Below are positions 1-64,000 of a stretch of 64,000 bases of DNA, piece after piece. Source of the stretch: an uncultured Clostridium sp. (lineage in GTDB: Bacteria; Bacillota_I; Bacilli_A; RF39; UBA660); NCBI GenBank assembly GCA_964475905.1, contig CAYYXX010000001.1, forward strand, positions 2,989-66,988, in the 5' to 3' direction. The notes under the pieces were generated by a model. The model saw nothing but the letters and a program-made list of their open reading frames with translations. It was not told the origin of the DNA and searched no databases. How positions within the stretch are numbered: the first letter of the stretch is position 1; every line of letters starts with the position of its first letter. The translations under genes and the position numbers were made by a program.

Positions 1-591
1 CACCCTATTTTCTTTTTTTACAACCATATTATCTCTTAAATAATCAAATCCAAGCTCATTATTAGTACTATATAAAATATCACAATTATATGCCTCCTGC
101 TTTTCCTTAAAAGAAAGTTCTCTTAAATTAAGACCTACAGTAAGACCTAAAAACTTAAATATACTACCCATCCACTCAGAATCTCTAGTAGACAAGAACT
201 CATTAACAGTAACAATATGAACACCATTACCAGTAAGAGCATTCAAATATGCTGGAAGCACACAAGTAAGAGTTTTACCCTCACCAGTTTTCATTTCCGC
301 TATATTACCATAATGAATAGCAAGACCACCAAGTAATTGACAATAAAACGGCTTCATTCCAACACACCTATAAGCAGCTTCTCTAGCAACCGCAAAAGCT
401 TCAACTAATATATCATCAAGACTTTCACCATCTTCTAATCTCTTTTTAAATTTTTCAGTATAATTAGCCAGTTTCTTATCAGATAAATTACTCATCTCCT
501 CATCTAAAGCATCAATCTGATCTGCTAATTTAGTAAATCTATATAATTCTTTATACTCATTATCAAATAATTTTTTAATTGTTTTAAACAT
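1..591 (-). CDS. secA: preprotein translocase ATPase SecA, N-terminal ~197 aa; gene continues past the window start
   Basis: Minus-strand translation from the ATG at 589-591 reads [19 protein letters not shown]...[90 protein letters not shown]...[17 protein letters not shown], the canonical SecA motor N-terminus. It is absent from the ORF track because it runs off the window edge. hpf-secA synteny is typical of Firmicutes. Confidence 0.85.
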
Positions 592-848
592 TAAATCATC
601 TCCTAGATAATATTTTACTATATTTTAATTGAAAAAACTAGTATATTTCCTTACTTTATTGTAGTTTTCACTCTGTATCTAAGTTCTTCACAAAAACATT
701 ATGAGTAAGTATAATCCTAAAGTCAGTAGTTTACTTATAAACAATATATGTTGATAAACCAAATTATTAAGTAAAAATTATCAACAGATACTGTGGACAG
801 CTTAACAAAGAAAAAGAAAGTATCAACAATAACTGTTGATACATAATT

Positions 849-1376
849 CTATTTAGTTTCAATCAAACCATAATCTCCATCTTTTCTCTTATAAAGAACA
901 CAAATCTTATCAGTATCCATATCCTTATATACAAAGAAAGAGTGTCCAAGAAGTTCCATTTCTAAAATAGCCTCTTCTTCATCCATAGGTTTCATTTCAA
1001 TATGTTTTCTTTTAACAATTTTTTCCTTACTCTCTTCATCATCATTTAACTCAAAATCAAAATTAAAATCTCTAATATTTTCTTTGATATTTCTATTTAA
1101 TCTAGTTTTGTTCTTTCTAATTTGCCTTTCTAATTTATCACTAACTAAGTCAATAGCAGCATATAAATCATCATTCTCTTCTTCACTTCTAAGAATAAAT
1201 TTATTAGTAGGAATAGTAACCTCCACTATCTGAGAATTACCCCTTACTCTAGCAAGTACATTAGCGGTAATATCATCATCCTTAAAATACTTTTCAAGTT
1301 TTCCTAACTTAGCTTCAGTATAATCTTTGATTGCATCGGTAATAAGCATTTTATCACCACGAATATTGTATTTCAT
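849..1376 (-). CDS. hpf: ribosome hibernation promoting factor, long form (HPF / YvyD)
   Basis: MKYNIRGDKMLITDAIKDYTEAKLGKLEKYF...VRGNSQIVEVTI... with a C-terminal dimerisation domain. Start chosen at the third Met of the track ORF by homology to YvyD N-termini. Lies immediately upstream of secA, as in Bacillus. Confidence 0.85.
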   Translation of the reverse strand: MKYNIRGDKMLITDAIKDYTEAKLGKLEKYFKDDDITANVLARVRGNSQIVEVTIPTNKFILRSEEENDDLYAAIDLVSDKLERQIRKNKTRLNRNIKENIRDFNFDFELNDDEESKEKIVKRKHIEMKPMDEEEAILEMELLGHSFFVYKDMDTDKICVLYKRKDGDYGLIETK

Positions 1377-1463
1377 ATACACATCCTCCTCCTATAAATA
1401 AAGTATATCAAAAATAATTTAAAAATAAAATAGAAAAAATGCAAATAACATAATTTAACATAA

Positions 1464-2378
1464 TTAAGACCAAAGTTTAGACTTATACTCCCCATTTTTA
1501 ACTAGTTTTTTAATAGAAGCCTTAACATCAGGAGTATCTTCTCTATAAGTAACCCCATGCCAACTAGCAGAAGTTTTAATAACTTTCATAGAAGCTTTAC
1601 CACTATTAATCAAATAACTAACAACTTCAGGAATCAAATATTCTGAGGTAAGCATATCATTTTTATTATCTTCAAAAAATTTATCAAATCCCTCTTCGAT
1701 ATAATTAAATATACTAGGAGTAAATAATAATAAATTCATACTTACAGTATCCTCATCACTTACAATAAAACTACTACTTCCATCTAAAGGCTTAGCAATA
1801 ATATCATTATTAATTTTTTCAACCTTACTCTCAGTAATAGATTTTAAATAACAATTATCATTTACCTCACAAACACCCCTTTTAACAGAACCATTTTCTG
1901 TTAAAGTATTAGATACCATATAACCAATCATTCCATAATCATTAGAATCATTAGCAGTTTCACTTAAAAAATTATAAGCCTTAACAAAAGCATCTCTACC
2001 ATAAAAATCATCAGAATTAATCATAGCAAAAGGCTCATTAACAAAATCCTTAGCACACAAAACAGCATGAGCAGTACCAAGAGGCTTAACTCTATCTTTT
2101 GGAATAACACAACTAAGAGGTAAATTATCAAGTTCCTGAAAAGCATATAAAACTTTTACATGAGGTTCAATTCTTTTACCAATTGTCTCCTTAAATAACT
2201 CATAATTCTCCCTTTTAATAATAAATACAATCTTATTAAAACCAGCTAAAGTAGCATCATAAACTGAATAATCAATAATAAATTCCCCATTAGGTCCCAT
2301 TGGTTCAATCTGTTTTAATCCCCCAAATCTACTCCCCATACCAGCAGCCAAAATAACTAAAGTAACATCTTTTTTCAT
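1464..2378 (-). CDS. sugar-phosphate nucleotidyltransferase family protein (NTP_transferase fold)
   Basis: N-terminal LVILAAGMGSRFGG-LKQ glycine-rich nucleotidyltransferase signature; 304 aa. Substrate cannot be assigned from sequence. Confidence 0.6.
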   Translation of the reverse strand: MKKDVTLVILAAGMGSRFGGLKQIEPMGPNGEFIIDYSVYDATLAGFNKIVFIIKRENYELFKETIGKRIEPHVKVLYAFQELDNLPLSCVIPKDRVKPLGTAHAVLCAKDFVNEPFAMINSDDFYGRDAFVKAYNFLSETANDSNDYGMIGYMVSNTLTENGSVKRGVCEVNDNCYLKSITESKVEKINNDIIAKPLDGSSSFIVSDEDTVSMNLLLFTPSIFNYIEEGFDKFFEDNKNDMLTSEYLIPEVVSYLINSGKASMKVIKTSASWHGVTYREDTPDVKASIKKLVKNGEYKSKLWS

Positions 2379-2483
2379 ACTTCCTCTCTTTCTACCCCTC
2401 TTATCTCTTCTTATAAATAAATTATATCAAATAAAATAAAAAAAGTTAATACATAAAAGAAAAATGATACATACAGTATCACT

Positions 2484-3596
2484 TTACTTAAATTGTTTCA
2501 TATAAACATTATATTTCTTTTCCAATACAGTATCAGAAAATTTAAAACCAGCATCTTCCCTTAACTTATCTAAAGCAATATAAGAAATATTAGTATCATC
2601 AGCTTGTTTCTCACTAACTAAAGTATCAATTATTTCTTCCTTAACATCATCCAAAGAAGGTTTCTCTTTTTGATCAATCCTATAAATAACATGATAACCA
2701 TAAGAAGTTTTAACAGGTTCTTTACTATAACTATCATTCTCTAATTCTTCCATAGCACTCATATAAGCAGATTCTAAACTTGCATTATATGATTTATATC
2801 CCAATTCTTCATATGTAATTTGATCTTTATACTCATCCTTTACCTCATCAAAAGATTTACCAGAATCCAACTTAGAAATAATTTCTTTAGCCAATTTAAG
2901 AGCCTCATCTTTATCCTCATCACTAGCGGAAGAATCAACCTTTACCAAAATATGCTTAGTATTAATATCACCATATACCTTATCATCATAATACTTTTCC
3001 ACATCTTTATCAGAAAGTAAAGTCTTAATATAATCTTTAGCATAATTATTTCTTCTATATTGTAATCTTAAATAATCAATAAAATCATTCTCACTAGCAA
3101 ATCCATTATTCGATAAGAAAGTAGCTTTATCCATCTGATAATATTGTTCATAAGCATTATAATAATCCTCAGCCTGACTCTTTATCTCATCATTCATATC
3201 ATCATTTTCAGGATATTTTTCTTCTAAAATTTTATTATCAATCTTATCTAGTAAAGAACTAATAGAATAAATATCTTTCATATCCTCATATAATTCATCC
3301 GCAGTTACAACATAACCATCAATTTCCGCTACTGGTTGTGTACCATCCTCCAAAGTAGCAATTCTATCAGGCCAAATTATTACTACAACTAATATAGTAA
3401 CTAATATTCCTCCAATAGTACCATAGATAGCTAATTTATATTTATCAAAAAATTCAAATATCTTCAAAACCTTATCATCATTTACCTTATTTACCCTTTC
3501 TTCAGTCTTCTTCTTAGTACTTTTACTAGATACTTTCTCTTTATTTATTTCTACCTCTTTTTTACTTTTCTTTTTTTCATCCTTTTTCTTTGCCAT
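2484..3596 (-). CDS. prsA: membrane-anchored parvulin-type peptidyl-prolyl isomerase (PrsA-like foldase)
   Basis: Lys-rich N-terminus, one TM helix, then a parvulin block KHILV...SFDEV...GYHVIYRID. The track ORF begins at a TTG; the ATG at 3594-3596 follows a strong RBS (AAGGAGA plus 7 nt), so that start is used. Confidence 0.6.
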   Translation of the reverse strand: MAKKKDEKKKSKKEVEINKEKVSSKSTKKKTEERVNKVNDDKVLKIFEFFDKYKLAIYGTIGGILVTILVVVIIWPDRIATLEDGTQPVAEIDGYVVTADELYEDMKDIYSISSLLDKIDNKILEEKYPENDDMNDEIKSQAEDYYNAYEQYYQMDKATFLSNNGFASENDFIDYLRLQYRRNNYAKDYIKTLLSDKDVEKYYDDKVYGDINTKHILVKVDSSASDEDKDEALKLAKEIISKLDSGKSFDEVKDEYKDQITYEELGYKSYNASLESAYMSAMEELENDSYSKEPVKTSYGYHVIYRIDQKEKPSLDDVKEEIIDTLVSEKQADDTNISYIALDKLREDAGFKFSDTVLEKKYNVYMKQFK

Positions 3597-3746
3597 TTTG
3601 TTATCTCCTTTCAAAATTACATTAATATGATATCAAAAATAAAGAAAAATTACAATATCATTTTTAAATTATGGTACAAATAACATAATTTTATATAATT
3701 TTTTAATTAAATTTGCCATTCTATATCAAACTTAAAAATTAATATT

Positions 3747-3775
3747 GACCATTTAGTTTTATTTTAATATTATAA
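3747..3775 (+). promoter_or_regulatory. candidate sigma-A promoter (TTGACC - 17 nt - TATTAT) upstream of the YjcZ-like peptide operon
   Basis: ttgaccatttagttttattttaatattat has the hexamers at optimal spacing and is followed by a tiny 18-codon ORF and hairpins. Confidence 0.3.
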
Positions 3776-4049
3776 ACACTAAGACAATATAAAAGGGAGA
3801 TAGTATTAATGAATAATTTAATATTAAAAGATAACACTAAGATAGAAGATTTAGCTTATATATAATAAGTGCGTAGGCACATTATTTTAAGACTTATTTA
3901 TAAGGCTTAAAATAACAGTGCGAGACTATCTTTAGATAGGCTCAAACTGAACATAATAAACTAAATTATTTTTATAATTTAATTAGCCTAGCACCTTTTT
4001 ATTAGTTTCCCATAAAATACTGTGAATAGAAAAAAAGGAGGAATGTATT

Positions 4050-4142
4050 ATGAGTAACTGTGGATGCGGTACTGGTTCTAGTGCTGCTATTGTGTTAGTT
4101 CTATTTATCCTACTAATAATCATATTAGGCGCTTGGATATAA
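4050..4142 (+). CDS. YjcZ-like small hydrophobic peptide, 30 aa (MSNCGCGTGSSAAIVLVLFILLIIILGAWI)
   Basis: RBS AAAGGAGG 7 nt upstream; Gly/Cys/Ser-rich head followed by one hydrophobic helix, as in the Bacillus YjcZ sporulation peptide family. Absent from the ORF track because it is under 60 aa. Confidence 0.5.
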   Translation: MSNCGCGTGSSAAIVLVLFILLIIILGAWI

Positions 4143-4161
4143 TAAAAGGAGGTGCATAATA

Positions 4162-4284
4162 ATGTCAGGTAATAGTTCATGTAGCAAATCCTGCAATCAA
4201 AAAGGAAGTAGCGGTTTATTAATAGTTATAGTATTATACATTTTACTTGCTATCATATTAGGAAATGCTTTCTTATATTATTAA
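4162..4284 (+). CDS. YjcZ-like small hydrophobic peptide, 40 aa (MSGNSSCSKSCNQKGSSGLLIVIVLYILLAIILGNAFLYY)
   Basis: Second tandem copy with its own RBS AAGGAGGTG, followed by a rho-independent terminator. Confidence 0.5.
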   Translation: MSGNSSCSKSCNQKGSSGLLIVIVLYILLAIILGNAFLYY

Positions 4285-4295
4285 AAAATTTAGAG

Positions 4296-4318
4296 AAACT
4301 ATCTTCGGATAGTTTTTT
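4296..4318 (+). terminator. rho-independent terminator (aaactatc-ttcg-gatagttt followed by a T-run)
   Basis: Perfect 8-bp stem, TTCG loop, then TTTTTT. Confidence 0.6.
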
Positions 4319-4344
4319 ATTATAAATAAAAAAGTAGAAATATT

Positions 4345-4701
4345 CTACTTCAATATGTCATAAACTTCTTCAATTGACAACTTACTCTCATTATAATACT
4401 TAGGAATCAAATGTAAATGATAGTGCTTAATATCCTGACCTAATCCATTATTTTGAGCAAGCGTAATACCATCACAATGTAACCTATCTTTGATGCAATC
4501 AGCAGTCTCTTTAGCAACTTTCAAAATATGTCCTAAAGTTTCATCATCTATATCAAAAAAATCTTGATAATGTTTCTTAGGAACAACAAGAGTATGCCCA
4601 GTACTATTAGGATTAACATCTAAAAATACTTTAACAACATCATCTTCATATATAGTATATGATGGTACTTCATTATTAATTATCTTACAAAAAACATCCA
4701 T
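4345..4701 (-). CDS. HIT-family (histidine triad) nucleotide hydrolase
   Basis: MDVFCKIINNEVP...HTLVVPKKH...HYHLHLIP histidine-triad motif. Start taken at the internal Met, preceded by GGAGG plus 8 nt. Confidence 0.8.
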   Translation of the reverse strand: MDVFCKIINNEVPSYTIYEDDVVKVFLDVNPNSTGHTLVVPKKHYQDFFDIDDETLGHILKVAKETADCIKDRLHCDGITLAQNNGLGQDIKHYHLHLIPKYYNESKLSIEEVYDILK

Positions 4702-4826
4702 ATTATATACCTCCAATACCATTATACTAAAAAAAAGAAAATAAATAAATATTTTCTTAAGCGAATATCTGCGAATATTCTATTAACATTATGTAACAAA
4801 ACAATATAATTTATACCATCATAAAA

Positions 4827-5462
4827 CTAATTACTAATTTTACTAAAAATTTTTACTGTATCATAAAAAGAATTAAACCTCTTATTCCAATTATTCTTAA
4901 TCTCCTTAATCAAAGAATTTCTAATAATCTTAATATCCTCCTCATCTTTCTCAAAATAATCATAATACAAATATCGCAAATTAATAATATTTTTTTCACT
5001 ATTAATATATTTAATAAGAAAACTCTTCTTCTCTCTTACACTTCTTAAAACATCATCCCTTTTTAACTTAGTATCCTTAACAATATCAATCTTATAACTT
5101 TTACAAGAACAAACCTCCTCTAATACCTCTTCCTCCTCATCTAAAGTAAGACTACTTCTTTTTAGTAAACAACCCCTTTCATTAAAAAGAACACCAATAA
5201 CTTCTCTACCATTTGATACAAGACAAGCAATACCAATTTTATTCCTAGTATAAGTATAAGTTTTATCCCTTATCAAACTAATAAAATCTTCACTAACAAC
5301 AACATTATCATACTTCAAAATATCCAAAGAACTATCATCTATCAAAAATAAAGGAATCTTTTTAATATTAATAATACAATCCTTTCTACTCCATTCAAAA
5401 AAATTAAAATAATCCCTATTAAAATTAAGAACAATATCATAAATATAATTCATTACTATCAT
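4827..5462 (-). CDS. hypothetical protein (211 aa)
   Basis: Long ORF with coding-strand composition like its neighbours; no recognisable motif. Confidence 0.5.
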   Translation of the reverse strand: MIVMNYIYDIVLNFNRDYFNFFEWSRKDCIINIKKIPLFLIDDSSLDILKYDNVVVSEDFISLIRDKTYTYTRNKIGIACLVSNGREVIGVLFNERGCLLKRSSLTLDEEEEVLEEVCSCKSYKIDIVKDTKLKRDDVLRSVREKKSFLIKYINSEKNIINLRYLYYDYFEKDEEDIKIIRNSLIKEIKNNWNKRFNSFYDTVKIFSKISN

Positions 5463-5670
5463 CTCCCTTAATTGTCATTGATAAAATCATAATAATAAGA
5501 CCAATAATACTAAAATAACATTCAAATCTTCTAACAATAAAATTAACATAATTAAAAAAATTATACCCAATAGTCATTAAATTAAGATATAAAATAATAA
5601 AACTACAACCAATAACCATAAAACCAAAACCAAATAAAAAGAAAAAAACTCTTACCATAATATCCCTCAT
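5437..5670 (-). CDS. hypothetical small membrane protein (77 aa)
   Basis: Two predicted TM helices; fills an otherwise empty gap upstream of the 211-aa ORF. Confidence 0.3.
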   Translation of the reverse strand: MRDIMVRVFFFLFGFGFMVIGCSFIILYLNLMTIGYNFFNYVNFIVRRFECYFSIIGLIIMILSMTIKGDDSNELYL

Positions 5671-5716
5671 TAAAACTTATGTAATAATAAAGATAATATT
5701 AAGAGTTTTTAAATAA

Positions 5717-6784
5717 TTAATTTTCCCCCTTATCTTCAATTTCCACTTTACTAATAGAATCAAATCTCTTAGTAATTTTATCAGTAGTAACATGAATACT
5801 CTCAATATCCTTGTTAACAGTTTCCATACTTCTAGATAACTTATCCCATCTCTCCTTATATCTAGAAAATTCAACCCCAAGCTTATTAAGCTCATTATGA
5901 ATAACACTAGTATATTTATCCCTTTCCATGTTTTTAAGTAGAACTTCAATTACCGTAAAAGTACTAATTAATGTAGTAGGAGAACAAATCCATACCCTTT
6001 TCCTATGAGCATATTCAACAAGATCACTATGATAAGCATTAATCTCTGCAAATAAAGCCTCTGCTGGTAAAAACATAATAGCCTGATCAGAAGTAACCCC
6101 AGGTATAATATATTTACTACTAATAGCATCAATATGCCTTTTAACATCAATCTTAAATTCTTTCTCAGCCATATTCCTCTCAGCTTGAGAAATCTTTTTA
6201 TCTACCATTTTTTGATAATGTTCTAAAGGAAATTTAGAATCAATAGCTACCGTACCAAGAGGTTCAGGAGCAAATATAACAGCATCCGCTATAGTAGTAT
6301 TAGGAAAAGTATATTGAAGTCTATATACATTATCATTCTTTTCCCCAAAAATACTAACAAGAATATGTTTTAAATTAATTTCCCCAAATATTCCTCTACT
6401 CTTCTTATCAGTAAGAATACTCTGAAGAGATATAATATCAGTACTTAAACTATCAATCTTCTTTTGTGCTTCATCAATTCTCGACAACCTCTCTAAAATA
6501 TTAGAAAAAGTCTTATTAGTTTTAGCAAAGTTATCATCAAGCCTTTCATTAACTTTATCATTAATTTGTGTAAGTTTTTTTTCTACCCTATCACTAAGAC
6601 CATTAAAATTATCATTCATTGTCTTCATAATATCAATTTGAAACCCCGACAACTCCTTAACCGTATTAGTCTCTAATTTACTTATCCTATCAGTAATTAC
6701 CCTTTCATTAACATTTTTACATATCGCAATAATAACAAGAATAATAACAATAATAAGAAGTCCAATAATAATATAATCAAACAT
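5717..6784 (-). CDS. rmuC: DNA recombination protein RmuC
   Basis: N-terminal TM helix, long coiled coil, then the RmuC C-terminal domain. Start moved to MFDYII, preceded by GGAGG. Confidence 0.8.
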   Translation of the reverse strand: MFDYIIIGLLIIVIILVIIAICKNVNERVITDRISKLETNTVKELSGFQIDIMKTMNDNFNGLSDRVEKKLTQINDKVNERLDDNFAKTNKTFSNILERLSRIDEAQKKIDSLSTDIISLQSILTDKKSRGIFGEINLKHILVSIFGEKNDNVYRLQYTFPNTTIADAVIFAPEPLGTVAIDSKFPLEHYQKMVDKKISQAERNMAEKEFKIDVKRHIDAISSKYIIPGVTSDQAIMFLPAEALFAEINAYHSDLVEYAHRKRVWICSPTTLISTFTVIEVLLKNMERDKYTSVIHNELNKLGVEFSRYKERWDKLSRSMETVNKDIESIHVTTDKITKRFDSISKVEIEDKGEN

Positions 6785-6890
6785 TTTAATACCTCCATAT
6801 TTCTTATAAAAGTATAACACAACTAAAATAAATAGTAAATAACTAAAAGTAAAAAAACAAACAATTGTACAATAAATATCTCATTATAAA

Positions 6891-8264
6891 TCAATTATTA
6901 ACCAAATGTCTTACACTAGGAGTACTCCTATCAATAGCCCTAAAAGAATAACCATTACTCTTTCCATAATCAATAATATCCCGTAAAGCATTCAAAGTAG
7001 CCATATGACTAGCAGAATCGTGCATAAGTACAACATTAGTTTTATTATGAGATAACCCCTTAATAACATTATTATATATCCTCCTACTATCATTAATATC
7101 ACTACCAGCATCATTAGAATCAACATTCCAATCAAAATAATTATAACCCCTACTAACAACTTCCATAGTAAGTCTAGACATAATACCCCTATTATAATTT
7201 CTACTTACCGTATTAGAACTACCACCAGGGAATCTTATAATATTACTTCTAATACCAATTGCATAATAAACCTCATCACTAACTTTACTTAAATCATCAA
7301 AATAATTCTTTTCATTAGCATAAATATAACTATATAAATGTGAAGCAGTATGTAAAGCAATAGCATGTCCACTATTATAAGCCCGCACTACATAATCTCC
7401 ACCACTAGTAACAAAAAAAGTCGCCTTAACATTTTCTTCATCAAGAATATCAAGAATTTTACCAGTTAAATAACTAGGCCCATCATCAAAAGTTAAATAA
7501 ATAACACCATTACCATAATAATAAGGTCTATTAATAACAGCAATTATCCTCTCAGCACTAGAAGTATTCCCACTACTATCAGTAACCTCATAAACAATAG
7601 TATATTCCCCTACTTTATTACTATCAACAACCCCTGTGGATAAAATCTTATCACTAATATCCCCATCACAATTATCATAAGCTAAAGCCCCACTATCAAC
7701 ATAATCACTACCTCTATAAATAGTAACCCTATTACTCCCCTTAATCTCAATAGAGGGCTTCTCATTATCCTCAAAAATAAGTCTCCTCTTAGTCTCAAAA
7801 TAATTCCCCGAACTATCCTTAACACTATACATAACAAAATCATCAAAATAATTAACCATAACCCTATCAGTAATATCCCCATCATAATCGTCAGTAGCGG
7901 TAAATCCCTCTTCAGCATAATCCCTATTAGGACAAACCAAAGAACTATCATTCCCCCTCAAAGAAATAGTAGGCCTATTCTTATCACAAACCTTTATCTT
8001 AAATACCCTATCATATCTAAAAAACAAATATCTAACACTTACCACCACATCATAACTACCAACAGTACTCCTATCAATATTATCCCGAACCTTAATATAC
8101 TTACTAATGTCTCCTAAAACATTATAAGCCTTTATATTATAAGTATCTTCCCCATTAAAATTAATTTCCCTATTGTCAATAACAACATGAGGAGACAATA
8201 AACTAATAACCAAAAAAAGAGTACTGATAACAATAAAAATAAAAACCAGTACTCTAAACTTCAT
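6891..8264 (-). CDS. secreted polysaccharide deacetylase (NodB homology domain) with N-terminal Ig-like repeats
   Basis: Signal/TM segment, two Ig-like (DUF5011-type) repeats, then NodB motifs TFDDGP ... HTASH ... LMHD. Confidence 0.7.
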   Translation of the reverse strand: MKFRVLVFIFIVISTLFLVISLLSPHVVIDNREINFNGEDTYNIKAYNVLGDISKYIKVRDNIDRSTVGSYDVVVSVRYLFFRYDRVFKIKVCDKNRPTISLRGNDSSLVCPNRDYAEEGFTATDDYDGDITDRVMVNYFDDFVMYSVKDSSGNYFETKRRLIFEDNEKPSIEIKGSNRVTIYRGSDYVDSGALAYDNCDGDISDKILSTGVVDSNKVGEYTIVYEVTDSSGNTSSAERIIAVINRPYYYGNGVIYLTFDDGPSYLTGKILDILDEENVKATFFVTSGGDYVVRAYNSGHAIALHTASHLYSYIYANEKNYFDDLSKVSDEVYYAIGIRSNIIRFPGGSSNTVSRNYNRGIMSRLTMEVVSRGYNYFDWNVDSNDAGSDINDSRRIYNNVIKGLSHNKTNVVLMHDSASHMATLNALRDIIDYGKSNGYSFRAIDRSTPSVRHLVNN

Positions 8265-8314
8265 ACAACCAACTTCCTTATCCCCTTAATTATAACATCA
8301 TCATAAAAAAAATA

Positions 8315-9040
8315 CTATTCCAAGACAGTATTTTTAATAGGCTTTACATTCTTTTCGTAAACAGTAACCTTATAATTATTATCAATCGTAGCCAAAAGAA
8401 TATTATCATAATTATCATAGCCCAATACCTTAAGCTCATGATCAAGCCAGCCCTTATCCTTACCCAAAGCCCCCATATTCTTTTCCATATAAGCTCCATC
8501 AATAATCCCATTAGTAGTAAGCCCCTCATCACTACACTTAATCCTCATATCCCCCTTACTCGCAGGCTTCTTTTTCTCTTTAGCAAGAAAACTAATATTA
8601 CCATTAACTTCCATAAGAGCATAATCAATTTCATCTAAATTAAAATAACCATTTTCCCTAGCTTCCGCCAGAAGCTCATTAACATCAATCTTTACTTTCT
8701 TTAAACCAGACTCAATTACTTTCCCCTTTTCCACAAGAACTGTGGGTACACCAATAAAAAATCTTCTAGCTAAAATACTTTTCATAGATAAAAAAGAAAT
8801 AAGATATGAAATACACCCATAAATAAATAAAGAAGCAATACCCGCTAGCATATCCTTTTCAATATCAAGAGAAATATCCGCTGCAATTGAACCAATAGTA
8901 ATACCAACAACATAATCAAAAAAATTAAGCTGAGATATTTGCTTTTTCCCCATCATCTTAGTAATAAAAAAAAGAATAATAAGTACAAATAAAGTTCTAA
9001 AACAAATATTAAGAAAATCAATCATTATAAAACACCTCAT
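8315..9040 (-). CDS. DUF421 / YetF-family membrane protein
   Basis: Two to three N-terminal TM helices plus a C-terminal soluble domain typical of the YetF/YdfS family. Confidence 0.6.
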   Translation of the reverse strand: MRCFIMIDFLNICFRTLFVLIILFFITKMMGKKQISQLNFFDYVVGITIGSIAADISLDIEKDMLAGIASLFIYGCISYLISFLSMKSILARRFFIGVPTVLVEKGKVIESGLKKVKIDVNELLAEARENGYFNLDEIDYALMEVNGNISFLAKEKKKPASKGDMRIKCSDEGLTTNGIIDGAYMEKNMGALGKDKGWLDHELKVLGYDNYDNILLATIDNNYKVTVYEKNVKPIKNTVLE

Positions 9041-9064
9041 AATTAGTATGAAGTGTAAAAATAA

Positions 9065-9436
9065 TTATATACCATTAATATTATTAACAATCATAGAAAC
9101 TAAAAGTAAAATAACAATAACAATATAATACTTTCTAAACAAATAAACTATAACTCTATTTGAAAAATTATCATTAATAAAGATATCTCTAATTAAGAAA
9201 ATAATATAAATAAGACACAAAACAAATAAAGGAATACCTAAAAAATTATATCTAAAAGCCAAAGCTAAATCAAAATTTAAAATAGCCATTAAACATCTAG
9301 TAAGACCACAACCGGGACAAGAAATATTAAATAATCTTTTAAAAAGGCATTCCCAATTAAACTCTCCAAATAAAGCCAAATAAATAAACAAAATAATAGA
9401 AAGAATAATAAATAAATTAATTAATCTCTTTTTCAT
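9065..9436 (-). CDS. DUF2752-family membrane protein (CPGCG motif)
   Basis: FNISCPGCGLTRC motif between TM helices. Confidence 0.55.
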   Translation of the reverse strand: MKKRLINLFIILSIILFIYLALFGEFNWECLFKRLFNISCPGCGLTRCLMAILNFDLALAFRYNFLGIPLFVLCLIYIIFLIRDIFINDNFSNRVIVYLFRKYYIVIVILLLVSMIVNNINGI

Positions 9437-9756
9437 TAATTACTAAGACTATTACCATTAGCATCCTTAACAACATCACCAGAAAGAATCATAATTCCCT
9501 CAATAAGTCCCCAAATATAAGAAATAGGACTTAAAATACCACAAGATAAAACCGTAATCAAAAGCTGAGCAACAGCTTTACCAGTATAACCAAGATAAAA
9601 ATTATGAACACCAAAAGACCCCAAGAAAATACCAAATAAACCTGCTGCTACTTTAGATTTAGCATTAATATTTTTATCAATTTTAACACCACAACTCAAA
9701 CAAATATCTTGAGTATCATTAATCTCTTTCCCACAATTAGCACAATATTTAGCCAT
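9436..9756 (-). CDS. zinc-ribbon plus TM2-domain protein
   Basis: N-terminal CxxC...CxxC zinc ribbon, then a TM2 domain (GxFGxHxFYLGYTGKAxxQL). Confidence 0.6.
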   Translation of the reverse strand: MAKYCANCGKEINDTQDICLSCGVKIDKNINAKSKVAAGLFGIFLGSFGVHNFYLGYTGKAVAQLLITVLSCGILSPISYIWGLIEGIMILSGDVVKDANGNSLSN

Positions 9757-9768
9757 AAATATAACCTC

Positions 9769-12312
9769 CTAATCCTTAATCTTATTTAAAATAATATTAA
9801 GCATATCTCTTTCTTTATTTAAAGCTTCTCTTTCCCTATTAACAATTTCACTAGGAGCCCTATTAACATAATTATCATTACTAAGAAGCTTCTCTCTTCT
9901 TTCAATAGAAGACTCTAAATTTTTCTTATCCTTAAGTAATTTTTCTCTTTCCACATGAAGATTATTACTATTATCATAAATAATAACAATAGCCATACCA
10001 GCATATTCAACTTTAGTACCATCATTACTAATATCCATAATCCTATCTTCAAGTTTCAACATATTAACAATAATATTTCTAGATATCTCATCATCAATAT
10101 CAATATATACAGAATAATCCCCAATATTACCAAGTTCAGCTTTTTTATTTCTAAACATAGTAATAAACTCAAGTACATTATCAATATTAGTATCAAATAT
10201 CTCATCTTTATTATATACAGGATAATCACTAATCATAATAGAAGACTCTCTACTAATAGGAATCATGCTATATATCTCTTCAGTAACATAAGGCATAAAA
10301 GGATGAAGCATTTTCAAAATATCCACAAGAACTCTAATAAGTACACTCTTAGTAGTAGTATCATCATAAAACTTTGAAAGCTCAATATACTTATCACAAA
10401 AATCACTCCAAATAAAGTCATATAAAGTATTACCAACAATATGAAAATCATACTTATCCATACTCTTAGTAACATTCTTAATAGTTAAATTAAGCTTAGT
10501 CAAAATCCATTTATCCTCTTCCTTAAGATTATCAAAAGAATAATCACTATCCCCAAATCCCTCTAATTTCATCAAAACAAATCTAGAAGCATTCCAAATC
10601 TTATTAATAAAATTCCAAGTAGACTTAACCTTATCCTCATCATATCTAAGATCCATACCGGGAGCAGTATTAGTAGTTAAGAAAAACCTAAGAGAATCAG
10701 CACCATACTTATCAATAACATCCATAGGATCAATACCATTACCAAGACTCTTACTCATCTTCCTACCCTGCTTATCCCTAATAAGACCATGAATTAAACA
10801 ATCCTTAAAAGGCCTCTCATTCAAAAACTCAAGTCCTTGAAAAGTCATTCTATTAACCCAAAAAGGAATAATATCATAACCAGTAACCAAAACATCATTA
10901 GGATAATATCTCTTAAGCATTTCAGTATCAAGAGGCCAACCTAAAGTACTAAAAGGCCATAAAGCAGAAGAAAACCAAGTATCTAAAACATCCTCATCTT
11001 GTATCCAACCATCACCAGTAGGTTCTTCCATACCAACATAAACCTCTTCCCCTCTATACCAAGCAGGAATTCTATGTCCCCACCATAACTGCCTAGAAAT
11101 ACACCAATCATAAGTAATTTCCATCCAATGATTCATTGTCTTCTCATATCTAGCAGGAACAAAATTAACCTTAGTATCCTTATTCTTCTGATTATCAAGA
11201 ACCCTATCAGCAAGAGGTCTCATTTTAACAAACCATTGTTTAGACAAATAAGGCTCAACCATAACATCACTTCTTTCAGAAAAACCAACATTATGATTAA
11301 TAGGTTCAACCTTAATAAGAAGCCCCATAGCATCAAGATCCTTAACCACCTCATCACGACAAGTAAACCTATCCATACCATTATACTTAAAAGCATTCTC
11401 ATTCATTGTACCATCAGGATTCATAACAATAATTCTCTCCAAATTATGCCTATTACCAACCTCAAAATCATTAGGATCATGAGCAGGAGTAATCTTAACA
11501 ACACCAGTACCAAAATCCATATCAGCATGATTATCCGCTAGTACAGGAATAAGCTTATTAACAATAGGAAGAATAACATTTTTACCAATATATTTCTTAT
11601 ATCTATCATCAAGAGGATTAACCACAACCGCCGTATCTCCAAATAAAGTCTCAGGTCTAGTAGTAGCAATCTCCAAATAATCATCTTCACCCTCAATCAT
11701 ATATTTAATATGATAAAAAGCTCCCTCTACATCCTTATAAATAACCTCTTCATTACTAAGAGCAGTCATAGCAGCAGGATCCCAGTTAATAATCCTTTCC
11801 CCCCTATAAATAAGTCCCTTATTATATAAATCAACAAAAACTTTTCGAACAGCATGAGAAAGACCCTCATCCAAAGTAAACCTTTCCTTATCATAATCTA
11901 AAGAAAGACCAAGTTTAGCCCATTGATTGTGGATATTATGAGCATATTCTTCTTTCCAAGACCAAGCAACCTTAAGCCACTCATCACGCCCCATTTCTCT
12001 AGGATTAATCCCCTCACTCTTAAGTTTCTTATCAACCTTAGCTTGCGTAGCAATACCAGCATGATCCATCCCGGGAAGCCATAAAACATCAAAACCTTGC
12101 ATTCTTTTATATCTAATAATAATATCCTGAATAGAAGTATCCCAAGCATGCCCTAAATGCAGTCTACCAGTAACATTAGGAGGAGGAATAACTATAGTAA
12201 AAGGCTCCTTACTTAAATCACCTGATTTAAAATACCCCTTTTCTTTCCAATTATCATACTTATCTTTCTCAACCATTAAATGGTCATATTTTTTATCAAG
12301 CACTATAAACAC
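9769..12312 (-). CDS. valS: valine--tRNA ligase
   Basis: 847 aa with HLGH and KMSKS class-I motifs, the editing domain and a C-terminal coiled coil. Confidence 0.95.
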
Positions 12313-13162
12313 CTATCTTTCTATCAACATAATCATTTAAAACAGCCATAAGTTGTTTAAAAAACACTTTTAACTCCTCACTATCAAAACATAAAGAGTC
12401 TAATATTCTAGAAATATAATTATTCTGCTTAAGTAAATAATAAGAATATCTATAATTAAAAGAATACATCTTAGATAAAGTAACTAAAACTTCATCACTT
12501 GCATTATCACTAACCTTTGAACTAATAGTTTTAAATTTCTTAAAATCCTCATAAACAAGACTATTAGGATAACTTTTAATAACAGTATCAACATAAGGAT
12601 AATTAACAAATAATCTAAAAAAATCTAAATTATGAGCATCCTTTATAATAGCACACATATGTTTAGTCTTCTCATCAATATCAGGAGGAAACCCATTCTT
12701 ATCATAAGCAAACAAAGTCATCTTAATAACATTATCATACTTAGTATCTTTACTAATTTCTCTAATTAACTTTTTTCCAAACAAAACATCAATAGTCCTT
12801 TTATAAGTATCATCTTCCGTATCCATCTGATAATTAGGAGTCTTAGAAAAGTTACCTATTTCATGAAATAACCCAATAAGTTCACAGACCGCTATCTCTT
12901 CAGAAGAAAAAATACCAAGACCAGTAGCAAGTTCTCTACATATTTCCATAACCTTAAGAGAGTGAAAATACCTAGATTTAATATATGAATTATTCATATC
13001 ATACTTTCTAACATATTGTTCAAATATTTTCATAATCCTCTCACTTTTCATAAATTCCTCCTTTTGGTTAATATAAGTATATACTAAAATACTATATTTT
13101 TCAAGTGTTATTTCACCTCGCACTAAAGTTGCTCGTTGTTTTATGAAGCCTAAGGTCTTCAT
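12296..13162 (-). CDS. HD-domain phosphohydrolase-like protein, co-transcribed with valS
   Basis: H...HD.G metal-binding signature (FHSLKV...GLFHEIG); overlaps the valS start by 17 nt. Confidence 0.6.
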
Positions 13163-13192
13163 AAAAAACTTTAGAGCCTAAGGTCTCTAAAG
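13143..13192 (-). terminator. tandem hairpins with CCTAAGGT loops; the downstream-most one (on the minus strand) is followed by U6, the likely terminator of the dnaE-gmk transcript
   Basis: atgaag-cctaaggt-cttcat and ctttagag-cctaaggt-ctctaaag. In the minus-strand RNA the second hairpin is followed by UUUUUU. Confidence 0.6.
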
Positions 13193-13311
13193 TTAAGATT
13201 ATTTTATTAATTTATCAGTATAACGAAGAGGAGCTATTGCTTTTATTAATTAATACAGGAAGTCATAGTGACTTGTTTAATACTGATTTTTCATTGAAGT
13301 TAATGTTCTCC

Positions 13312-13881
13312 TTATTTCCTCTTTTCCTTATTAATAATATCAATTATTTCAGTAACAGTTTTATCAACAGTATTGTTGATAACTACATAATCATACTTAT
13401 TACTATTCTTAATTTCCTCTTTAGCCATATCAAGTCTTTCATTAATAACCTCTTCAGAATCAGCTCCTCTAGTTCTAATTCTTCTTTCCAATTCTTCAAA
13501 AGAGGGAGGCATAAGAAAAATACTAATAGCTTCAGGATATATATTTTCAACAGAAAGAGCCCCCCTTATATCCAAAACACCAATAACATCATAACCCATA
13601 TCAATATTATCAAATACAAACTCACTCGGAGTCCCATAATAATTACCATTAAATAAAGTATACTCTAAAACCTCATTATTCTTAATACTATCTTCAAAAG
13701 TTTTAACATCAACAAAGAAATAATCTTTACCATCTATTTCATTAAACCTCTTATCTCTCGTAGTCATAGACACAGAATAAATAGCCTTAGTCCTTTCAAC
13801 AAGAGCCTTAGCCACAGTATCCTTACCAACACCACCGGGTCCAGAAATAACAACAAATTTACCTTTATTCACATTTATCAC
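13312..13881 (-). CDS. gmk: guanylate kinase
   Basis: GPGGVGKDT P-loop and guanylate-kinase fold; 189 aa. Confidence 0.9.
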   Translation of the reverse strand: MINVNKGKFVVISGPGGVGKDTVAKALVERTKAIYSVSMTTRDKRFNEIDGKDYFFVDVKTFEDSIKNNEVLEYTLFNGNYYGTPSEFVFDNIDMGYDVIGVLDIRGALSVENIYPEAISIFLMPPSFEELERRIRTRGADSEEVINERLDMAKEEIKNSNKYDYVVINNTVDKTVTEIIDIINKEKRK

Positions 13882-16796
13882 TCCAATACATTAAAATTAT
13901 TAATAATAATCTGATATTTATCATATCTTCTTTCAACTCTACCAAAAACTTTTAAAATATTCCCCACCTTAACAGAAGAAAATTTCTTATAGACATTAGG
14001 AAAACAAGTAAATTGAATTTCACCAAATTCATCACTACCAGTAATAAAAGCCATAACATCATTATTCTTAGTAGTAGTCTCTCTTAAACTACTAATCATA
14101 ACAACTACAATAACATTCTTATTAAAAAAGCGACTAATATTAGAACTATTAACCCCAATCCCCTCATCCCTATACTTAACAGACGGATGTTCAGTAAGAT
14201 AAAAACCAATAGTTTTAAGTTCTAAAGAAGTAAGAATAGAATTATCAAACTCATCATACTCAGTAATTTCAGGCTTCAAAGCCTCAATAAGTCCAGAGTC
14301 TTTAGCAATATCAGCATAATTAAGAATAGTATCTAAATTTTGAATTAAAGTTCTTTTATTATATCCAAAATTCAAAGCCCCTGCATAAATAAGATTAGAA
14401 ATAATCTTCTTACCAATTCCATAATTAACACATCTAGTAATAAAATCAATCGGAGATAAAAATAACCCCTTTTCCCTTTCATTTAAAATATCATTAGAAA
14501 TAGAATTACCAACTCCAATAACAATAGATAAAGGACATCTAATCCCCTCTTGAGAAACAAAAAATTTATCACTACTTTCGTTAACATCAGGAGCAAGAAT
14601 TCTAATCCCATCTCTTCTAGCTCTATTAATATAAGTATTAAGTTTAGCACTATTACCAATAGAATTAGTAAGAATACCCGCGATAAAATATTTAAGAAAA
14701 TGCGTTTTAATAAAAGCCATTTTATAAGCTGTTATTGCATAAGAAACAGAATGAGATTTATTAAAACCATAATTAGCAAATTTAAGAATTAAATCATATA
14801 CTCTTGAAGATACCTCTTCATCATAACCATTATTTAAGCATCCCTTTATAAACTTAGGTCTTTCTGCAAGAATAACACTTTCTTTCTTCTTAGACATAGC
14901 TCTTCTTAAAATATCTGCCTCACCAAAAGAATAACCTGCCATCTTTCTAACAATTTGCATAATCTGCTCCTGATAAATAATAATACCATAAGTAGGTCTT
15001 AAAATATCTTCTAAATCAGGATGAATATAATCAATAACTTCTCTTCCCTCTCTTCTAGCAATAAATAAATCAATATTATCCATAGGACCGGGTCTATATA
15101 AAGCAAGAGCAGTCGATATATCAAGAAAAGAATTAATTTTAAGCTTAGCCAAAAATCTTTTCATTCCGGGAGATTCAAACTGAAAAATACCATCAGTATC
15201 AACATCATAAAAAACTTTCAAAGTCTGTTTATCATCTAAAGGAATTTTATCAAAACTAATATTAATTTTTTCTTTCTTTCTAATTTCCTCAATAACATTA
15301 CTAATTAAAGTTAAATTATCAAGTCCTAAAAAATCCATCTTAAGAAGCCCCAAAGGTTCTAAGTAATCCTTAGAAAAACCAGATACATACATATTAAGAG
15401 AAGTTTTATATAAAGGAATAACATTATCAATATCCACACTACTCATAACAATACCAGCAGCATGAATAGAAATATGTCTAGGAAGACCCTCAAGATAAGT
15501 AGAAATATCATAAAGATTTTTATAATCACTATTTGAATTAATAAGTCTATAAAATTTACTACCACTAACATAACTATCCTTAAGTTCCCGAGTAGTAATA
15601 GATTTAGCAATCTCATCAATAATAGGAAGAGAAATATTAAGAATTCTACCAACATCACGAATAACCTGTTTAGCCCCTAAAGTATTAAAAGAAATAATAC
15701 CAACCGCCCTCTTTTCACCATACTTATTCATAACATAATTAGTAACAATATTTCTCTTATCACTATCAAAATCAATATCAATATCAGGCATGGTTACCCT
15801 TTCAGGATTTAAAAATCTTTCAAACAATAAATCATACTTAATAGGATCAACATCCGTAATACCAATAGAATAACTAACTAAACTACCCGCTGCACTTCCC
15901 CTCCCAGGTCCCACTAAAATATTATTAAATTTAGCATACTTAACATAATCCCAAACAACCAAAAAATAATCACAAAATCCCATTTTATTAATAACATCAA
16001 GTTCATATTTAAGTCTATTCTTATAAACATCATTAACATTACCATTTAATCTTTTATTAAGTCCCTTATTACATAAATTACAAAGAAATTCAAAAGAATT
16101 AATATTCTTATCATAAATAGGAAGAAGATTTTTATTATTATCAAAAGAGACATTACAAGAATTAACAATATATTCCATATTAATTAAAGCCTGATCATCA
16201 ATAAAATAATTAAATTCATCACTATCAAGTAAATGTCTATTTTTATAAGTATTAAGTTCAAATTCCCCCAGTTTTTTATCTTCCCTAATCATCATAAGAT
16301 AATCAAGATACTTATAATCATCCTTATAAATATAAGAAATATCACTAATAAAAACAGCCTTATTCCCAATATTCTCTCTCTCTTCTACACTAGAATACCC
16401 AATAAAGAACTCATCAAAAAGATCTATAATATCCCCATTATAAGAAGAAATAGGCATAATTAAAACAATATTTTTAGAGTAAAGCTTAAGATCATCATAA
16501 GAAATCTCTCTATCAGAAATAATCGTAGATAACTTAATAAGATTTTTATACCCATCATTATTTTTAGCAATTAAAATAAAATTGTTAAAAGAGTATTTAA
16601 TCTCCATTCCAATAATAGGCTTAATATCATTCTTAATACAAGCAAGATAAAATTCATACACTCCAAACATATTGTTAACATCAGTAATAGCTAAAGAGAA
16701 GTAACCAAGCTCTTTAGCCCTTTTTGTCAAAATATCAATTCTATTTAAACTACTTAAAATAGAATAACAAGTTTTAACTTCTAAAGCACAAAGCAT
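13878..16796 (-). CDS. dnaE: DNA polymerase III alpha subunit (DnaE-type)
   Basis: 972 aa; N-terminal PHP domain, polymerase core and fingers, C-terminal OB fold; RBS GGAGG. Confidence 0.9.
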   Translation of the reverse strand: MLCALEVKTCYSILSSLNRIDILTKRAKELGYFSLAITDVNNMFGVYEFYLACIKNDIKPIIGMEIKYSFNNFILIAKNNDGYKNLIKLSTIISDREISYDDLKLYSKNIVLIMPISSYNGDIIDLFDEFFIGYSSVEERENIGNKAVFISDISYIYKDDYKYLDYLMMIREDKKLGEFELNTYKNRHLLDSDEFNYFIDDQALINMEYIVNSCNVSFDNNKNLLPIYDKNINSFEFLCNLCNKGLNKRLNGNVNDVYKNRLKYELDVINKMGFCDYFLVVWDYVKYAKFNNILVGPGRGSAAGSLVSYSIGITDVDPIKYDLLFERFLNPERVTMPDIDIDFDSDKRNIVTNYVMNKYGEKRAVGIISFNTLGAKQVIRDVGRILNISLPIIDEIAKSITTRELKDSYVSGSKFYRLINSNSDYKNLYDISTYLEGLPRHISIHAAGIVMSSVDIDNVIPLYKTSLNMYVSGFSKDYLEPLGLLKMDFLGLDNLTLISNVIEEIRKKEKINISFDKIPLDDKQTLKVFYDVDTDGIFQFESPGMKRFLAKLKINSFLDISTALALYRPGPMDNIDLFIARREGREVIDYIHPDLEDILRPTYGIIIYQEQIMQIVRKMAGYSFGEADILRRAMSKKKESVILAERPKFIKGCLNNGYDEEVSSRVYDLILKFANYGFNKSHSVSYAITAYKMAFIKTHFLKYFIAGILTNSIGNSAKLNTYINRARRDGIRILAPDVNESSDKFFVSQEGIRCPLSIVIGVGNSISNDILNEREKGLFLSPIDFITRCVNYGIGKKIISNLIYAGALNFGYNKRTLIQNLDTILNYADIAKDSGLIEALKPEITEYDEFDNSILTSLELKTIGFYLTEHPSVKYRDEGIGVNSSNISRFFNKNVIVVVMISSLRETTTKNNDVMAFITGSDEFGEIQFTCFPNVYKKFSSVKVGNILKVFGRVERRYDKYQIIINNFNVLE

Positions 16797-16818
16797 AATT
16801 ACTCCTCCTTATCAAAAA

Positions 16819-17127
16819 TTAATATCTAAGTAATAAATAAGTAATAATAAATCCAGAAATAGCAATAATTCCCGCTAAAGTAATAACACCAGCAAACCCA
16901 TTACTACCAATACCAATATTAGCTACATTCTTAGAATTATTAATCTCCTTAGATAAAACCTTAGTTTTAGGCTTATTAACCAAAGTAATAGCCTCAGGCA
17001 TTTCAATAGGAGCCCCACTTCCTTCTATTTCTAATCTAGAAGTACCATTCCTATCAACAAAAGTTTTTTCTAATTTATTAGGATTAAACTCAAAACCATA
17101 ATCATTCTCTTTCATACCTACCCTCAC
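16819..17127 (-). CDS. hypothetical small protein with a C-terminal TM anchor
   Basis: 102-aa ORF between dnaI and dnaE, with a 4-nt overlap with the dnaI stop; no motif. Confidence 0.35.
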   Translation of the reverse strand: MRVGMKENDYGFEFNPNKLEKTFVDRNGTSRLEIEGSGAPIEMPEAITLVNKPKTKVLSKEINNSKNVANIGIGSNGFAGVITLAGIIAISGFIITYLLLRY

Positions 17128-18035
17128 TTTCTTCTATTCTCCGCAATCATAGTAATACTATCTGTTAAATACTTAATTCTCTCAATAATTCGTCTTGCCT
17201 TAATTTTACCCTCAATATCATTACCAATAAGATGAATCTCCAATTCCTTAAGAGATAAATTAGAAGTAAAAAAAGTAGGTAAATACTCTTGCATCCGATA
17301 CTGCAGAATAGTTCCTAAAACTTCATCTCTATTCCAACTAGTAACAGTCTCTGCTCCAATATCATCAATTAAAAGTAAATCACATTTTTTAACTTTATCA
17401 AAAATCTCTTTATAATCATCAGAGAATCTCTCTTTAAGACTTCTTAAAAACTCTGGATAATATAAGCAAGCAACTTTCTTACCCTTTTTAGCAAGTTCAT
17501 TAAAACAAGCCGCCACTACATATGTTTTACCACATCCAAAGTTACCTGTCAAGAATAAACCCTTACTTTTTTCTCCATTTTCTTGTTTTTTAATAAAAGT
17601 AGTAAGCCATTTAATTGTTTCAAGTCTATTCTTATCATCAGTATAAATCTCTTTCATAGAAGCATTAACAATCTCACAAGGCATATCAAAAGAAATAATA
17701 TTCTCTCTATAAGCATTCTCTGTATCCATTTTCTTCTTATACTTACAAGGAACATAAGAAAAAACAATATTTCCCTGTTCAATAATAGGATAATAAACAT
17801 ATCCACATAATTCATTTTTACATTCCATAATATTCTTACAATTCTTACAATTCTTAAGTTCTAAAGCAGAATCCTCAATACTAGAAGTATACTTAATAAG
17901 TTCATCTCTAGAAATCTTAAGTTTAGAGACAATCTTCTTAAAAGTATCATCCTCCATAGCAATATCAAAATTTCTCTCTAATGCGTATCTATCAAAACTA
18001 TACTTATTACCCATAATATTTTTAGCATCTTTCAT
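17124..18035 (-). CDS. dnaI: primosomal helicase loader DnaI
   Basis: N-terminal Cys-rich zinc-binding region plus an AAA+ Walker A (GNFGCGKTY) and Walker B (LLLIDDIG). Confidence 0.8.
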   Translation of the reverse strand: MKDAKNIMGNKYSFDRYALERNFDIAMEDDTFKKIVSKLKISRDELIKYTSSIEDSALELKNCKNCKNIMECKNELCGYVYYPIIEQGNIVFSYVPCKYKKKMDTENAYRENIISFDMPCEIVNASMKEIYTDDKNRLETIKWLTTFIKKQENGEKSKGLFLTGNFGCGKTYVVAACFNELAKKGKKVACLYYPEFLRSLKERFSDDYKEIFDKVKKCDLLLIDDIGAETVTSWNRDEVLGTILQYRMQEYLPTFFTSNLSLKELEIHLIGNDIEGKIKARRIIERIKYLTDSITMIAENRRK

Positions 18036-19318
18036 TACTTATACTCCTTTAAAAGTTCTTCTAGCTGATTATCCTCACCATCACTAATTATATTTTTTTC
18101 AATTTCCTTATCAAACCAATCAGGAATTTTAGCATTAACCCTTTTTTCTTCTAATTTCTTTTTACTTCTCTTTTTATGTTCCTTTTCACAAAGACTCATA
18201 GCATCCTCAACAGTCTCAATTCCTTTTCTTTGCCATTCCCCAGCCATCATTTCAACAAGCCCTCTTGTAAGCTTTTTATCATTAACATTAAGAATATAAT
18301 CAATAAGAACATTAACAACCCCAGGTTTCAATTTATAATCAATACACAAATCTTCCACCAATTTCAAATCTCTTCTAGTAGGCTCATTACCCTTATTCTT
18401 ACTAATAAGAAGTTCTCTAGGAGAAATAGTCTCAAAAGTATAAATCATTTTAGCTCTCTTAGAAGTATCACCAACAGGCTTTCTTAAATACTCAGGCTGA
18501 CATCTAGAAACAATAGTAGGAAGATTACCCCCATTATCAAACTGATAAATATTTCTAGCACCCTTTCTTAACATTTCTTTATTAATAGTACCTTTCTCAT
18601 TAAAAGAAGCCATAACAATATTAGACATCTTAATAGCATCAATATCATAAATAAAAGATAAACTAATAATAAGTTCCTTAATCTCTTTAGTAAAAACTTT
18701 ATTAGTATCAATATTCTTAGGCATAGAATTTACAAGAAAATTAAAATCAAAATTACTATTAATACTAAGCTTAAGCCTATTATATTTTCTAATATCCTCA
18801 AGGGACATTTCATAAGAAGTCATACAAGTACTCTCAAAAACCTCATTAAACTTTTTCGTAACATCAGTATAACCCGTAGTATTAAATCTAGGCATTTTAA
18901 AACTCTTAACTAAATTATCATATTCAATTTTACCAATATTACTATATAAAACAATATTAAGAATAGGATGAGACAAAAATTCCATAGCACTAGCAGGACT
19001 ATATAGCTCATACACATAATTATTAACACTACCCTCTTTTACCAAAGATTTAATAAGACAAATAGCTTCTAATTTTCCTCTAGCCTCTTCAACTTCATTA
19101 ATAGTCATTCTAAGATTAGAAACTATCTTTTGATGTGTATAAACCGAACTAACAATTAATGAATTATCCAAATCAACCCAAAGTAAAAAATAAAGCATAA
19201 CAGCATCAATACCAATAACAGGGAGATATAAACTAGTAATAATTTTTCTATCTTCATCATGTAATATTGTTTTATTAATAACAACATAAGTATCAGCGGG
19301 TAAAAGATTATGTTTCAT
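18035..19318 (-). CDS. dnaB: replication initiation and membrane attachment protein (Firmicute DnaB/DnaD-like)
   Basis: C-terminal DDBH2 motif (YILNV...GEWQRKGIETVEDA) and dnaB-dnaI synteny. Start at MKHNLL is uncertain; the track ORF extends 45 codons upstream. Confidence 0.7.
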   Translation of the reverse strand: MKHNLLPADTYVVINKTILHDEDRKIITSLYLPVIGIDAVMLYFLLWVDLDNSLIVSSVYTHQKIVSNLRMTINEVEEARGKLEAICLIKSLVKEGSVNNYVYELYSPASAMEFLSHPILNIVLYSNIGKIEYDNLVKSFKMPRFNTTGYTDVTKKFNEVFESTCMTSYEMSLEDIRKYNRLKLSINSNFDFNFLVNSMPKNIDTNKVFTKEIKELIISLSFIYDIDAIKMSNIVMASFNEKGTINKEMLRKGARNIYQFDNGGNLPTIVSRCQPEYLRKPVGDTSKRAKMIYTFETISPRELLISKNKGNEPTRRDLKLVEDLCIDYKLKPGVVNVLIDYILNVNDKKLTRGLVEMMAGEWQRKGIETVEDAMSLCEKEHKKRSKKKLEEKRVNAKIPDWFDKEIEKNIISDGEDNQLEELLKEYK

Positions 19319-19407
19319 AAAAAATCCCTGCCTTTCTCTATATATTGTATAATAAAAAAAAATAAAAGTAAAGAAAAAAGAAGCCAAAATAACCTCCCTT
19401 AAAAACT

Positions 19408-20073
19408 CTATTTTTTCTTCCAAAAACAAAGTAAAGAAATAATAAATAAACAAATACCAATAATAAAAATATAAGAGTTATATTGATATAAAAAAGAACT
19501 AACTAAATTAACAAAGATATGAACTAAACTAATCTTAATCACATCTCTAGTCTTAATAAAAATATAACCATTAATAATTCCAATAAAAAAAGCAATAACA
19601 AGTGATAAAAAATTAGAATGGGCTATAGCGAAAATAAAACTAGATAAAAAAATAATAACCCACTTATTAGAAATAAACTTCTCAAGCTTTATAATAAATA
19701 AATACCTAAACAAAATCTCTTCAAAAATAGGACCAACAATACTAGAAGCTACAACAATAAGAAGAATAGAAATATCATAATCCTGATAAGAATAAATACC
19801 ATATTTATAAAGAAGCATATTATAAATAATAGATATAGATAATCCCAGTAAAATATAAGGAAAATAATTATTTTTATCATTAAAAGAAATATCAATTCTC
19901 TTCATATTAAAAATAATAAATAAAATATCAAATACCATAATCAAAATAGTACCAATATAATAACTCCTACTAACACTAAAAACAATAATAGAAAGAATAA
20001 GAATAAAATATTGAATAAAAAAAACAATTATTATTTCTTTTAAAGATAAAATAAAATTCCATAAATACTTCAT
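19408..20073 (-). CDS. CPBP-family (CAAX) intramembrane metalloprotease
   Basis: Multi-pass membrane protein with EEILFR and FxxxH motifs. Confidence 0.65.
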   Translation of the reverse strand: MKYLWNFILSLKEIIIVFFIQYFILILSIIVFSVSRSYYIGTILIMVFDILFIIFNMKRIDISFNDKNNYFPYILLGLSISIIYNMLLYKYGIYSYQDYDISILLIVVASSIVGPIFEEILFRYLFIIKLEKFISNKWVIIFLSSFIFAIAHSNFLSLVIAFFIGIINGYIFIKTRDVIKISLVHIFVNLVSSFLYQYNSYIFIIGICLFIISLLCFWKKK

Positions 20074-20139
20074 AAAACCTCCAAATAAAAATAAGATAGC
20101 TTAAATACAACTAGCTGTCTTATATAAAAGTACTTCATT

Positions 20140-20352
20140 TTAAGCCTTAACATTAGTCTCGGTAGAAACATTAATAGCTTGTAAACCTTTAGCTGTTTCA
20201 ATAAGTTCGAATTCTACAATTTGACCTTCAGATAATGATTTATAGCCATCTTGCTTAATAGCAGAATAGTGAACGAAAATATCTTCGCCATTAGGATAAT
20301 CAATAAAGCCATAACCCTTATCATTGTTAAACCATTTAACTCTTCCTTGCAC
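20140..20352 (-). CDS. cspA: cold-shock protein (CspA family)
   Basis: [17 protein letters not shown]...VHYSAI RNP motifs; 70 aa; about 250-nt upstream untranslated region. Confidence 0.9.
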
Positions 20353-20599
20353 TTTGCCACCTCACTTTTCTTAACTTCCCTACAAGAATATTATAATATA
20401 CTGCACAACCCTTTTGCAAACAATTAAGTATGACAAAATTCGACAAATACTCTTAAGATGAACACTTACTCTTACCGCAAGCAAAACAATCATACCACCA
20501 ATTAACTACCAATAACCCTCTTCACATACAAATAAAGAAAACGAGATACCAAAAGGGCTAAAGTTAACTGTTTGTGTACAAAAAAAATAGATAAAAAAT

Positions 20600-21478
20600 C
20601 TATTTAATTTCCACATTCATAATTTCAAGAATTCTATTCAAATCATTAGCATTTTCAAAATAAATACAAACCTTCTTACTATCTACCTTAACCTTAGTAC
20701 CAAGAAAATCCCTAAGCTCATTCTCAATATGAAAATAATTAGCATCTGCTCTCTTCCTAGAAACAGGAATTCTCTTTTTAATTTCTTCATTCTTACTAAT
20801 CTCTTCTAAATCATGAACACTCATATTATTTTTAATAACCTCATCAGCAAGACTATTAATCTTTTCAGTATCCTCCATCTTAGAAAGAACTCTAGCATGT
20901 CCCATAGAAATTTCTCCATCAAGAATCTTCTTTTGAATATCTTGAGGTAAATTAAGAAGTCCTAAAGTATTAGTAATATGACTTCTACTCTTACCAATCT
21001 TTCTAGCTAAATCCTCTTGTCTAATATCTAAATTATCAATAATCCCCTTATAAGCCCAAGCAAGCTCTATCGCAGTAAGATTCTCCCTTTGAATATTCTC
21101 AAGTAAAGAAATCTCTCTCATCTCTTCATCAGAAAACTCCTTAACAATAGCGGGAATCTTATCCATACCAGCTATCTTACTAGCTCTAAGTCTTCTTTCA
21201 CCAGCAATAAGATCATAACCTTTGATCCCCTTTTTTACTATAATAGGTTGAAAAACTCCATAATTCTTAATAGACTCAGCCAATTCATTAAGAGCCTCTT
21301 CATTAAAAGTTTTTCTTGGCTGATAAGGATTAGGCCGAACATCATTAACATCAATTTCCATTACTTCATCAGCAGAAGCATTTTCCATAACATTACTTTC
21401 AAAAGTATCAAAATCAAGTACTTCACTAGAAAATAATTCTTCTAGTCCCTTACCTAAGGCTTTCTTCTTCTGTTCCAT
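20600..21478 (-). CDS. parB: chromosome partitioning protein ParB/Spo0J
   Basis: ParB box GERRxRA, HTH and C-terminal dimerisation domain. Confidence 0.9.
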   Translation of the reverse strand: MEQKKKALGKGLEELFSSEVLDFDTFESNVMENASADEVMEIDVNDVRPNPYQPRKTFNEEALNELAESIKNYGVFQPIIVKKGIKGYDLIAGERRLRASKIAGMDKIPAIVKEFSDEEMREISLLENIQRENLTAIELAWAYKGIIDNLDIRQEDLARKIGKSRSHITNTLGLLNLPQDIQKKILDGEISMGHARVLSKMEDTEKINSLADEVIKNNMSVHDLEEISKNEEIKKRIPVSRKRADANYFHIENELRDFLGTKVKVDSKKVCIYFENANDLNRILEIMNVEIK

Positions 21479-21542
21479 TTCTTATAATAAACTACTTTGC
21501 TAAATTAAGATAATCAATATTACATTTATTCCTAGGATAATA

Positions 21543-22262
21543 CTACAAAATTGGTTTAACATTACTATGATCTTCTGCTAATCTAACAAGTCTAGGAATA
21601 ATAGTATCATATACTCTCTCCTTAAAGAACCCTTTAATACTTTCTATTACTTCAATACCAAGATTAGTATTAGAAAACATAGTAAGAAGAACCCCCTCAA
21701 TATCTAAATTAGGATTAACTTTTCTTTGTGCCAACATAATAGTATTAATAAGCTGCATAATACCCTCAAGAGCAAAATATTCACACTGTACTGGAATAAG
21801 AACAGAATCAGAAGCGGCAAGTGCATTAGTCGTTAAAATACCAAGACTAGGAGGACAATCAATTAAAATAAAATCATAATTATCTTTGACTAGTCCAAGT
21901 TCTTCTTTTAACCTAACCACTCTATTAAACTTTTCTCCAGTTTCTTTAGCCTTTCTTTCTAATTCAATTAATTCCATATCAACCCCCGCTAAATTAAGAT
22001 AAGCAGGTAGTAAATAAAGATTTTTACTCTTAGTTTTTATAATAGAATTTTCGATAGTTTCTTTTTTAGTTAAAACTTCATAAACACTACTAGATATATC
22101 ACTCTTATCAACTCCAACTCCAGTAGTAGCATTCCCCTGTGGATCAAGATCAACAAGTAATACTTTCTTATTTAATACTCCTAAAGAAGCTGATAAATTT
22201 ATACTGGTAGTAGTTTTCCCAACTCCACCCTTTTGATTTACAATTGCTATAATTTTTCCCAT
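21543..22262 (-). CDS. parA: chromosome partitioning ATPase ParA/Soj
   Basis: Deviant Walker A KGGVGKTT. Start moved to MGKIIAIVNQ (RBS AAGGTGA). Confidence 0.9.
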   Translation of the reverse strand: MGKIIAIVNQKGGVGKTTTSINLSASLGVLNKKVLLVDLDPQGNATTGVGVDKSDISSSVYEVLTKKETIENSIIKTKSKNLYLLPAYLNLAGVDMELIELERKAKETGEKFNRVVRLKEELGLVKDNYDFILIDCPPSLGILTTNALAASDSVLIPVQCEYFALEGIMQLINTIMLAQRKVNPNLDIEGVLLTMFSNTNLGIEVIESIKGFFKERVYDTIIPRLVRLAEDHSNVKPIL

Positions 22263-22428
22263 CTGTTTCACCTTAATTTTCCTCATATATATTGTACCAA
22301 AAAAAAATAAAAAAAGAAAGTGATTTTTGTATATTTTCTTATTTACCAAACAACTGTATTATTTTATACTAAAACTAAATACTAAGTAAAGCACCTATAC
22401 TGAAAGTATAAAAAAACGCCAAAAATCC

Positions 22429-22457
22429 TTGACATAATCAAAATAAAAATATATAAT
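22429..22457 (+). promoter_or_regulatory. sigma-A promoter for rpmH-rnpA (TTGACA - 17 nt - TATAAT)
   Basis: Perfect consensus hexamers with 17-nt spacing, about 35 nt upstream of the rpmH ATG. Confidence 0.55.
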
Positions 22458-22490
22458 AAAATAGCATTTGACTTGGAGGTGTATTGTATA

Positions 22491-22613
22491 ATGAAAAGAA
22501 CATATCAACCTAATAATAGAAAAAAAGCTAAAAAGCACGGTTTCTTTAGTAGAATAAAAGGTAATGTTTTAAAAAATAGAAGAGCAAAAAAAAGAAAAAA
22601 ATTATGTGCTTAA
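22491..22613 (+). CDS. rpmH: 50S ribosomal protein L34
   Basis: [40 protein letters not shown]; RBS GGAGGTG; not in the track because it is under 60 aa. Confidence 0.9.
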
Positions 22614-22659
22614 AAACATAATTTTATTTTCTTTTTTTCTTTTTATAATTAGAGGTATT

Positions 22660-22998
22660 ATGAAAAAAATAGAAATAATAAAATCATCACAAGAGTATAC
22701 TGAAATAATAAATACAAATAAATCCAAAAAAAGTAAATATTTTAGTATATATTATAGAAAAAACAATAAAGACAATAGATATGGAATAACCATACCTAAA
22801 AAAACAGGAAAAGCTGTAATAAGAAATAAAATAAAAAGAAGGATAAAAAACATTATTGATAACAATAAAAAAATCGTGTATAATGGTTATGACTATGTTA
22901 TAATTGTTAAGAAAGGAATATTAGAATTAACATATGAAGAAATAGAAAAAGAATTGTTAAAACTAATAAGTATAGGTGATAAATGTGAAAAAAAGTAA
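22660..22998 (+). CDS. rnpA: RNase P protein component
   Basis: Basic protein of about 112 aa directly downstream of rpmH; start at MKKIEII with RBS AGAGG. Confidence 0.85.
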   Translation: MKKIEIIKSSQEYTEIINTNKSKKSKYFSIYYRKNNKDNRYGITIPKKTGKAVIRNKIKRRIKNIIDNNKKIVYNGYDYVIIVKKGILELTYEEIEKELLKLISIGDKCEKK

Positions 22999-23935
22999 AA
23001 AAGTACTAAAAATACTACTACTAATAATGATGATAGTAGTATCAACAGGTTGTACTAAAATACTAACAGATGAAAATAAAAAAGCCGTAAAATATGAAGA
23101 AACAGGAAAAACATTAACAGAAAATGTATTATGTAAACCAACAGATGAAAAAGTCGTAAAACTATATAAAGAAAACAATGTAGATGTTGATAAATTACCA
23201 TCATGCGAGTCATTCAAACCATTTGAAGAATATGAAGGACTATGGACTACAATATTCGTAAAACCATTAGCTTGGGTAATCATAAATATAGGAATTCTTT
23301 TAGAAAAAATAAATATAAGTAAAGGAATAGCCAATGGCTTAGCTATAGTAATATCATGTTTAATAATAAGATTAGTACTATATCCATTTACTAAGAAGAC
23401 TGCTATGCAATCAGAAAAGCTAAAAGAAGTTCAACCCCAATTAGAAAAATTAGAAAAGAAATATAAAGATAAAAATAGTGAAGAAGATCAAAGAAAAAAA
23501 GCCGAAGAAATGATGGCTATATATAGCAAAAATAAAATAAATCCACTATCAAGTTGTCTTCTATCATTTATTCAAATACCACTACTATTTGCCTTTTTAG
23601 AAGCCATAAATAGAACTCCCGTAATATTTGAAAATAAATTTCTAAAATTAGATATGGGAACAACTATATCCCATGGTATAATGTCTAATCTTTGGTACAT
23701 ATATCTATTATTCTTAATAATTATATTAGGAACATCATATTTATCATTTAGAAAAACATTAAAAGATCAAACAGCAATGCAAGCTCAAATGAAAGGAACA
23801 ATATATTTTATGTTAGCAATGATTTTAGTAGCATCATTTAGCTTACCAGTAGCCCTAGGAATTTATTGGATAACTTCATCACTATTTACCATAGCACAAA
23901 ATATATTAGTTGAAAGAAAGAAGGTAAAGAAGTAA
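22985..23935 (+). CDS. yidC: membrane protein insertase YidC (lipoprotein type)
   Basis: Lipobox VSTGC signal and a 5-TM YidC core. Start is GTG at 22985 (RBS AGGTGA plus 6 nt) or GTG at 22976; uncertain. Confidence 0.8.
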   Translation: MKKSKKVLKILLLIMMIVVSTGCTKILTDENKKAVKYEETGKTLTENVLCKPTDEKVVKLYKENNVDVDKLPSCESFKPFEEYEGLWTTIFVKPLAWVIINIGILLEKINISKGIANGLAIVISCLIIRLVLYPFTKKTAMQSEKLKEVQPQLEKLEKKYKDKNSEEDQRKKAEEMMAIYSKNKINPLSSCLLSFIQIPLLFAFLEAINRTPVIFENKFLKLDMGTTISHGIMSNLWYIYLLFLIIILGTSYLSFRKTLKDQTAMQAQMKGTIYFMLAMILVASFSLPVALGIYWITSSLFTIAQNILVERKKVKK

Positions 23936-24543
23936 TGAATAAGTATTATTATGAAGGAAAAACATACCAGCAGGCTATAGACTTAGCTATAGAAGAATTA
24001 AAAATATCTGAAGAAGATTTAATAATAAATAAAGTAGAAGAAAAAAATAATCTATTAAAAAAGGCTGTATTAATAGAAGTATATAATATAAATGAAATAA
24101 TATCATTCATAAAAGAAACAATAAATGAAATTACTAAGAGAATGAATGCTGAATCCAATCTTGAAGTAAGAAGAAGAGAAGAAAATATATCAGTAACAAT
24201 TTTTTCCAGTAATAATGCAATACTAATAGGTAAAAATGGAAAAAATATATCTGCTATGCAATTATTAATAAGACAAATGGTTAATTCAAAATTAAATAAA
24301 CCAATATCAATAATAATAGATGTAGGAAATTATAAAGAAAAAAGAGCTAAAAATATAGAATATTTAGCTAAAAAATTAGCTCATGAAGCATATAAAACTA
24401 AAACAGAAATAACAATGGATAGTATGAATTCATATGAAAGAAGAATTGTTCATTCAGTATTAGCAGATGATAAATATGTCTATACTGAGTCAGTAGGAGA
24501 AGAGCCAAATAGACGCGTAGTAATAAAATTAAAAGAAAGTTAA
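23935..24543 (+). CDS. jag: Jag/KhpB RNA-binding protein (KH plus R3H domains)
   Basis: C-terminal R3H (SYERRIVH); conserved yidC-jag-mnmE synteny. Confidence 0.8.
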   Translation: MNKYYYEGKTYQQAIDLAIEELKISEEDLIINKVEEKNNLLKKAVLIEVYNINEIISFIKETINEITKRMNAESNLEVRRREENISVTIFSSNNAILIGKNGKNISAMQLLIRQMVNSKLNKPISIIIDVGNYKEKRAKNIEYLAKKLAHEAYKTKTEITMDSMNSYERRIVHSVLADDKYVYTESVGEEPNRRVVIKLKES

Positions 24544-24609
24544 TAACAATAAATACTTTCTTTTTTTGTTCACACCTAGCCTTAAACAAGTTTAAGTCTT
24601 GCTGTGTAA

Positions 24610-24639
24610 TTTAGAGCCTATATAAATATAGTCTCTAAA
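24610..24639. repeat. hairpin repeat: same stem (tttagag/ctctaaa) as the 13169-13192 element but with a different loop
   Basis: tttagag-cctatataaatatagt-ctctaaa; preceded by the cttaaac-aa-gtttaag hairpin at 24581-24596. Confidence 0.45.
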
Positions 24640-24777
24640 TTATGTCCCTATGGACCTATTATATATAAGCCAAGCATTAGCAGTTGACATAAATTTTAAT
24701 TCATATTATCAAAATAAAATGACAAAATCATTATATTGTGATAAAATACTAAGGAATGAAGAAAGAAGGTGTATACC

Positions 24778-26124
24778 ATGGAAGATACAATTATAGCAAT
24801 AGCAAGTTCAAGTGCTGTAGGAGCAATATCAATAATAAGAATAAGTGGAAATGAAGCAATAAATATAGCTAATAAATTATTTACAAAAGACTTAACAAAA
24901 GTAAAAACTCATACTATACATTACGGCTTTATTAAAGATAAAGAAGAAAAAATAGATGAAGTACTATTAACAGTAATGAAATCGCCTAAAACATTTACTA
25001 AAGAAGATGTTGTAGAAATAAATTGTCATGGAGGAATAGCCACTACTAACAAAGTATTAGAACTATTACTAGCCCAAGGAGCAAGATTAGCAGAACCAGG
25101 AGAATTTACTAAAAGAGCATTCTTAAATGGTAGAATAGACTTATTAGAAGCAGAAGCTACAATGGATTTAATATCATCAAAAGCCGAATCAGCAAGAAAA
25201 ATATCAATGAATACATTAACAGGAGAAACATCAAACTTAATAAAAGAATTAAGACAAGAATTAATCCAAATAATAAGTAATATAGAAGTAAATATTGATT
25301 ATCCAGAATATGAAGATATAGAAGTATTAACAATAAATAATATTTTACCCAACATAAAGAAATTTAAAATTAAATTAGAAGAAATAATCAAGAAATCAGA
25401 AGATAGTAGGGTAGTAAAAGAAGGCTTAAAAGTAGGAATAATAGGAAAACCAAATGTAGGAAAAAGTAGTCTCTTAAATTCTTTATTAGAAGAAGAAAAA
25501 GCAATAGTTACAAATATTCCGGGGACAACAAGAGACATAGTAGAGGGTTCATTAATATTATCAGGTACTACACTAAATATAATAGATACCGCAGGAATAA
25601 GAAAGACAAAAGACACAGTAGAAATGCTAGGAGTAGAAAAAAGCCTAAAAACAATAGAAACATCAGATCTAGTAATATATATATTAAATAATAATGAAAA
25701 ATTATCCAAAGAAGAAAAAGAATTACTAGAAAAAATAAAAGATAAAAAGAAAATAATAGTAATAAATAAAATAGATTTAGAAAGTAAACTAGATAAAAGT
25801 CAATTAGAAAACTATATAGAAATATCAGTCAAAGAGAAAAAAGGAATAGAAAACATCAAAGAAGAAATAAAAAGATTGTTCAATATAGGAGAAATAACTT
25901 CAGCAGATATAACATATCTATCAAATGCCCGAAGTATTGCATTACTAAAAAAAGCACTATCTAACATAAATGAATCAATAAAAGAAATAGATAAAGAAAG
26001 TCCAATAGATATAGTAGAATTATCCCTAAAAGAAGCTTGGAATAATTTAGGACAAATAATAGGAGAAACATATACAGAAGAATTACTAGATGAATTATTT
26101 AGTAGATTTTGTTTAGGAAAGTAG
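24778..26124 (+). CDS. mnmE: tRNA modification GTPase MnmE
   Basis: G-domain GKPNVGKSS...DTAG and C-terminal CLGK; RBS AGGTG 11 nt upstream of the fourth-codon ATG. Confidence 0.9.
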   Translation: MEDTIIAIASSSAVGAISIIRISGNEAINIANKLFTKDLTKVKTHTIHYGFIKDKEEKIDEVLLTVMKSPKTFTKEDVVEINCHGGIATTNKVLELLLAQGARLAEPGEFTKRAFLNGRIDLLEAEATMDLISSKAESARKISMNTLTGETSNLIKELRQELIQIISNIEVNIDYPEYEDIEVLTINNILPNIKKFKIKLEEIIKKSEDSRVVKEGLKVGIIGKPNVGKSSLLNSLLEEEKAIVTNIPGTTRDIVEGSLILSGTTLNIIDTAGIRKTKDTVEMLGVEKSLKTIETSDLVIYILNNNEKLSKEEKELLEKIKDKKKIIVINKIDLESKLDKSQLENYIEISVKEKKGIENIKEEIKRLFNIGEITSADITYLSNARSIALLKKALSNINESIKEIDKESPIDIVELSLKEAWNNLGQIIGETYTEELLDELFSRFCLGK

Positions 26125-26132
26125 GTGAAAAA

Positions 26133-27971
26133 ATGAATTATGAAATAATAGTAGTAGGAGGAGGACACGCAGGATGCGAATCCGCTATAGCATCCGCTCG
26201 TAAAGGTCATAAAACACTATTAATAACAGGAAGAATAAACAACATTGCTACAATGCCATGTAACCCATCAATAGGAGGATCTGCTAAAGGTATAATAGTA
26301 AGAGAAATAGATGCCCTAGGAGGAGTAATGGGTGAAGTAGCAGATAAAACATTAATCCAAATGAAAATGCTAAATTATGCCAAAGGTCCCGCTGTAAAAT
26401 CCTTAAGAGCCCAAGCAGATAAAATAACATATCCCAAAGAAATGTTAAAACTATTACAAGAAGAATCAAATTTAACTATCAAAGAAGCAATGGTAGAAGA
26501 TCTAATAGTAGAAAATAATACTGTATATGGAGTAATATTAGCAGATAAAACAAAAATAACTTCACAAATAGTAATACTAACAACAGGAACATATTTAAAA
26601 TCAGATATCTTAATCGGAGACACTAGAACAAGAAGTGGACCACATGACGAAAAACCATCCATGTACTTATCAGATAACTTAAAAAAATATGGATTTCAAA
26701 TACTAAGACTAAAGACAGGAACACCACCAAGAATCGACAGGAGTACAATAGATTTTACAAAATGTAAAAAAGAAGATGGAGCTAAAGAATACTATACATT
26801 TTCCCATACAAATTTACCAATATATGATGTAAATAATCAAGAACCCTGCTACCTAATATATACAACTGAAGAGACAAAAAAAATAATTCTAGATAATCTA
26901 AATAAATCAAGTATGTATGGAGGCCTAAATGATATAACAGGAGTAGGTCCAAGATATTGTCCCTCAATCGAAGACAAAATAGTAAGATTCAGCGACAAAG
27001 AAAAACATCAGCTATTCCTAGAACCAGAAAGTCTATATTATGATGATATTTATTTACAAGGATTCTCAACTAGTATGCCAAAAGAAATACAAGAAAAAAT
27101 GGTTCATTCACTACCGGGATTAGAAAAAGCTAAAATATTAAAATACGCCTACGCTATCGAATATGATGCCATCTATCCAACACAAGTAAAACCAAGTTTA
27201 GAGACAAAAATAATAAATAATCTTTTTACCGCCGGCCAAATAAACGGCACAAGTGGCTATGAAGAGGCTGCTTGTCAAGGATTAATCGCAGGTATTAATG
27301 CCAGTTTAAAATTAGAAAATAAAGAGCCCCTAATCCTAAAGAGAAACGAAGCCTATATAGGAGTATTAATAGATGATTTAGTAACCAAAGGAACAAAAGA
27401 GCCCTATAGAATGCTAACATCACGAGCAGAATACCGCCTATTATTAAGACATGACAACTCTGATTTAAGACTAAGAGAATACGGCTACCAAGTAGGTCTA
27501 ATAAAAGATGAAAAATATAAAAAATTCTTAGAAAAGAAAAAAAATATTGAAGAATTAAAAAATAAATTACAAGAAACAAAAATAATTGTAAATAATGAAA
27601 AAAGAAAAGTAAAGCTAAGTATATATGAATATCTAAAAAATCCCTCAGCAGACATATTCAATATAATAGAAGAATACAATTTAAAATTAGATTATCCCCA
27701 AGATGTAATAGAAGAAGTAGAAATACAAATAAAATATGAAGGATACCTAAAAAAAGTAGAAAGAGAAGCAGAGAAAATGTTAAAAAACGAAGAAAAACAA
27801 ATACCAGCAGATATAAACTATGATAATATTCCTAATTTAGCAAGCGAAGCAAGACAAAAATTAAAAGAAATAAAACCTCTTACTATAGCTCAAGCAACTA
27901 GAATAAGTGGAGTAAACCCCTCAGATATATCAATTTTACTAGTATATTTAAGGAAAAAATATAATGAATAG
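26133..27971 (+). CDS. mnmG: tRNA uridine-5-carboxymethylaminomethyl modification enzyme MnmG (GidA)
   Basis: FAD-binding VVGGGHAGCE N-terminus; about 612 aa. Confidence 0.95.
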   Translation: MNYEIIVVGGGHAGCESAIASARKGHKTLLITGRINNIATMPCNPSIGGSAKGIIVREIDALGGVMGEVADKTLIQMKMLNYAKGPAVKSLRAQADKITYPKEMLKLLQEESNLTIKEAMVEDLIVENNTVYGVILADKTKITSQIVILTTGTYLKSDILIGDTRTRSGPHDEKPSMYLSDNLKKYGFQILRLKTGTPPRIDRSTIDFTKCKKEDGAKEYYTFSHTNLPIYDVNNQEPCYLIYTTEETKKIILDNLNKSSMYGGLNDITGVGPRYCPSIEDKIVRFSDKEKHQLFLEPESLYYDDIYLQGFSTSMPKEIQEKMVHSLPGLEKAKILKYAYAIEYDAIYPTQVKPSLETKIINNLFTAGQINGTSGYEEAACQGLIAGINASLKLENKEPLILKRNEAYIGVLIDDLVTKGTKEPYRMLTSRAEYRLLLRHDNSDLRLREYGYQVGLIKDEKYKKFLEKKKNIEELKNKLQETKIIVNNEKRKVKLSIYEYLKNPSADIFNIIEEYNLKLDYPQDVIEEVEIQIKYEGYLKKVEREAEKMLKNEEKQIPADINYDNIPNLASEARQKLKEIKPLTIAQATRISGVNPSDISILLVYLRKKYNE

Positions 27972-28665
27972 AGAAACATTTATAAAAGAATTAATAAAAC
28001 TAAATATAAAATTGCAAGAAGAAGAGCTAAATAAGTTAGATGAATATTATAAGATTTTAAATGAAGAAAATCAGAAATATAATTTAACAAGAATAATAAA
28101 AGAAGAAGAGGTTTATTTAAAACATTTTTATGATAGTTTAACAATAATAAAAATAATAAATATAGAAAAGCAAAGTATATGTGATCTAGGTTCAGGAGCA
28201 GGCTTTCCAGGTCTAGTATTAGCTATATGTTTTCCCAATGTTACAGTAACACTAATCGAATCAAATAGAAAGAAATGCCTATTTTTATCTAAAGTAGTAG
28301 AAAAATTAGAACTAAATAATGTAAAAATAATAAATACAAGAATAGAAGAATATGCCAAAGAAAATAGAGAAATATTTGATATAGTAACAGCAAGAGCAGT
28401 AGCTCCCCTAAAACATTTATTAGAATATGGAATTCCATTAGTAAAAATAAATGGCTATTTTATAGCTATGAAAGGAAAAATAGAAACAGAAAATCAAAAT
28501 ATAACTAATTATTTTAATAAATTAAGTATAAAAGAAGTACAAAAAATAATCTTTACACTACCATATGAAGAAAGTACACGAACACTAATAAAATATCAAA
28601 AACTAGAAAAAACTAGCTCCAAATACCCAAGAAAATATAATGAAATACTAAAAAAAGATATATAA
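27964..28665 (+). CDS. rsmG: 16S rRNA (guanine527-N7)-methyltransferase RsmG
   Basis: SAM-binding DLGSGAGFPG. Confidence 0.9.
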   Translation: MNRETFIKELIKLNIKLQEEELNKLDEYYKILNEENQKYNLTRIIKEEEVYLKHFYDSLTIIKIINIEKQSICDLGSGAGFPGLVLAICFPNVTVTLIESNRKKCLFLSKVVEKLELNNVKIINTRIEEYAKENREIFDIVTARAVAPLKHLLEYGIPLVKINGYFIAMKGKIETENQNITNYFNKLSIKEVQKIIFTLPYEESTRTLIKYQKLEKTSSKYPRKYNEILKKDI

Positions 28666-28684
28666 TATAACTAACCATTTATTG

Positions 28685-28715
28685 CCACTTAAGTCTAAGG
28701 TCTTAAGTGGTTTTT
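28685..28715 (+). terminator. rho-independent terminator after rsmG with a TCTAAGGT loop (member of the CCTAAGGT-loop hairpin family)
   Basis: ccacttaag-tctaaggt-cttaagtgg then TTTTT. Confidence 0.65.
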
Positions 28716-28898
28716 GTAAGCCAAAAGTCTTACAAAAAAAACATTTTTATTCTGTAGTAGACCATAAAAAAATTAGTCAAAATAAATAAGTGCTTAACAT
28801 AAAATGACAAAAAACAAAAAAATCACTTGTAAAAAAGCAATTTTTATAGTATTATTGTATTAGAGTAGGAAAGAAGAAATTAAAGAGGGTGTATAACT

Positions 28899-29924
28899 AT
28901 GAAAATGAATAAAGAAGTAGTACTGGTAAGGCTTTCCGATATTATCCCAAATAGATTTCAACCAAGACTAACTTTTGACGAAGAAGCCTTAAACGAATTA
29001 GCAAATTCCATCAAAGAACATGGAATAATTCAACCATTAATTTTAAGAGATTTAGGTAGTAAATATGAAATAATAGCGGGAGAAAGAAGATATAAAGCCT
29101 CCTCAATTGCTGGATTATCAGAAGTTCCCGCAATAGTAGGAACTATGGATGATCAAACAAGTGCCGAATTAGCCTTAATAGAGAACATTCAAAGAAAAGA
29201 CCTGTCCGCTATTGAAGAAGCTAAATCATATAAAAAAATATTAGAAATGGGCAATTTTACTCAAGAAGAATTAGCCAAAAGAATGGGTAAAAGTCAATCT
29301 ACTATAGCAAATAAGATGAGACTATTATCTCTTACAAACGAAGTACAAGTAGCCCTAATGAATAATCTAATATCCGAAAGACACGCAAGATGCTTACTTC
29401 AAGTAAAAGAAGAAGAATTACAAAAACAAATTCTCAATAAAATAATTACTGAAAGAATAAATGTTCGAGATACAGATGAATACATAAAAAACTTACTTGG
29501 AATAGCTAAAGAAACTCCACTAGTACCAGAACAAGCTACTCCATCAATAGATTTATCTGCTCCTATAGATAATAATATAAATCCATTATATGAAAGTGAG
29601 AGCGAAAATCCTAATGTATATACACAAACATCAAATATAGATTTTGTTAATATTAATAATTTAGATCAAGAAATTGAAGAGCCCAAACAAGACCTTCCAA
29701 TAGAAACAATAGAAGAGGAAAGGAATGATAACCAAATGTTAAATGCCGAAGTATTACCCAAAGAACCTAAGCCAAACAATAACATAAATAAAATAAAATA
29801 TGCAACAGCCATTAAACTAGCAAAATCTACTGTAAAAGACATAAAAGAAGCCGGTTATCAAGTAACTTTAGAAGAAATAGATACAGCAAATGATTATCAA
29901 ATATTAATAAAAATACAAAAATAA
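28899..29924 (+). CDS. noc: ParB-family nucleoid occlusion protein (Noc-like) with a long low-complexity C-terminal tail
   Basis: ParB N-domain (IAGERRYKAS) plus HTH; sits in the noc position after rsmG; C-terminal ~140 aa are N/E/P-rich. Confidence 0.75.
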   Translation: MKMNKEVVLVRLSDIIPNRFQPRLTFDEEALNELANSIKEHGIIQPLILRDLGSKYEIIAGERRYKASSIAGLSEVPAIVGTMDDQTSAELALIENIQRKDLSAIEEAKSYKKILEMGNFTQEELAKRMGKSQSTIANKMRLLSLTNEVQVALMNNLISERHARCLLQVKEEELQKQILNKIITERINVRDTDEYIKNLLGIAKETPLVPEQATPSIDLSAPIDNNINPLYESESENPNVYTQTSNIDFVNINNLDQEIEEPKQDLPIETIEEERNDNQMLNAEVLPKEPKPNNNINKIKYATAIKLAKSTVKDIKEAGYQVTLEEIDTANDYQILIKIQK

Positions 29925-29977
29925 GAATAAAAAAATAAAATATCACTCATAATCAAAAAGAAAGGGTGATATTTTTT

Positions 29978-30499
29978 ATGAAAAAAATAATAATAATATT
30001 AACCATACTAACGACAATAACAATCTATAACGAAATACAAAAAAAAGAAATAATAATACCAAGTACAGCAATAAGACTAAGAGTAATACCAAACAGTAAT
30101 ACAATATTAGATCAAAATATGAAAAACAAAGTAAAAACATATTTAGAAGAAGATACTTATAATCTTTTAGAAAACATAGACAATATAGAAGAAGCAAGAA
30201 ACATAATAAATAACAACATAGATAATATAAATAATTCAATAAATACCATATTTAAAGAAAACAATTATAATATGAATTATAATTTAGATTTCGGATATAA
30301 CTATTTTCCAGAGAAAGAATACCGAGGTATAAAATATAAAGAAGGTTATTACGAATCCCTTGTTATAACAATAGGAGAAGGTGAAGGAGACAACTTCTGG
30401 TGTGTTTTGTTTCCTAATTTATGTCTAGTAGATCTAGAAAATAAAGAAGATACAGAATATAAATCATGGGTAATAGAAAAAATAAATAAAATATTTTAG
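29978..30499 (+). CDS. spoIIR: stage II sporulation protein R (SpoIIR)
   Basis: Signal peptide, IRLRVIPNSN and NFWCVLFPNLC motifs characteristic of SpoIIR. Confidence 0.7.
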   Translation: MKKIIIILTILTTITIYNEIQKKEIIIPSTAIRLRVIPNSNTILDQNMKNKVKTYLEEDTYNLLENIDNIEEARNIINNNIDNINNSINTIFKENNYNMNYNLDFGYNYFPEKEYRGIKYKEGYYESLVITIGEGEGDNFWCVLFPNLCLVDLENKEDTEYKSWVIEKINKIF

Positions 30500-30533
30500 A
30501 TAGCCAAACATATACTTATATAGGTGATAACAA

Positions 30534-31070
30534 TTGAAATTATTAACAATTATCATAATAGCAGTAAGCTTATCAATGGATGCCTTTTCTCTATCATTAA
30601 TATATGGAACCCAAGGAATAAAGAAAAACCACAAAATAATTTTATCCATAATAGTAGGAATATATCATTTTATAATGCCCCTACTAGGAGAAACACTAGG
30701 AAATATAATAACCAGTAAAATAATAATAAATACAAGCATCTTAGTAGGAGTAATCCTAAGTTTAATAGCACTAGAAATGATAATTTCCAGTTTTAAAGAA
30801 GAAAATAAAACATTCCTATTAACAATCCCCAGTTACTTAATGTTTGGACTATCCGTAAGTATAGATAGTTTTACAACAGGAATTGGACTCTCTCTAATAA
30901 CCAATAAATATATATTATCATCACTAATCTTTGCCATAACAAGCTTAATTTTTACATATTTAGGCTTAAATCTAGGTAACATATTAAACCAAAAATACGG
31001 TAAACTATCAACTAGATTTGGAGCTATTTTACTATTTATACTAGGAATAATATATATATTAAAAAAGTAA
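30534..31070 (+). CDS. mntP: MntP/YtaF-family (DUF204) membrane protein, putative Mn2+ efflux pump
   Basis: Duplicated SMDAF/SIDSF motifs across 6 TM helices. Confidence 0.6.
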   Translation: MKLLTIIIIAVSLSMDAFSLSLIYGTQGIKKNHKIILSIIVGIYHFIMPLLGETLGNIITSKIIINTSILVGVILSLIALEMIISSFKEENKTFLLTIPSYLMFGLSVSIDSFTTGIGLSLITNKYILSSLIFAITSLIFTYLGLNLGNILNQKYGKLSTRFGAILLFILGIIYILKK

Positions 31071-31158
31071 ATAATGTAAAATAAATTGTAAAAAAACCTA
31101 ATATCATTGACTAATACTCCTTAAAAGAATAAAATAAAGTAAGATGAAAGGAGTAACT

Positions 31159-32409
31159 ATGTCAAAAATAAAAATAGAAGGTGGCCATAAATTATCAGGA
31201 ACAATAGAAATATCAGGATCAAAAAACAGTGCTGTAGCCCTAATACCCGCTGCCATATTGTGTGATGAAACAGTAGAAATAAGTAATGTACCAAACATAT
31301 CTGATGTCGATTCATTAGAAGAAATATTAAAATACTTAAATGCTGATATAACAAGAAAAAAAGATAATATAATAATAGATTCAAGTAAAATAATAAATAA
31401 AGAAATACCAGAAGAAATGTCTCAAAAATTAAGAGCCTCCTATTATTTCATGTCATCTTTATTAGGTAAATATAAACATGTAGAAATGTATTTCCCAGGA
31501 GGATGCTCAATAGGAGAAAGACCAATAGATCAAACACTAAAAGCCTATAAAGCATTAGGAGCAACAGTAATAGAAGAAAAAAATAGATATACAATTACCG
31601 CCGAAGAATTAAAAGGAAATAAAATATATTTAGATATGCCAAGTGTCGGAGCAACCATAAATGCTATACTAGTAGCCACTAAAGCAAAAGGGAAAACAAC
31701 AATAGAAAATGCTGCCAAAGAACCAGAAATAGTAAACATAGCAACTCTATTAAATAACATGGGAGCCAAAATAAGAGGAGCAGGAACAGATATCATAACT
31801 ATAACAGGAGTAGGATATCTACATAAAGCTTTCCATGAAGTAATACCAGATCGCATAGAAGCCGGAACATACACCATAATAGGAGCTTTATTAGGAGAAA
31901 ATTTAACCATAAGAAAGCTCATTCCATCCCATATAGAATCATTAACTTCAAAATTAATAGAAGCCGGAGTAGATATAAAAATAAAAGAAGATGAAATAAC
32001 CATAAATGCCAAAGAAAAATACAAATCAGTAAACATAAAAACACAACCATATCCTGGTTTTCCAACAGATCTTCAACAACCAATAATCCCCTTTCTTACA
32101 CAATGTAGAGGTACAAGCATTGTAGAAGAAACAATCTATGAAAATAGATTTCAAAACATCTATGACACAAATAGAATGGGAGCAAACATCATAGTCAAAG
32201 AAAATAGAATAGCCAAAATAAAAGGAATAACCCCGCTATATGGAAAAAATGTAACCGCTACCGACTTAAGAGGAGGTGCCTCTATGCTAATATGTGCTTT
32301 AATAGCAGAAGGCACAACGCAAATAGATAACATAAAGTACATATTAAGAGGTTACGATAATATATGTGAAAAATTATCTAAGGTAGGTGCTAAAATAGAA
32401 TTAATATAA
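31159..32409 (+). CDS. murA: UDP-N-acetylglucosamine 1-carboxyvinyltransferase
   Basis: EPSP-synthase fold; active-site Cys in GGCSIGERPID; start at MSKIKIEGG with RBS AAGGAG. Confidence 0.9.
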   Translation: MSKIKIEGGHKLSGTIEISGSKNSAVALIPAAILCDETVEISNVPNISDVDSLEEILKYLNADITRKKDNIIIDSSKIINKEIPEEMSQKLRASYYFMSSLLGKYKHVEMYFPGGCSIGERPIDQTLKAYKALGATVIEEKNRYTITAEELKGNKIYLDMPSVGATINAILVATKAKGKTTIENAAKEPEIVNIATLLNNMGAKIRGAGTDIITITGVGYLHKAFHEVIPDRIEAGTYTIIGALLGENLTIRKLIPSHIESLTSKLIEAGVDIKIKEDEITINAKEKYKSVNIKTQPYPGFPTDLQQPIIPFLTQCRGTSIVEETIYENRFQNIYDTNRMGANIIVKENRIAKIKGITPLYGKNVTATDLRGGASMLICALIAEGTTQIDNIKYILRGYDNICEKLSKVGAKIELI

Positions 32410-32430
32410 ATATACTTAAATAGGTGAACT

Positions 32431-33111
32431 ATGAAAAAAGTAATACTAATATTAATTCTTTTTTTATCCTGCTATTTTATATATAATGTTACAATAGAAA
32501 CGAGAGTATCATATTTAACACTAGGAGACTCATTATCCAAAGGAGTAAACGAATACCAAATAGGAGCCAAAGGATATAGTGATTATATAAAAGAATACCT
32601 AAAAGATAATAACAAATTAAAAAACTATAACAAAACATTTACTTCAAAAGAATATAGAATCACAGATATAATAAAAATACTATCATATAACGAAAAGAAA
32701 AATAACTACTCATTAAATCAACTAATCAAAGAAGCAGACATAATAACAATATCATTAGGAATAACTGAAATATATGATAAACTAGAAAAAAAAGATCAAA
32801 GCATATATACATACATAGATAATATGATAGAAGATTACACCAAAATATTAGATTATATAAATAAATTTCATCATCAACAAGTCTTTGTATTAGGATACTA
32901 CAATACTAAAGATTATTCCAATGACATATTTAACTATGCAAATTACAAATTACTAAAAGAATGTCAAAAAAGAAATTTCACATACATAGACCTCTCAAAA
33001 ATACTAGATAATAACCCCATTTATTTCACCAATAATAATACATTTATTCCAAATAACAAAGGATACCAAAAAATTTCACAAATAATAGTTGAAAAAATCC
33101 AAAATAACTGA
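32431..33111 (+). CDS. SGNH/GDSL-family hydrolase
   Basis: LTLGDSLS block I motif near the N-terminus after a signal/TM segment. Confidence 0.6.
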   Translation: MKKVILILILFLSCYFIYNVTIETRVSYLTLGDSLSKGVNEYQIGAKGYSDYIKEYLKDNNKLKNYNKTFTSKEYRITDIIKILSYNEKKNNYSLNQLIKEADIITISLGITEIYDKLEKKDQSIYTYIDNMIEDYTKILDYINKFHHQQVFVLGYYNTKDYSNDIFNYANYKLLKECQKRNFTYIDLSKILDNNPIYFTNNNTFIPNNKGYQKISQIIVEKIQNN

Positions 33112-33171
33112 TATAATATACCATGTAATTTTATTACTATGACATTAGTCATGGCGGAAGGAGAGAAAATA

Positions 33172-33381
33172 ATGAAAAAAAATATTCATCCAAATTATGT
33201 AGAATCAACAGTAACATGTGCTTGTGGAAATACATTTAAAACAAAGTCATTAGAAGAAAATATACAAGTTGAAGTATGTTCAAAATGTCATCCATTTTAT
33301 ACAGGCAAACAAACATTAGGTTCTAAAAAAGGACAAGTTGAAAAATTCAATAAAAAATTTGGTTTCAACACTGATAAATAA
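33172..33381 (+). CDS. rpmE: 50S ribosomal protein L31
   Basis: MKKNIHPNY...CxCG...[10 protein letters not shown] zinc-ribbon L31. Confidence 0.9.
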
Positions 33382-33412
33382 TGTGATAAAATTCACATTT
33401 TTTATTTTTTTT
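33380..33412 (+). terminator. rho-independent terminator after rpmE
   Basis: aatgtga-taaaat-tcacatt followed by a long T-run. Confidence 0.6.
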
Positions 33413-33467
33413 AAATATATTATAGCTTTTTAATAATAATTCTGATAAAATAAATGTAGTGATATAA

Positions 33468-35435
33468 ATGAAAACAATATTAACAACAATAAATAAATTA
33501 AAAGAAGAATATTTATTAGCCCTAACTTTTATAACCATCAACCTAATAAATAGTATAGTCCTATGTATAATTACAATAAGTAACGGATTAAGATTTTCTT
33601 CGGTAGTTATGGAACTAGGCTTTCTTTTACTAGTAGCCCTAATATCTCTACTAATAAAAAAGAAAAAAAGAATAAACTACTATATAATAGTAACCATCAT
33701 ATTTACAATAACCTGTATAATAAACAGTATATATTATCATTACTATAGTTCCTTTGCTTCATTCTCGATATTAGCAAATATATCATTCGCAAGTGAAGTA
33801 AGTGATGCCATAGTAGATAATGTTTTAAAACCCATAGATATAATATATATATGGGCTCCAATAGCATTACTATTAGTATACAAATATATGAAAAAAAAAG
33901 GAAAACAACCCAAAGATAGCCTAATAAAAAGTAAAATAACAGTAAAGAAAACCTTATTAGCAGTATTTATACTCTTCCTATTAGGCTTTATTACCATGCC
34001 AATAAACGCTTGGGGAAGATTATATAAATTATGGAATAGAGAATCAGTAGTAATGAACTTCGGCATATACATATATCAATTCTATGATTCAGTGCAAAGT
34101 ATTTCTCCCAAAATAAACAGTATGTTCGGACATGATAAAGCCCTAAAAGCCACAGTAGAATATTACAAGCAAAACAAATACCAAAAAGAAACAAATGAAT
34201 ATACTAATATATTCAAAGGTAAAAATGTTATAGTAATTCATGCCGAGAGTATTCAAAAATTTACAATGGATTTAGAATTCAATGGAAAAGAAGTAACACC
34301 AAACTTAAATAAATTAGCTGAAGAAGGAATGTTTTTTAACAATTTTTATTCTCAAGTAGGAGTAGGAACTAGCAGTGATAGCGAATTTACTTTCAATACA
34401 TCATTAATGCCATCAACAAAAGGTACAGCCTTTGTAAACTATTTTGATCGAGACTATATAGCTATACCAAATTTGTTAAAAACTAGCGGATACTATACAT
34501 TTAGTATGCACGCCAATACCGGAACATTCTGGAATAGAAATATAATGTATCAAGCATTAGGCTATGATGACTTTTATAGTAAAGAATCATATATAATAGA
34601 TGAAACAATTGGCTTAGGTCTTTCAGATAAATCATTTTTTAGACAATCAGTAGAAAAAATAAAACAAATAAAAGAAGATAAAAAAGAGCCATACTATGGT
34701 CTTCTAATAATGCTCTCAAATCATACCCCATTTAATGATTTAGAGTTAACAGATGAATTTGATACCAGTATAACAACAAACATAAATGGAAAAAAAGTAA
34801 CAAGAGATTACTTAGAGGGTACAGTTATGAAAAACTATTTACGATCAGTCCATTATGCAGATTCAGCTATTGGCGAACTAATAGATAGATTAGATAAAGA
34901 AGACCTATTAGAAGACACCGTAATAATAATATACGGAGATCATGATGCCAGAATAAGTTATAAAGAGTTTAATCTATTATACAACTATGATCCAGTTGAA
35001 GACAGAATAAAAACTGAAAAAGATGACGGTTTTATTCCGTATTCAGCCTATAATAACAAAATAAATGAAAAAGTTCCCCTAATAGTATGGACAAAATCAA
35101 AAAAATATAATATAGTAGTAGATATACCTATGGCAATGATAGATGTATTACCTACTATTGGAAATATGCTAGATATTCATAGTGAATACCAACTAGGCAC
35201 AGACATATTTAGTCTAAAAGATAAAGACAATACAGTAGTCTTTGTAGATGGATCATATTTAACATCAAAAATATATTATAATTCATCAAAGCCAGAAATA
35301 TATCCAATAACCAATGAGCCAGTAAGTGAAGAATATATCAAGGATAGGGTAGAATATTCAAACAAATTAATTGAAGTATCAAACAATATTATTTCTTATA
35401 ATTTAATAAAAGAATTAAAAGGTGTTTCTAAGTAA
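33468..35435 (+). CDS. ltaS: lipoteichoic acid synthase family protein (LtaS-type sulfatase-fold)
   Basis: Five N-terminal TM helices plus an extracellular alkaline-phosphatase-like domain. Confidence 0.8.
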   Translation: MKTILTTINKLKEEYLLALTFITINLINSIVLCIITISNGLRFSSVVMELGFLLLVALISLLIKKKKRINYYIIVTIIFTITCIINSIYYHYYSSFASFSILANISFASEVSDAIVDNVLKPIDIIYIWAPIALLLVYKYMKKKGKQPKDSLIKSKITVKKTLLAVFILFLLGFITMPINAWGRLYKLWNRESVVMNFGIYIYQFYDSVQSISPKINSMFGHDKALKATVEYYKQNKYQKETNEYTNIFKGKNVIVIHAESIQKFTMDLEFNGKEVTPNLNKLAEEGMFFNNFYSQVGVGTSSDSEFTFNTSLMPSTKGTAFVNYFDRDYIAIPNLLKTSGYYTFSMHANTGTFWNRNIMYQALGYDDFYSKESYIIDETIGLGLSDKSFFRQSVEKIKQIKEDKKEPYYGLLIMLSNHTPFNDLELTDEFDTSITTNINGKKVTRDYLEGTVMKNYLRSVHYADSAIGELIDRLDKEDLLEDTVIIIYGDHDARISYKEFNLLYNYDPVEDRIKTEKDDGFIPYSAYNNKINEKVPLIVWTKSKKYNIVVDIPMAMIDVLPTIGNMLDIHSEYQLGTDIFSLKDKDNTVVFVDGSYLTSKIYYNSSKPEIYPITNEPVSEEYIKDRVEYSNKLIEVSNNIISYNLIKELKGVSK

Positions 35436-35485
35436 GGAAAAAGTGTAGTAGTAACTAGCAAAGTAGAAAGGATGATGATAATACT

Positions 35486-36220
35486 ATGCTGAAATTTGTA
35501 ATTTGTGAAGATAACAAAGAAGATCTAGCCAAAATAGTACAAACAGTAAATAAATCAATGATGAAATATAGCGTTGAATATAGAATAGCCAAATTTGAGA
35601 AATATGATGAAAAATTCGAAGAGATAATAAAGGAACAATTTGATACAAAAATATATTTATTAGATATTGAACTACCGGGAGTTGAAGGATTAGAAATAGC
35701 TTCAGAAATAAGAGAACAAGATGACAAAAGCTACATAATATTTATAACTAGTCATCCCGAATGTAAAAATGATATATTCTACTCAAGATTAGAAGCAATA
35801 GACTTTATTTCAAAAGATCATAGATATGAAAAAAGAGTCCAAGAAACCATAGAGTACATAATGGATAGATTTACAAGAAATAAGATATTAACATTTACTT
35901 ATGATTATACAATGTACAAAGTTCCCTATAAAGATATAACTTTTATTGAAAAAGATCCAATATTAGGAAGATGTATAATTCATTTCACAAGTGATAAACC
36001 AAAATATATAAAGAATACAATAACAAATCTAGAAGAAGAACTAGCACCACTATTTTTCAAAACACACAAATCATGTGTAGTAAATCTAGAAAATATCAGC
36101 AAGGTAGATTATGCCGAGTCCACTATTTATTTCAAAAATGGCGATTCAACATCATTACTAAGCCCTGCAAACAAGAAGGAGTTGAAGAATCATGTTAGAA
36201 ATTATGAGAACATTCTTTAA
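35486..36220 (+). CDS. agrA: LytTR-family response regulator (AgrA-like)
   Basis: Receiver domain (DIELPGVEG) plus a C-terminal LytTR DNA-binding domain. Confidence 0.8.
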   Translation: MLKFVICEDNKEDLAKIVQTVNKSMMKYSVEYRIAKFEKYDEKFEEIIKEQFDTKIYLLDIELPGVEGLEIASEIREQDDKSYIIFITSHPECKNDIFYSRLEAIDFISKDHRYEKRVQETIEYIMDRFTRNKILTFTYDYTMYKVPYKDITFIEKDPILGRCIIHFTSDKPKYIKNTITNLEEELAPLFFKTHKSCVVNLENISKVDYAESTIYFKNGDSTSLLSPANKKELKNHVRNYENIL

Positions 36221-37493
36221 TTGTTCAATATTAGTGATGTCTGTTTATATTTTTGGAATAATAATATTTAATAATGGAAAACTAAAAATATCAATAAAAG
36301 ATATACTAGCAATTCTTCTATGTACCGCCTTACATAGTACAGCATATCTTTTATTAGAAGGTACTGAGAAAACAATACTATCAATGTTATCTTTCTCACT
36401 ACTAATAAAAATATCATTTGATATAGATTTTATAAAATCATTGTTTTCTTCAATACTATACTCAATATTTACTATCATTCCAGATCTAGTAGTACTAGCA
36501 TTTGTTACTAAAGTATTAAATATGAGTAAAGACTATTGCTATTCCATATTTGCTGGAAGTATGATAGGTAATATAGTAATTAGTATAATAATGATATTAA
36601 TAATATATATTTTAAGAAAGCCATTAAAAAAACTATTTAGTTATAAAATATCTAAAAATATTGAAATAGTATTAGTATCACTATTAACATTAGTAACTAT
36701 AGCAATATTTTTCTATAAATTAATAAATAATTATAAATTTACAAATGATGTACTAGCATATTTATTAGTAATAATAACTCTAGTAATTATATTATCCTAT
36801 CTATTCAGACAAAATATAGAAAATCAAACAATGTTTAAGAAATACGACGATCTATTAACAATCATGAGAAATTATGAAAGTGATATAGAAGAACAAAGGA
36901 CAACAACTCATGAAACAAGAAATGAATTATTAACAATAAGATGTCGTGTAGAAAAATTTGGAGATGAAAAACTATGCGAATACATAGATAGTATTATGGG
37001 AGATAAGAAGAATGTTGATAGTGCAAAATATTCCAAATTCAAATATTTACCTACAAATGGCTTAAAAGGATTTCTATACTATAAATTTATTGAAGCCGAA
37101 GAAAAAGGAATTAGTGTAAAACTAAATATATCAAAACAAATAGAAAAGAGTTTCTTAATAGAATTAAATACAAAAGATTTCAAAGATTTAACAAGAATAT
37201 TAGGAGTATATCTAGATAATGCAATTGAAGCATCCTCATCTTCCCAAAATAAACAATTAGGTATAGAAATATATAAAATTAAATCAAACATAGAAATAAT
37301 AATATCAAATACATATGATAACATTATAGATGAAGACAAAATTGGTAATGAAAGATTTAGTACTAAAGGAGAAAATAGAGGTCATGGACTATTATTAGTA
37401 AGTAGAATATTAAAGAGTAATCCAAAATTCGAATCAGAAACAAAGAAAACAGATTCCCTATATATTCAAACATTAAAAATAAAAGACAAATAA
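36192..37493 (+). CDS. agrC: AgrC-like sensor histidine kinase (HPK10 / GHKL HATPase_c_5)
   Basis: Six N-terminal TM helices; C-terminal ...TRNEL...GHGLLLVSRIL typical of AgrC/ComD kinases. Confidence 0.75.
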   Translation: MLEIMRTFFNCSILVMSVYIFGIIIFNNGKLKISIKDILAILLCTALHSTAYLLLEGTEKTILSMLSFSLLIKISFDIDFIKSLFSSILYSIFTIIPDLVVLAFVTKVLNMSKDYCYSIFAGSMIGNIVISIIMILIIYILRKPLKKLFSYKISKNIEIVLVSLLTLVTIAIFFYKLINNYKFTNDVLAYLLVIITLVIILSYLFRQNIENQTMFKKYDDLLTIMRNYESDIEEQRTTTHETRNELLTIRCRVEKFGDEKLCEYIDSIMGDKKNVDSAKYSKFKYLPTNGLKGFLYYKFIEAEEKGISVKLNISKQIEKSFLIELNTKDFKDLTRILGVYLDNAIEASSSSQNKQLGIEIYKIKSNIEIIISNTYDNIIDEDKIGNERFSTKGENRGHGLLLVSRILKSNPKFESETKKTDSLYIQTLKIKDK

Positions 37494-37531
37494 AAAAAGA
37501 ATCAACAAACAGTATATAAGATTCTTTTTTT
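37492..37531. terminator. bidirectional terminator between the convergent agrC-like and agrD genes
   Basis: A-run, aagaatc...gattctt hairpin, then T-run; a second palindrome aaactattaatagttt follows. Confidence 0.5.
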
Positions 37532-37559
37532 ATTAGATAAACTATTAATAGTTTAATTA

Positions 37560-37673
37560 CTATTTTAACAAACTTTTAGGCATTTTAGGCTCGTCAATAA
37601 ACCAAAGAGTACATGCTTTAGTACCAGCACCAGTAGAAAGTGAACCAATTAGATTTAATAATCTTGCTAACAT
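37560..37673 (-). CDS. agrD: AgrD-like autoinducing-peptide precursor, 37 aa (MLARLLNLIGSLSTGAGTKACTLWFIDEPKMPKSLLK)
   Basis: RBS AGGAGG overlaps the agrB stop. Amphipathic leader, Cys in a C-x4 context, then IDEPKMPKSL matching the conserved AgrD C-terminal tail. Confidence 0.7.
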   Translation of the reverse strand: MLARLLNLIGSLSTGAGTKACTLWFIDEPKMPKSLLK

Positions 37674-37684
37674 ACAACTACCTC

Positions 37685-38314
37685 CTAATCTATATTTATA
37701 CCATACGGCTTATAAGTAACAATATAGTTCTTATAATTATCATATGGTAGTTGAAACATCCTATATACCAGAGGATGAATCATCAAACTTGCATCCAGTA
37801 GTCCAAAACATAAGTATGAACTAACAACAGTATTCTTAAATAAAATAATAAATATTAAATATATAAGTCCAATAATAATAGTTATTATTTTATATTTTTT
37901 TCTCTTATATTTATTAACAAGTGGTCTTTTATAAGTATCCGCTGGAGCATATAACATAAGAATTACAAAAGAAATACCACTAATCAAATACTTAACAATA
38001 GTAGCCATACCAATATATTTACATATAAAGGCCGTACCAATAAACAAAACTCCAGATATAAAGTAGCAATGCCAACTCTTTTTAGCGTGCATACCAAAAG
38101 CTGTAGTTCTAATAATGTTATAAGATAGTAAAATAAATAATACCTCTTTAGCAATATTAAGAATGAAAGCTACTCCAAAAATAACTATTGTCTTAGAAAA
38201 AGTAATATACAAAGATTCCAATCCATAACTAATTTCTTCAAGCTTCTCTTCACTATATTCAGGATAACTTTTCTTAATTGCACTAATAGATTTACTTAAA
38301 AATTTTTCTCTCAT
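37685..38314 (-). CDS. agrB: AgrB-family membrane endopeptidase (AIP processing)
   Basis: HAKKSWHCYFISGVLFI...YAPADTYKRPL...KYKRKKYK matches AgrB conserved blocks. Confidence 0.8.
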   Translation of the reverse strand: MREKFLSKSISAIKKSYPEYSEEKLEEISYGLESLYITFSKTIVIFGVAFILNIAKEVLFILLSYNIIRTTAFGMHAKKSWHCYFISGVLFIGTAFICKYIGMATIVKYLISGISFVILMLYAPADTYKRPLVNKYKRKKYKIITIIIGLIYLIFIILFKNTVVSSYLCFGLLDASLMIHPLVYRMFQLPYDNYKNYIVTYKPYGINID

Positions 38315-38405
38315 ATCTTAAAATCACAATAAAATTATAACATTACAAAACTAAAAAAGAGTTAAATAGCGGACAAAATAAAAAAAAGTAATAGAATAGT
38401 AGCAA

Positions 38406-38433
38406 AGTTAACTACAGAGTAACACCTAGTTAA
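38406..38433. promoter_or_regulatory. candidate LytTR-type direct repeat (AGTTAA ... 22 bp start-to-start ... AGTTAA) in the agrB upstream region
   Basis: aaAGTTAActacagagtaacacctAGTTAAaa; the spacing resembles AgrA-type paired 9-bp repeats. Confidence 0.3.
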
Positions 38434-38491
38434 AAAAATCACTTGTAATACCCCACAAAAAATAGTATAATAAAATAGAGGTGAAGAAAAA

Positions 38492-38806
38492 ATGGAATTA
38501 TATCAATACATAATAATAATAGCAGTACTACTAATAATAGCATTCTCAATAGTAAAAATGAATAAAAAAAATATAAAATTAGAATTTAACAAATTAGTAG
38601 ATTTATTAGGAGGAAAAGACAATATACTAAATACCGAAGCAGAAATGTCTCGTTTTAAAGTAACACTTAAAGATATAACCAAAGCCAACAAAGATGGCAT
38701 CTTAAAACTAGGAGCTAAAGGAGTAGTAGAAATAGACGATCAATTAAAAATAATCTTAGGAAGTGATGCCAAAAAAATAAAAAAATACATAGATGAACTA
38801 AAATAA
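38492..38806 (+). CDS. membrane-anchored PTS EIIB(Glc)-like domain protein lacking the phosphorylatable Cys
   Basis: LVDLLGGKDNILNTEAEMSRFKVTLKD...LGAKGVVEIDDQLKIILG aligns to the EIIB glucose-family fold, but HCxTRLR is replaced by AEMSRFK. Confidence 0.45.
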   Translation: MELYQYIIIIAVLLIIAFSIVKMNKKNIKLEFNKLVDLLGGKDNILNTEAEMSRFKVTLKDITKANKDGILKLGAKGVVEIDDQLKIILGSDAKKIKKYIDELK

Positions 38807-38827
38807 GAACAAAAAGTTCTTTTTTTT

Positions 38828-38868
38828 GACAAAATTCGACAAAAACCGACATTCTAAAATAGTATAAT
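38828..38868 (+). promoter_or_regulatory. 10-bp-phased CGACA direct repeats (GACAAAATTC GACAAAAACC GACATTCT) plus a TATAAT -10, upstream of the orphan kinase
   Basis: The 16-mer GACAAAATTCGACAAA also occurs at 20432-20447 upstream of cspA. Confidence 0.35.
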
Positions 38869-38886
38869 CAAGATGAGGTGAGCAAA

Positions 38887-40122
38887 ATGAACATAATAAT
38901 CATGAAAGATATAATACTAAATATAATACTTATAACATTTCCAATACTAATCTATTTAGTAATAATCTGCTACAAAGAAGAAATAAAAATCAAAACTGAT
39001 ACATTACTAACAATATCACTAATAACATCACTATATCTAAGTTTAAAATATATACCATATGAAGCTAATACCCAAATACTATTATTCTGTAATATACCAA
39101 TAGTAATAGCATATATGAAAAATAAACCCCTACTAGGAATACTCCTATCAATAGCTAACATATTATATATTACTTTAGAATTAAATTTAGAAATAACAAT
39201 AACAATAATAAAATATATATCATATTTACTACTATATACATACACAAGAAAGAAAAAAATATCAAGTGGAACATTTATCTTATCAATAGCTATAGTCCAA
39301 GCATTCTTCCTATCATTCGAATACTTCTTCCAAGCCATAACAATATCACTAGCAGACTTTCTACTATTATTAATAATAATCTTTATATACTATTTTTTAG
39401 CATTCTCTATACTATACCTATTCAAAGTAATAGATAAAATAGAATCACTAAACAGTACTATAAAAGTATTAGAAAAAGATAAAACAGTTAAAGAAGCACT
39501 ATTCAAATTAACACATGAAATAAAAAATCCACTAGCGGTCTGTAAAGGCTATCTAGATATGCTAGACTTAAATAAAAAAGATAAATCAGAAAAATATATA
39601 TCAATAATGAAACAAGAAATAAATAGAAGTCTAAATATTATAAGTGATTTTGTAGAATACAATAAAATAAAAATAAAAAAAGAACAAATAGATCTAAATT
39701 GTTTATTAGATGATGTCTATGATTCATTCAAAATTTTAGTAAATAATAAAAAAATCAAATTAGAATACAAAGATAGAGAAGATGAAGAAATATATTTTGA
39801 AGGAGACTATGAAAGATTAAAACAAGTTCTAATAAATATGCTAAAAAATGCTTTAGAAGCAACAGAAGAAAATGGTAAAATAGAAATATCATCCAATATT
39901 TATAAAAAGCATATAGATATCTTAGTCGAAGACACAGGAATAGGTATGGATAAAGAAACCCTTGAAAAAATAGAAGAAATGTTTTATACAACAAAGCAAA
40001 ACGGAACAGGACTTGGAGTAGCCCTATCAAAAGAAATAATAAAGTCGCATAATGGACAATTAATATTTAACTCATCACCAAATAAAGGAACTAAAGTAAC
40101 AATAAGATTACCATACAAATAA
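38887..40122 (+). CDS. orphan multi-TM sensor histidine kinase (HisKA plus HATPase_c), no adjacent response regulator
   Basis: H-box LTHEIKNPLAV, N/G1/G2 boxes, five to six N-terminal TM helices; RBS GAGGTGA. Confidence 0.75.
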   Translation: MNIIIMKDIILNIILITFPILIYLVIICYKEEIKIKTDTLLTISLITSLYLSLKYIPYEANTQILLFCNIPIVIAYMKNKPLLGILLSIANILYITLELNLEITITIIKYISYLLLYTYTRKKKISSGTFILSIAIVQAFFLSFEYFFQAITISLADFLLLLIIIFIYYFLAFSILYLFKVIDKIESLNSTIKVLEKDKTVKEALFKLTHEIKNPLAVCKGYLDMLDLNKKDKSEKYISIMKQEINRSLNIISDFVEYNKIKIKKEQIDLNCLLDDVYDSFKILVNNKKIKLEYKDREDEEIYFEGDYERLKQVLINMLKNALEATEENGKIEISSNIYKKHIDILVEDTGIGMDKETLEKIEEMFYTTKQNGTGLGVALSKEIIKSHNGQLIFNSSPNKGTKVTIRLPYK

Positions 40123-40252
40123 CTAAAACAATATAACTCTAAACATCATCATTAGAGTTATATTTTATTCTATAAATATTAATAACATAAAATAATACTT
40201 TCTATTTAATTATTAAAAAATATCTGATATAATATAAAAAAGGGATGATACT

Positions 40253-40516
40253 ATGGAAGATATATTCTTAAAAAACCTGCCAACCATAGATCTTCACGGC
40301 TATGATATGGAATCAGCAAGAGTAGCAACAGAAGATTTTATAAAAGAAAATATAATATTAAATAATAATAAAATAATAATAATACATGGTAAAGGAACAG
40401 GGCTAGTAAAAAAAGCAGTACATGAAAGTCTAAAGAAAGAAAAAAAAGTAATAAAATACCACACAGACAACTTTAATGATGGCTTAACAATAGCCTATTT
40501 ATCAGTTGACAAGTAA
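40253..40516 (+). CDS. Smr-domain protein
   Basis: IDLHGYDMESA...IIIHGKGTG Smr signature. Confidence 0.7.
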   Translation: MEDIFLKNLPTIDLHGYDMESARVATEDFIKENIILNNNKIIIIHGKGTGLVKKAVHESLKKEKKVIKYHTDNFNDGLTIAYLSVDK

Positions 40517-40698
40517 ATTTCTCTGTGCTATAATAAATTACAATTTTAAGAAAGGCATTGTATGCACGATAAAGAAATAATTAGGCGAATAAAAGAATTA
40601 TGTACAATTACAAAAGAATTAATCATAGTAATTATTCTTACCATAATATGCACAATAATATTCATTATTGAAGCATTTTAAATAGGAGGTTTTAGGTT

Positions 40699-41823
40699 AT
40701 GGATGATGAAAGACAAATAAATTGGTTAGGACTATTCATAAAAATAGTAATAGTATTTATATTTTTAATAATAATAGTATGGTTAGTATCAAAAATAATA
40801 AATAATAATAAACCATCAGAAACATTTAAAAATAATATAAATAATATGGAAGAAGTAGCACTTTCATACTTCAAAGAAATAGAATTACCAACAGAAAAAG
40901 GAAAAAGCATAAAAATAACATTAGAAGATATGATAGAAAAAGAATTAATACTATCTATAAATGATGATGGAAACAACGCTTGTGATACAAAGAAAAGTTA
41001 TTCAAAAATAACAAGAGAAAAGAAAGAATATAAAATAGAAACAAAATTAAAATGTGGTAAAGAAGAAGATACCATAACAAGAAAACTAAGTTTCAAAGAT
41101 TATGAAAAGACAAAAAAAGAAAATACTACTACAGATAGTAATAAAGAAAATAAAGAAACAACAGCGGAAAATCCCCCTATAGAGACTCCAAGTAAAAAGA
41201 CAACATATTATGAATACAAAAAAGAAAATACAAATTATAGTAAATGGATGCGAGGAGAATTATTAGGAGAAAATATAGAAAACAAATATGAATACTATAA
41301 AGTAGCAGAGCAAACTTACTACACATTAGGTACAATAGAAAAAAACAAAACAAATGTATCATATACAATAAAACTAAATAATGTACCAAATAAAGAATAT
41401 TATTTCACAGTAGTAGAAAAAGTAGAATACTTAAATAACGATGAAAAAGAATATTTAAGTCAAAAAGATAATACCATAATAGAAAAACAAAATATAAAAG
41501 ATATTCCAACTAGTATTACTAAATATTCTTTATTAGAAGATAATTTCCAATATAAATTAACACCATACTACCGTAAAGGAGAATTCTATATAAATGTAGA
41601 TATAGAAAAAACAAAAGAAGCAACATCATATAAAAATATCTATTTTATCCCATTAAAAATAACCATAAAATTCTCTTCACCAGAGATAACAGATACAAAA
41701 CCAAATGGAGAATATGAAAAAATATCATACTACAGATATGTAGAAAAAACATCAGAAACAAAATGGTCAACAGAAACAGAATTATCTGGATATACCAAAA
41801 CAGGCAAAATTAAAGAACAATAA
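40699..41823 (+). CDS. hypothetical membrane-anchored K/E/Y/T-rich protein
   Basis: One N-terminal TM helix, then a low-complexity extracytoplasmic region of about 340 aa. Confidence 0.5.
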   Translation: MDDERQINWLGLFIKIVIVFIFLIIIVWLVSKIINNNKPSETFKNNINNMEEVALSYFKEIELPTEKGKSIKITLEDMIEKELILSINDDGNNACDTKKSYSKITREKKEYKIETKLKCGKEEDTITRKLSFKDYEKTKKENTTTDSNKENKETTAENPPIETPSKKTTYYEYKKENTNYSKWMRGELLGENIENKYEYYKVAEQTYYTLGTIEKNKTNVSYTIKLNNVPNKEYYFTVVEKVEYLNNDEKEYLSQKDNTIIEKQNIKDIPTSITKYSLLEDNFQYKLTPYYRKGEFYINVDIEKTKEATSYKNIYFIPLKITIKFSSPEITDTKPNGEYEKISYYRYVEKTSETKWSTETELSGYTKTGKIKEQ

Positions 41824-41833
41824 AAAGTTAGCA

Positions 41834-42415
41834 CTAGCTAGCTTTTTTTAATATCTTATCAACAATTCCATAATTCAAAGCTTCCATACTATCCATAAAA
41901 TAATCCCTTTCAGTATCCTTATCAATAACATCAATATCTCTACCAGTAACATCAGATAAAATAGAATTAAGCTTTTTCTTAAGTTTTAATATTCTTTCCG
42001 CAGCAATTTTAATTTCAGTAGCTTGACCTTGTGCCCCACCAAGAGGTTGATGAATCATAACCTCAGCATTAGGTAGAATAAATCTCTTCCCCTTTTTACC
42101 AACTGCCAGTAAAAAAGCCGCCATAGAAGCTGAAATACCAACACAAATAGTAGATACATCACTACCAATAAAATTCATAGTATCATAAATAGCCATACCA
42201 GCAGTAATAGAACCACCGGGAGAATTAATATACAAACTAATATCATCATGATTAAGACTATCCAAATATAATAATTCTGCTACTACCACATTAGCAGTAC
42301 TATCAGTAATTTCTCCATTCAAAATAATAATTCTATCTTTCAACAACCTAGAATAAATATCATAAGCTCTCTCACCCATATCATTCTTTTCAATAATAGT
42401 AGGAATTAAATTCAT
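41834..42415 (-). CDS. clpP: ATP-dependent Clp protease proteolytic subunit
   Basis: Catalytic triad context GxSxAMAAF ... MIHQP ... D; 193 aa. Confidence 0.95.
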
Positions 42416-42534
42416 ACGCTCACCTCATAATTAGTATAATATATAATGAGTATAAATAAAACAAAAAAAGAATGACAAAAAATAACATAATATGATATAA
42501 TATATAATATAAAATATCCAAAAGGAGGAATAAA

Positions 42535-44178
42535 ATGGAAACAATAATAATAACCTTGGATGCTAAAGAAAAAAAAGAATATATAAAAGGAATAAAATTA
42601 AAAGAAATAATAAATAACACAGCCAAGGATACTGTAGTAGCGGCTAATTACAATAACAAAATGATATCACTTGAAGATCCATTAACCCAAACAGGTACAT
42701 TATCACTTTATGATATAAATACTAAAGAAGGAAATAAAATATATGAAAAAGGCTTGTTATATTTATTTGAAGTATCCGCAATAAAAATCTTAGGTAAAGA
42801 TACAAAAATAACTATAAAGCATTCCATAGATAAAGGAATATACTGTACCATAAATAAAAATATAACTAATGACGATATAACAAAAATAAAAAAAGAAATG
42901 AAAGACAAAGTAAAAGAAGATATACCATTTAAAAAGATAGAAACAACAAAGTCTGAAGCAATAGAATACTTCAAAAGTATAAAAAGAGAAGATAAAGTAA
43001 GAACATTAGAATATATGAAAGCAAATTATGTAACACTATATAAACTAAGTGAAACATATAACTATATAATAGGAGACCTACCATATACAACAGGAGCCTT
43101 AAAATACTTTGACTTATCACTAATAGCAAATAGAGGAGTAGTAGTAAGATTCCCATCAATATATGACAATAAAAAAATAGTAAAATATACTCACCATGAA
43201 AACTATTTCAATAGTTTAGAAGAATATTCAGTATGGGGAAATAACTTAAATATAAACAATTTAGGAGAATTAAATGAATTTATAACAAACAACAATGCAG
43301 GAGATATAATCCAATTATCAGAAATAATGCAAAACTATAAACTACTGAGTATAGCGGAGCAAATAGTCCTAAATAAAGAAGACTATAAAGTAATACTTCT
43401 ATCAGGACCATCAAGTTCCGGAAAAACAACAACCGCTATGAAGTTATCCCTATACCTAAGAAGTTTAGGATTAAATCCTACCCACTTATCATTAGATGAC
43501 TACTTTCTAGAAAGAAAAGATACTCCAGTAGGAGCAAATGGCAAACCAGATTTCGAATCATTAAAAGCAATAGATACAGAACTATTTGATAATCAAATAA
43601 GTAAATTACTAAAAGGTAACAAAGTAACCGTACCAACATTTAATTTTATAGATGGAAAAAAAGAATATAAAAGAACAGTCAAGTTAAAAGAAAACGATAT
43701 ATTAATAATAGAAGGCTTGCACGCATTAAATGAAGAAATCCTAACCAACATACCCAAAAAGAAAAAATTTAAAATATATATAAGTCCATTAACATATCTA
43801 AATGTTGATAACGATAATAGAATAGGAATGACAGATTTAAGATTACTAAGAAGAATAGTAAGAGATAATAGAACAAGAGGATATTCGCCATCAAAGACAC
43901 TAGAGACATGGCCAGATGTAAGAAATGGTGAAGAAAAATATGTATTCCCATATCAAGATAATGCCAATGCCATGTTTAATACAAGTCTAGCCTATGAATT
44001 AGCAGTAATAAAAACATATGCAGAACCATTACTATTCACTATAAAAGAAGATGATCCAAATTATCAAGTAGCACAAAGATTAATAGAATTACTAAAATTT
44101 GTCCTACCAATACCAAGTGAAACAGTACCTCAAACTTCAATCCTAAGAGAGTTTATAGGAGGAAGCTACTTCGAATAA
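42535..44178 (+). CDS. uridine-kinase-family protein fused to an N-terminal ThrRS/TGS-like domain
   Basis: P-loop LLSGPSSSGKTTTA and uridine-kinase core (DDYF...IIEG); 547 aa, resembling clostridial ThrRS-N/uridine kinase fusion proteins. Confidence 0.7.
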   Translation: METIIITLDAKEKKEYIKGIKLKEIINNTAKDTVVAANYNNKMISLEDPLTQTGTLSLYDINTKEGNKIYEKGLLYLFEVSAIKILGKDTKITIKHSIDKGIYCTINKNITNDDITKIKKEMKDKVKEDIPFKKIETTKSEAIEYFKSIKREDKVRTLEYMKANYVTLYKLSETYNYIIGDLPYTTGALKYFDLSLIANRGVVVRFPSIYDNKKIVKYTHHENYFNSLEEYSVWGNNLNINNLGELNEFITNNNAGDIIQLSEIMQNYKLLSIAEQIVLNKEDYKVILLSGPSSSGKTTTAMKLSLYLRSLGLNPTHLSLDDYFLERKDTPVGANGKPDFESLKAIDTELFDNQISKLLKGNKVTVPTFNFIDGKKEYKRTVKLKENDILIIEGLHALNEEILTNIPKKKKFKIYISPLTYLNVDNDNRIGMTDLRLLRRIVRDNRTRGYSPSKTLETWPDVRNGEEKYVFPYQDNANAMFNTSLAYELAVIKTYAEPLLFTIKEDDPNYQVAQRLIELLKFVLPIPSETVPQTSILREFIGGSYFE

Positions 44179-44192
44179 ATAAAAATAAAAAA
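44116..44192. repeat. 77-bp direct repeat, copy 1 (includes the last ~63 nt of the udk-like gene)
   Basis: Identical except for one mismatch to 48279-48355. Confidence 0.85.
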
Positions 44193-44366
44193 TAATCCTA
44201 ATAATAAATTAGAATTAACAAAAAATAATATAGGATTAATACCCTTAGCAGAATATGTTAAGGGTTTTAAATTGCTTGTAAAAGATCACTAAAAAGAACA
44301 TAATGAATGAAAACAGAACTAAATAAATCTAAAAGTACTGTAGCTGATAAACTTATGATACTCCCA

Positions 44367-44717
44367 CTATTTTTTTAAATCTACTATTGCTTGAATGTAA
44401 GTTTCAGCTTTTATTTTTTCTTCAGCATTTAAACTACGATAATTAGAAATTAAGGCATTTTCTTTTTCTGATAATGAAAAATTAGATGGTGTTGGATCAT
44501 CTGTTAAATCTAATAAATAATCTGTTGAAGTATTTAATATTTTAGCCATTTCTATAATAGTGGATGTCTTAGGTTTAATTTTACCGCTAATATATTGAGA
44601 TATAGCCTCTTGAGATACCTCTAAATCTACTGCTAAAGAGGTAAGAGATTTATTTTGAGCTTTAACCATCTTTTTTAAGTTTTTCATAGTTGTTTTTTCA
44701 TCTTTCAAATCAACCAC
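44367..44717 (-). CDS. XRE-family HTH transcriptional regulator
   Basis: HTH_XRE (LTSLAVDLEVSQEAISQYISGK). Start codon ambiguous between GTG at 44717 and TTG three codons in. Codon usage differs from flanking host genes. Confidence 0.7.
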   Translation of the reverse strand: MVDLKDEKTTMKNLKKMVKAQNKSLTSLAVDLEVSQEAISQYISGKIKPKTSTIIEMAKILNTSTDYLLDLTDDPTPSNFSLSEKENALISNYRSLNAEEKIKAETYIQAIVDLKK

Positions 44718-44774
44718 CTCCTAATATAAGTATTACTTAAAAAAAACTATTTTATAATAAAATTATATAATTAC

Positions 44775-44818
44775 TACTTCAAAATAATTTGAAGTATGGT
44801 ATAATTAAAATTGAAGTA
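44775..44818. promoter_or_regulatory. candidate operator: perfect inverted repeat TACTTCAAA-taa-TTTGAAGTA plus a third TTGAAGTA half-site, overlapping an extended -10 (TGgTATAAT) in the XRE/ATPase divergent region
   Basis: The palindrome lies at 44775-44796 and the extra half-site at 44811-44818. Confidence 0.35.
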
Positions 44819-44840
44819 ATAATTATAATTGGAGGTAACA

Positions 44841-47558
44841 ATGAAAGAAAATATTATAAAATCAGATAGAAAAATAAATAAATTACAAAAGCATATGAAA
44901 AAGCAAGCTCAAAAGAAAGCAAAAGGAATTAAAATAGGTAACAAGAGTTCAAATATAAAGTTTTATAGTTTGAGTATTAATGAAGCACTAAAATATTTAG
45001 ATACAACTAAATTTGGTCTTTCTTTAGATGAGGTAAATAACCGCTTAAAAAAAGATGGTAAAAATCAATTAGTAGAAGCAAAAAAGCAATCCAATTTAGG
45101 CAAATTTTTAAATGAATTTAAAGATTTAATGATAATCATTTTAATAATATCAGCCATTGTGTCATTTTTTCTCTCGATATTAAATAACGAACCTTTTACT
45201 GATAGTATCATCATAATTGCAATAGTAGTTCTTAATGCCATATTAGGATTTGTACAAGAATTAAAAGCAGACAAAGCAATTGATTCATTAAGAAAAATGC
45301 AAACAATAAAAGTCAAAGTTAAAAGAGAAAATAAAATATATATAGTTAATAGTGAAGACATTGTAAGAGGCGATATATTAGTTTTAGAAGCAGGAGATTT
45401 AGTACCAGCTGATGCAAGAATTATTTATCAAGCATCATTGAAGACTGATGAATCCTCTTTAACAGGGGAATCCATTTCTGTTCCTAAGAATATTAAAAAG
45501 ATAGATAAGAACACACCTTTATCATCTAGAAATAATATGATATATTCTGGAACAACCATTGTTCATGGTAAATGTCTTGCTGTAGTTTCTGAAATAGGGA
45601 TGAATACAGAATTTGGTCTTATTGCAAAAAGTCTAAATGAAGAGAAAAAAGAAATTACACCCCTTCAGAAAAAAATAGATGGAATAAGTAAGTTTTTATC
45701 ATTTATCATTGCAATAATAATATTAATAATGTTTGTAATTGGAATTATAAAAGGAATGAATATATTAGATGTGATTATGCTTTCTATTTCTCTTGCTGTA
45801 GCAGCAATTCCAGAAGGATTACCAGCAGTAATTACCATTACTTTGTCGTTAGGAGTCAGCATAATGGCTAAAAAAAATGCTATTGTAAGAAATATGTCTA
45901 GTGTAGAAACTTTAGGATGTACTGAAATAATATGTTCTGATAAAACGGGAACAATTACTCAAAATAAAATGACAGTACAAGAAATATTTTATGATAATAA
46001 AATAAATGATATTAAAAAGATAAATAAAAATAATAAACTATTTGATATTATGATTTTAGATAATAATGTTGTAAAAAATAATGATGAATACATTGGAGAT
46101 CCAACTGAAATAGCACTTTATAAGTGCTGTGAAGAATATTGTAATATTTTAAAAATTAGAAATGATAATAAAAGAATTGATGAATTACCTTTTGATTCAG
46201 ATAGAAAAATGATGTCCACAATAAACAAGAATAATGATACAATAACAATATATACTAAAGGTAGTTTTGATTCACTAATTAACCATTGTTCTTACATATT
46301 TGAAAATAACAAAGTCGTTAAATTGACTGATAAAAAGAAAGCTTCATTAAAGAATATTGAAATTGCTGAATCAAATAAAGCATATAGAATTTTATCTTAT
46401 GCCTATAAAGAAATAGAATCATCATATAAATTAGATGAAAATTTGGAAAATGATTTAATTTTTGTAGGAATGACTGCAATGATAGATCCACCAAGAACTG
46501 ATGTAAAAGAAGCAATAAAGCAATGCAAAATTGCTCATATTAAGCCAATTATGATAACAGGAGATAGTTTAGATACAGCAAAAACTATTGCTAAAGAAAT
46601 TGGTATATTAGATAATGATGATGAAGCAATAATCGGTACAGATATTGATTCAATGGATGATGAAAAATTAAAAGATAGTGTTAATAAATATTCAGTTTAC
46701 GCTAGAGTAAGTCCAATAAATAAATTAAGAATTGTAAAAGCATGGAAAGAAAACAAAAAAATAGTTGCTATGACAGGAGACGGAGTAAATGATGCACCAG
46801 CACTAAAAGCAGCAAATATAGGTGTTGGTATGGGAATAACTGGAACCGAAGTTTCTAAAGGAGTATCCGACATTATACTTTCAGATGATAGTTTTTCAAC
46901 AATAGTAAGTGCAGTAAAAGAAGGAAGAAGAATTTTTGATAACATTAGAAATGTTTTAGTATATCTATTAACAGGAAATATTGCTGAAGTATTAGTTATA
47001 TTTATTGGAATGATTGGTGGAATAGAAATATTTTTACCTATTCAACTATTATATATAAATCTTATAACAGATAGTATACCTGCTATTGCACTTGCATTTG
47101 AAAAAGAAGAAGAAAACATAATGAATAGAAATATTAGAAAAAATGATAGTACATTTTTTACACCATTTTTAATTGCTAAAATGAGTATATCGGCAATATT
47201 AAAAACAATTGCAACATTACTAGTTTATTTTATAAATATAATAGTGTATAATATTGAAATAGCAACAACGCTGTCATTTCTAACTTTAATTCTTTTAGAA
47301 GTTATTTTTGCTTATTCTTGCAAAAATATAAAAAAGAGTATTTTAAATAAAAATATTTTTAATAATAGCTTTATGAATAAAAGTGTATTAATATTATTCG
47401 GTATACAAATTATAGTGTTTACTACACCAATCAAAAGTATATTTAATATTGTAGATGTAAATTTAATACAAGTTTCATATAGTGTTTTAATAGTAATTAT
47501 TATATTTATAATTGATGAATTGTTCAAAAGTATAGTTTATAAGATATTTAAAGATTAG
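44841..47558 (+). CDS. P-type Ca2+-transporting ATPase (P2A/P2B-type)
   Basis: DKTGTIT phosphorylation site, TGES, GDGVNDAPAL, ten TM helices; start at ATG 44841 (RBS GGAGGT); T-rich codon usage unlike the host. Confidence 0.9.
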   Translation: MKENIIKSDRKINKLQKHMKKQAQKKAKGIKIGNKSSNIKFYSLSINEALKYLDTTKFGLSLDEVNNRLKKDGKNQLVEAKKQSNLGKFLNEFKDLMIIILIISAIVSFFLSILNNEPFTDSIIIIAIVVLNAILGFVQELKADKAIDSLRKMQTIKVKVKRENKIYIVNSEDIVRGDILVLEAGDLVPADARIIYQASLKTDESSLTGESISVPKNIKKIDKNTPLSSRNNMIYSGTTIVHGKCLAVVSEIGMNTEFGLIAKSLNEEKKEITPLQKKIDGISKFLSFIIAIIILIMFVIGIIKGMNILDVIMLSISLAVAAIPEGLPAVITITLSLGVSIMAKKNAIVRNMSSVETLGCTEIICSDKTGTITQNKMTVQEIFYDNKINDIKKINKNNKLFDIMILDNNVVKNNDEYIGDPTEIALYKCCEEYCNILKIRNDNKRIDELPFDSDRKMMSTINKNNDTITIYTKGSFDSLINHCSYIFENNKVVKLTDKKKASLKNIEIAESNKAYRILSYAYKEIESSYKLDENLENDLIFVGMTAMIDPPRTDVKEAIKQCKIAHIKPIMITGDSLDTAKTIAKEIGILDNDDEAIIGTDIDSMDDEKLKDSVNKYSVYARVSPINKLRIVKAWKENKKIVAMTGDGVNDAPALKAANIGVGMGITGTEVSKGVSDIILSDDSFSTIVSAVKEGRRIFDNIRNVLVYLLTGNIAEVLVIFIGMIGGIEIFLPIQLLYINLITDSIPAIALAFEKEEENIMNRNIRKNDSTFFTPFLIAKMSISAILKTIATLLVYFINIIVYNIEIATTLSFLTLILLEVIFAYSCKNIKKSILNKNIFNNSFMNKSVLILFGIQIIVFTTPIKSIFNIVDVNLIQVSYSVLIVIIIFIIDELFKSIVYKIFKD

Positions 47559-47644
47559 GAGCAAATACCCTAAAAACAAAAAATATTGCCATTTTTCATG
47601 GCTATGTATGCCTTGAAGGCAAGCTCAAAGCAAGGAAGAAAGGA

Positions 47645-48208
47645 ATGAGACTTAATATGAATGAAAATGGAATTTATGATTCAAAATTGATGCCATTATC
47701 TAATGAAATAAATTTAAGAATTGCTCAAGAAAAATTATTAAATAAAGAACCCTTAACAACGAAAGAAAAAATACTTTTAGGTAGAGATCGCCCAGTTAAA
47801 GTACTTGATGGATATGAACTAAAATCAGATTGTGTATATAGAGCAATTAGTGAAGAATTATATAATAAATATTTAGAATCAGGATTTATATATGGAGTTG
47901 ATGAAGAAGACGAATATACAGAGTACATTCAAGATGGAAAAAGTTTTAATAATAATAAAGGAGTTGATTGGTATCTTGGAGGAGTATGTTTAAGATATGG
48001 TGATGTAATAATTGAATGCCCTGCAAGTGGAAAATATTTTCGCCCAGCCAACGATAATGGATGCCATTTATCTATGGATCCAACTGTTAGGCATATGAAG
48101 TCATCTGGATATATTAATCCTGTTCCAATGAGTATGATTAAATTAATAAAACATCCAAATATTTCTATTGACATTAATGAAATAGGAAATAATCATAAGA
48201 CAAGATAA
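47645..48208 (+). CDS. hypothetical protein (187 aa) carried on the island
   Basis: Good RBS; no recognisable motif; codon usage matches the island. Confidence 0.5.
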   Translation: MRLNMNENGIYDSKLMPLSNEINLRIAQEKLLNKEPLTTKEKILLGRDRPVKVLDGYELKSDCVYRAISEELYNKYLESGFIYGVDEEDEYTEYIQDGKSFNNNKGVDWYLGGVCLRYGDVIIECPASGKYFRPANDNGCHLSMDPTVRHMKSSGYINPVPMSMIKLIKHPNISIDINEIGNNHKTR

Positions 48209-48278
48209 AGGCAAAATATATCAATATACCAGTAAGAATAATAATTATTTCATTGTCTAAATTAAGAAAACTAAAAAT

Positions 48279-48355
48279 AGTGAAACAGTACCTCAAACTT
48301 CAATCCTAAGAGAGTTTATAGGAGGAAGTTACTTCGAATAAATAAAAATAAAAAA
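48279..48355. repeat. 77-bp direct repeat, copy 2
   Basis: Duplicate of 44116-44192; encodes the same ...SETVPQTSILREFIGGSYFE stop. Confidence 0.85.
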
Positions 48356-48378
48356 GCATATATATTAATAGGTGTAAC

Positions 48379-49041
48379 ATGAATAAATACAAACTATTAA
48401 TAATAATATGCTTTTTAATAATAACTCTATGTCTTCCTAAGGTAACTGCTACCGTAAAAAATATAAATCTACTAGGAAAAACCATAGTATTAGACGCAGG
48501 ACACGGTGGAAAAGATAAAGGAGCCACCAGTGGCAAAATAATAGAAAGTGAGCTAAATCTAATAATAACAAAAAAGCTAGAAAAAGAATTAGCCTCAAGA
48601 GGAGCAACTGTCTACTTAACAAGAGAAGATGAAAAAGATCTATCCACAACTACCATAAATAGAAAAAGAAGTGATCTATATAACAGAGCCAAATACATCA
48701 ACAAAATATCTCCTGATATGTACATATCAATCCATCTAAATTCCTCTCCATCCCCCTCATGGCGAGGACTACAAATATTCTATACTGATAAAAACGAAGA
48801 AAATAAAGAAATAGCAGAAATCCTAACCAATCACTTAAAAAATACCATTCCCAATACAAGAGATATAAAAAAAGATAGTAGTTATTATATGTATAAACAT
48901 ATCAAATCCCCGGGAGTACTAATAGAAGCAGGTTTCATATCAAATGCCAATGACAACTACCTATTAAGAAATGAAGAATATCAAAACAAACTAATAGCGG
49001 CAATATCTGATGGTATAGAAAAATATTATCAAAATACCTAA
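48379..49041 (+). CDS. cwlD: N-acetylmuramoyl-L-alanine amidase, Amidase_3 family (CwlD-like germination amidase)
   Basis: Signal peptide plus VLDAGHGGKDKGA ... E ... H zinc-amidase motifs; about 220 aa, typical CwlD size. Confidence 0.7.
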   Translation: MNKYKLLIIICFLIITLCLPKVTATVKNINLLGKTIVLDAGHGGKDKGATSGKIIESELNLIITKKLEKELASRGATVYLTREDEKDLSTTTINRKRSDLYNRAKYINKISPDMYISIHLNSSPSPSWRGLQIFYTDKNEENKEIAEILTNHLKNTIPNTRDIKKDSSYYMYKHIKSPGVLIEAGFISNANDNYLLRNEEYQNKLIAAISDGIEKYYQNT

Positions 49042-49120
49042 AATCACTTCAAAAAAAATAAAAAATAGTGTATACTCATAATAGAAAGAAATAACAAAAA
49101 GAAAAGAAAGGAAGTACACA

Positions 49121-49477
49121 ATGCAAAAAATATATCTAAAATATGATGAATATACACCGCCAGTAGAATGTGATTTCGGTTTTATAAAAGAAATGGTAAT
49201 CCTAGGATTCTTATATCCAATAAAAAAGAAAAATTTTAAAATGTTCAATATTATGTTCATAACAGAAATAGCCGTAATAGCTCTAATACTATCTTTTATA
49301 CCATTAAAAATAAGCATACTAGTAAGTATTATAATGTTATTAATTATCAATACCCTATTTGCGGCCAACTACAATATGATAATAATAGAGAAACTTCTAA
49401 AAGACGGCTATGTCCCACTAGACCACACATCTTCAGAAATATTAATAAATAAAGGAATATACTTCAAGCTTCAATAG
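49121..49477 (+). CDS. hypothetical membrane protein (118 aa)
   Basis: Two TM helices; RBS AAGGAAG. Confidence 0.45.
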   Translation: MQKIYLKYDEYTPPVECDFGFIKEMVILGFLYPIKKKNFKMFNIMFITEIAVIALILSFIPLKISILVSIIMLLIINTLFAANYNMIIIEKLLKDGYVPLDHTSSEILINKGIYFKLQ

Positions 49478-49570
49478 TATAGTTATATTCCTTTTAAAAA
49501 AGAATAAAAAATATATCATTTTACAAAAAAGTGTGATATAATTTAATACAGAATAATGGGAGTTGATGCT

Positions 49571-50497
49571 ATGGAAAAGAATTTCAAGACAATAGAGGAA
49601 CAATTAGAAATACTAAAAAATAAAGCCCTAATAATAGAAGAAGAAAACGAAGTAAAAGAAATACTATTAAAAGAAAACTATTTCTTCATAATGGGATATA
49701 GACACGTATTTCTAAAATCAGAAAGAGATAAGAAGTTTATAGCGGGAACAACATTCAATGAAATATACTCATTATTCACATTTGATAGGAATTTTAGAAA
49801 TATAATATTTAAAAATGTATTAGTTATCGAAAATCAATTAAAATCTGTAATATCATATCAATTATCTAGAAAATATGGATACCGAGAAAAAGATTACTTA
49901 AATCCCAAAAATTTTACAGATAATCATGAAAAAGTAAGGCGTGTAAGAGATCTAATAGATAAGATGAAAAGACAAATAAGAATAAATGCCTCATCACATA
50001 ATGCCACAATGCACTATATAAATAATTACGGATATATTCCCTTATGGGTACTAGTAAAAGTATTATCCTTTGGTATTGTTTGTGAATTATATACCATACT
50101 AAAAAAAGAAGATCAAATAGAAATAGCAGAAATTTTCCAAACAACACCACAAGTATTAGAAGACATATTAATAATACTTTCAAATTACCGTAATTTATGT
50201 GCTCATGAAGATATTGTATTTGAACACAAAACAGAAAGAGTAATACCAGACACCAATTACCACACATTAATGAATATCCCAAAAATGGATGATGAATATA
50301 TATACGGGAAAAACGATTTATTTGCAGTAGTAATTATCTTCAAAATACTACTTAATAAGAAAGCATTTAGACTTATGATGAAAGAAATAGAATATGAAAT
50401 AGAATTATTAGATGGAAGAATAGATACCATTCCAATAAATAAAGTATTAGATAGAATGGGATTTCCAGAAAATTATATAGAAATAATAGAAATGTAG
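49571..50497 (+). CDS. Abi_2-family abortive-infection protein (AbiD/AbiF-like)
   Basis: NYGYIPLWVLVKVLSFG matches the Abi_2 conserved core; stand-alone. Confidence 0.6.
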   Translation: MEKNFKTIEEQLEILKNKALIIEEENEVKEILLKENYFFIMGYRHVFLKSERDKKFIAGTTFNEIYSLFTFDRNFRNIIFKNVLVIENQLKSVISYQLSRKYGYREKDYLNPKNFTDNHEKVRRVRDLIDKMKRQIRINASSHNATMHYINNYGYIPLWVLVKVLSFGIVCELYTILKKEDQIEIAEIFQTTPQVLEDILIILSNYRNLCAHEDIVFEHKTERVIPDTNYHTLMNIPKMDDEYIYGKNDLFAVVIIFKILLNKKAFRLMMKEIEYEIELLDGRIDTIPINKVLDRMGFPENYIEIIEM

Positions 50498-50505
50498 GTG
50501 AAAAA

Positions 50506-51621
50506 ATGAATAAAAAAAACAATAAAATAATAATACCAGTATTAGTATTTGTAGCCTTTGTAGGAGGAGCTATCTGGGCTTATCTAGTATTAAATCAATT
50601 AAATACAGGAAGTGTAATAACTAGTACAAAGACAGGAACATATACTATAAATGAAAATAGCATAGCCTTAGCCGTAGAAAAAATATATGATGCTACCGTA
50701 ACTGTAGCAACCTATAAAGACAATAAAGCCATTTCAACAGGAACAGGTTTTGTCTATAAAAAAGAAGGATCTACAGCATACATCATGACTAATAATCATG
50801 TTATATCTGGAGGAGATTCAGCCAAAGTAATCTTCAGTGATGGTACTTCAGCAGATACCAAGATATTAGGAGGAGAAACATATTCAGATATAGCAGTATT
50901 AACAGTAAGCTCTGCAAGTATAAAGCAAGTAGCAACAATAGGAAACACAGAAAATATAAAATTAGGAGACACAACATTTGCCGTAGGAGCACCATTAGGA
51001 GATACCTATAGTGGAACAGTAACCAAAGGTATACTATCAGGAAAAGATCGCTTAGTAGCAGTATCCTTTTCCGGAAGCTCATCAGATTACTACATGAAAG
51101 TATTACAAACAGATGCTGCCCTAAATCCAGGTAATAGTGGTGGACCATTATGCAATGTAAACGGCGAAGTAATAGGAGTAAACTCATTAAAACTAACTGA
51201 AGAAAAGACAAGTACTACTACAAGTTATAGTGTAGAAGGAATGGGCTTTGCTATCCCAATAGAAGATGCTATATCCTATGCTGGAATAATAGAAAAAGGA
51301 CAATCAGTAAAAAGACCATACATAGGTATTAGTATGCTAGATATAACTGACAGTTACTACTTATGGCAAGCAGGAATAACACTTCCAAAAGGAGTAGAAA
51401 AGGGCGTAGCAGTACTAGAAGTAGTATCATCATCTCCAGCAGAAAAAGCCGGCTTAAAACAAGGAGATATAATTACCAAACTAGACGCAGAAGAAATATC
51501 TTCAGTAGCAGAACTTCGTTATGAATTATATAAACATAATCCAACAGATAAGATAACCATAACATATAATAGAAGTGGTAAAGTCTTAACAGCAGAAGTA
51601 ACATTAGAAGAATCAAAATAA
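50506..51621 (+). CDS. htrA: HtrA/DegP-family serine protease with a C-terminal PDZ domain
   Basis: N-terminal TM anchor, catalytic H, D and GNSGGPL, then a PDZ domain. Confidence 0.9.
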   Translation: MNKKNNKIIIPVLVFVAFVGGAIWAYLVLNQLNTGSVITSTKTGTYTINENSIALAVEKIYDATVTVATYKDNKAISTGTGFVYKKEGSTAYIMTNNHVISGGDSAKVIFSDGTSADTKILGGETYSDIAVLTVSSASIKQVATIGNTENIKLGDTTFAVGAPLGDTYSGTVTKGILSGKDRLVAVSFSGSSSDYYMKVLQTDAALNPGNSGGPLCNVNGEVIGVNSLKLTEEKTSTTTSYSVEGMGFAIPIEDAISYAGIIEKGQSVKRPYIGISMLDITDSYYLWQAGITLPKGVEKGVAVLEVVSSSPAEKAGLKQGDIITKLDAEEISSVAELRYELYKHNPTDKITITYNRSGKVLTAEVTLEESK

Positions 51622-51651
51622 TACTTAGATTAATTTCTAAGTTTTTTATTG

Positions 51652-51702
51652 CCCCTCAAGCCTGTAGTCTTTAGGGGTATGAGAAAGCCTAAGGTCTTTC
51701 TC
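51652..51702. repeat. tandem hairpin repeats after htrA (loops CCTGTAGT and CCTAAGGT)
   Basis: cccctcaag-cctgtagt-ctttagggg and gagaaag-cctaaggt-ctttctc. Confidence 0.55.
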
Positions 51703-51804
51703 ATAAACAATTTTATATAATTATCAATTTTAATATCAAAACTATTGTATTTTATTATCAATTTTTGTTATAATAAATATGACAAAAAGAAAGGTGATTA
51801 ACAA

Positions 51805-52254
51805 ATGGAAGAATATAAAATAACATCACATAGTGATAATGAAACAATCTTAATAGCCCAAAATATAGAATCAGAGAAATTTCCCAACATGGTAATATGC
51901 TTAAATGGGGACTTAGGTAGTGGGAAAACAATCTTTGCAAAAGGCTTTGCTCATGCCATGAACATAGATGATGTAACATCTCCTACTTTTACAATTATAA
52001 AAGAATATATGGGTGAATTACCACTGTATCACATAGATGTATATCGCTTAGAAAATAATGCCGAAGATATAGGAATAGAAGAATACTTTGATAAAGGTGG
52101 AGTAACTATAATAGAATGGGCAGATATGATAAAAGATATTTTACCAGAAGAAAGACTAGATATAAAAATTAAAATAGCAGATGATAATACAAGAATTCTA
52201 ATTTTAAAACCACATGGTGAAAAATATGTAAGTATTTGTGAGGATATAATATGA
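51805..52254 (+). CDS. tsaE: tRNA threonylcarbamoyladenosine biosynthesis ATPase TsaE
   Basis: NGDLGSGKT P-loop; about 150 aa. Confidence 0.85.
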   Translation: MEEYKITSHSDNETILIAQNIESEKFPNMVICLNGDLGSGKTIFAKGFAHAMNIDDVTSPTFTIIKEYMGELPLYHIDVYRLENNAEDIGIEEYFDKGGVTIIEWADMIKDILPEERLDIKIKIADDNTRILILKPHGEKYVSICEDII

Positions 52255-52835
52255 TAAGTCTATTTATAGATACATCACTAGAAGATGTATCTATTGCCTT
52301 AACCAAAGATGGTAAAAAAATATCAGAAATACATGAATATATACCCAAACAACATTCAGTATATGTAACTAAATATATAAGTGATATATTAACCCAAAAC
52401 AACTTATCAACAACTTCTGTTGATGAAATAATAGTAGTAAATGGACCGGGTTCTTTCACAGGTATTAGAATAGGAGTAACAAACGCCAAAATATTTGCCT
52501 ACATTAATAAAATAAGAATAGTAACAATAACATCCCTAAAAGCAAGGGTATTAGGAGAAATATCTCCCTATTTATTAACAACAATAGATGCCAAACATGG
52601 TAATTACTATGTAGGATTATATGATGAAAACTATAACACTATTCTAGAAAAATTCACTTCTATAGAAGAAGTAGAAAAAATAAAAGCCAAATATTCCCCA
52701 AAGATAATAGAAGTAACAAAACCATATAACATTGAAGCTATAGTTGAATATAGCAAAAAAATAAAAGATATTCCACCACATGCCGTAAATCCAACATATC
52801 TAAAATTACCCGAGGCAATGGAGAAAAAATGTTAA
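52251..52835 (+). CDS. tsaB: tRNA t6A biosynthesis protein TsaB
   Basis: Inactive Kae1/TsaD paralogue fold; operon position. Confidence 0.85.
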   Translation: MISLFIDTSLEDVSIALTKDGKKISEIHEYIPKQHSVYVTKYISDILTQNNLSTTSVDEIIVVNGPGSFTGIRIGVTNAKIFAYINKIRIVTITSLKARVLGEISPYLLTTIDAKHGNYYVGLYDENYNTILEKFTSIEEVEKIKAKYSPKIIEVTKPYNIEAIVEYSKKIKDIPPHAVNPTYLKLPEAMEKKC

Positions 52836-53182
52836 AAGAAGTTATAAAAGAAGATCCCAGTCCCTATGTCAAATACATAGAATATGAAGAAGAAAATAAA
52901 ATATTAGGATATTTAAAATATTCTCTAATATATGACCGAATAGAAATAGATAATATTTTTGTAGAACCAAATTATCGAGGACAAAAAATAGGGGATAAAC
53001 TAATGAATAAATTAGTAGAAATAGCAATAAATAATAAAGTATTAAATATAACACTAGAAGTAAGAGTAAGTAATATAGTAGCAATAAATCTTTATAAAAA
53101 ATATGGTTTTTATAAAACTGCTATTAGAAAATACTATTATGGAGATGAAGATGCAATACTAATGGAAAAACAGGTGATGTAA
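52829..53182 (+). CDS. rimI: GNAT N-acetyltransferase (RimI-like)
   Basis: GNAT motif A (QKIGDKLMNKLVE); conserved tsaB-rimI-tsaD order. Confidence 0.7.
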   Translation: MLKEVIKEDPSPYVKYIEYEEENKILGYLKYSLIYDRIEIDNIFVEPNYRGQKIGDKLMNKLVEIAINNKVLNITLEVRVSNIVAINLYKKYGFYKTAIRKYYYGDEDAILMEKQVM

Positions 53183-53183
53183 A

Positions 53184-54197
53184 GTGAAAGATATATATAT
53201 ATTAGGAATAGAATCAAGTTGTGATGAGACAAGTATGAGTATAGTAAAAAATGGCAATACTGAAATAGCAACAGTAGTACTAAGCCAAATAGATATTCAT
53301 AAAAACTATGGAGGAGTAGTACCAGAAATAGCTAGTCGAAATCATGTAGAAAATATTAGTATAGTATTAGAAGAATTACTAACTAAAGCCAATATGACAC
53401 TAAATGATATAACAGCAGTAGGAGTAACCTATGGTCCGGGACTAATAGGAAGTCTTTTAGTAGGAGTAGAAGCCGCTAAAGCAATATCCTTAGTAACAGG
53501 AAAACCCCTAATACCAGTTCATCACATTATAGGCCATATTTATGCTAATAATCTAAAAGAAAGATTAAAATTTCCTTTAATAGCTTTAGTAGTAAGTGGT
53601 GGACACACCGAACTAATCTACATGAAAGAAGACTATTCATTTGAAAAAATAGGAGGAACATTAGACGACGCCGTAGGAGAATGTTATGATAAAGTAGCCA
53701 AAGTACTAAATCTAGAATATCCAGGAGGACCAAAAGTAGATAAATTAGCCCATCAAGGCCAAGATACCTATAATCTTCCCTATCCATTAGATGACAGCAG
53801 TTATAACTTCAGTTTTAGTGGTATAAAATCCGCTGTCATAAACCTAGTACATAATGAAAATCAAAAAAATAACCCCATAAAAAAAGAAGATTTATCTACA
53901 ACATTTCAAAATAGGGTAATAAGTATATTAACCAAAAAAACAATGAAAGCCCTAAAAGAATATAAAGTAAATAACCTAGTAGTAGCAGGAGGAGTATCCG
54001 CTAATCAAGGATTAAGAGAAAAACTAACTGAAGAGTGTCAAAAAGAAAACATAAATATCTCCTTTCCTGAACTAAAATACTGTACAGATAATGGAGCTAT
54101 GATTGCTACAGCAGGATACTTTGCATATAAAAAAGGTATCAGAGCCGATCTGACTTTGACAGCAGTAGCCACAGATACAATATACAAAGACTGGTAA
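53184..54197 (+). CDS. tsaD: tRNA N6-adenosine threonylcarbamoyltransferase TsaD
   Basis: ILGIESSCDETS and HxxGH metal site; GTG start after AGGTGA. Confidence 0.9.
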   Translation: MKDIYILGIESSCDETSMSIVKNGNTEIATVVLSQIDIHKNYGGVVPEIASRNHVENISIVLEELLTKANMTLNDITAVGVTYGPGLIGSLLVGVEAAKAISLVTGKPLIPVHHIIGHIYANNLKERLKFPLIALVVSGGHTELIYMKEDYSFEKIGGTLDDAVGECYDKVAKVLNLEYPGGPKVDKLAHQGQDTYNLPYPLDDSSYNFSFSGIKSAVINLVHNENQKNNPIKKEDLSTTFQNRVISILTKKTMKALKEYKVNNLVVAGGVSANQGLREKLTEECQKENINISFPELKYCTDNGAMIATAGYFAYKKGIRADLTLTAVATDTIYKDW

Positions 54198-54301
54198 GAT
54201 TATAGAAATATAATCTTTTTTTAATTTCCAAGGACAATCTCTATTACAACAAAAATTAAACCAGCATAAAATAAAATGATTATGAATAGAGGTGAGAAAA
54301 T

Positions 54302-54607
54302 ATGGAATTCATAAATCAAAATACCGAATTAGTAGTAACCCTACTTACAATGATACTAACATGGGTATTAGGTTTTATATCTAAAAGATGCCCATATGTT
54401 AATAACAATTTAATAATTATTCAAAATATTGTTATTGGCTTATCCGTATCAATATTCTATTTTATAATAACAAAAGATTTTAATTTAGCAATAACCTTAA
54501 GTGGTCTATTAGCGGAAACAGGCTATAATCTTATTCATAATATAGAAAAATTAATAAAGGAGGGAACTGATGGTACCAATAATAAAGAAAATAGTACCAG
54601 AAAATAG
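54302..54607 (+). CDS. putative holin-like small membrane protein
   Basis: 101 aa, two to three TM helices with a charged C-terminus; directly precedes and overlaps an Amidase_2 gene. Confidence 0.4.
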   Translation: MEFINQNTELVVTLLTMILTWVLGFISKRCPYVNNNLIIIQNIVIGLSVSIFYFIITKDFNLAITLSGLLAETGYNLIHNIEKLIKEGTDGTNNKENSTRK

Positions 54608-55442
54608 ATACTATCTAAAATGCCCATATAAAATGACACCAACCAGAATCGTCGTACACAATACTGCTAATGACGCAACTGCCAGAAATGAAATATCATA
54701 TATGACAAATAATGATTATGAAGTGTCATTTCATTATGCAGTAGATGATAAAGAAATAGTCCAAGGTATTGAAGAAAACAGAAACGCATGGCATGCTTCA
54801 GACGGTAATGGCAAAGGAAATAGAGAAGGTATAGCAATAGAAATATGCTACTCCAAATCAGGAGGAGATCGTTTTACCAAAGCCGAAGAAAATGCAATAG
54901 ACTTAATCGTAGACATACTAAATAGATATAACTGGGATATAGATAAAGTAACCAAACACCAAGACTATACCAATAAATATTGTCCCCATAGAACTCTAGA
55001 TCTTGGTTGGAATAGATTTTTAAATAAAATAAATGACAAACTATCACAAACAAGAAACAGAAAATTCATAATAGGAGAAAAAATATATAACAAAGAAGAT
55101 TTATACCTAAAAGAAACCGCAGGCTATGGTGGAAAATTAATGTTATTAAAAAAAGATACAGAATCAATAGTAAAAAAATACCACTACAATAAAGGCTTAT
55201 ATATGGCACTAGGAGAAAGTAATAAATACTATGATTGTGCATGGACAGATGAATACAGTCTATTTACTACAGAAAAGCCATTAAAAGAAGAGAATAATAA
55301 AATAAATAATGAAACACCAATAGAAGAAACAAAAGAAGAAGAAAAAGATATCATAACCCAAAAAGAAAGAGAAAACGCCTTATTATGGTTATTAGATAAA
55401 ATCATAAAATTCATAGTTAAACTATTTAAAAGAGGAAAATAA
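54570..55442 (+). CDS. N-acetylmuramoyl-L-alanine amidase, Amidase_2/PGRP family (CwlA / endolysin type)
   Basis: RIVVHNTA...H...E...KHQDYTNKYCP zinc-amidase motifs, plus a C-terminal Lys/Glu-rich region. Confidence 0.8.
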   Translation: MVPIIKKIVPENRYYLKCPYKMTPTRIVVHNTANDATARNEISYMTNNDYEVSFHYAVDDKEIVQGIEENRNAWHASDGNGKGNREGIAIEICYSKSGGDRFTKAEENAIDLIVDILNRYNWDIDKVTKHQDYTNKYCPHRTLDLGWNRFLNKINDKLSQTRNRKFIIGEKIYNKEDLYLKETAGYGGKLMLLKKDTESIVKKYHYNKGLYMALGESNKYYDCAWTDEYSLFTTEKPLKEENNKINNETPIEETKEEEKDIITQKERENALLWLLDKIIKFIVKLFKRGK

Positions 55443-55569
55443 TATCCTCTTTTAACATTAATACAAACATAAGTATGATAAAAAAATAAAAATAAAAAAT
55501 ATTATACTCTTTACTTCACTATCTCATTAAAATATGATAAAATGAAATAAAGAAAGATGAGGTAACAAC

Positions 55570-57651
55570 ATGCAAATAGAAAAATTAAATGATAAGCAAG
55601 AAATAGCTGTTAATCATATAGATGGACCAATGCTCGTTTTAGCAGGAGCAGGTTCTGGAAAAACAAAAGTATTAACAAATAGAATAGCAAACTTAATAAA
55701 TAAAGGTATAAATCCTACTAATATATTAGCTATAACTTTTACAAATAAAGCTGCCAAAGAAATGAAAGATAGAGTAGTAAGATTAATAGGTAAAGAAGCA
55801 TATAATATACAAATATCAACATTTCATTCCTTAGGTTTAAAAATACTAAAAGAAAACTATGCCTACTTAGGATACGAAAAAAACTTTACTATTATTGATA
55901 GTGATGATGTATTAACCATTATAAAAAAAATATTAAAAGACAAAAACATGGCTAAAGAATACTACAGTCCACGAGAAATCAAAAATAAAATAAGTTCCGC
56001 AAAAAATGAAATGATGAGTACTGAAACATTTGCTAAAGTAGAGTTTGATCATAAAGTAGTAGAAGTCTATAAAGAATATCAAAAAAAATTAAAAAATGGC
56101 AACTCTGTAGACTTTGATGATCTACTAATTCTCCCAATAAAATTATTCAAAAACTATCCAAATATACTAGATGAATATCAAGAAAGATACAAATATATTT
56201 TAATAGATGAATATCAAGATACAAATGAAGCACAATATACATTTAGTAAATTAATATCAGCCAAATATAGAAATATTTTTGTAGTAGGAGATAACGATCA
56301 AGCTATTTATGCCTTTAGAGGAGCCAATTATAAAAATATATTAAATTTTGAAAAAGATTACCCAGAGACCAAGACAGTACTACTAGAAGAAAACTATCGT
56401 TCGACAAAAAACATTTTAAATGCCGCTAATAGTGTAATAAAAAACAATCGTGAAAGAAAAGATAAAAATTTATGGAGTAATAATGATGAGGGAAGCAAAA
56501 TAAAATATAAAGAAGTATCAAATGAAAAAGAAGAAGCTTCTTATGTTTCAAATGAAATAAAAAATCTATTACAAAAAGGAGTAAATGAAGAACAAATAGC
56601 GGTTCTATATCGAACTAATGCTCAATCCCGTATTATAGAAGAAGAAATGTTAAAGAAAAATATCAAATATCGAGTAGTAGGAAGCTTCTACTTCTATAAC
56701 CGTAAAGAAATAAAAGACCTTCTATGCTACTTAAGATTAATAAACAATCATAAAGATGATGTAAGCTTACTTAGAGTAATAAATACTCCAAGAAGAGGAA
56801 TAGGAGACAAAACAATTGAAAATTTAGTAAATGAATCAGCCGAGAAAAACATCTCCTTATATGAAGCCATAAATAAAGGTAAAGAACAAGAATTCAAAAA
56901 CATAATCGAAGAATTAACTAACATCAGTAGTAGTCTATCATTAACAGAACTAATCGAAGAAATACTAGAAAAGACAGGTATCAAAAAAGAGCTAGAGGCC
57001 TCCAAATCCCTAGAAGATGAAATAAGATTAGAAAACCTAAACGAATTCAAAGGAGTTACCAAAAGTTATGAAGAAGAATACGGATCAGCTTCCCTATCAG
57101 ATTTCTTAGAAGAAATATCCCTAGTAAGTGATATGTCTGAACATCAAGATAGTTCCAATAGAATTAGTTTGATGACTGTCCATTCTGTAAAAGGCTTAGA
57201 ATTTGATTATGTCTATATAATAGGAATGGAAGAAGGAATATTCCCACACTATAATGCTATCAATGACGGAAGCTCATCTGCTATTGAAGAAGAAAGAAGA
57301 CTATGCTATGTAGCAATAACTAGAGCACGAAAAGAATTAACTATCACATCAGCAGATACTAGAATGCTATTCGGAAAAACAAGCAGAAATATGCCAAGTA
57401 GATTTATCCAAGAAATAGATAAAGAATACATAGATAAAGAAAAAACAAATAAGATAGAAAAAGTTGTAAAAAAAGCAAGAAAAAATATAGATACAACAAT
57501 AACCTATGAAGTAGGAGAAAAAATATCCCATACAGATTTCGGAGAAGGAATAATAATAAGTGTTGAAAAATCAATATTAACCGTAGCATTTCCTCATCCA
57601 ATAGGTATAAAAAAACTAATGAAAGGACATCCAAATATAAGCAAACTATAA
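55570..57651 (+). CDS. pcrA: ATP-dependent DNA helicase PcrA (UvrD family)
   Basis: Walker A AGAGSGKT and SF1 motifs I-VI; 693 aa. Confidence 0.9.
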   Translation: MQIEKLNDKQEIAVNHIDGPMLVLAGAGSGKTKVLTNRIANLINKGINPTNILAITFTNKAAKEMKDRVVRLIGKEAYNIQISTFHSLGLKILKENYAYLGYEKNFTIIDSDDVLTIIKKILKDKNMAKEYYSPREIKNKISSAKNEMMSTETFAKVEFDHKVVEVYKEYQKKLKNGNSVDFDDLLILPIKLFKNYPNILDEYQERYKYILIDEYQDTNEAQYTFSKLISAKYRNIFVVGDNDQAIYAFRGANYKNILNFEKDYPETKTVLLEENYRSTKNILNAANSVIKNNRERKDKNLWSNNDEGSKIKYKEVSNEKEEASYVSNEIKNLLQKGVNEEQIAVLYRTNAQSRIIEEEMLKKNIKYRVVGSFYFYNRKEIKDLLCYLRLINNHKDDVSLLRVINTPRRGIGDKTIENLVNESAEKNISLYEAINKGKEQEFKNIIEELTNISSSLSLTELIEEILEKTGIKKELEASKSLEDEIRLENLNEFKGVTKSYEEEYGSASLSDFLEEISLVSDMSEHQDSSNRISLMTVHSVKGLEFDYVYIIGMEEGIFPHYNAINDGSSSAIEEERRLCYVAITRARKELTITSADTRMLFGKTSRNMPSRFIQEIDKEYIDKEKTNKIEKVVKKARKNIDTTITYEVGEKISHTDFGEGIIISVEKSILTVAFPHPIGIKKLMKGHPNISKL

Positions 57652-57670
57652 AAAGAAAAGAGGAGTAGTT

Positions 57671-58624
57671 ATGAAAAAAACAATACTAAGCTTTATTCTT
57701 GTAATAACTATGATGATCGGAGAAATGATCATTCTAAACAATGATATTGAAGACATAAAATTAAATATAAATAAAGTAGAAGAAGAATTAAAAGGAAAGA
57801 AAGAAATAGAAAAAATAAAAGAAGAAAAAGATATTTTAAATGAAGATATCCAAAATATACTATCAGTATCCACCTTTAGTACACAAGAAATAGAAGAAAT
57901 AATGACTAGTGAAAAAACAATATCAGAAAAATTAGCCAAAGAAATAACTGACTTAGAAAATAAAATTATAAATTTAGAAGATAAATTAACAGATGTCCAA
58001 AAAGAATATTACAATATAGTAAAAGAAAATGCTAAGAAAAATACATTCTATATTTCTAATGTACCATTTATTAACCAATACCCCAATTATCCAACCGGAT
58101 GTGAATCAGTTGCCTTAACTATTCTATTAAAATATCACGGAGTATCAGTAACCCCTGATGACATTATTGCAAAATTACCCAAAGGAAGTACTCCAGTAGA
58201 AAAAAATGGTAAAATCTATGGAGGCAATCCAGAAGTAGAATTTATTGGCAATCCCTATAGCTTAAATGCCTATGGTGTATATGAAAAACCAATCGCTAAT
58301 GTAGCAAATAAATATAAAAGTGGTATTAAAATAGCAACAGGTACAAGTTTTGAAAAAATACTTGAAATAGTAAAAAGTGGAAAGCCAGTTATGGTATGGA
58401 CATCAATGTATTTAGCCGTTCCATACATATCAAAATCATGGATTTATGAACCAACAGGAGAAACAATTTATTGGAAAGCCAATGAACATGCCGTAGTTAT
58501 AATTGGATACACTGAAGATAAAGTAATTATATCTGACCCAATAGATGGTAAAGCTAAATATCAATCTAAAAGCATCTTCAAAGAAAGATATGATTATTAT
58601 GGAAAGAAGGCTCTATATTACTAA
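57671..58624 (+). CDS. peptidase_C39-like (YvpB/BtrH-type) domain protein with an N-terminal TM anchor and coiled coil
   Basis: QYPNYPTGCESVALTILLKYHG Cys motif and a downstream His. Confidence 0.6.
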   Translation: MKKTILSFILVITMMIGEMIILNNDIEDIKLNINKVEEELKGKKEIEKIKEEKDILNEDIQNILSVSTFSTQEIEEIMTSEKTISEKLAKEITDLENKIINLEDKLTDVQKEYYNIVKENAKKNTFYISNVPFINQYPNYPTGCESVALTILLKYHGVSVTPDDIIAKLPKGSTPVEKNGKIYGGNPEVEFIGNPYSLNAYGVYEKPIANVANKYKSGIKIATGTSFEKILEIVKSGKPVMVWTSMYLAVPYISKSWIYEPTGETIYWKANEHAVVIIGYTEDKVIISDPIDGKAKYQSKSIFKERYDYYGKKALYY

Positions 58625-58938
58625 TGAAAAGAAAAGAAAAGAAAATAATCCCAATAATATTAATGATAATAACCATAATAATATTTCTTCTATTAACATA
58701 TACACTATATCAAAAAATAACTATAAGTAGTAAAAATAAAGAATTAACTTCTTACTTAAAAGAATATAAAGCTTTAACAGAAGAAGTAGAAAATCTCAAA
58801 AACATAAAAGAAAATTATGAATTAATAAAAGAAAATAATCAAGAATTAGAAAAGCGAAAAAATGATCTAGAAAAAGAAATAACTACTCTAAATAATAAAA
58901 TTAATAATACTCAAAAAGAAATAGATAAACTAAAATAG
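58624..58938 (+). CDS. hypothetical TM plus coiled-coil protein (FtsL/DivIC-like architecture)
   Basis: One TM helix and about 70 aa of heptad-repeat coiled coil. Confidence 0.4.
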   Translation: MKRKEKKIIPIILMIITIIIFLLLTYTLYQKITISSKNKELTSYLKEYKALTEEVENLKNIKENYELIKENNQELEKRKNDLEKEITTLNNKINNTQKEIDKLK

Positions 58939-58983
58939 TATCTATTTCTTTTAAATTAACATATAATTTAATAGGAGGTATAC

Positions 58984-59538
58984 ATGGATTATAGTATTTT
59001 AGTAAATAAAGATAATCCCTTATCAAGAGCATATATCCCAAATACACTAGAAGAGGCAAGTAGTGAATATAAAGAAAAAATACTATTAGATAAAATGGCA
59101 TTAAAAGCTTTTCAAGAACTAAAAAAAGAAGCTAGCAAATATGGATATCATATAGATATAGTAAGTGGTTATAGAGACTATGAATATCAAGAAAAAATAT
59201 ATAATAAACTATTAGAAGAAAAAGGATTTACATATGCCATAACTCGAATAGCGGCTCCGGGAAAGAGTGAACATCAAACAGGATTAGCTTTAGATTTTTG
59301 CATATACAAAGATGGAAAATGCTATATAGAACATGATGTAGAAGATAAAATAGAAACAAAATGGATTCATCAAAATAGTTATAAATATGGTTTAATATTA
59401 AGATATCCAGAGGGTAAAGAAGATATAACTAAGTATAGTTATGAACCATGGCACTTAAGATATGTAGGGAATATAGCAAGTTATATATATAATAATAATT
59501 TAACATTAGAAGAATATAAAGAAAGAGAGTCTAAGTAA
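58984..59538 (+). CDS. D-alanyl-D-alanine carboxypeptidase, VanY / peptidase M15B family
   Basis: SGYRDYEYQ ... SEHQTGLALDF ... EPWHLRYVG zinc-binding motifs. Confidence 0.8.
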   Translation: MDYSILVNKDNPLSRAYIPNTLEEASSEYKEKILLDKMALKAFQELKKEASKYGYHIDIVSGYRDYEYQEKIYNKLLEEKGFTYAITRIAAPGKSEHQTGLALDFCIYKDGKCYIEHDVEDKIETKWIHQNSYKYGLILRYPEGKEDITKYSYEPWHLRYVGNIASYIYNNNLTLEEYKERESK

Positions 59539-59583
59539 TAGATTCTCTTTTAGTATCGCCTCACATTTCATTGTTCGGGCATT

Positions 59584-59635
59584 TTCTAATGCCTTAAAGT
59601 CATTAGAAAGTATTTTTGAGCCTAAGGTCTCAAAA
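59584..59635. repeat. tandem hairpin repeats after the VanY-like gene (loops CCTTAAAGT and CCTAAGGT)
   Basis: ttctaatg-ccttaaagt-cattagaa and ttttgag-cctaaggt-ctcaaaa; a conventional terminator hairpin precedes them at 59526-59554. Confidence 0.55.
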
Positions 59636-59725
59636 ATTAATTATTATCTTCATTATAGTTATAAAAACACCTTGAAATAATACTTTATATAGTATATAAT
59701 TAAACTGACAAGTAAGGAGGAAAAT

Positions 59726-60259
59726 ATGGATACAATAATAGGAATAATATTTATAGCATTAATAGGTACATTATTACACTTTACCTATGAATTATCTGAT
59801 CATAATAAAGTAGTAGCACTTTTTTCGGCAGTAAATGAAAGTACTTGGGAACACATCAAAATAGCCTTAACTCCAACATTTATTTGGACATTATATGATG
59901 GAGCAGTCTATGGAATATATAATAATTACTTTATAGCCAAAACAGCAAGTTTATTAGTAATAATCTTTCTAATACCAATATTATTTTATACCTATAAAAT
60001 ATTTACTAAAAAATCAAAATTACCAATAGATATAATAATATTTTACATAACAATAATAACAAGTTCATTAGTATTCAAATATATTTTAAATTTAAAAGAC
60101 TTACCATATTATATTACATATATCTCATTAGTATTAATGTTTATAATATTTGGCTTATATATGACACTAACACTACTACCAATTAAAAACTTTCTATTCA
60201 AAGACCCTATTACTAATAAATATGGACTAAAAGGACATTCCCATCATCATCATAAATAG
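59726..60259 (+). CDS. hypothetical polytopic membrane protein with a His-rich C-terminus
   Basis: Five to six TM helices; ends GHSHHHHK. Confidence 0.5.
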   Translation: MDTIIGIIFIALIGTLLHFTYELSDHNKVVALFSAVNESTWEHIKIALTPTFIWTLYDGAVYGIYNNYFIAKTASLLVIIFLIPILFYTYKIFTKKSKLPIDIIIFYITIITSSLVFKYILNLKDLPYYITYISLVLMFIIFGLYMTLTLLPIKNFLFKDPITNKYGLKGHSHHHHK

Positions 60260-60335
60260 AGAAAAAATAGTAAAAATATGTTTTAATAACATATTTTTTT
60301 TGGTATAATAATAAAGAAAGTCAGAAGTGAAAGAA

Positions 60336-61349
60336 ATGAAAAATATATATAATTTAACATTAAAAGAATTAGAAGAATACTTTATAAGTATAAATGAAAA
60401 ACCATTTAGAGCAGTACAAGTATATGAAGGACTATATAAAAAAAGATATACATCCTTTGATGAAATGACAAATATAAGTAAAGAATTAAGAGAAACATTA
60501 AAAAAAGATTTTTCTATAAATAAAATAAAAATACTAATAAAACAAGAAGGAGACAAAGTAATTAAATACTTATTTGAATTAGAAGATCAAAACAAAATAG
60601 AATCTGTCCTAATGTTTCACGATTATGGAATAAGTATATGTGTATCATCACAAGTAGGTTGTAATATGACATGTGCTTTTTGTGAAAGTGGTAGACTAAA
60701 AAAAGTAAGAAATCTATTAGCATATGAAATAGTACAGCAGATACTCCTAATAGAAGAAGATATAAAAAAGAGAATAACCCATGTAGTAGTTATGGGAATA
60801 GGAGAACCATTTGATAATTATGAAAATGTATTAAAATTTGTTAAAATAATCAATAGCGGAAAAGGAATAGATATAGGATCAAGACATATAACAATATCAA
60901 CATGTGGTATAATATCAGGTATAAAAAAATTTACCGAAGAATCTGGTCAAGTAAATTTAGCAATAAGTTTACATGCTCCCAATGACGAACTAAGAAGTAG
61001 AATAATGCCTATAAATAAAGCATATCCTTTAAATGATTTAATAGAAGCAATCAAAGAATACATAAAAAAAACAAACCGTAGAGTAACATTTGAATATATA
61101 ATGTTAGATAACATCAACGATAGTGAAGAAAATGCCAAAGAATTAGCAAAATTATTAAAAGGCTTAAATTGTTATGTAAATATAATACCATATAATGAAA
61201 CAGAAAATATTGAGTTCAAAAGAACAAAAGAGTGGAAAATTATGAAGTTTTATGATATACTAAAGAAAAATAAGATAAATGTAACAATAAGAAAAGAATT
61301 TGGTGGTACAGTTGATGCTGCATGCGGACAACTAAGAGCCAATAATTAA
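60336..61349 (+). CDS. rlmN: 23S rRNA/tRNA (adenine2503-C2)-methyltransferase RlmN
   Basis: Radical-SAM CNMTCAFC and C-terminal Cys. Start at ATG 60336 by N-terminal homology; the track begins at GTG 60327. Confidence 0.9.
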   Translation: MKNIYNLTLKELEEYFISINEKPFRAVQVYEGLYKKRYTSFDEMTNISKELRETLKKDFSINKIKILIKQEGDKVIKYLFELEDQNKIESVLMFHDYGISICVSSQVGCNMTCAFCESGRLKKVRNLLAYEIVQQILLIEEDIKKRITHVVVMGIGEPFDNYENVLKFVKIINSGKGIDIGSRHITISTCGIISGIKKFTEESGQVNLAISLHAPNDELRSRIMPINKAYPLNDLIEAIKEYIKKTNRRVTFEYIMLDNINDSEENAKELAKLLKGLNCYVNIIPYNETENIEFKRTKEWKIMKFYDILKKNKINVTIRKEFGGTVDAACGQLRANN

Positions 61350-61364
61350 AAGGAAGTGAAAAAA

Positions 61365-62105
61365 ATGCAAACATTTTATATGACTGATGCAGGAAAAGTA
61401 AGAACGCATAATGAAGACAGTGTAATAATAAAAAGTAATAAAAATAACGAATTCATTCTCGCTGTAGCAGATGGAATGGGTGGACATAAAGCTGGAGAAA
61501 TAGCCTCAAATATAGCTATAGAAGAAACTATTAAAAGCTTTGAAAGTATGGAAACAATAGGAAAAAAAGAAGAAGGAATAGACTGGCTTAGAAAGATCGT
61601 AAAAGAAATAAATGAAAAAATATTTTCTTATACCTCTCTTCATCCAGAAAGTAAAGGAATGGGAACAACACTAGTAATAGCCATAAAAACAGATGACTAT
61701 ATTTTATACGGAAATATAGGAGATTCATCAGGTTATGTTATAAAAAATGCAAAATTACATAAAGTAACCAAAGATCATACCCTAGTAAATTTACTTGTAT
61801 CAACAGGTGAATTAACTCAAGAACAAGCCAAATTCCATCCAAGAAAAAATCTATTAACTAGGGCACTAGGAGCAAATGATCCAATAGAAATAGATATTTT
61901 TGATGTAGATAATAATATAGATGGTTTATTTTTATGTAGTGATGGCTTAACCAATATGGTAACAGATGAACAAATAGAAAAAGTATTAAATAGTAAATCA
62001 TCAATAGAAGAACAAGTAGAGAAACTAATTAAAAAAAGTAATATAAGGGGTGGAACAGATAATATTTCAATAGCTTATCTAAAAAAAGAAAGTGGTGATA
62101 GATAA
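61365..62105 (+). CDS. stp: PP2C-family Ser/Thr protein phosphatase (Stp/PrpC)
   Basis: TDAGKVRTHNEDS ... ADGMGGH ... PP2C motifs; overlaps the kinase gene (ATGA). Confidence 0.85.
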   Translation: MQTFYMTDAGKVRTHNEDSVIIKSNKNNEFILAVADGMGGHKAGEIASNIAIEETIKSFESMETIGKKEEGIDWLRKIVKEINEKIFSYTSLHPESKGMGTTLVIAIKTDDYILYGNIGDSSGYVIKNAKLHKVTKDHTLVNLLVSTGELTQEQAKFHPRKNLLTRALGANDPIEIDIFDVDNNIDGLFLCSDGLTNMVTDEQIEKVLNSKSSIEEQVEKLIKKSNIRGGTDNISIAYLKKESGDR

Positions 62106-63868
62106 TGTTAACAAAAGGTCAAAAAATAAATGATCGTTATGAAATAATAAAAACAATAGGTGAAGGAGGAATGGCAAATGTATATCTAGCAGAAGATACC
62201 ATTCTTGAAAGAAAAGTAGCCATTAAAGTTTTAAGAGGAGATCTTTCAAATGATGAAAAATTCATTCGTCGTTTTAAAAGAGAAGCACTATCAGTATCTA
62301 ATCTATCTCATCCAAACATTGTTGAAGTATATGATGTAGGAGAAGAAGAAGGAAACTATTATATAGTAATGGAATATATAGAAGGAAAAACCTTAAAACA
62401 ACTACTTCAAAAAAGAGGAGCATTAACCTTAACCGAAGTAATTGATATCATGAGTCAACTAGCAGATGGCTTATCTCATGCTCACGAAGCCTATATTATT
62501 CACCGTGATATAAAACCACAAAATATAATGATTGAAGATAACGGAAGAATAAAAATAACTGATTTCGGTATAGCTATGGCATTAAATTCAACACAACTTA
62601 CACAAACAAATTCGGTAATGGGATCTGTCCACTACCTACCACCAGAGCAGGCCAATGGGAAAGGATCAACTGTAAAAAGTGATATATATTCCCTAGGTAT
62701 ATTAATGTATGAATTATTAACCGGATCTGTACCATTCAAAGGTGATACCGCAGTAGAAATAGCCTTAAAACACATGAAAGAAAAAATACCAAGTATAAGA
62801 AAGCAAAATCCTACCATACCACAATCAATAGAAAATATTATCCTAAAATCAACAGCAAAAAATCCCAAAAACAGATATGATACAGTAAGAGAAATGTATA
62901 ATGACTTACAAAGTGCTATGGAAAAAGATAATGAAAAAAGACTAGTATACGAATATCCAGAAAATGATCTAGAAGAGACCAAAGTTATTACTCCAGTTCC
63001 TAAAGAACCAAAAAAATCAGTAGTAGATAAACCAATAGAAAAAGAAGAAGATACTTCTGTCTTAAAAGAAACAGAAGAAAAAAACAGATTACCAATAATC
63101 TTAGCAGGAGTTCTTCTAGTAATATTAATAGCCTTAGCCCTAGTATATCTACTAATAAGTAATCATGATGTTAAAGAAGTAAAAGTACCAAATGTATCAG
63201 GCTTAACAATAGAAGAAGCCATAAAAGAAATAGAGAAAAAAGGCTTAAAATACACAACAAAAGATGAAGAAAATGCTGATATAGAAGAGGGAAAAGTAAT
63301 AAGAACCGAGCCAAAAGCAGGATCAACTAAAACAAAAGGAAGTACAATTACAATAGTAGAATCAACAGGTAAAGAGTATCTTCTTCTAGAAGATTATACA
63401 GGGAAAAATTATTATGAAATAAAAGCAAAATTAGAATTAAAAGGTATAAAAGTAGAAATGAAAAATAAAGAAGTAAAAGACACTTCAGAATATAAAGATA
63501 AAGAAGATCAAATAATCGATCAAGAACCAAAATTTGATGCAGAAAAAGAAACAAAATTATATGCCAAAGATACCGTAGTACTATATATACCTGAAGTAGA
63601 TGTATATCCAGATATGGTAAAAGAAAAATGGACATTATCAAAAGTCCAAGAATTTGCTAAAGATAATAATATAACCTTAGATATAACATATAAAGAAACT
63701 ACAGATGTAGAAGAAAATATAATATTATCACAAGGCAGAGAACCGGGAGATCCTATCTATAACGGTTATACCCTAAAAGTAACAATATCAAAAAAACCAG
63801 AAGAAAAAGAAGAACCAACAGATCCATTAATGCCAAAAGATGATAAGAAAGAAGAACCAGTAGAATAG
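62105..63868 (+). CDS. prkC: Ser/Thr protein kinase with extracellular PASTA repeats (PknB/PrkC)
   Basis: Hanks kinase domain (HRDIKPQN, DFG), a TM helix and PASTA repeats. Confidence 0.9.
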   Translation: MLTKGQKINDRYEIIKTIGEGGMANVYLAEDTILERKVAIKVLRGDLSNDEKFIRRFKREALSVSNLSHPNIVEVYDVGEEEGNYYIVMEYIEGKTLKQLLQKRGALTLTEVIDIMSQLADGLSHAHEAYIIHRDIKPQNIMIEDNGRIKITDFGIAMALNSTQLTQTNSVMGSVHYLPPEQANGKGSTVKSDIYSLGILMYELLTGSVPFKGDTAVEIALKHMKEKIPSIRKQNPTIPQSIENIILKSTAKNPKNRYDTVREMYNDLQSAMEKDNEKRLVYEYPENDLEETKVITPVPKEPKKSVVDKPIEKEEDTSVLKETEEKNRLPIILAGVLLVILIALALVYLLISNHDVKEVKVPNVSGLTIEEAIKEIEKKGLKYTTKDEENADIEEGKVIRTEPKAGSTKTKGSTITIVESTGKEYLLLEDYTGKNYYEIKAKLELKGIKVEMKNKEVKDTSEYKDKEDQIIDQEPKFDAEKETKLYAKDTVVLYIPEVDVYPDMVKEKWTLSKVQEFAKDNNITLDITYKETTDVEENIILSQGREPGDPIYNGYTLKVTISKKPEEKEEPTDPLMPKDDKKEEPVE

Positions 63869-63877
63869 GAAAAAAAT

Positions 63878-64000
63878 ATGGAAGGAATAATAATAAAAAA
63901 CGAAAGTAATAATTATACAGTAAAAACAAAAAAAGGTATCAATGTCTGCAAACCAAGAGGTAAATTTAGAATAGAAAAAATAACTCCCTTAGTAGGAGAC
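63878..64000 (+). CDS. rsgA: ribosome small-subunit-dependent GTPase RsgA, N-terminal fragment; continues past the window end
   Basis: MEGIIIKNESNNYTVKTKKG...CKPRGKFR OB-fold N-terminus; conserved stp-prkC-rsgA order. Confidence 0.7.
   Translation, partial: MEGIIIKNESNNYTVKTKKGINVCKPRGKFRIEKITPLVGD

Follow-up and report, generated by a model that had tools for sequence, protein, structure and literature searches.

Short palindromic repeats with a conserved stem-top collar are dispersed between genes of uncultured gut Bacilli

The hairpins scattered between genes in the window (the whole stretch of 64,000 nucleotides that was analysed) represent a previously undescribed family of short palindromic repeats, dispersed between genes of uncultured gut Bacilli. 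An element consists of two or three hairpin modules arranged head to tail in a single direction, about 55–110 nt in total, and what the modules conserve is not the loop but a collar (AGCC...GTCT) that tops the stem. The reading we prefer, with a probability of about 55%, is that the copies belong to a non-coding family of short modular palindromic repeats, specific to this clade and similar in kind to REP/BIME. Of the options raised in the original prediction, the evidence supports a REP-like dispersed repeat element. Repeats of this kind have been studied thoroughly in Proteobacteria and in a few cultured Firmicutes; the uncultured Bacilli with small genomes that are common in the guts of humans and animals are essentially uncharted in this respect. 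A literature search on the motif strings returned unrelated primer sequences only, and this clade is not included in the published surveys of REPs and stem-loops.

The window contains 6 clusters in 64 kb, with 12 well-formed hairpins and one decayed copy. All hairpins listed in the original prediction are present at the coordinates given there, and several had been overlooked: 28711–28738, 24570–24606 (the partner of 24607), a minus-strand pair at 3882–3950, degenerate third hairpins at 13116–13138 and 59555–59581, and the decayed copy at about 667–735. DNA folding z-scores of the window elements were -4.2 to -6.4. The enrichment of a shared loop, YCTAAGGT, held only in part. The bare 8-mer had 8 matches in the window versus 3.96 expected, and since 7 of 100 shuffles attained 8, it is not significant alone, while the 10-mer GCCTAAGGTC occurred 4 times versus 0.01 expected. 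Under a strict rule (8-nt arms with at least 7 of 8 positions paired, flanking G[C/T]C...GTC) we found 10 hairpins versus 0.14 in shuffles, where the maximum was 1. The weak enrichment of the bare 8-mer would suit ordinary independent terminators whose loops resemble each other by chance or composition. The 10-mer count, the shuffle test and the hundreds of copies in related genomes refute this explanation, as does homology between copies reaching past the hairpins, and its probability is practically negligible. The likeness of the loop to CCUAAG, which we take to be half of the 11-nt tetraloop receptor, and to GCCUGUAGUC, presumably an SRP RNA sequence, was treated as coincidence.

The copies form three sequence-related subfamilies, A, B and C, with identities of 71%–80% over 70–79 nt. 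The first subfamily A element (3854–3950, minus strand; DNA fold z=-4.7, match to model R1 with E=1e-4) comprises hairpin 1 at 3916–3950 (cagtttgAG CC-TATCT AAA GATAG-GT CTcgcactg), hairpin 2 at 3882–3915 (ttattttaAGCC-TTATAAATAA-GTCTtaaaataa), a mini hairpin at 3869–3880 (GTGC ctac GCAC) and a conserved tail at 3855–3868 (TTATTATATATAAG). The second one (24570–24670, plus strand) has the same composition: hairpin 1 at 24570–24606 with an imperfect lower stem and an extended upper stem (ttaaa-CAAG-tttaa), hairpin 2 at 24607–24642 with the loop CCTATATAAATATAGT, a mini hairpin at 24644–24655 (GTCC ctat GGAC) and a tail at 24656–24670 (CTATTATATATAAGC). The ordinary jag terminator (24531–24564 plus T7) directly precedes it. 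These two copies share 80% identity over 79 nt, and the alignment spans both hairpins, the covarying mini hairpin and the tail. Its ends are defined, from TCAC... to ...TATATATAAGC, and of the hallmarks of a MITE neither terminal inverted repeats nor a recognisable target-site duplication were seen in it.

Subfamily B is represented by the plus-strand elements 13116–13194 and 59555–59637, 75% identical over 75 nt. The former consists of a degenerate hairpin 0 at 13116–13138 (the 'box' cctcgcactaaagttgctcgttg), hairpin 1 at 13139–13166 (ttttatgaag-CCTAAGGT-cttcataaaa) and hairpin 2 at 13167–13194 (aactttagag-CCTAAGGT-ctctaaagtt), both with the inner loop TAAG and with DNA fold z-scores of -5.2 and -6.4. 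The stem of hairpin 2 had been described as exactly equal to that of 24607; the inner tttagag is indeed equal, but the rest of the stem is not. The pair lies downstream of gmk as predicted, but gmk (13312–13881) is encoded on the minus strand, as is the other neighbour, an HD-domain gene starting at about 13105, and the element is antisense to both. In the gmk mRNA its loop would therefore read ACCTTAGG. The 59.6-kb element, located 3' of a VanY-family gene (stop codon end at 59538), contains a degenerate hairpin 0 at 59555–59581, hairpin 1 at 59583–59609 with the loop CCTTAAAGT and hairpin 2 at 59612–59637 with the loop CCTAAGGT.

The two plus-strand pairs of subfamily C, 28684–28738 and 51651–51705, share 71% identity over 70 nt. 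The first begins 19 nt past the rsmG stop codon and includes hairpin 1 at 28685–28710 (loop TCTAAGGT; collar AGTC...GTCT with a T·T mismatch) and hairpin 2 at 28711–28738 (loop CCAAAAGT). The second includes hairpin 1 at 51652–51677 (loop CCTGTAGT; one stem mismatch) and hairpin 2 at 51678–51705 (loop CCTAAGGT), and is directly preceded by the ordinary htrA terminator (51623–51642 plus T6). The decayed copy (667–735, plus strand; tcactctgtat..ctaagttcttcacaaaaa..taatCCTAAAGTCagtag) lies between the secA start (591) and the hpf stop (849) and contains TCCTAAAGTC at 715–724; its ortholog in the relative L140 is an intact three-hairpin element. Thus, the stems, initially described as unrelated, are diverged homologues within subfamilies, changed by compensatory substitutions.

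Multi-hairpin covarying structures, including the subfamily A mini hairpin, which was not used for ascertainment, could also mean that every array forms an independent gene for a multi-copy sRNA, or else a cis-regulatory leader, and some subfamily B copies adjoin an opposite-strand ribosome-binding site, for example at 13105–13125. We regard this as improbable. No conserved promoter or terminator was seen near the elements in aligned copies, their orientation to neighbouring genes is inconsistent, orthologous sites show decayed or missing copies, and the genes beside the six window copies (gmk, jag, rsmG, htrA and the VanY-family gene among them) are functionally unrelated. The elements had no Rfam match, either at the gathering threshold or at E<=5, and a scan for tRNA and tmRNA found nothing.

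The module is about 27 nt long and has a lower stem of 9–10 bp, free in sequence, with the collar above it. The folded collar consists of A-T, G-C, a C·T mismatch and C-G, and the opposite strand carries an A·G mismatch. It closes a small A/T-rich loop or an additional upper stem. Some subfamilies also carry a 4-bp mini hairpin and a CTATTATATATAAG tail. The conserved loop originally proposed was not confirmed: its interior varies in length and content, while the AGCC/GTCT collar with the C·T mismatch is invariant. The insert between the collar halves is 3 to 23 nt long, and TAAG, its commonest form, was present in 11 of 77 units ascertained independently of it. Unit ends and the positions flanking the arms are variable, so that AGCC/GTCT at the stem top is the sole invariant block. 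Among 176 units A12 and T23 were invariant and C14 was C in 98%; the search rule left these three positions unfixed (C or T was permitted at C14), although the invariance of the collar as a whole is partly inherent in this rule. Neighbouring hairpins chosen by their arms alone carried the full collar in 29 of 51 cases, and in 4 of the 51 it took the form AGCT..ATCT, with the top pair swapped and the mismatch retained. Conversely, 79% of all AGCC-N2-5-GTCT cores were located in hairpins. The inner loop had diverged more than any other part in 55 comparisons with related genomes, which are not independent of each other. Divergence was about twofold lower in the collar than in the flanks (2.7% versus 5.9%; the pairs are non-independent, and the collar was not demanded in the second genome).

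Stem pairing is maintained via double changes, with the collar and its mismatch retained. The covariation count on alignment A1 is circular, since the units were chosen for pairing, and it was not counted as evidence for the fold. The argument for folding rests instead on the unascertained mini hairpin, the swapped-pair collars and the double changes at orthologous sites. Stems showed no excess of wobble pairs (G·T 15 versus A·C 22).

Near-palindromic units with a conserved 12-bp centre could be duplex-DNA operators for a dimeric DNA-binding protein, such as a ParB/Noc-like or nucleoid protein, the more so as the window lies near the replication origin, encodes two ParB-family proteins and has no canonical parS or Noc site. 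The distance between the collar halves, 3 to 23 bp, is unlike the fixed half-site spacing of operators, and the asymmetric, mismatched collar occurs 268 times versus 7 symmetric, 'repaired' forms. Canonical parS is present elsewhere in the clade (L193), and one neighbouring hairpin at a related locus bears ATTTCCCGGGAAAT, which we take to be the Noc-site consensus. The probability of operators is therefore very low, below even that of sRNA genes. Identity with parS or Noc sites themselves was rejected, since the consensus sequences (duplex palindromes of 16 and 14 bp) had no window match at up to 2 mismatches and canonical parS occurs elsewhere in the clade. Because the collar halves, at whatever distance, are always joined by arms, the element appears to be read folded and not as a linear duplex, possibly as a hairpin or a cruciform.

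Transcript sense does not dictate the placement of the elements, which were found in either orientation and in gaps of all three kinds (convergent, divergent and co-directional). In co-directional gaps there were 50 sense and 32 antisense clusters, corresponding to 28 and 16 independent sites. Another 23 clusters were in convergent and 20 in divergent gaps (8 independent divergent sites). The background comprised 392 co-directional, 52 convergent and 78 divergent gaps, and the divergent share of clusters, 16%, equals the background share. The replication strands were used without bias (67 versus 64). The median distance was 31–43 nt to the stop codon and about 104 nt to the start codon. Abutting arrays were all same-direction (at least 120 pairs and 4 triplets under the strict rule, among the matches listed), and clusters on opposite strands were separated by at least 85 nt.

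Some arrays look like terminators that would act in either direction. A consensus terminator scan flagged two of the five window loci that it covered, 28684–28711 (plus strand) and 13194–13167 (minus strand). Behind the former, the TTTTT in the 5' arm of hairpin 28711–28738 serves as the T-run, and on the minus strand TTTTAT comes right after the latter. In many arrays a T-rich 5' arm stands behind the preceding hairpin, and such an array could offer a 'hairpin plus U-run' to polymerase arriving from either side. Read in the direction of the upstream gene, 21 of the 50 sense-placed and 10 of the 32 antisense-placed arrays have a T-run after the unit. About half of the arrays have no T-run in either direction, and the 3' side of the units is A-rich overall, not T-rich. 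The original statement that some hairpins act as terminators is plausible for a subset.

These data bear on a competing explanation, in which the elements are RNA modules selected by the host at transcript ends, acting as either-direction terminators, 3'-end stabilisers or processing sites, and a specific protein or an RNase would recognise the collar in the RNA. We consider it possible and less probable than a REP/BIME-like repeat family. The closeness to stop codons, the mild excess of sense sites and the T-runs in 30%–40% of arrays suit a host RNA role equally well. Between the stop codon and the element no ordinary T-run terminator hairpin was seen at 28.7 and 59.6 kb, and the terminator-like calls follow the direction of transcription, including that for the antisense-placed 13.1-kb pair. 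For sense-placed elements, a T-run followed the unit 21 times in the sense and 3 times in the antisense direction. Stems and collar are somewhat better conserved than the flanks, and the elements are abundant in these small genomes. Against RNA modules stand the A-rich 3' side, the share of arrays devoid of T-runs and the position of the 24.6- and 51.7-kb elements behind ordinary terminators. So does the presence in divergent promoter regions at the background share. In several relatives, moreover, a conserved copy occupies a divergent gap, about 100 nt ahead of the start codon of parA. The stems are not enriched in G·U, and the antisense collar has A·G instead of C·U, so that no single reader of RNA would fit both orientations. 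Of the original suggestions, a protein that binds the RNA loop specifically and an RNase site are not favoured, as far as action on the sense mRNA is concerned, in view of the sense and antisense site counts, the divergent promoter sites and the lack of G·U excess.

The tandem pattern was found in at least 119 blocks in species-representative genomes and, among the matches listed, nearly all were gut MAGs labelled 'Bacilli', 'Tenericutes', CAG:302 or CAG:321. Only one match was present among 2.9 M viral contigs. A clade sample of 1.0 Mb contained 163 clusters, 5 of which overlapped a called ORF, and the density of the family is about one cluster per 10–20 kb. Family sites differ among related genomes, and copies decay. 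The rsmG-site copy is absent at the same site in the relatives L002, L004 and L006, and relatives without the rsmG and jag copies nevertheless have the copy upstream of parA, which is missing from the window. Intergenic DNA of the closest relatives (MnmG up to 88% identical) could not be aligned with the window, and at this divergence neither insertion junctions nor an exact empty site or a target-site duplication were definable. The genomes of the clade are small, 1.46 Mb in the case of the complete chromosome CP091726.1, and apparently poor in insertion sequences. Some copies adjoin variable gene islets.

Copies were also seen in bins labelled Paludibacteraceae, Oribacterium or Campylobacter, and some of these contigs may be mis-binned. 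Two unrelated high-GC assemblies, L228 (63% GC) and L255 (70% GC), have the same collar in three tandem hairpins after genes. The strict version of a high-GC pattern had no metagenome matches, and its relaxed version returned mainly coding-sequence noise and one convincing analogue, L255. A 14-mer scan of viral contigs gave mostly chance matches and one conserved phage hairpin that had no Rfam match.

For a REP/BIME-like repeat family, the near-random orientation and the absence of G·U excess make DNA a more likely primary level of action than the sense transcript. A structure-specific protein is the probable reader and would serve to copy, maintain or use the elements; arrays could secondarily act as terminators or 3'-end stabilisers at gene boundaries. 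A tblastn probe for a Y1 transposase, with an approximate IS608 TnpA sequence, had no match in 0.94 Mb, and no multi-copy gene family was present among the 922 ORFs of these 0.94 Mb; both are weak tests for a mobilising enzyme. A purely selfish element is less expected since the genomes are small and poor in insertion sequences. More speculatively, and with a probability that we rate as low, the collar with its C·T mismatch would be the recognition module of an undescribed structure-specific protein, and the arrays would be orientation-independent boundaries between transcription units. Such a reader, be it a nuclease, a recombinase or a binding factor, would have folded DNA or RNA as its target and would create or maintain the arrays, and the collars of L228 and L255 would then mean transfer of the system between phyla.

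The combination of a free stem with a retained mismatched collar suggests recognition by shape plus a few bases, and this design provides a clean handle for finding the reader protein. Since the elements mark gene boundaries and adjoin variable islets, they are useful for annotation, strain typing and MAG binning. If the arrays stop transcription both ways, they could be employed as compact insulators in low-GC hosts.

Among known systems, intrinsic terminators resemble the elements in being stable hairpins shortly past stop codons, some with a T-run. In contrast to them, the elements share a fixed collar and homologous flanks, have an A-rich 3' side, and occur in both orientations, in divergent gaps and behind normal terminators. 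Their placement departs from that of this class, sense and downstream of a transcription unit: 20 clusters are divergent, and separate terminators stand ahead of the 24.6- and 51.7-kb elements.

Integron attC sites work as folded single strands, whose fold is conserved along with a few unpaired or mismatched bases, the sequence as such only poorly. The new elements are similar in that a mismatch marks one strand and in their position 3' of genes, and the variable gene islets adjoining some copies are a loose parallel. They differ in neighbouring core housekeeping genes instead of cassettes, in their free unit ends without conserved R''/R' (GTTRRRY) or RYYYAAC sequences, and in their tandem units of about 27 nt; none of the ORFs examined looked like an integron integrase. 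The subterminal hairpins of IS200/IS605 elements, whose non-autonomous derivatives can multiply, are likewise small and imperfect, and the enzyme that reads them is structure-specific and recognises single-stranded DNA. Here, however, a Y1 transposase was not detected with the weak probe in 0.94 Mb, orientation has no replication-strand bias, and a conserved tetranucleotide for cleavage was not definable from the element ends.

In low-GC Gram-positive hosts, modular intergenic hairpin repeats of about 100 nt are represented by BOX of Streptococcus pneumoniae, RUP and bcr1. By description alone, the likeness covers a variable number of modules, hairpin formation, intergenic location and the lack of coding capacity. 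BOX modules are conserved in sequence, and to our knowledge a design with a fixed collar and a free stem has not been reported.

REP/BIME elements of Gammaproteobacteria are associated with RAYT transposases, have a conserved GT(A/G)G head at the 5' foot of the palindrome, and two inverted REPs flank the rayt (Y1 transposase) gene (Nunvar et al. 2010, PMC2817692). The new elements lack the GT(A/G)G head, and no RAYT gene was found with the weak probe in 0.94 Mb. Conservation is confined to the stem-top collar with the remaining stem free, whereas the REP sequence is conserved throughout; modules point in the same direction, whereas REPs alternate in BIMEs and form inverted pairs in REPINs; and the host is a low-GC Firmicute lineage. 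Both are short imperfect extragenic palindromes with high copy number and composite arrays, in which complementary mutations preserve pairing and a non-complementary position is retained within the palindrome, and both are often located at gene 3' ends, where they could affect transcripts.

The hairpin finding is real and statistically solid. Each hairpin listed in the original prediction, which described at least six dispersed hairpins with a shared YCTAAGGT loop, was found in place. The bare loop 8-mer is itself unremarkable (8 occurrences in the window versus 4.0 expected); together with its closing pair, as GCCTAAGGTC, it occurred 4 times versus 0.01 expected. A rule requiring only 8-nt arms, with at least 7 positions paired, around G[C/T]C...GTC identified 10 hairpin units in the window versus 0.14 in composition-matched shuffles (shuffle maximum, 1). 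An unfiltered covariance model trained on relatives recovered exactly six window clusters and no extra ones; found by the arm rule as well, they are located at 3854-3950 (minus strand), 13116-13194, 24570-24670, 28684-28738, 51651-51705, and 59555-59637. Remnants of a seventh copy, now decayed, are visible around 667-735. The hairpins had been described as often in tandem, and every window cluster is indeed an abutting array, none a lone hairpin. The earlier inventory had overlooked the minus-strand cluster, two partner hairpins (24570-24606 and 28711-28738), and the third hairpins, which are degenerate. Single-strand folding of the window clusters gave z-scores from -4.2 to -6.4.

The units have the layout N9-AGCC-(insert)-GTCT-N9', in which the AGCC...GTCT collar at the top of the stem forms the pairs A-T, G-C, and C-G and contains a C·T mismatch. 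Conservation of the loop was not upheld, since the TAAG insert was present in only 11 of the 77 units not chosen for it. Insert length ranged from 3 to 23 nt, and long inserts formed an additional upper stem (for example, 24607-24642 and 3882-3915). In a set of 176 distinct units whose loops are 8 nt long, A12 and T23 never varied and position 14 was C in 98%; none of these bases was fixed by the search rule, which permitted C or T at position 14. The mismatched collar was found in 268 hairpins versus 7 for both "repaired" versions combined. Among 51 neighboring hairpins, selected solely for perfect 7-bp arms beside a known unit, 29 carried the full collar and 4 carried AGCT...ATCT, where the top C-G pair is replaced by T-A and the C·T mismatch is retained. 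Of the AGCC-N2-5-GTCT strings in the data set, 79% are flanked by complementary arms. Since the collar halves may be far apart yet are always joined by arms, the element is most simply read as a fold rather than a duplex site with fixed spacing. Template switching during replication can also keep palindromes symmetric; if it operates here, the persistent mismatch would argue more strongly that the collar is under selection.

The stems, previously considered unrelated, are diverged homologues, and blastn sorts the window copies into three subfamilies: A, with the 24.6- and 3.9-kb copies (80% identity over 79 nt); B, with the 13.1- and 59.6-kb copies (about 74% identity to each other and to copies in relatives); and C, with the 28.7- and 51.7-kb copies (71% identity). 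Alignment of 25 subfamily A copies revealed an element of defined extent, about 100 nt, with the order TCACTCTA-AGCC..GTCT-TAGAGTG, then TTATTTTT-AGCC..GTCT-AAAAATAA, a 4-bp mini hairpin, and CTATTATATATAAG. The mini hairpin covaries freely (GTAT/ATAC, GTCC/GGAC, GTGC/GCAC, ATGC/GCAT) and, being outside every search rule, provides unbiased evidence for maintained pairing. In subfamily B, the "box" TTCGCACtaaagtnGCTCAC ahead of the pairs is a degenerate third hairpin, whose intact form is agttcgAGCCTAAGGTCTctcactg.

Clusters occurred about every 14 kb (9 in 129 kb of sequence not selected for the motif, comprising the window and the related contigs L002, L004, and L006). These three contigs lack the rsmG and jag copies and, like several other relatives, have instead kept a copy, missing in the window, some 100 nt ahead of the parA start codon. 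The hpf-secA gap holds an intact three-hairpin element in the related contig L140 and a decayed remnant in the window. In orthologous copies, compared in overlapping, non-independent pairs and with the collar not demanded in the second genome, divergence was 5.9% in flanks (522/8,809 differences), 3.9% in stems (39/990), 2.7% in the collar (12/440), and 18.5% in the inner loop (51/276, many positions coming from long inserts). The inner loop, supposedly the conserved feature, was therefore the least conserved part of these pairs. One orthologue had changed AGCC..GTCT to ACAC..GTGT, so that one pair was swapped and the mismatch repaired, which indicates that pairing outlives collar loss. Alignment of orthologous loci also showed variable islets, 1-3.4 kb in size, directly adjoining elements on several contigs of relatives (for example, L174, 6526-7771; L210, 2132-4208; L206, 3829-7272; L180, 4971-7751); their ORFs appeared accessory-like or unannotated by eye, and inspection revealed no recognizable transposase.

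A scan of one genome per species found at least 119 blocks of the tandem pattern, with about 16 chance matches expected by our own estimate. Gut MAGs labeled uncultured Bacilli, Tenericutes, Clostridium sp. CAG:302, or Firmicutes CAG:321 made up nearly all of the matches listed, one of which was a complete 1.46-Mb chromosome. Viral contigs yielded 1 match in 2.9 million. A separate hairpin, gtcAAGCCTAAGGTCTTgac, without an Rfam match, is located in a region conserved across four phage contigs (L013, L086 [8491], L088, and L114). Low-GC contigs with typical elements were also present in bins bearing the names of unrelated taxa: Paludibacteraceae (L134, L135, L195, L212), Oribacterium (L131), and Campylobacter (L143, L202). 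Since L134 and L195 match Bacilli MAG contigs at 93%-99% identity, some of these contigs look mis-binned, and the element could be a binning marker.

The host is an uncultured low-GC Firmicute whose MnmG is 83%-88% identical to proteins of many metagenomic contigs, one labeled "Bacilli bacterium" at NCBI; relatives encode SpoIIR and AgrB. The window has a G+C content of 27%, and the sign of the GC skew changes near 22-24 kb. To the left, the minus strand carries every gene (secA, hpf, valS, gmk, dnaE, dnaI, parB, parA, and others); to the right, starting with rpmH/rnpA/yidC/jag, nearly all genes are on the plus strand. The interval 20000-24000 resembles a replication origin in that its skew rises from about -0.4 to positive values and its genes diverge in orientation (parA, 21543-22349, minus; rpmH/rnpA, plus from ~22480), with a perfect TTGACA-17-TATAAT promoter at 22429-22457. 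Several relatives carry a hairpin element in this origin-like gap, where the window has none. DnaD/DnaB-like and DnaI genes are located at 17124-19453, and dnaA was not found among the window ORFs checked. The hpf-secA gap contains DnaA-box-like strings TTATCAACAG and TGTGGACA and a perfect inverted repeat, GTATCAACA-ATAAC-TGTTGATAC (778-842); the orthologous site in three relatives (L178, L155, L168) harbors differing 1-1.9 kb inserts with accessory ORFs. Two adjacent tiny ORFs (4050-4142 and 4162-4284, plus) on the strand opposite to every neighboring gene encode paralogous peptides, MSNCGCGTGSSAAIVLVLFILLIIILGAWI and one of 40 aa, which are Cys/Gly-rich at the N-terminus and end in a hydrophobic tail. 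Two sub-threshold Rfam matches were a cspA thermoregulator-like one (20208-20285, minus; 42.7 bits, E=1.3e-7), overlapping ORF 20140-20352, a cold-shock-domain gene by synteny with relatives, and an L31-Firmicutes leader (33137-33163, plus; 32.4 bits, slightly below the 33.3 cutoff) at the 5' end of ORF 33139-33381, likely the L31 gene by synteny. Directly upstream of htrA, the gene at 49556-50497 (plus) is annotated on L248, an identical contig, as a match to the abortive-infection family Abi_2.

Given the minus-strand genes on the left, the 13.1-kb pair is downstream of gmk but antisense to it, the first sign of a motif without a tie to mRNA sense. By our own ORF calls, 163 clusters comprised 50 sense and 32 antisense in co-directional gaps, 23 in convergent gaps, 20 in divergent gaps, 5 overlapping called ORFs, and 33 with a neighbor missing at the locus end; background gaps were 392 co-directional, 52 convergent, and 78 divergent. 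Merging orthologues left 80 independent sites (28 sense, 16 antisense, 10 convergent, 8 divergent). In either orientation, the median distance from the element edge was 31-43 nt to a neighboring stop codon and about 104 nt to a neighboring start codon. Orientation was not biased relative to local GC skew (67 versus 64), and non-Watson-Crick stem positions showed no G·T excess (15 G·T versus 22 A·C).

Some hairpins had been proposed to act as terminators. An ordinary AT-rich terminator with a T-run precedes the 24.6- and 51.7-kb elements; no ordinary T-run hairpin was seen between the stop codon and the element at 28.7 and 59.6 kb. Since arms are mostly T-rich 5' and A-rich 3', the sequence 3' of units is A-rich, not T-rich. 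Within arrays, the T-rich 5' arm of the next unit directly follows the previous one, and for this reason a terminator consensus scan flags 28684-28711 (plus); a second flagged stretch, 13194-13167 (minus), has the direction of gmk. Read in the direction of the upstream gene, 21 of the 50 sense-placed arrays and 10 of the 32 antisense-placed ones have a T-run behind a unit; about half of the arrays have none. To judge by these signals, some arrays could plausibly terminate transcription in either direction, but such a role cannot define the repeat family.

The elements form a dispersed, homologous family of hairpin repeats that keeps its mismatched collar, changes its stems in a compensatory manner, turns over its sites, and occurs in both orientations with a preference for gene 3' boundaries. 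A specific protein would recognize the element as a fold. The orientation neutrality, the copies in divergent gaps, and the absence of wobble favor DNA as the probable primary level, and transcript effects would be a by-product. A tblastn search with a Y1 transposase query gave no match, and no multi-copy gene family was found among 922 ORFs, both being weak tests in part-genome sequence.

Two high-GC contigs, L228 (63% GC; 1729-1808, minus) and L255 (70% GC; ~1225-1320, plus), each contain three tandem cGGAGCC-loop-GTCTCCg hairpins shortly after a gene end, with the collar of the low-GC family. The strict high-GC pattern had 0 metagenome matches, and those listed for a relaxed scan were mostly noise, so such arrays look rare. 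The common collar may reflect either shared machinery or convergence.

As to their identity, ordinary terminators and parS/Noc sites were rejected, and no Rfam family matches the elements. Canonical parS was absent from the origin-proximal 64-kb window with 2 mismatches permitted; at least six canonical cores (GTTNCACGTGAAAC) cluster in a 1-kb stretch of a contig from a related MAG (L193, 62-1038). The proposed kinship with REP fits, in that the family is the same kind of element as REP/BIME, although three defining REP features are missing. REP elements have a GT(A/G)G head, sequence-conserved stems, and alternating arrays (PMC2817692), whereas this family lacks the head, its stems are not conserved in sequence, and its arrays are same-direction. 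The logic of structure plus a few odd bases resembles that of attC sites, but neither the attC end sequences nor the gene context match. The family is best described as a new form of an already known element type, and its interest lies chiefly in a design of free stems with a fixed mismatch and in how abundant it is in an unstudied gut lineage.

Follow-up and report, generated by a model that had tools for sequence, protein, structure and literature searches.

Results

Gene organization around the parA/rpmH spacer

The window (the whole 64-kb stretch of DNA that was analyzed) contains two sets of genes that diverge from a 228-bp spacer. Its main features, with the genes from rpmH to noc assigned by NCBIfam scans, are as follows.

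849-20352, minus strand: leading-type block (hpf ... valS, gmk, dnaE, dnaI, dnaB-type helicase loader, CPBP protease, csp)
20600-21478, minus strand: parB (Spo0J-like), second gene of the parAB operon; NCBIfam TIGR00180 parB_part, 202 bits
21491-21571, no strand: cluster of 13 G:C>T:A transversions, window-specific, without counterpart in four same-strain assemblies
21543-22262, minus strand: parA (Soj-like), cut to 239 aa in the window
22263-22490, no strand: spacer, 228 bp, with divergent promoters and a likely rearrangement junction
22291-22299, minus strand: putative parA extended -10 element, TGGTACAAT, conserved in relatives
22429-22457, plus strand: sigma-A promoter of the rpmH operon, TTGACA-17-TATAAT, 12/12 consensus match
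22491-22613, plus strand: rpmH
22660-22998, plus strand: rnpA
22985-23935, plus strand: yidC
23935-24543, plus strand: jag
24778-26124, plus strand: mnmE
26133-27971, plus strand: mnmG
27964-28665, plus strand: rsmG
28899-29924, plus strand: noc-like parB
22491-29924, plus strand: the complete rpmH-to-noc array, on the compositionally lagging strand
29966-64000 (window end), plus strand: lagging-type block, with spoIIR, ytaF, murA, rpmE, ltaS, an agr-like locus, cwlD, htrA, tsaEBD-rimI, pcrA, rlmN, stp, pknB and others

All 21 genes called left of 22262 are on the minus strand and 40 of the 43 right of 22491 are on the plus strand, in agreement with the orientation switch at parA/rpmH that had been noticed in a sequence-only reading of this DNA. 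That reading had assigned essentially every gene above 22491 to the plus strand; this is correct for the 40 genes and has to be amended for three minus-strand genes (37685-38314, 41834-42415 and 44367-44717). Just past the window end, rsgA and rpe continue in the orientation of the 29966-64000 block. The NCBIfam scans also confirmed the rpmH-rnpA-yidC-jag-mnmE-mnmG-rsmG-noc array, which is canonical in gene content and internal order, together with its divergent soj/spo0J partner. Scans of the 64-kb window for tRNA genes and Rfam families gave no matches.

The parAB operon

The ParA protein is 55% identical to Soj from B. subtilis and carries the deviant Walker A motif KGGVGKTT, as read from the sequence. 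ParB is 44% identical to B. subtilis Spo0J over its full length and 42% identical to Noc over a partial length; the Pfam domains ParB_N and HTH_ParB were found on an identical protein. Thus a deviant-Walker-A ParA and a ParB with N-terminal and HTH domains, the proteins of a ParABS system, are encoded in one operon. The 4-fold sites of parB are leading-type. Intact parA encodes 270 aa and would end at 21450, overlapping parB; L001-L003 and L098, four further assemblies of this strain, have that form. Over 8.8 kb, 13 of the 14 differences between the window and L002/L003 sit in the 81 bp of the transversion cluster, which makes a premature TAG in parA and ruins the Shine-Dalgarno sequence of parB (AAGGAGG>AAGTAGT). 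An error or damage in the sequence of the source assembly is the probable cause of the cluster.

Canonical parS sites with up to 2 mismatches were absent from the 64-kb window, and none were found in the 20+ clade loci searched. CACGTG does not occur in the window, and a search for Noc-binding sites found none. Any parS sites may be near the true origin.

Predicted promoters but no DnaA boxes in the spacer

The spacer has a GC content of 22%, similar to other intergenic DNA. The perfect sigma-A promoter that had been reported in it from the sequence alone is present, and it is kept in all aligned relatives. At the opposite end, the consensus TGATACAAT, preceded by a T-run, occurs in all 10 short spacers that were aligned; from its sequence the element at 22291-22299 is probably the extended -10 promoter element of parA. 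Hence the parAB and rpmH operons each have a promoter of their own, the one of parA being putative.

Neither the DnaA box TTATCCACA, with up to one mismatch, nor the box TTWTCMACA was found in 22263-22490, so that the earlier failure to find convincing boxes in this spacer was justified. No 400-bp segment of the window holds more than 3 copies of TTWTCMACA. In the metagenome contig L154, which served as the positive control, the spacer between dnaA and rpmH contains 6 of these boxes within 210 bp. A search for repeats in the spacer returned low-complexity AT matches alone.

Conservation of the spacer among relatives is limited to its two promoter-proximal ends (~60 bp) and the centre is variable. 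Spacer length in relatives ranges from 190 to 3648 bp, with unrelated genes inserted, and in one species the inserted helicase genes exceed 10 kb. A conserved non-coding core, comprising boxes and an unwinding element, was not found among the relatives' spacers.

The junction is conserved in a family-level clade

The rpmH-parA junction occurs in 4 independent assemblies of the window's strain, in 23 GTDB species representatives (RF39, family CAG-302-like), in 32 metagenome contigs and in a 1.10-Mb contig recovered by way of MnmG, of which ±10 kb around the junction was read. In a sister clade tilS-ftsH is located upstream of parA, which indicates that the rpmH-parA adjacency is specific to the clade of the window.

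Strand composition does not switch at the junction

The pooled 4-fold sites of the 21 left-hand minus-strand genes (parB and parA counted) comprise T 1479, A 260, G 166 and C 39, that is 76, 13, 8.5 and 2% on the coding strand. The 40 right-hand plus-strand genes have A 2417, T 785, C 501 and G 76 (64, 21, 13 and 2%). The three minus-strand genes on the right resemble the left-hand set (T 64%, G>C); the bottom strand is therefore G+T-rich over all 64 kb. If replication started at 22.4 kb, the two gene sets would be alike in composition; since they differ there is no polarity switch. In third positions, the genes from rpmH to noc have a GC skew of -0.44 to +0.30 and an AT skew of +0.23 to +0.51, as against +0.7 to +1.0 and -0.25 to -0.70 in most left-hand genes. 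Intergenic DNA, computed with the zones of ribosome-binding sites masked, has top-strand skews that keep their signs from left to right of the junction, the GC skew being -0.21 left and -0.06 right and the AT skew +0.12 left and +0.18 right. Hence 4-fold sites, third positions and intergenic DNA all lack a change of sign at 22.3-22.5 kb. The minimum of the raw cumulative GC skew does fall at 21-23 kb of the window; it is caused by the purine bias of coding strands and not by a change in replication polarity.

The same contrast was found in 19 of 21 relatives, which at 4-fold sites have A>T on the rpmH side and T>A on the parA side. The other two, L015 and L018, have no AT contrast. This observation, like the weakly negative GC skew of the right-hand intergenic DNA, counts against a rearrangement as the origin of the junction.

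A high G+T content on the strand that codes for the majority of genes is a universal signature of replication. In 20 loci of the sister clade, 330 of 401 ORFs (82%) are coded on the G+T-rich strand, and on a related RF39-like scaffold the rpsF-ssb-rpsR-rplI genes and the replicative helicase gene are of the same G+T type. From these two observations we take the strand on which G+T-rich genes are coded as the leading strand.

Search for dnaA, dnaN and the origin

None of the large ORFs in the window matched an NCBIfam family for dnaA or dnaN. Searching the window by tblastn with DnaA and DnaN from B. subtilis gave no DnaA/DnaN match, and the low-GC DnaA/DnaN of contig L154 found nothing; the absence of both genes from the 64 kb, as read earlier from the sequence, is thereby confirmed. 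When the B. subtilis queries were run against the window and 85 loci, they produced weak matches to the AAA+ domain of DnaI alone. Within 10 kb of parA, dnaA/dnaN were absent in 80 relatives. A homologue search with RnpA recovered same-clade members alone, and a metagenome scan with MnmG also returned clade members alone. An FtsH search seeded from an outgroup yielded three scaffolds of unproven clade membership (L100-L102) with tilS-ftsH without parA; these have no dnaA within 10 kb of tilS-ftsH and none of them is among the RnpA-matched scaffolds. The literature search on RF39 with dnaA, or on origin translocation, found nothing relevant.

Three long contigs end 114-117 kb from the junction, and these ends were considered as a mark of the origin or of an rRNA operon. 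This idea was dropped because contigs of another species run for 131-183 kb on the same side. The true origin was not located from the window, the relatives' loci or the metagenome contigs searched.

Contig L154 and alternative explanations of the junction

In the 8.6-kb metagenome contig L154, dnaN-dnaA and a cluster of DnaA boxes are joined directly to the rpmH block. If genuine, this join would count against the proposed rearrangement, as some cells or strains at least would then have the canonical arrangement. It could then be imagined that rpmH is present twice in inverted orientation, at dnaA/oriC and at parA, and that recombination between the two copies flips the block so that canonical and inverted isomers coexist. 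An origin-proximal block of essential genes of at least 40 kb would toggle between co-directional and head-on transcription, with the head-on isomer as the long-term majority state. The hints for such a system are limited to this single contig, which links dnaN-dnaA and 6 DnaA boxes to a clade rpmH with a sequence switch right at the start codon, and to a pile-up of contig ends at rpmH (12 of 25 contigs ending upstream of rnpA do so within ~340 nt around rpmH). The rpmH of L154 is 100% and its downstream block 99.5% identical to a clade species, which in 10 other assemblies has other genes upstream of rpmH. However, the 4-fold G+C of the L154 dnaA/dnaN is 2-7% versus 10-20% in the rest of the contig, their synonymous make-up is neither leading nor lagging type, and a second rpmH was not seen in any locus examined. 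Furthermore, species do not differ in the first 66 nt of rpmH, so that an inter-species assembly chimera explains both L154 and the contig breaks. We consider two copies of rpmH improbable. Nor do we take L154 to prove that a canonical arrangement exists, since its join may just as well be a chimera formed through the conserved rpmH.

The asymmetry itself could come from some other strand-specific process and be uninformative on the origin. It is unusually extreme (4-fold sites with 76% T as against 64% A) and the sister-clade loci L047, L056 and L066 have mostly "lagging"-type genes. Nevertheless, the minus-strand genes in the right block are opposite in composition to their neighbours; the asymmetry follows the DNA strand and not the gene, which rules out effects of transcription or expression. 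Since its direction is also that of the replication signature and since ribosomal-protein and helicase genes are leading-type, this explanation is quite unlikely. We judge it very unlikely that the spacer is a non-canonical bidirectional origin without DnaA boxes, with dnaA elsewhere. The diverging orientation and the raw GC-skew minimum at the junction, the classical origin neighbours on its flank, and the helicase-loader genes dnaB/dnaI and dnaE within 6 kb would fit such a site, but synonymous and intergenic composition is unswitched, with the same contrast in the 19 relatives, and the box-free spacer has an unconserved centre that unrelated genes interrupt in relatives. A unidirectional, leftward origin, with one strand leading on both sides, would explain how an origin-like gene order can go with a uniform polarity. 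Yet unidirectional chromosome replication is not known in Bacilli, the site has no initiator gene, DnaA boxes or conserved non-coding core, and 40 genes facing the arriving fork would be left unexplained; this makes such an origin extremely unlikely. Hardly more credible is a local inversion that arose recently in this strain, or a chimeric assembly, in spite of the sequence anomaly 700-1000 bp from the junction in the window and the preferential breakage of clade metagenome contigs at rpmH. The junction is present in the 4 independent same-strain assemblies as well as in dozens of species and contigs, and the block is already lagging-type in composition, which a recently inverted block would not be yet.

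Discussion

The most plausible interpretation of these data is that the 228-bp spacer is a rearrangement junction between two divergent housekeeping operons and not a replication origin. The sequence-only reading had expected the origin at or near 22263-22490. This expectation is not borne out because polarity is constant at synonymous and intergenic sites and DnaA boxes are absent; the conservation of the promoter-proximal ends alone and the interruption of the spacer in relatives also oppose it. Of the two alternatives offered there, displacement of oriC/dnaA by a rearrangement fits the evidence, whereas a non-canonical origin at this position is disfavoured by the same lack of a composition switch, boxes and a conserved core. 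As a refutation of its expectation, that reading had named a skew minimum and a dnaA-dnaN-oriC cluster far from this locus, with a local inversion behind the change in orientation. Half of this scenario is borne out: the polarity switch is not here and a rearrangement best explains the orientation switch. The term local inversion does not fit a junction that is shared by the clade, equilibrated in composition and not recent. We therefore regard the junction as an old, clade-wide rearrangement breakpoint.

In the rearrangement that we propose, the rpmH...noc block would have parted from dnaA/oriC in an ancestor of these uncultured gut Bacilli (order RF39, CAG-302-like), which form a clade at the family level. 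The genes downstream of noc, over 34 kb or more, would have moved along with it, and the block would have become joined to the upstream side of parAB. Judged from composition alone, the replication fork most likely enters the window from the right and exits on the left. The parAB-dnaB-dnaI-dnaE-valS side would then be co-directional with replication, and the stretch from rpmH to pknB (at least 41.5 kb, 40 of 43 genes) would be on the lagging strand and transcribed head-on. This state would be old enough for synonymous sites to have reached lagging-strand composition, and the active origin would lie to the right, over 41 kb away from the junction. Such a state could have arisen in two ways. We favour an intra-replichore inversion that had one of its breakpoints beside rpmH; the other is a relocation of the dnaA-oriC cassette. 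As in an inversion, gene orientation flips at a point where the polarity of strand composition stays the same. The lagging-type block still continues where the window ends at 64 kb.

A clade-wide head-on block of at least 40 genes, including the essential rpmH, rnpA, yidC, murA and tsaD, is unusual for a Firmicute, and this counts against the proposed rearrangement. Co-orientation is normally strong in Firmicute-type genomes, and the sister clade has its 82%.

The locus is a warning for origin prediction: gene order and the raw GC-skew minimum point to a site which synonymous composition indicates is not an origin. Peak-to-trough growth estimates and replichore analyses would be misled for this RF39 family, which is common in the human gut. 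If our inference holds, the whole family has long lived with 40 or more housekeeping genes whose transcription runs against replication, among them rpmH, rnpA, yidC, murA, tsaD and pcrA; such a family would offer a natural test case for ideas on conflict between replication and transcription in Firmicute-type genomes. Furthermore, codon usage in the clade depends so extremely on the strand that it is a sensitive, gene-by-gene marker of replication direction, even on short contigs.

Comparison with known systems

The canonical origin of Firmicutes, as in B. subtilis and C. difficile, has the order noc-rsmG-mnmG-mnmE-jag-yidC-rnpA-rpmH, then oriC with its DnaA boxes, then dnaA-dnaN. The window resembles it in the full rpmH-to-noc array, in the strong sigma-A promoter before rpmH and in the short AT-rich spacer from which this array and another operon diverge. 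It differs in that the partner is parAB instead of dnaA-dnaN, in the lack of a DnaA-box cluster and of a polarity switch, and in the position of the array on the lagging rather than the leading strand. The parAB operon is similar to Soj-Spo0J (ParABS) in the identities given above and in the overlap of the genes in the intact allele. Unlike that system, it is detached from noc, across rpmH, and canonical parS is missing from the 64 kb and from the relatives' loci.

Codon usage in Borrelia burgdorferi is determined by the replication strand. In the window, too, codon choice is set mainly by the strand (T/G-ending versus A/C-ending); it comes, however, from a different phylum, and the signal serves here as a polarity marker alone. 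Large intra-replichore inversions, both natural variants and those engineered in B. subtilis, share with the window a flip in orientation under constant composition polarity and a long run of genes facing the fork. Known natural inversions are mostly recent or at the level of strains, and engineered ones are costly. The block in the window, in contrast, includes essential genes that flank the origin in other Firmicutes, is fixed in a family-level clade and is equilibrated to lagging-strand composition.

Gene order and orientation around the rpmH-parA junction

Gene identities were obtained by NCBIfam scans of the open reading frames in the window. All 21 genes to the left of the spacer between parA and rpmH are on the minus strand and 40 of the 43 genes to its right are on the plus strand, so both the gene map and the strand switch described in an earlier sequence-only reading of this DNA are correct.

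Features of the window (NCBIfam)
left-hand genes, minus strand: hpf, a prsA-like gene, hinT, a deacetylase gene, valS, gmk, dnaE, dnaI, a DnaB-type helicase loader gene, a CPBP protease gene and a cold-shock gene, then parB and parA
20600-21478, minus strand: parB
21543-22262, minus strand: parA
22491-22613, plus strand: rpmH
between rpmH and the noc-like parB, plus strand: rnpA, yidC, jag, mnmE, mnmG, rsmG
28899-29924, plus strand: noc-like parB
beyond the noc-like parB, plus strand: spoIIR, ytaF, murA, rpmE, ltaS, an agr-like locus, cwlD, htrA, tsaE-tsaB-rimI-tsaD, pcrA, rlmN, stp, pknB

The best Bacillus subtilis match is Spo0J for the left-hand ParB and Noc for the right-hand ParB; ParA is 55% identical to Soj. 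Since the B. subtilis reference proteins aligned well, the assignments stand. The G+C content of the window is 25-30%, and tRNA and Rfam scans of the 64 kb gave no matches. The window also carries sporulation-type genes (spoIIR, a ytaF-like gene, cwlD and a pdaB-like deacetylase gene) and an agr-like quorum-sensing locus with a LytTR regulator, a kinase and agrB; these genes lie at 29966-31070, 48379-49041, 6891-8264 and 35486-38806. Genomes of this lineage have been deposited as 'Tenericutes/Bacilli' MAGs and are about 1.1-1.5 Mb in size.

Thirteen G:C>T:A transversions are found within 81 bp at 21491-21571. They create a TAG codon, so that ParA has 239 instead of 270 aa, and they abolish the ribosome-binding site of parB, whose Shine-Dalgarno sequence AAGGAGG becomes AAGTAGT. 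None of four further assemblies of this strain, which are elsewhere 99.8-100% identical, has the cluster. It probably reflects damage or a local mistake in sequencing or assembly, and not biology.

The spacer contains promoters and no DnaA boxes

The spacer (22263-22490) is 228 bp long and its G+C content of 22% is comparable to that of other intergenic DNA. It contains a perfect promoter of rpmH (TTGACA-17-TATAAT, 22429-22457) and, on the opposite strand ahead of parA, a conserved TG-extended -10 element at 22291-22299, which reads TGGTACAAT in the window and TGATACAAT in the consensus of the clade of CAG-302-like RF39 relatives sharing the rpmH-parA adjacency. DnaA boxes are missing from the spacer, both at up to one mismatch and in the relaxed form TTWTCMACA. 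The whole window has 14 TTWTCMACA boxes, with at most three in any 400 bp. No large open reading frame of the window matched the DnaA or DnaN families, and tblastn of the window, with DnaA/DnaN either from B. subtilis or from a low-GC metagenome contig, detected only the AAA+ domain of DnaI. The perfect sigma-A promoter, the lack of convincing DnaA boxes in the spacer and the absence of dnaA and dnaN from the 64 kb, all noticed from the sequence alone, are thus borne out.

Canonical parS (TGTTNCACGTGAAACA, up to two mismatches) occurs neither in the window nor in the clade loci L006-L029, despite the clearly Spo0J-like ParB. The 64-kb window contains no Noc-binding site, and CACGTG has zero occurrences in it. 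A few sister-clade loci have a parS variant, TCTTACACGTGAAGCA, upstream of parA (L031, L032 and, at a distance of about 2.5 kb, L074).

Strand composition does not switch at the junction

The sequence-only reading placed the replication origin at or near 22263-22490. The cumulative GC skew of the window indeed has its minimum at the junction: the raw GC skew is about -0.4 up to 22 kb and about +0.05 to +0.15 thereafter, with a positive AT skew on both sides. These values are not mirror images across the junction, which is a warning because a true origin gives mirror-image values. We therefore separated coding-strand bias from strand bias by means of third codon positions and four-fold degenerate sites. 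At four-fold sites the 21 left-hand genes have T 1479, A 260, G 166 and C 39 on their coding strands; for the 40 plus-strand genes on the right the counts are A 2417, T 785, C 501 and G 76. The three right-hand minus-strand genes (T 109, A 45, G 12, C 5) resemble the left-hand set; hence composition goes with the DNA strand rather than with the gene. Over the full length, bases 1 to 64000, it is the bottom strand that is rich in G+T. When ribosome-binding zones are masked, intergenic DNA likewise keeps one sign on the top strand, both in GC skew (-0.21 left, -0.06 right) and in AT skew (+0.12 left, +0.18 right). What produces the minimum in the raw skew is simply that the purine bias of coding strands moves to the other strand here. 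The skew minimum at the junction stands, but polarity at four-fold and intergenic sites is unchanged there, and an origin at this position is not borne out.

Across the window and in the sister clade (L030-L082), codon choice at synonymous sites is set almost wholly by the replication strand. Leading-type genes, with a G+T-rich coding strand at these sites, have 76% T at four-fold sites and G>C; lagging-type genes have 64% A and C>G. To our knowledge this strand effect is among the strongest known, and it can serve to read polarity from short contigs. Third-position skews of about +0.2, between the values of the two strand classes, are found in a P-type Ca2+-ATPase gene and its two small neighbours (44367-48208); this part of the lagging-type block may have been acquired, or inverted, recently.

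Direction of the replication fork

As a general rule, which includes the Firmicutes, synonymous sites of the leading strand are enriched in G+T. In 20 sister-clade loci the G/T-rich strand codes for 330 of 401 ORFs (82%), and on a related RF39-like scaffold it carries rpsF-ssb-rpsR-rplI and the gene for the replicative helicase. The general rule and both lineage checks indicate that the left-hand genes are transcribed in the direction of the fork and the right-hand block head-on to it. From this composition we infer that the fork travels from right to left and that the origin is located to the right of the window. In four sister-clade loci (L047, L056, L066, L067) parAB and most of their neighbours are of the lagging type, with a four-fold GC skew of -0.6 to -0.7. 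Within the RF39 order, large head-on blocks seem to be a recurrent feature.

The rpmH-parA junction is an old trait of one clade

The junction is present in four independent assemblies of the window's strain. A scan of one genome per species returned at least 80 relatives of parA, all from uncultured 'Bacilli/Tenericutes' gut MAGs, Clostridium sp. CAG:302 among them; the family CAG-302 has been placed in the order RF39 (PMC7676259). In all 23 loci with a ParA at least 85% identical and with sequence upstream of parA, rpmH is divergent from parA. The same junction occurs in 32 metagenome contigs and in one 1.10-Mb contig (ERZ28758461 contig_8309, junction at 127.7-130.0 kb). Other long records with this junction are CP091726.1 (1.46 Mb, junction near 115 kb), OLPO01000001.1 (641 kb) and MNTB01000030.1 (247 kb). 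At four-fold sites 19 of 21 junction-bearing species have A>T on the rpmH side and T>A on the parA side, which argues that the head-on state is long-standing. The adjacency is specific to the clade, because in the sister clade ftsH<-tilS<- is found immediately upstream of parA. There, tilS-ftsH is head-on within an otherwise co-directional run (metG ... spoVG-yabP-divIC-like genes), and the same head-on pair is seen in L100-L102, scaffolds that have no parA.

In the clade the spacer is between 190 and 3648 bp long. Conservation is limited to some 60 bp at either end, which are the two promoters and leaders; as a whole the spacer is not a conserved element. The junction acts as a hotspot for insertions (L007, L014, L015, L026, L088-L097, L113-L119). 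Inserts differ between species and include a NUDIX-like gene, hypothetical genes of 410-414 aa and a 558-aa HA-domain gene; in one abundant species, tandem ResIII+HA helicase genes of 1000-1100 aa fill more than 10 kb and are followed by a 96-aa gene. All inserted genes have the orientation of rpmH and are of the lagging type. In one species (L113-L122) the rpmH-noc array is itself broken, between jag and mnmE, by three additional genes: an MscS-like, a hypothetical and an acetyltransferase gene.

A metagenome contig with dnaA next to rpmH

The 8.6-kb contig L154 (OIZL01002371.1) has the order dnaN<-dnaA<-[353 bp, 18% G+C]->rpmH-rnpA-yidC-jag-mnmE-mnmG. In the segment with dnaN and dnaA (positions 1-3015), the 353-bp spacer contains six TTWTCMACA boxes, and further DnaA-type boxes occur near the dnaA-dnaN boundary. 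This is the appearance of an origin in such a genome, and the spacer of the window, in contrast, has none of these features. As evidence for a canonical dnaA-rpmH arrangement in the clade L154 is ambiguous. From the start codon of rpmH onward it is 99.4-99.7% identical to one clade species, in which ten other assemblies have helicase genes upstream of rpmH. It is possible that L154 is an inter-species chimera formed through the conserved rpmH: the first 66 nt of this gene are identical between species, and dnaA and dnaN differ from the rest of the contig in their synonymous sites. Of about 25 upstream ends among the metagenome contigs L123-L202, 12 fall in a stretch of about 340 nt at rpmH and several between rpmH and rnpA; this preference indicates that rpmH acts like a repeat in assembly graphs, either between species or within a genome. 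A second copy of rpmH at oriC, or a rare isomer, are further possible readings of L154.

History of the locus and comparison with known origin regions

Two histories would produce the same local picture: either a segment close to the origin was inverted, a breakpoint falling between rpmH and oriC, or the dnaA-oriC cassette was removed from the rpmH-parA site. The scaffolds L100-L102, whose genes are mostly of the leading type, share the gene order of the sister clade as far as tilS, after which tyrS-prfA-prmC stands in place of parAB. Were they members of the clade that has the rpmH-parA junction, this layout would fit an inverted block inside a replichore.

The locus has its gene content in common with the canonical Firmicutes origin region, but of the features of such an origin (boxes, dnaA, a polarity switch, a conserved core) none of those that can be tested is found here. 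The locus is best described as a rearranged synteny block of the origin type together with a long-lived head-on block. It is not a new kind of system, and the kinds of event involved are already known; unusual are the genes that face the fork, the fixation of this state across the clade and the very strong strand-dependent codon usage.

Follow-up and report, generated by a model that had tools for sequence, protein, structure and literature searches.

On the evidence of its sequence, the locus described here is a true agr-type peptide signalling locus, though an ordinary one, and its host is an uncultured gut bacterium of the RF39 group with AT-rich DNA. The locus lies in a continuous stretch of 64 kb, referred to here as the window, and the host DNA has a GC content of about 27%. 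The explanation that best fits the data, to which we assign a probability of roughly 0.7, is an agr-type autoinducing-peptide (AIP) quorum-sensing system whose uncultured low-GC gut host is a relative of Clostridium sp. CAG:302 (order RF39). Family assignments and key residues were found for all four components (AgrB, AgrD, kinase and regulator), whose genes and associated ribosome-binding site are as follows.

35486..36220, plus strand: AgrA-like response regulator of 244 aa, REC and LytTR domains (PF00072 and PF04397; LytTR at residues about 131-244), phospho-acceptor Asp60
36192..37493, plus strand: AgrC-like sensor histidine kinase of 433 aa, HPK10-type module (PF14501, HATPase_c_5), His240
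37560..37673, minus strand: agrD, precursor of the autoinducing peptide, 37 aa, MLARLLNLIGSLSTGAGTKACTLWFIDEPKMPKSLLK (TIGR04223)
37681..37686, minus strand: agrD ribosome-binding site AGGAGG, read from the sequence; a GGAGG-type site precedes agrD in nearly all related loci
37685..38314, minus strand: agrB, 209 aa, predicted membrane endopeptidase/cyclase that processes AgrD (PF04647, E=7.7e-36; His76/Cys83; several hydrophobic segments)

The four open reading frames lie where the first-pass annotation of this DNA had placed them, and its reading of them as AgrB, AgrD, an AgrC-like kinase and a LytTR regulator in two convergent pairs is borne out by family HMMs, by catalytic residues and by recurrence in dozens of species. 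The agrBD pair occupies the minus strand and the regulator-kinase pair the plus strand, and with the pairs on opposite strands the genes do not form a single co-directional agrBDCA operon. The same annotation had noted that the order differs from agrBDCA; the convergent arrangement does differ, but separate agrBD and agrCA units and reversed order, like six-membered rings, are known variations of agr loci. The neighbours are ltaS, rpmE, an EIIB-like gene, a HisKA kinase gene and an Smr-domain gene. An Rfam search of the window returned no RNAIII-like RNA and no other RNA family.

The small agrD frame is real, as comparison of related loci indicates: in 45 of 46 of them agrB is followed by a homologous ORF that has a strong ribosome-binding site, far more often than chance would give. 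In the window the agrD ATG comes 7 nt after the AGGAGG, which itself overlaps the TAG stop of agrB (37685-37687), an overlap that had been pointed out at first pass. The 37-residue product matches the NCBIfam model TIGR04223 ('AgrD family cyclic lactone autoinducer peptide') with 27.2 bits against a cut-off of 19 (E=3e-6), the outcome of the HMM check that had been proposed for it; a Pfam search with the same peptide, the staphylococcal-type AgrD model included, gave no match even at E<=1. The AgrD architecture proposed earlier, a Cys-containing core followed by a conserved acidic and proline-containing follower, is evident in the TIGR04223 match and in the alignment of orthologues from 45 species, where the leader is conserved, the core hypervariable and the follower DEPKMPKSL near-invariant. 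Cys21 and Glu28 never vary in that alignment, and conservation of D27, P29 and P32 is 90% or more. The polar leader residues R4, N7, S11 and T14 share one helical face. The gene had been called unannotated, which is true only of the ORF track then at hand, where the 37-codon frame was missing because of a length threshold and for no other reason; the exact product is present in NCBI, ENA and Logan gene calls, and relatives carry the NCBI label 'AgrD family cyclic lactone autoinducer peptide'. Samples in which the species occurs include SRR14160765 and ERZ27271042.

AgrB matches PF04647 over residues 10-175 with 123.6 bits (cut-off 23), which settles in its favour the AgrB assignment and the HMM check suggested for it. 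His76 and Cys83 lie seven residues apart in the motif GMHAKKSWHC and are near-invariant in 47 sequences. No solved AgrB structure was available for aligning the catalytic residues, and for this reason the S. aureus protein sequence was used; His76 and Cys83 align with its catalytic H77 and C84.

The kinase and regulator genes overlap by 29 nt. The best NCBIfam model for the regulator is AgrA (82 bits, against an equivalog cut-off of 400), and its best PDB match is ComE, followed by the LytTR domain of AgrA; Asp60 aligns with ComE residue 58, the phospho-acceptor position. For the kinase the best NCBIfam model is AgrC (71.8 bits, cut-off 500) and the best PDB matches are the S. aureus AgrC entries 6e52 and 4bxi, with His240 aligned to the AgrC phospho-histidine. 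Hydropathy predicts 6-7 transmembrane (TM) segments in kinase residues 1-205, and together with PF14501 and the REC and LytTR domains this agrees with the LytTR regulator and AgrC-like 6-TM kinase that had been read from the DNA between 35486 and 37493. Because both scores fall far below the equivalog cut-offs, the sequences identify the two proteins as family relatives, not orthologues, of staphylococcal AgrC and AgrA. Among relatives the sensor half of the kinase is 36-54% identical, versus 57-73% for the kinase half. Faster divergence of the sensor was considered as a sign of peptide-receptor co-evolution and rejected as specific evidence for it, because an unrelated neighbouring kinase diverges in the same way.

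Signals likely to delimit and control the transcription units lie between the convergent gene ends and upstream of agrB.

37489..37534, both strands: A/U-rich 15-bp hairpin, candidate bidirectional intrinsic terminator found by folding, between the convergent kinase and agrD ends
37538-37555, no strand assigned: second small hairpin, also between the kinase and agrD ends
38334..38342, minus strand: extended -10 element TGTTATAAT of the agrB promoter, with no recognisable -35
38407..38423, minus strand: box pair GTTACT-N5-GTTAAC, candidate site for the LytTR regulator, at a conserved position upstream of agrB
38429-38434, minus strand: weaker third box TTTAAC, only modestly above background, which would give a 22-bp spacing

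The larger hairpin has folding energies of -16.1 and -16.5 kcal/mol on the two strands (z = -5.1 and -4.5) and is flanked by A and U runs. Folding on both strands favours the bidirectional terminator that had been suggested, but a consensus terminator scan reported 0 sites, having missed the hairpin because its stem is nearly all A-U. The 50-nt gap between ltaS and the regulator gene has neither a promoter signal nor a terminator signal, and for that reason transcription of ltaS probably continues into the regulator and kinase genes.

Upstream of agrB, the sequence TGnTATA(A/C)T is conserved 23-37 nt before the agrB ATG in relatives. In the window and in 21 relatives the box pair, conserved as GTTAnC-N5-GTTAAC, keeps a fixed distance of 72-74 nt upstream of the -10 element, the sequence between not being conserved. 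Several distant relatives have the pair too, at about 107-113 nt before the agrB ATG. The pattern GTTANY-N5-GTTAAY has this pair as its single match in the 64-kb window, and a search for the box pattern elsewhere in the window, allowing 0 or 2 mismatches, gave nothing beyond chance. The boxes contain GTTAA, the core of the AgrA half-site ACAGTTAAG. Classical LytTR sites are spaced by 21-22 bp, and the AgrA sites of S. aureus are 9-bp repeats 21-22 bp apart, versus boxes here that are phased at 11 bp. The boxes are put forward as a candidate site of the LytTR regulator that is atypical both in its 11-bp spacing and in its distance of about 73 nt from the -10 element, which is further than we would expect for direct activation. 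An assignment of the boxes to the divergent EIIB-like gene, by analogy with P3, was rejected because their distance from the promoter of that gene differs from species to species, from about 10 nt up to over 100 nt, yet is fixed with respect to the agrB -10.

The layout, with agrB and agrD converging on the kinase and regulator genes, recurs in about 40 of 46 loci of related uncultured gut Bacilli/'Tenericutes'. In the 22 closest loci the flanks are conserved as well, rpmE and ltaS lying on one side and the EIIB-like gene with a second kinase gene at the opposite end; in loci with other outer flanks (L023-L045) the four genes are still neighbours. Clostridium sp. CAG:302, which is among the related genomes, carries the name of a family that has been placed in the order RF39 in the literature. 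A literature search for agr in RF39 found nothing relevant.

The signal itself can be predicted from the codons and the alignment of orthologues.

37596..37613, minus strand: codons of the predicted AIP core, Cys21-Thr-Leu-Trp-Phe-Ile26, a six-residue macrocycle

The ring is probably the six-residue CTLWFI rather than CTLWF, the five-membered ring that the first-pass annotation had predicted. Across the 45 AgrD orthologues the entropy of the five positions after the Cys is 1.7-3.2 bits, versus 0-0.3 bits for the D-E-P that comes next, which puts the boundary between variable and conserved sequence after Cys+5, not Cys+4. The spacing C-x5-(D/E)EP is kept in 44 of the 45 species and in 117 of 122 database clusters (the database search for AgrD relatives used an alignment headed by a 40-aa relative as query). 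It is this boundary, together with the match to the six-membered C. acetobutylicum type, that makes CTLWFI the more likely ring. Of the tail once given as (I)DEPKMPK, the DEPKMPK does belong to the near-invariant follower, but Ile26 is more likely the last residue of the ring. The other way to read the same agr system, that AgrB cuts after Phe25 to leave the five-residue thiolactone CTLWF with Ile26 as the first residue of the (I)DEPKMPK follower, draws on the fact that five-residue rings are by far the commonest AIP type, on the similar L-W-F run in CLWFT of C. perfringens and on conservative changes at +5 among near-identical cores (CTLWF followed by I, V or M). It is nonetheless a clear minority prospect, since position +5 varies as much as the rest of the ring over the whole set (2.58 bits, with 8 residue types including T, A and F), and the D after it has an entropy of only 0.26 bits in the 45 orthologues. 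Two experimentally settled cases also speak against it: the C. acetobutylicum ring in CVLVTL|YEP ends directly before the conserved x-E-P, and the Listeria ring CFMFV likewise ends directly before x-E-P (YEP follows CFMFV in the Listeria precursor). By the rule of these two anchored cases the ring here would have six residues.

Two less probable readings leave the ring aside and concern what the locus does. The peptide made by AgrBD might not be sensed by the adjacent kinase and regulator, acting instead as an interference or antimicrobial molecule or being sensed elsewhere, with the convergent two-component system answering another cue, perhaps one connected with ltaS or the cell envelope. 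Separate convergent transcription units, apparent co-transcription of the regulator and kinase genes with ltaS, the existence in Clostridia of agrBD pairs without adjacent agrCA and the low scores of kinase and regulator against the AgrC and AgrA equivalogs would all suit such a division. We nevertheless hold it to be improbable in view of the persistent adjacency of the four genes in some 40 species, irrespective of outer flanks, of a kinase structurally nearest AgrC with a LytTR-type regulator, the pairing typical of peptide sensing, and of the GTTAA in the conserved boxes upstream of agrB. Slighter still is the chance that the locus is a decaying or silent remnant, its signalling lost, in a reduced genome. 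Genomes in the lineage are small (the chromosome of a related MAG is 1.46 Mb), and the relative L002 has fragmented kinase, regulator and LtaS matches; its neighbouring housekeeping genes are fragmented too, however, which suggests a fault of assembly and not decay. None of the four ORFs in the window is broken, and the catalytic and phospho-acceptor residues are all retained. Across the 45 species purifying selection on leader and follower is clear, whereas the core diversifies.

Under the preferred reading, an agr-type quorum-sensing system with a six-residue signal, agrB and agrD would be co-transcribed and translationally coupled, and the amphipathic leader would bring AgrD to the membrane. 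AgrB, through His76 and Cys83, would cut off the follower DEPKMPKSLLK after Ile26 and join the Ile26 carboxyl to the Cys21 thiol, giving the six-residue thiolactone CTLWFI. The leader would then be removed, possibly directly before the Cys, a cleavage that the conserved small residues in front of it would suit (T/S at -3 in 42 of 45 orthologues and A/G at -1 in 42 of 45, a T/S-x-A/G pattern). The mature peptide could thus lack an N-terminal tail, and a tail-less product could, as in Clostridia, undergo an S-to-N acyl shift that turns it into a head-to-tail cyclic peptide. The kinase, with its 6-7 TM segments, would sense the peptide and pass phosphate from His240 to Asp60 of the regulator, which would probably act at the GTTAAC boxes upstream of agrB in a positive feedback; the kinase and regulator genes themselves would probably be supplied by read-through from ltaS. 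A role in controlling sporulation can reasonably be guessed at, since spoIIR is among the genes of the window and sporulation is under the control of agr systems in clostridia.

The earlier remark that the core around CTLWF matches no familiar staphylococcal, listerial or clostridial AIP is upheld, the core being absent from a table of known AIPs and from the searchable literature, where a search for the string CTLWF gave nothing relevant. This is to be expected, because nearly every species in the family has a private core: there are 45 distinct cores in 45 species and 108 in the 122 database clusters, and neighbouring species have, for example, CNAWFI and CTLWLI. We would only tentatively go further and propose for this uncultured, small-genome RF39-type Bacilli lineage a chromosomally fixed, vertically inherited agr module, with a private six-residue signal in essentially every species, possibly tail-less and head-to-tail cyclised, and with receptor genes in the ltaS operon convergent with agrBD. 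The agr systems are best known from pathogens, and here a complete, well-conserved one is found in RF39-type gut bacteria. These bacteria have small genomes and are not known to have cultured representatives. The family supplies a catalogue of predicted six-residue cores, over 100 of them distinct, whose predicted masses are clear enough to be sought in gut metabolomes; for the present core the calculated [M+H]+ is 764.380 for cyclic CTLWFI and 651.296 for cyclic CTLWF, by a method that reproduces the published 873.3389 of Rc-AIP1. It is also a natural test set for co-diversification of ring sequence and receptor specificity between species. Should the proposal be correct and sporulation or envelope synthesis be controlled, synthetic peptides would be species-specific handles with which to manipulate, and even cultivate, organisms that have never been grown.

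Set beside known systems, the locus makes no conceptual addition to agr biology, separate operons, a six-membered ring and species-specific cores all having documented precedent. It has in common with agrBDCA of S. aureus a His/Cys endopeptidase AgrB, an AgrD with amphipathic leader, Cys-containing core, acidic Pro-containing follower and conserved flanks around a hypervariable core, a multi-TM HPK10 kinase with the His aligned, and a REC and LytTR regulator. S. aureus has one co-directional operon and the divergent RNAIII effector, whereas the divergent gene here encodes an EIIB-like protein and no Rfam RNA is found, and the S. aureus AIP has a five-membered ring with a tail of 2-4 residues. 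AgrBD of C. perfringens [CLWFT] shares the L-W-F run with the present core but has a five-membered ring and no adjacent agrCA. The agr2 locus of C. difficile (agrACDB) is non-canonical in order too, but its genes are reported to form a single transcript with the order reversed and no convergent units.

Closest in geometry is C. acetobutylicum (AIP [CVLVTL], 'R6T0'), where, as here, the four components lie in separate agrBD and agrCA units and the host carries sporulation genes; its AIP is a six-membered macrocycle without N-terminal extension, confirmed by HRMS. Its AgrD reads ...GKCVLVTL|YEPKMPEELL against CTLWFI|DEPKMPKSLL here, an identical arrangement of Cys, five residues and x-EPKMP. The C. 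acetobutylicum AgrD is longer (54 versus 37 aa) with a different leader, while in the present RF39-type, uncultured host the units are convergent and the kinase pair lies behind ltaS. In the clostridial six-ring group to which C. acetobutylicum belongs a LanM-like (CA_C0082-type) gene follows the agr cluster, whereas none is among the flanking genes here. Rc-AIP1 of R. cellulolyticum, CWFWSY, is like the predicted core in having six residues, being rich in aromatics and beginning with Cys, and differs in sequence and host. It is a homodetic cyclopeptide, arising by rearrangement of the tail-less product from thiolactone to lactam, that controls sporulation, and if the leader here is cut directly before the Cys, Rc-AIP1 would be the likeliest chemical precedent for the signal of this locus.

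The four genes of the agr locus lie exactly where the first-pass annotation had placed them. The agrD start codon is preceded, at a distance of 7 nt, by AGGAGG (37681-37686, minus strand), which overlaps the TAG stop of agrB.

Features of the agr locus
35486-36220, plus strand: gene for the LytTR response regulator (RR, 244 aa)
36192-37493, plus strand: gene for the AgrC-like histidine kinase (HK, 433 aa), with a 29-nt overlap with the RR gene
37560-37673, minus strand: agrD, a 37-codon ORF encoding MLARLLNLIGSLSTGAGTKACTLWFIDEPKMPKSLLK
37685-38314, minus strand: agrB (209 aa)
38334-38342: conserved extended -10, TGnTATAAT
38407-38423, minus strand: box pair GTTACT-N5-GTTAAC upstream of agrB

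AgrB belongs to PF04647 (E=7.7e-36). The 37-aa peptide has no match in a Pfam search but reaches 27.2 bits, over a curated cut-off of 19, with the NCBIfam model TIGR04223 ('AgrD family cyclic lactone autoinducer peptide'). AgrB His76 and Cys83 are near-invariant among 47 sequences and align with H77 and C84 of the S. aureus protein. Profile searches identify REC and LytTR domains in RR and a GHKL domain (PF14501) in HK, whose residues 1-205 form 6-7 transmembrane segments by hydropathy. Among solved structures, the only significant relatives of HK are S. aureus AgrC kinase modules, with His240 aligned to the AgrC phospho-histidine; for RR, ComE ranks first and the LytTR domain of AgrA next, and Asp60 aligns at the phospho-acceptor position. 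Both proteins score far under the cut-offs of the NCBIfam equivalog models for AgrC and AgrA; they are family members and not orthologues of the staphylococcal proteins.

A survey of one genome per species yielded 46 related loci. Every one comes from a MAG or CAG genome of an uncultured gut organism labelled 'Bacilli' or 'Tenericutes'; Clostridium sp. CAG:302 is among them, as is a 1.46-Mb chromosome. The order RF39 contains family CAG-302 (PMC7676259). AgrB identity to these relatives is 78% at best. The order agrB>agrD> <HK<RR recurs in about 40 of the 46, and the 22 closest loci share their flanks (rpmE-ltaS next to HK; beyond agrB, an EIIB-like gene and a further kinase), which points to a four-gene module that is old and vertically inherited in the lineage. 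AgrD had been called unannotated, but NCBI/ENA/Logan gene calls already hold the exact proteins of the window, this peptide included, and NCBI names its relatives 'AgrD family cyclic lactone autoinducer peptide [Bacilli bacterium]'; the label thus reflects only an ORF-length threshold. In L002, the locus of the 1.46-Mb chromosome-level MAG CP091726.1, tblastn matches to HK, RR, LtaS and the second kinase are all fragmented, more likely by assembly frameshifts than by gene decay. Two AgrC-like kinase matches lie beside agrBD in L022, L038 and L043, and an additional LytTR regulator upstream of agrB in L034 and L040; these may be receptor duplications.

In 45 of the 46 loci, agrB is followed by a small ORF with a GGAGG-type RBS. 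In the alignment of these ORFs a moderately conserved leader ends in G-(T/S)-(K/Q)-(A/G) before the invariant Cys21, five hypervariable positions (1.7-3.2 bits of entropy) come next, and the follower DEPKMPKSL then sets in, with 0.26, 0 and 0.15 bits at D27, E28 and P29. Exactly five residues separate Cys from (D/E)EP in 44 of 45 species, and the spacing is kept in 117 of 122 database clusters; distinct cores number 45 in the 45 species and 108 in the clusters. Variability thus gives way to conservation behind Ile26 rather than Phe25, which argues against the five-membered ring CTLWF of the first-pass annotation. The Listeria AgrD precursor has one residue fewer ahead of the follower, and its AIP is the pentapeptide CFMFV. 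The geometry seen here is that of C. acetobutylicum AgrD (...GKCVLVTLYEPKMPEELL; supplement of PMC10301443), for whose AIP HRMS bore out the predicted structure, a six-membered macrocycle lacking an N-terminal extension (PMC8251862). Provided that the system works at all, the predicted ring would be CTLWFI rather than CTLWF, with a probability of about 0.7. That the core is unlike known AIPs holds good: it is absent from a table of known AIPs and from the searchable literature.

The small residues at -3 and -1 would suit leader cleavage directly before Cys, in which case the thiolactone could, speculatively, turn into a lactam cyclised head to tail, a rearrangement demonstrated for CWFWSY of R. 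cellulolyticum. At 19408-20073 (minus strand) the window encodes an Rce1-like/CPBP membrane protease (PF02517); since S. aureus MroQ, which is required for AgrD leader removal, belongs to the same superfamily, this protease is a candidate leader peptidase, albeit of a common family. Public data also hold close AgrD variants (P0122, P0215, P0238 and P0161), two with the core unchanged (one with M31T in the follower, DEPKTPK, the other with leader changes) and two that differ solely at ring position +5 (CTLWFM and CTLWFV).

The bidirectional terminator proposed between the convergent units was not found by a consensus scan of the 66-nt gap between their stops, but folding reveals a 15-bp hairpin at 37489-37534 (about -16 kcal/mol, z about -5), nearly pure A-U, formed on either strand and bordered by runs of A and U, so that bidirectional termination there is plausible in a genome of 27% GC. 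Rfam RNAs were not found in the window. The box pair upstream of agrB is the sole match to its pattern in the 64 kb, no other pair being found, and lies a constant 72-74 nt from the extended -10 in the window and 21 relatives; neither the intervening sequence nor the distance to the divergent gene is conserved. Several distant relatives have similar pairs about 107-113 nt 5' of the agrB start codon. The half-site bound by S. aureus AgrA has GTTAA as its core, and the boxes are a probable candidate regulator site, although their 11-bp phasing and distance from the -10 are non-classical and a third box, which would give 22-bp spacing, is weakly conserved.

Because the 50-nt gap between ltaS and RR holds no promoter-like or terminator-like signal, the RR-HK pair is probably read through from ltaS. 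A second box pair, GTTAAC-N5-GTTAAC, lies in the rpmE-ltaS gap (about 10950-10985) of L012, L013, L015, L016, L017 and L019, and suggests that in those six species the ltaS-RR-HK operon would be under the same control as agrB; the window has no such pair in the corresponding gap (33382-33467). In the more distant L023, L024, L028 and L029, RR has its own promoter, with an inverted repeat TGTAAC-N7-GTTACA, which may be an operator, over the -35 region, followed by TGTTATAAT.

Divergent from agrB, 38492-40122 (plus strand) encodes first a membrane-anchored protein of 104 aa, in which a PTS_EIIB-like domain (PF00367, 31.6 bits) appears to have its active-site Cys replaced, and then an orphan multi-TM HisKA kinase; the EIIB-like gene (82-95% identity) and the kinase are more conserved across relatives than the agr genes. 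At ~20000-31000 the GC skew, about -0.4 at first, changes to about +0.1, and the genes switch orientation, near 22-24 kb, with parA/parB on the minus strand and yidC, jag, mnmE, mnmG, rsmG, a second ParB-like gene and spoIIR on the plus strand. This stretch, about 13 kb away from the agr genes, is probably the region of the replication origin, and spoIIR indicates that sporulation genes are present in this small-genome lineage. Control of sporulation by the agr locus would be a reasonable guess from clostridial precedent.

The gene order does differ from agrBDCA, as had been noted, the two units being convergent here, but reviews already list agrBD and agrCA in separate operons, along with missing receptors, six-membered macrocycles and tail-less rearranging peptides, and C. 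difficile agr has a reversed gene order. The locus fits a known kind of agr system. In its predicted working it is of the C. acetobutylicum type, as is its Cys-to-follower spacing, the key sequence test; unlike the C. acetobutylicum six-ring subgroup, it has no LanM-like gene beside it, and its agrBD and RR-HK units are convergent. A literature search found no paper on agr in the RF39 lineage. What is specific to this locus is its host lineage, its convergent wiring behind ltaS and its diversity of one core per species.

Follow-up and report, generated by a model that had tools for sequence, protein, structure and literature searches.

The region considered here lies in a window of 64 kb, i.e., the whole stretch of DNA that was analyzed, where a udk-like gene and a cwlD-like gene are separated by an insert of 4,086 bp (44193–48278) bounded by two copies of a 77-nt direct repeat (Table 1). 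As listed in an earlier note on this DNA, the insert carries a minus-strand XRE-family HTH regulator, a gene for a P-type ATPase, and an open reading frame (ORF) of 187 aa. The last of these has no Pfam match. Short stretches with homology to other genes lie between these three genes and the repeats.

Table 1. Features of the udk–cwlD locus and its insert (window coordinates)
Feature	Position	Strand	Basis or remark
udk-like gene, 547 aa, PRK/uridine kinase family	42535–44178	+	Pfam PF00485, E 1e-18
Direct repeat copy 1, 77 nt	44116–44192		3′ end of udk with 14 nt of A-rich spacer; position 51 of the repeat is C
Mob_Pre relaxase gene fragment, noncoding	44188–44357	+	blastn 81–87% to L023 8141–8350, L030, L025; alignment A1
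XRE-family HTH regulator, intact	44367–44717	−	Pfam HTH_3, E 3e-11; 94–97% amino acid identity to IME XRE genes
Divergent promoter/operator region, XRE gene versus ATPase operon	44718–44840		Alignment A3, 91% mean column identity
Ca2+-type P-type ATPase, fusion ORF	44841–47558	+	All five P-type ATPase Pfam domains
187-aa protein, function unassigned	47645–48208	+	Constant downstream partner of the ATPase in IMEs
Probable HTH_36 gene fragment, diverged	48217–48272	+	blastn 78.6% to L023 14756–14811, E 2e-6; alignment A2
Direct repeat copy 2, 77 nt	48279–48355		Runs unbroken into the normal udk–cwlD spacer, then cwlD
cwlD-like N-acetylmuramoyl-L-alanine amidase, Amidase_3, intact	48379–49041	+	Pfam PF01520, E 1e-48
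Intact attB-like site GACGCAGGACACGGTGGAA inside cwlD	48493–48511	+	GHGG codons 48499–48510; inferred crossover CA 48502–48503

The ATPase is 89–92% identical in amino acid sequence to the ATPases of the integrative mobilizable elements (IMEs) described below (P0104–P0106). Its best solved relative is Listeria LMCA1 (E 4e-177), with SPCA and SERCA ranking behind. The full domain set, together with characterized Ca2+ pumps as nearest relatives, predicts a P-type IIA Ca2+-ATPase of the LMCA1/SERCA-like kind. The reading frame is a fusion: the 49-aa ORF found upstream in the IMEs (44841–44954) has come to lie in frame with the ATPase core, which begins at 44955, through deletions of 6, 39, and 1 nt (alignment A3). 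The original ATG of the ATPase is now ATA, and its ribosome-binding site is gone. The promoter/operator region shared with the XRE gene is conserved with the IMEs, and a predicted extended −10-like element, TGGTATAAT, is readable within it.

The 187-aa ORF probably starts at 47657, because its homologues are 183 aa long. These homologues adjoin the ATPase in L023–L030 and L042–L044. No Pfam domain was found in the ORF itself or in its 102 homologues. An AlphaFold2 model of the protein reached a pLDDT of 91.5, and comparison of this fold with the PDB gave no significant match.

The composition of the insert was also said in the earlier note to set it apart from its host. This holds for the plus-strand third-position AT skew, where the three island genes are the lowest of the 61 genes (z −2.5 to −4.1), and fails for GC and GC3, which were checked as well and are ordinary (z about −1). 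With A3 about equal to T3, the island genes resemble IME genes in other hosts and differ from every host gene in the window (58 of 58).

The parent IME family and its target

The insert is a piece of an IME. Over 3.8 kb it matches the central cargo module of members of one IME family (L023, L025, and L030) at 89–92% nucleotide identity, and the matched module consists of the XRE regulator, the small ORF, the Ca2+-ATPase, and the 183-aa partner. The parent IME is about 10.8 kb long. It begins with a variable left slot, followed by a Mob_Pre (MobV) relaxase gene, the minus-strand XRE gene, and the cargo slot; beyond the cargo come a minus-strand repressor pair, small genes including HTH_36, and, as the rightmost gene, that of a large serine recombinase resembling TndX/TnpX. 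This full architecture was found in about ten contigs, and the full-length relatives include L023–L030 and L034–L038. A Pfam scan assigns them Mob_Pre and, for the recombinase, the combination of Resolvase, Recombinase, Zn_ribbon_recom, and DUF4368.

The family is widespread in uncultured gut Bacilli and combines a precise target with swappable cargo; one protein of the TM2-cargo variant, P0239, is alone present in 628 collection blocks. Megablast of the full L025 IME against plasmid and phage collections gave no match. Literature searches pairing serine recombinases with cwlD or amidase targets returned nothing relevant, and no description of the family was found in the literature searched.

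Compared with this plan, both ends of the insert are truncated. The left end falls inside the relaxase gene, of which about 170 nt are left as noncoding sequence. This fragment begins about 93 nt into the gene and has an internal gap of 37 nt; of the rest of the gene, about 1 kb is missing. By tblastn the fragment corresponds to relaxase residues 32–72 and 89–102. The region upstream of the relaxase gene, which is expected to hold oriT, is missing. To the right of the cargo, the repressor pair, an 87-aa gene, a 47-aa gene, and the recombinase are absent. The stretch at 48217–48272 is probably a scrap of the HTH_36 gene that marks the right truncation point, on a nucleotide match that is weak when taken by itself; tblastn with the HTH_36 protein at this end found nothing at E ≤ 1e-3.

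The absence of an integrase or recombinase, already remarked on for the island, extends to the entire window, as does that of the attL and attR motifs of the IMEs. Measured against the definition of an IME, the insert has no integrase of its own, no intact relaxase gene, and no expected oriT region, and it belongs by descent through homology. The earlier note had left open whether the element is a decayed remnant or is mobilized in trans. The truncated ends and the lost recombinase speak for the remnant, while the missing att sites, recombinase, and oriT region speak against mobilization.

The target of the family was read from the attL and attR of five IMEs. In L023–L028, Amidase_3 genes are split at the GHGG motif: attL reads ...GGnCATGGAGG up to the boundary and ATACTGAAAAATCC beyond it, and attR reads ...TTCCTGCACA up to the boundary and yGGTGG... 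beyond it; attP of the L025 IME is the TTCCTGCACATGGAGGATACTG region. From these sequences, insertion takes place within the codons for the D-x-G-H-G-G motif in Amidase_3 genes, those orthologous to cwlD included, with a CA dinucleotide as the inferred crossover. Full IMEs split cwlD orthologues at residue ~41–43 (L023 and L025–L028), a second subfamily (L034–L038) uses the same GHGG motif, and other Amidase_3 genes such as LysM-type amidases are also targeted. No long repeats flank the full-length copies. The hosts of the full IMEs are distant, with cwlD proteins 41–47% identical to that of the window, and no integration into cwlD was seen directly in the two strains available for the window's species. 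The window's own cwlD holds an intact attB-like site, 147 nt downstream of repeat copy 2, which agrees with the attB reconstructed from L027 at 22 of 23 bases (counted by eye).

The empty site and the direct repeats

An empty site is present in a second strain of the same species (contig L001), where the udk protein is identical and udk directly adjoins cwlD. The same order without the insert is found in ten related genomes (L002–L009, L012, and L016), none of which has any occupant at the udk 3′ end, and a comparison with 18 loci retrieved by means of the udk protein gave no match to the XRE, ATPase, or 187-aa proteins. Positions 2780–2952 of L001 are collinear with 48279–48451 of the window at 98.8% identity. 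Comparison with the empty site had been proposed as a check on horizontal origin, and the outcome upholds it: the site is empty in relatives, the composition is unlike that of the host, and the match to IME cargo is 89–92%. Within the species the comparison covers two strains. Exact-protein look-ups for more strains returned only L001 with udk and no record with the 116-aa reading of XRE; those with cwlD, the 187-aa protein, and ClpP returned L001 and short Logan contigs that break in the repeat.

Such breaks, and the apparent metagenomic derivation of the window, could be taken to mean that an assembler spliced IME reads from another organism into the locus through shared k-mers. We consider this most unlikely. 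Because the repeat belongs to the host and not to the IME, there are no k-mers common to the IME and the site. Run SRR14160761, assembled independently in Logan, reproduces the right junction (48278/48279; L020, 100% over 46548–48308), and analogous structures come from independent samples and assemblers (L001 and L040).

The repeats themselves were described correctly in the earlier note (44116–44192 and 48279–48355, 77 nt with one mismatch), apart from one count: copy 1 includes the udk stop codon as stated, preceded by 20 rather than 21 codons. The copies are identical at 76 of 77 positions. No other long direct repeat of high identity exists in the 64 kb, and searching the window for a 50-nt core gives these two matches and no more, where 100 shuffles predict none. 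In L001 and in related species the sequence is single copy. As a marker of polarity, the sole mismatch (C/T at position 51 of the repeat) proved of no use; copy 2 and L001 share the T, L002 has C, and all other relatives have T, so that both states occur in relatives and the position does not choose between models. Junction microhomology, at most 4–6 nt in A-rich sequence at both island ends, was likewise dropped as a clue to origin, such short A-rich matches not being informative. At related loci, two other indels (~1.1 kb between u118 and abi2 and ~4.8 kb after htrA) have no long repeats, and long repeats are thus no general feature of indels there.

A near-perfect repeat that recreates the C terminus of a protein is what many tyrosine-integrase islands display. 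The earlier note took the 77-bp repeats as the mark of a site-specific insertion into the 3′ end of udk. They would then be attL and attR of an island, similar to a cis-mobilizable element (CIME), that brought a replacement 3′ end, perhaps marked by the single mismatch, and was served by an integrase in trans. This reading is now largely refuted and highly improbable. The parent uses a serine recombinase with a 2-bp crossover at the GHGG motif in cwlD (compare the review PMC5704250), and its full-length copies have no long flanking repeats. The repeats do not match the true element ends: the left end of the island lies inside the relaxase gene, and the right end has neither recombinase nor attR. 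The udk 3′ end is unoccupied in the ten relatives with udk–cwlD, the L001 remnant is not the same one and has its own host repeat, offset by ~60 bp, and neither recurrent att use in these genomes nor a cognate integrase in the window was found. In addition, an exact 28-nt repeat core has no match in viral contigs or JGI metagenome contigs, and these collections therefore supply neither additional strains nor an attP-like copy. The window has no gene for a tRNA or tmRNA, the classical target of islands. The 77-bp repeats are best read as duplicated host target DNA and not as recombination sites, with the overlap of the udk 3′ end being incidental.

Related remnants and a proposed history

Remnants of the same IME family recur next to intact amidase genes, in L001 and in L040. 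L001, which does not have the ATPase island, has an XRE108–TM2 cargo remnant whose host repeat is at least 99 bp and probably 111 bp, equivalent to 48341–48451 of the window, i.e., spacer and cwlD codons 1–24. In L040, an XRE108–TM2–BLIP remnant without relaxase or recombinase lies upstream of an intact 541-aa amidase gene. Its flanking host repeat is 72 nt, and the left copy ends at the attL position, followed by ~90 nt of the IME left end. In L039 and L041, a further IME is inserted in the regenerated attB. Three independent remnants suggest a repeatable route that strands cargo and restores the target gene.

We favor, with reasonable though not full confidence, a stepwise history in which the insert is a stranded, nonmobile remnant of an IME, left behind by a host duplication that regenerated cwlD. 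The identity of the insert, its left end within the relaxase gene, the missing recombinase side, the target site of the family, and the recurrence of remnants are all seen in the sequences; the nature and order of the events are what we infer, as follows. An IME would first have integrated in cwlD at 48502/3. Illegitimate recombination would then have linked internal IME sequence to the host chromosome at a point 100 nt before the cwlD start, whether by unequal sister exchange with recombinase excision of the intact copy, by homology-anchored repair from an IME-free copy, or by template switching. This step would have duplicated the host sequence from 48279 toward attB, regenerated an intact cwlD, and removed the recombinase side. 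Later deletions would have cost the locus the left 5′ fragment of cwlD together with attL, the left slot, and the bulk of the relaxase gene, so that 77 bp of the host duplication are left. The left end retained in L040 makes it the intermediate that this stepwise model predicts. For the window island itself, no intermediate with the longer repeat (48279 to attB) was found, and the stepwise history is drawn by analogy with L040.

The stepwise model comes at the cost of two or more illegitimate events and of internal deletions; inserting the DNA and duplicating its target in a single step would be more economical.

In such a single step, a linear piece of an already truncated IME would be captured by one repair or replication event that duplicated the 77-bp target. 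The piece might come from an IME that an aborted recombinase reaction had linearized at attP, with ~2 kb then lost from each end; its capture might follow a recombinase-made break at the nearby attB and proceed through microhomology-mediated template switching. The retained piece is indeed the part of the IME farthest from attP, with ~2 kb missing on each side relative to L025, and the A-rich junctions with at most 4–6 nt of microhomology fit as well. The internal gaps could be template jumps of the same episode, making one event where the stepwise history has three, and the unique repeat of >30 bp, the single-copy empty site, and the absence of a mobility gene are the published marks of long target duplication (Furuta et al. 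2010, PMC2853133). We nonetheless regard one-step capture as rather unlikely. L040 has a true IME left end and attL beside its left repeat copy, which argues for proper integration first and truncation later; a landing 150–225 bp from the family target without any link to attB is very unlikely; and such insertions have no experimentally demonstrated mechanism.

A broader and more speculative reading, offered tentatively, sees one specific pathway behind the recurrent "domestication" of serine-recombinase IMEs in essential-like genes, with the recombinase as a possible trigger. Repair of a break, or of a stalled reaction, at attB would duplicate a short piece of upstream host DNA, and the target gene and attB would be regenerated with the cargo module stranded beside them. 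If true, this would account mechanistically for at least part of the "insertions with long target duplication" and would let IME cargo turn into fixed chromosomal genes, with the regenerated site open to the next element. In this genome the ATPase island is an immobile and recent acquisition, and it is probably still expressed.

Comparison with known systems

The parent IME is most like Tn4451/Tn4453 of Clostridium perfringens and C. difficile, with which it shares a Mob/Pre (MobV) relaxase and a large serine recombinase with DUF4368. Small cargo, a 2-bp crossover, and the lack of long flanking repeats are also as in Tn4451-type IMEs (review PMC5704250). Tn4451 has low target specificity (PMC5704250), whereas the parent IME is highly specific for the Amidase_3 GHGG motif. 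Its recombinase is ~33% identical to annotated TndX, its cargo is Ca2+-ATPase or TM2/BLIP genes rather than catP, and the window holds a dead fragment and not an element.

Serine-recombinase intervening elements are known from sporulation genes, namely skin in sigK and SPbeta in spsM. The IME family similarly interrupts conserved coding sequence, in a gene (cwlD) named for sporulation/germination, and precise excision would rebuild the gene. It differs in showing no sign of developmentally regulated excision, nor is there a sign of sporulation in these reduced gut Bacilli, and in also targeting other Amidase_3 genes (LysM-type amidases).

Like CIMEs and decayed ICE/IME remnants, the island has lost the recombination and transfer modules and kept the cargo. 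A CIME retains both of its att sites, attL and attR, and the integrase of an incoming element can excise it in cis (PMC5704250); the window island has neither att site and is therefore not a CIME. As in accretion arrays, the regenerated target can take a new element beside the remnant (L039 and L041).

A structural parallel is the insertion with long target duplication (Nobusato et al. 2000; PMC2853133), which is recognized by a repeat of >30 bp that is single copy in the insert-free genome and by an insert of <20 kb without mobility genes (PMC2853133). The 77-bp repeat and 4.1-kb insert fall within these bounds, and in a published Haemophilus case the repeat likewise overlaps a gene 3′ end (PMC2853133). 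The class was described for restriction–modification systems with no known source element (PMC2853133). Here, no restriction–modification genes are among the cargo (XRE, P-type ATPase, and 183-aa protein), and the inserted DNA can be traced back to a defined IME, which has its own target 147 nt away. The L040 intermediate suggests, again unlike that class, that the repeat is the remainder of a larger duplication that regenerated the target gene. These remnants may bear on an unexplained class of insertions, and they illustrate how long direct repeats that rebuild a gene 3′ end in textbook fashion can mislead.

The island as a fragment of an integrative mobilizable element

The 77-nt direct repeats that bound the island (insert at 44193-48278) were recovered where the earlier note had placed them, as was their single mismatch: identity is 76/77, with C vs T at repeat position 51. 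The 50-nt repeat core has exactly two matches in the window vs none in 100 dinucleotide-preserving shuffles, and the 64-kb window holds no other high-identity long direct repeat. Copy 1 does contain the 3' end of udk, but 20 codons plus the stop and not the 21 codons claimed. A Pfam scan recovered the gene content noted between the copies, i.e., a minus-strand XRE HTH gene, a P-type ATPase gene, and a 187-aa ORF lacking a Pfam match.

Homologues of the ATPase and the 187-aa protein are 85-92% identical and invariably paired, and their contigs (L023-L030 and L042-L044) carry a complete mobile element of ~10.8 kb. Its leftmost gene varies, occupying a second variable slot left of the relaxase gene that holds either a 416-aa protein (matching reverse transcriptase RVT_1 in L030) or a 412-aa unknown protein (L025, L024, L026, and L027). 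Genes for a Mob_Pre relaxase, XRE (minus strand), a 49-aa ORF, the ATPase, and a 183-aa protein follow, then a repressor pair, a 148-aa protein plus HTH (minus strand). The right part comprises an 87-aa gene, an HTH_36 gene, a 47-aa gene, and a 533-aa large serine recombinase with Resolvase, Recombinase, Zn_ribbon_recom, and DUF4368 domains (Pfam), ~33% identical to annotated TndX. The parent is an integrative mobilizable element (IME) of the Tn4451 kind (review PMC5704250). In the remnant loci L039-L041 the left slot holds a Fic protein, and left-slot genes of this family are candidate defence or toxin cargo.

The island is an internal fragment of such an IME, with its left end inside the relaxase gene and the recombinase and attR gone. 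The window lacks the left slot and most of the relaxase gene, as well as the repressor pair, the 87-aa and 47-aa genes, and the recombinase. The earlier observation that no integrase or recombinase is present holds, and the suggestion of a decayed remnant is borne out.

Coordinates of features in the window and in related loci
Feature	Locus	Position	Remarks
Repeat copy 1	window	44116-44192	end of 547-aa PRK/uridine-kinase-family ORF, then 14 nt of A-rich spacer
Relaxase-gene scrap	window	44188-44357	non-coding; from ~93 nt into gene; 37-nt gap; ~1 kb of rest missing
XRE, small ORF, ATPase	window	44368-47564	89-92% nucleotide identity to IMEs
183-aa gene of IME	window	47654-48218
187-aa ORF	window	47645-48208
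HTH_36, internal part	window	48217-48272	weak match, 78.6%, E 2e-6
Repeat copy 2	window	48279-48355	continues into normal spacer, then cwlD-like Amidase_3 gene
attB-like site in cwlD	window	48493-48511	GACGCAGGACACGGTGGAA
Abi_2 gene	window	49556-50497
agr-like cluster	window	about 35486-38314	~6 kb upstream of island
IME left slot	L023; L030; L025	6753-8003; 637-1887; 182-1420
Left slot of remnant	L039-L041	5929-7014
Amidase integration products	L025; L023; L026	10823-11392; 6007-6132; 6521-6658
Cargo remnant	L001	2842-5134
Remnant repeats	L040	5714-5785 and 9053-9124
Extra DNA, u118-abi2	L006-L009, L016	about 12750-13860	~1.1 kb
Extra DNA, htrA-tsaE	L007, L008	about 15900-20700	~4.8 kb

The small ORF of the island is fused in frame to the ATPase through 6-, 39-, and 1-nt deletions; the ATPase's own start has changed from ATG to ATA, its own ribosome-binding site is gone, and the pump as read is a 905-aa fusion. 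Among solved structures, the Listeria Ca2+ pump LMCA1 is its best match (E 4e-177). The 183/187-aa partner belongs to a family of ~100 proteins (P0001-P0102) without a Pfam domain. A PDB fold search with its high-confidence AlphaFold2 model (pLDDT 91.5) gave no significant match; the best weak ones cluster in the ADP-ribosyltransferase fold (E >= 0.03, TM about 0.3; AvrPphF/HopF, Tpt1/KptA, TreTu, and DarT). Invariant residues of the family include Y65-R66, E90, D108-W109-Y110, and K152-S153-S154.

Target site of the family and the empty site

The IME family targets the gene next to the island. Copies in L023-L028 interrupt an Amidase_3 gene at a D-x-G-H-G-G motif, with attL reading ...GGnCATGGAGG/ATACTGAAAAATCC.... 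and attR reading ...TTTTCCGATTCCTGCACA/yGGTGG.... (slash, boundary); in L027 a host polymorphism pins the crossover to the CA dinucleotide. The second subfamily (L034-L038), with other end sequences and TM2/BLIP cargo, targets this motif too, in amidase genes of several kinds; its exact TM2 protein, P0239, is indexed in 628 collection blocks. Full-length copies lack long flanking repeats, as expected for serine recombinases (PMC5704250). The products of integration are an N-terminal amidase peptide of 41-45 aa ending in ...GHGGY and a stop, and a 189-aa amidase ORF restarted at an ATG from the IME right end (MIIWTFPIPAHGG...), in which the xHGG motif is rebuilt and the signal peptide is absent.

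The window cwlD is intact, and its attB-like site, 147 nt downstream of repeat copy 2, matches the attB rebuilt from L027 at 22/23 positions (counted by eye). The remnant thus adjoins its family's target gene and does not lie inside it, and the 77-bp repeats are unrelated to the IME att sites. The earlier note had read the repeats, which duplicate the end of udk, as the mark of site-specific insertion there; the family's target is instead the GHGG motif in adjoining cwlD, and a model with the repeats as att sites is very improbable.

The empty site that the note had proposed to look for is present. L001, a contig from a different sample and a second strain of the species, lacks the island and codes for an identical udk protein; collinearity of its positions 2780-2952 with window 48279-48451 means that cwlD follows udk directly. 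The order clpP-udk-cwlD is also found in 10 related genomes (L002-L009, L012, and L016; uncultured gut 'Bacilli/Tenericutes' MAGs, including CAG:321- and CAG:302-like genomes) with udk 74-86% identical to that of the window, cwlD starting 33-55 nt past udk, and u118-abi2-htrA next wherever the contig reaches. Among 18 loci retrieved with the udk protein, not one matches the xre, ATPase, or 187-aa proteins.

Other features of this neighborhood can be recorded. The Abi_2 (abortive-infection-like) gene is conserved directly upstream of htrA across several genera of gut Bacilli (58-89% amino acid identity; the 10 relatives and L024, L025, L035, and L037), so here it is a core gene and not a mobile defence gene despite its family name. 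The u118-abi2 and htrA-tsaE insertions of related species have no long direct repeats. The agr-like quorum-sensing cluster (genes seen through L031) comprises AgrB, a 37-aa peptide gene, a HATPase_c_5 histidine kinase, and a LytTR response regulator.

Recurrent remnants and a proposed stepwise model

Remnants of this sort, likewise flanked by host repeats, are found again next to intact target genes. L001 has ~2.1 kb inserted past the equivalent of window 48451 (cwlD codon 24), flanked by a repeat equal to window 48341-48451 and at least 99 bp long (probably 111 bp); the contig end cuts the right copy. Its XRE108-TM2 genes show 81-83% nucleotide identity to the second-subfamily cargo module, and a DUF6591 lipoprotein and a 133-aa membrane protein complete the cargo remnant. 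One end of its repeat and the end of the window repeat lie in a shared A-rich stretch of 15 nt. In L040, from a different host, XRE108-TM2-BLIP lies directly upstream of an intact 541-aa amidase, and relaxase and recombinase are absent from the remnant. Its 72-nt flanking repeat (93% identical) consists of the amidase ribosome-binding site and 5' codons as far as the attL position; ~90 nt of the IME left end persist after the left copy, from which 9 nt including the crossover core are lost. In L039 and L041 the regenerated attB has since been entered by another IME. In 3/3 cases (window, L001, and L040) the start of the duplication lies 31-100 nt upstream from the start codon of the amidase gene. 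That the window arrangement is an assembly artefact is hardly credible.

The stepwise model preferred here would begin with IME integration at cwlD. An illegitimate junction would then join the IME interior to host DNA just upstream of cwlD, duplicating host sequence up to attB, making cwlD intact again, and losing the recombinase side; the route could be unequal sister exchange followed by complete-copy excision, homology-anchored repair from an IME-free copy, or template switching. Later deletions would have taken out the cwlD 5' fragment together with attL and the left portion of the IME, cutting the repeat back to 77 bp. L040 resembles the stage that preceded this trimming; since long repeats tend to loop out, short ones would be those that survive. 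We give this exact order about an even chance. The main rival, a single capture event with target duplication, appears unlikely; it formally fits insertion with long target duplication, a class reported for restriction-modification genes (PMC2853133), and might have been seeded by a recombinase-made break at attB.

Composition, fate, and standing of the remnant

The host has ~27% GC and a very strong third-codon-position bias fixed by strand: the plus strand is A-rich, with C>G, independent of gene direction. Plus-strand host genes have A3 ~0.6 and T3 ~0.25, and minus-strand genes T3 ~0.6 and A3 ~0.2. In all three island genes, in both orientations, A3 roughly equals T3, and they rank lowest among 61 in plus-strand AT3 skew (z -2.5, -2.9, and -4.1). 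The foreign composition claimed for the island is thus found in third-position skew but not in GC content, as GC3 is unremarkable. Minus-strand genes also have G3 ~0.17 and C3 ~0.01, and plus-strand genes C3 > G3. The skew is constant across 1-64000 although gene orientation switches at ~22350-22600. Because orientation flips at ~22.4 kb without a skew flip, ~41 kb of genes, including tsaE/B/D and htrA, lie on the A/C-rich strand, which the usual rule would make the lagging strand. Closer relatives (L002-L016) share the A3-rich state; cwlD-abi2-htrA orthologues in the more distant host of L025 have the opposite, T3/G3-rich bias.

With no integrase, relaxase, or att sites, and probably no oriT, the remnant should not be mobilisable in trans, contrary to what had been suggested; its only route of loss would be recombination between the 77-bp copies. 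A recent event is indicated by the 76/77 identity of the repeats and by a composition that shows no amelioration. Cargo expression is plausible, judging from the intact cargo ORFs and the conserved divergent promoter region.

Decayed IME remnants such as this island are a known kind of object. Less ordinary are the GHGG-specific IME family, of which no description was found in the literature searched, and the recurrent stranding of IME cargo beside a regenerated target, which resembles insertions with long target duplication and may help explain them.
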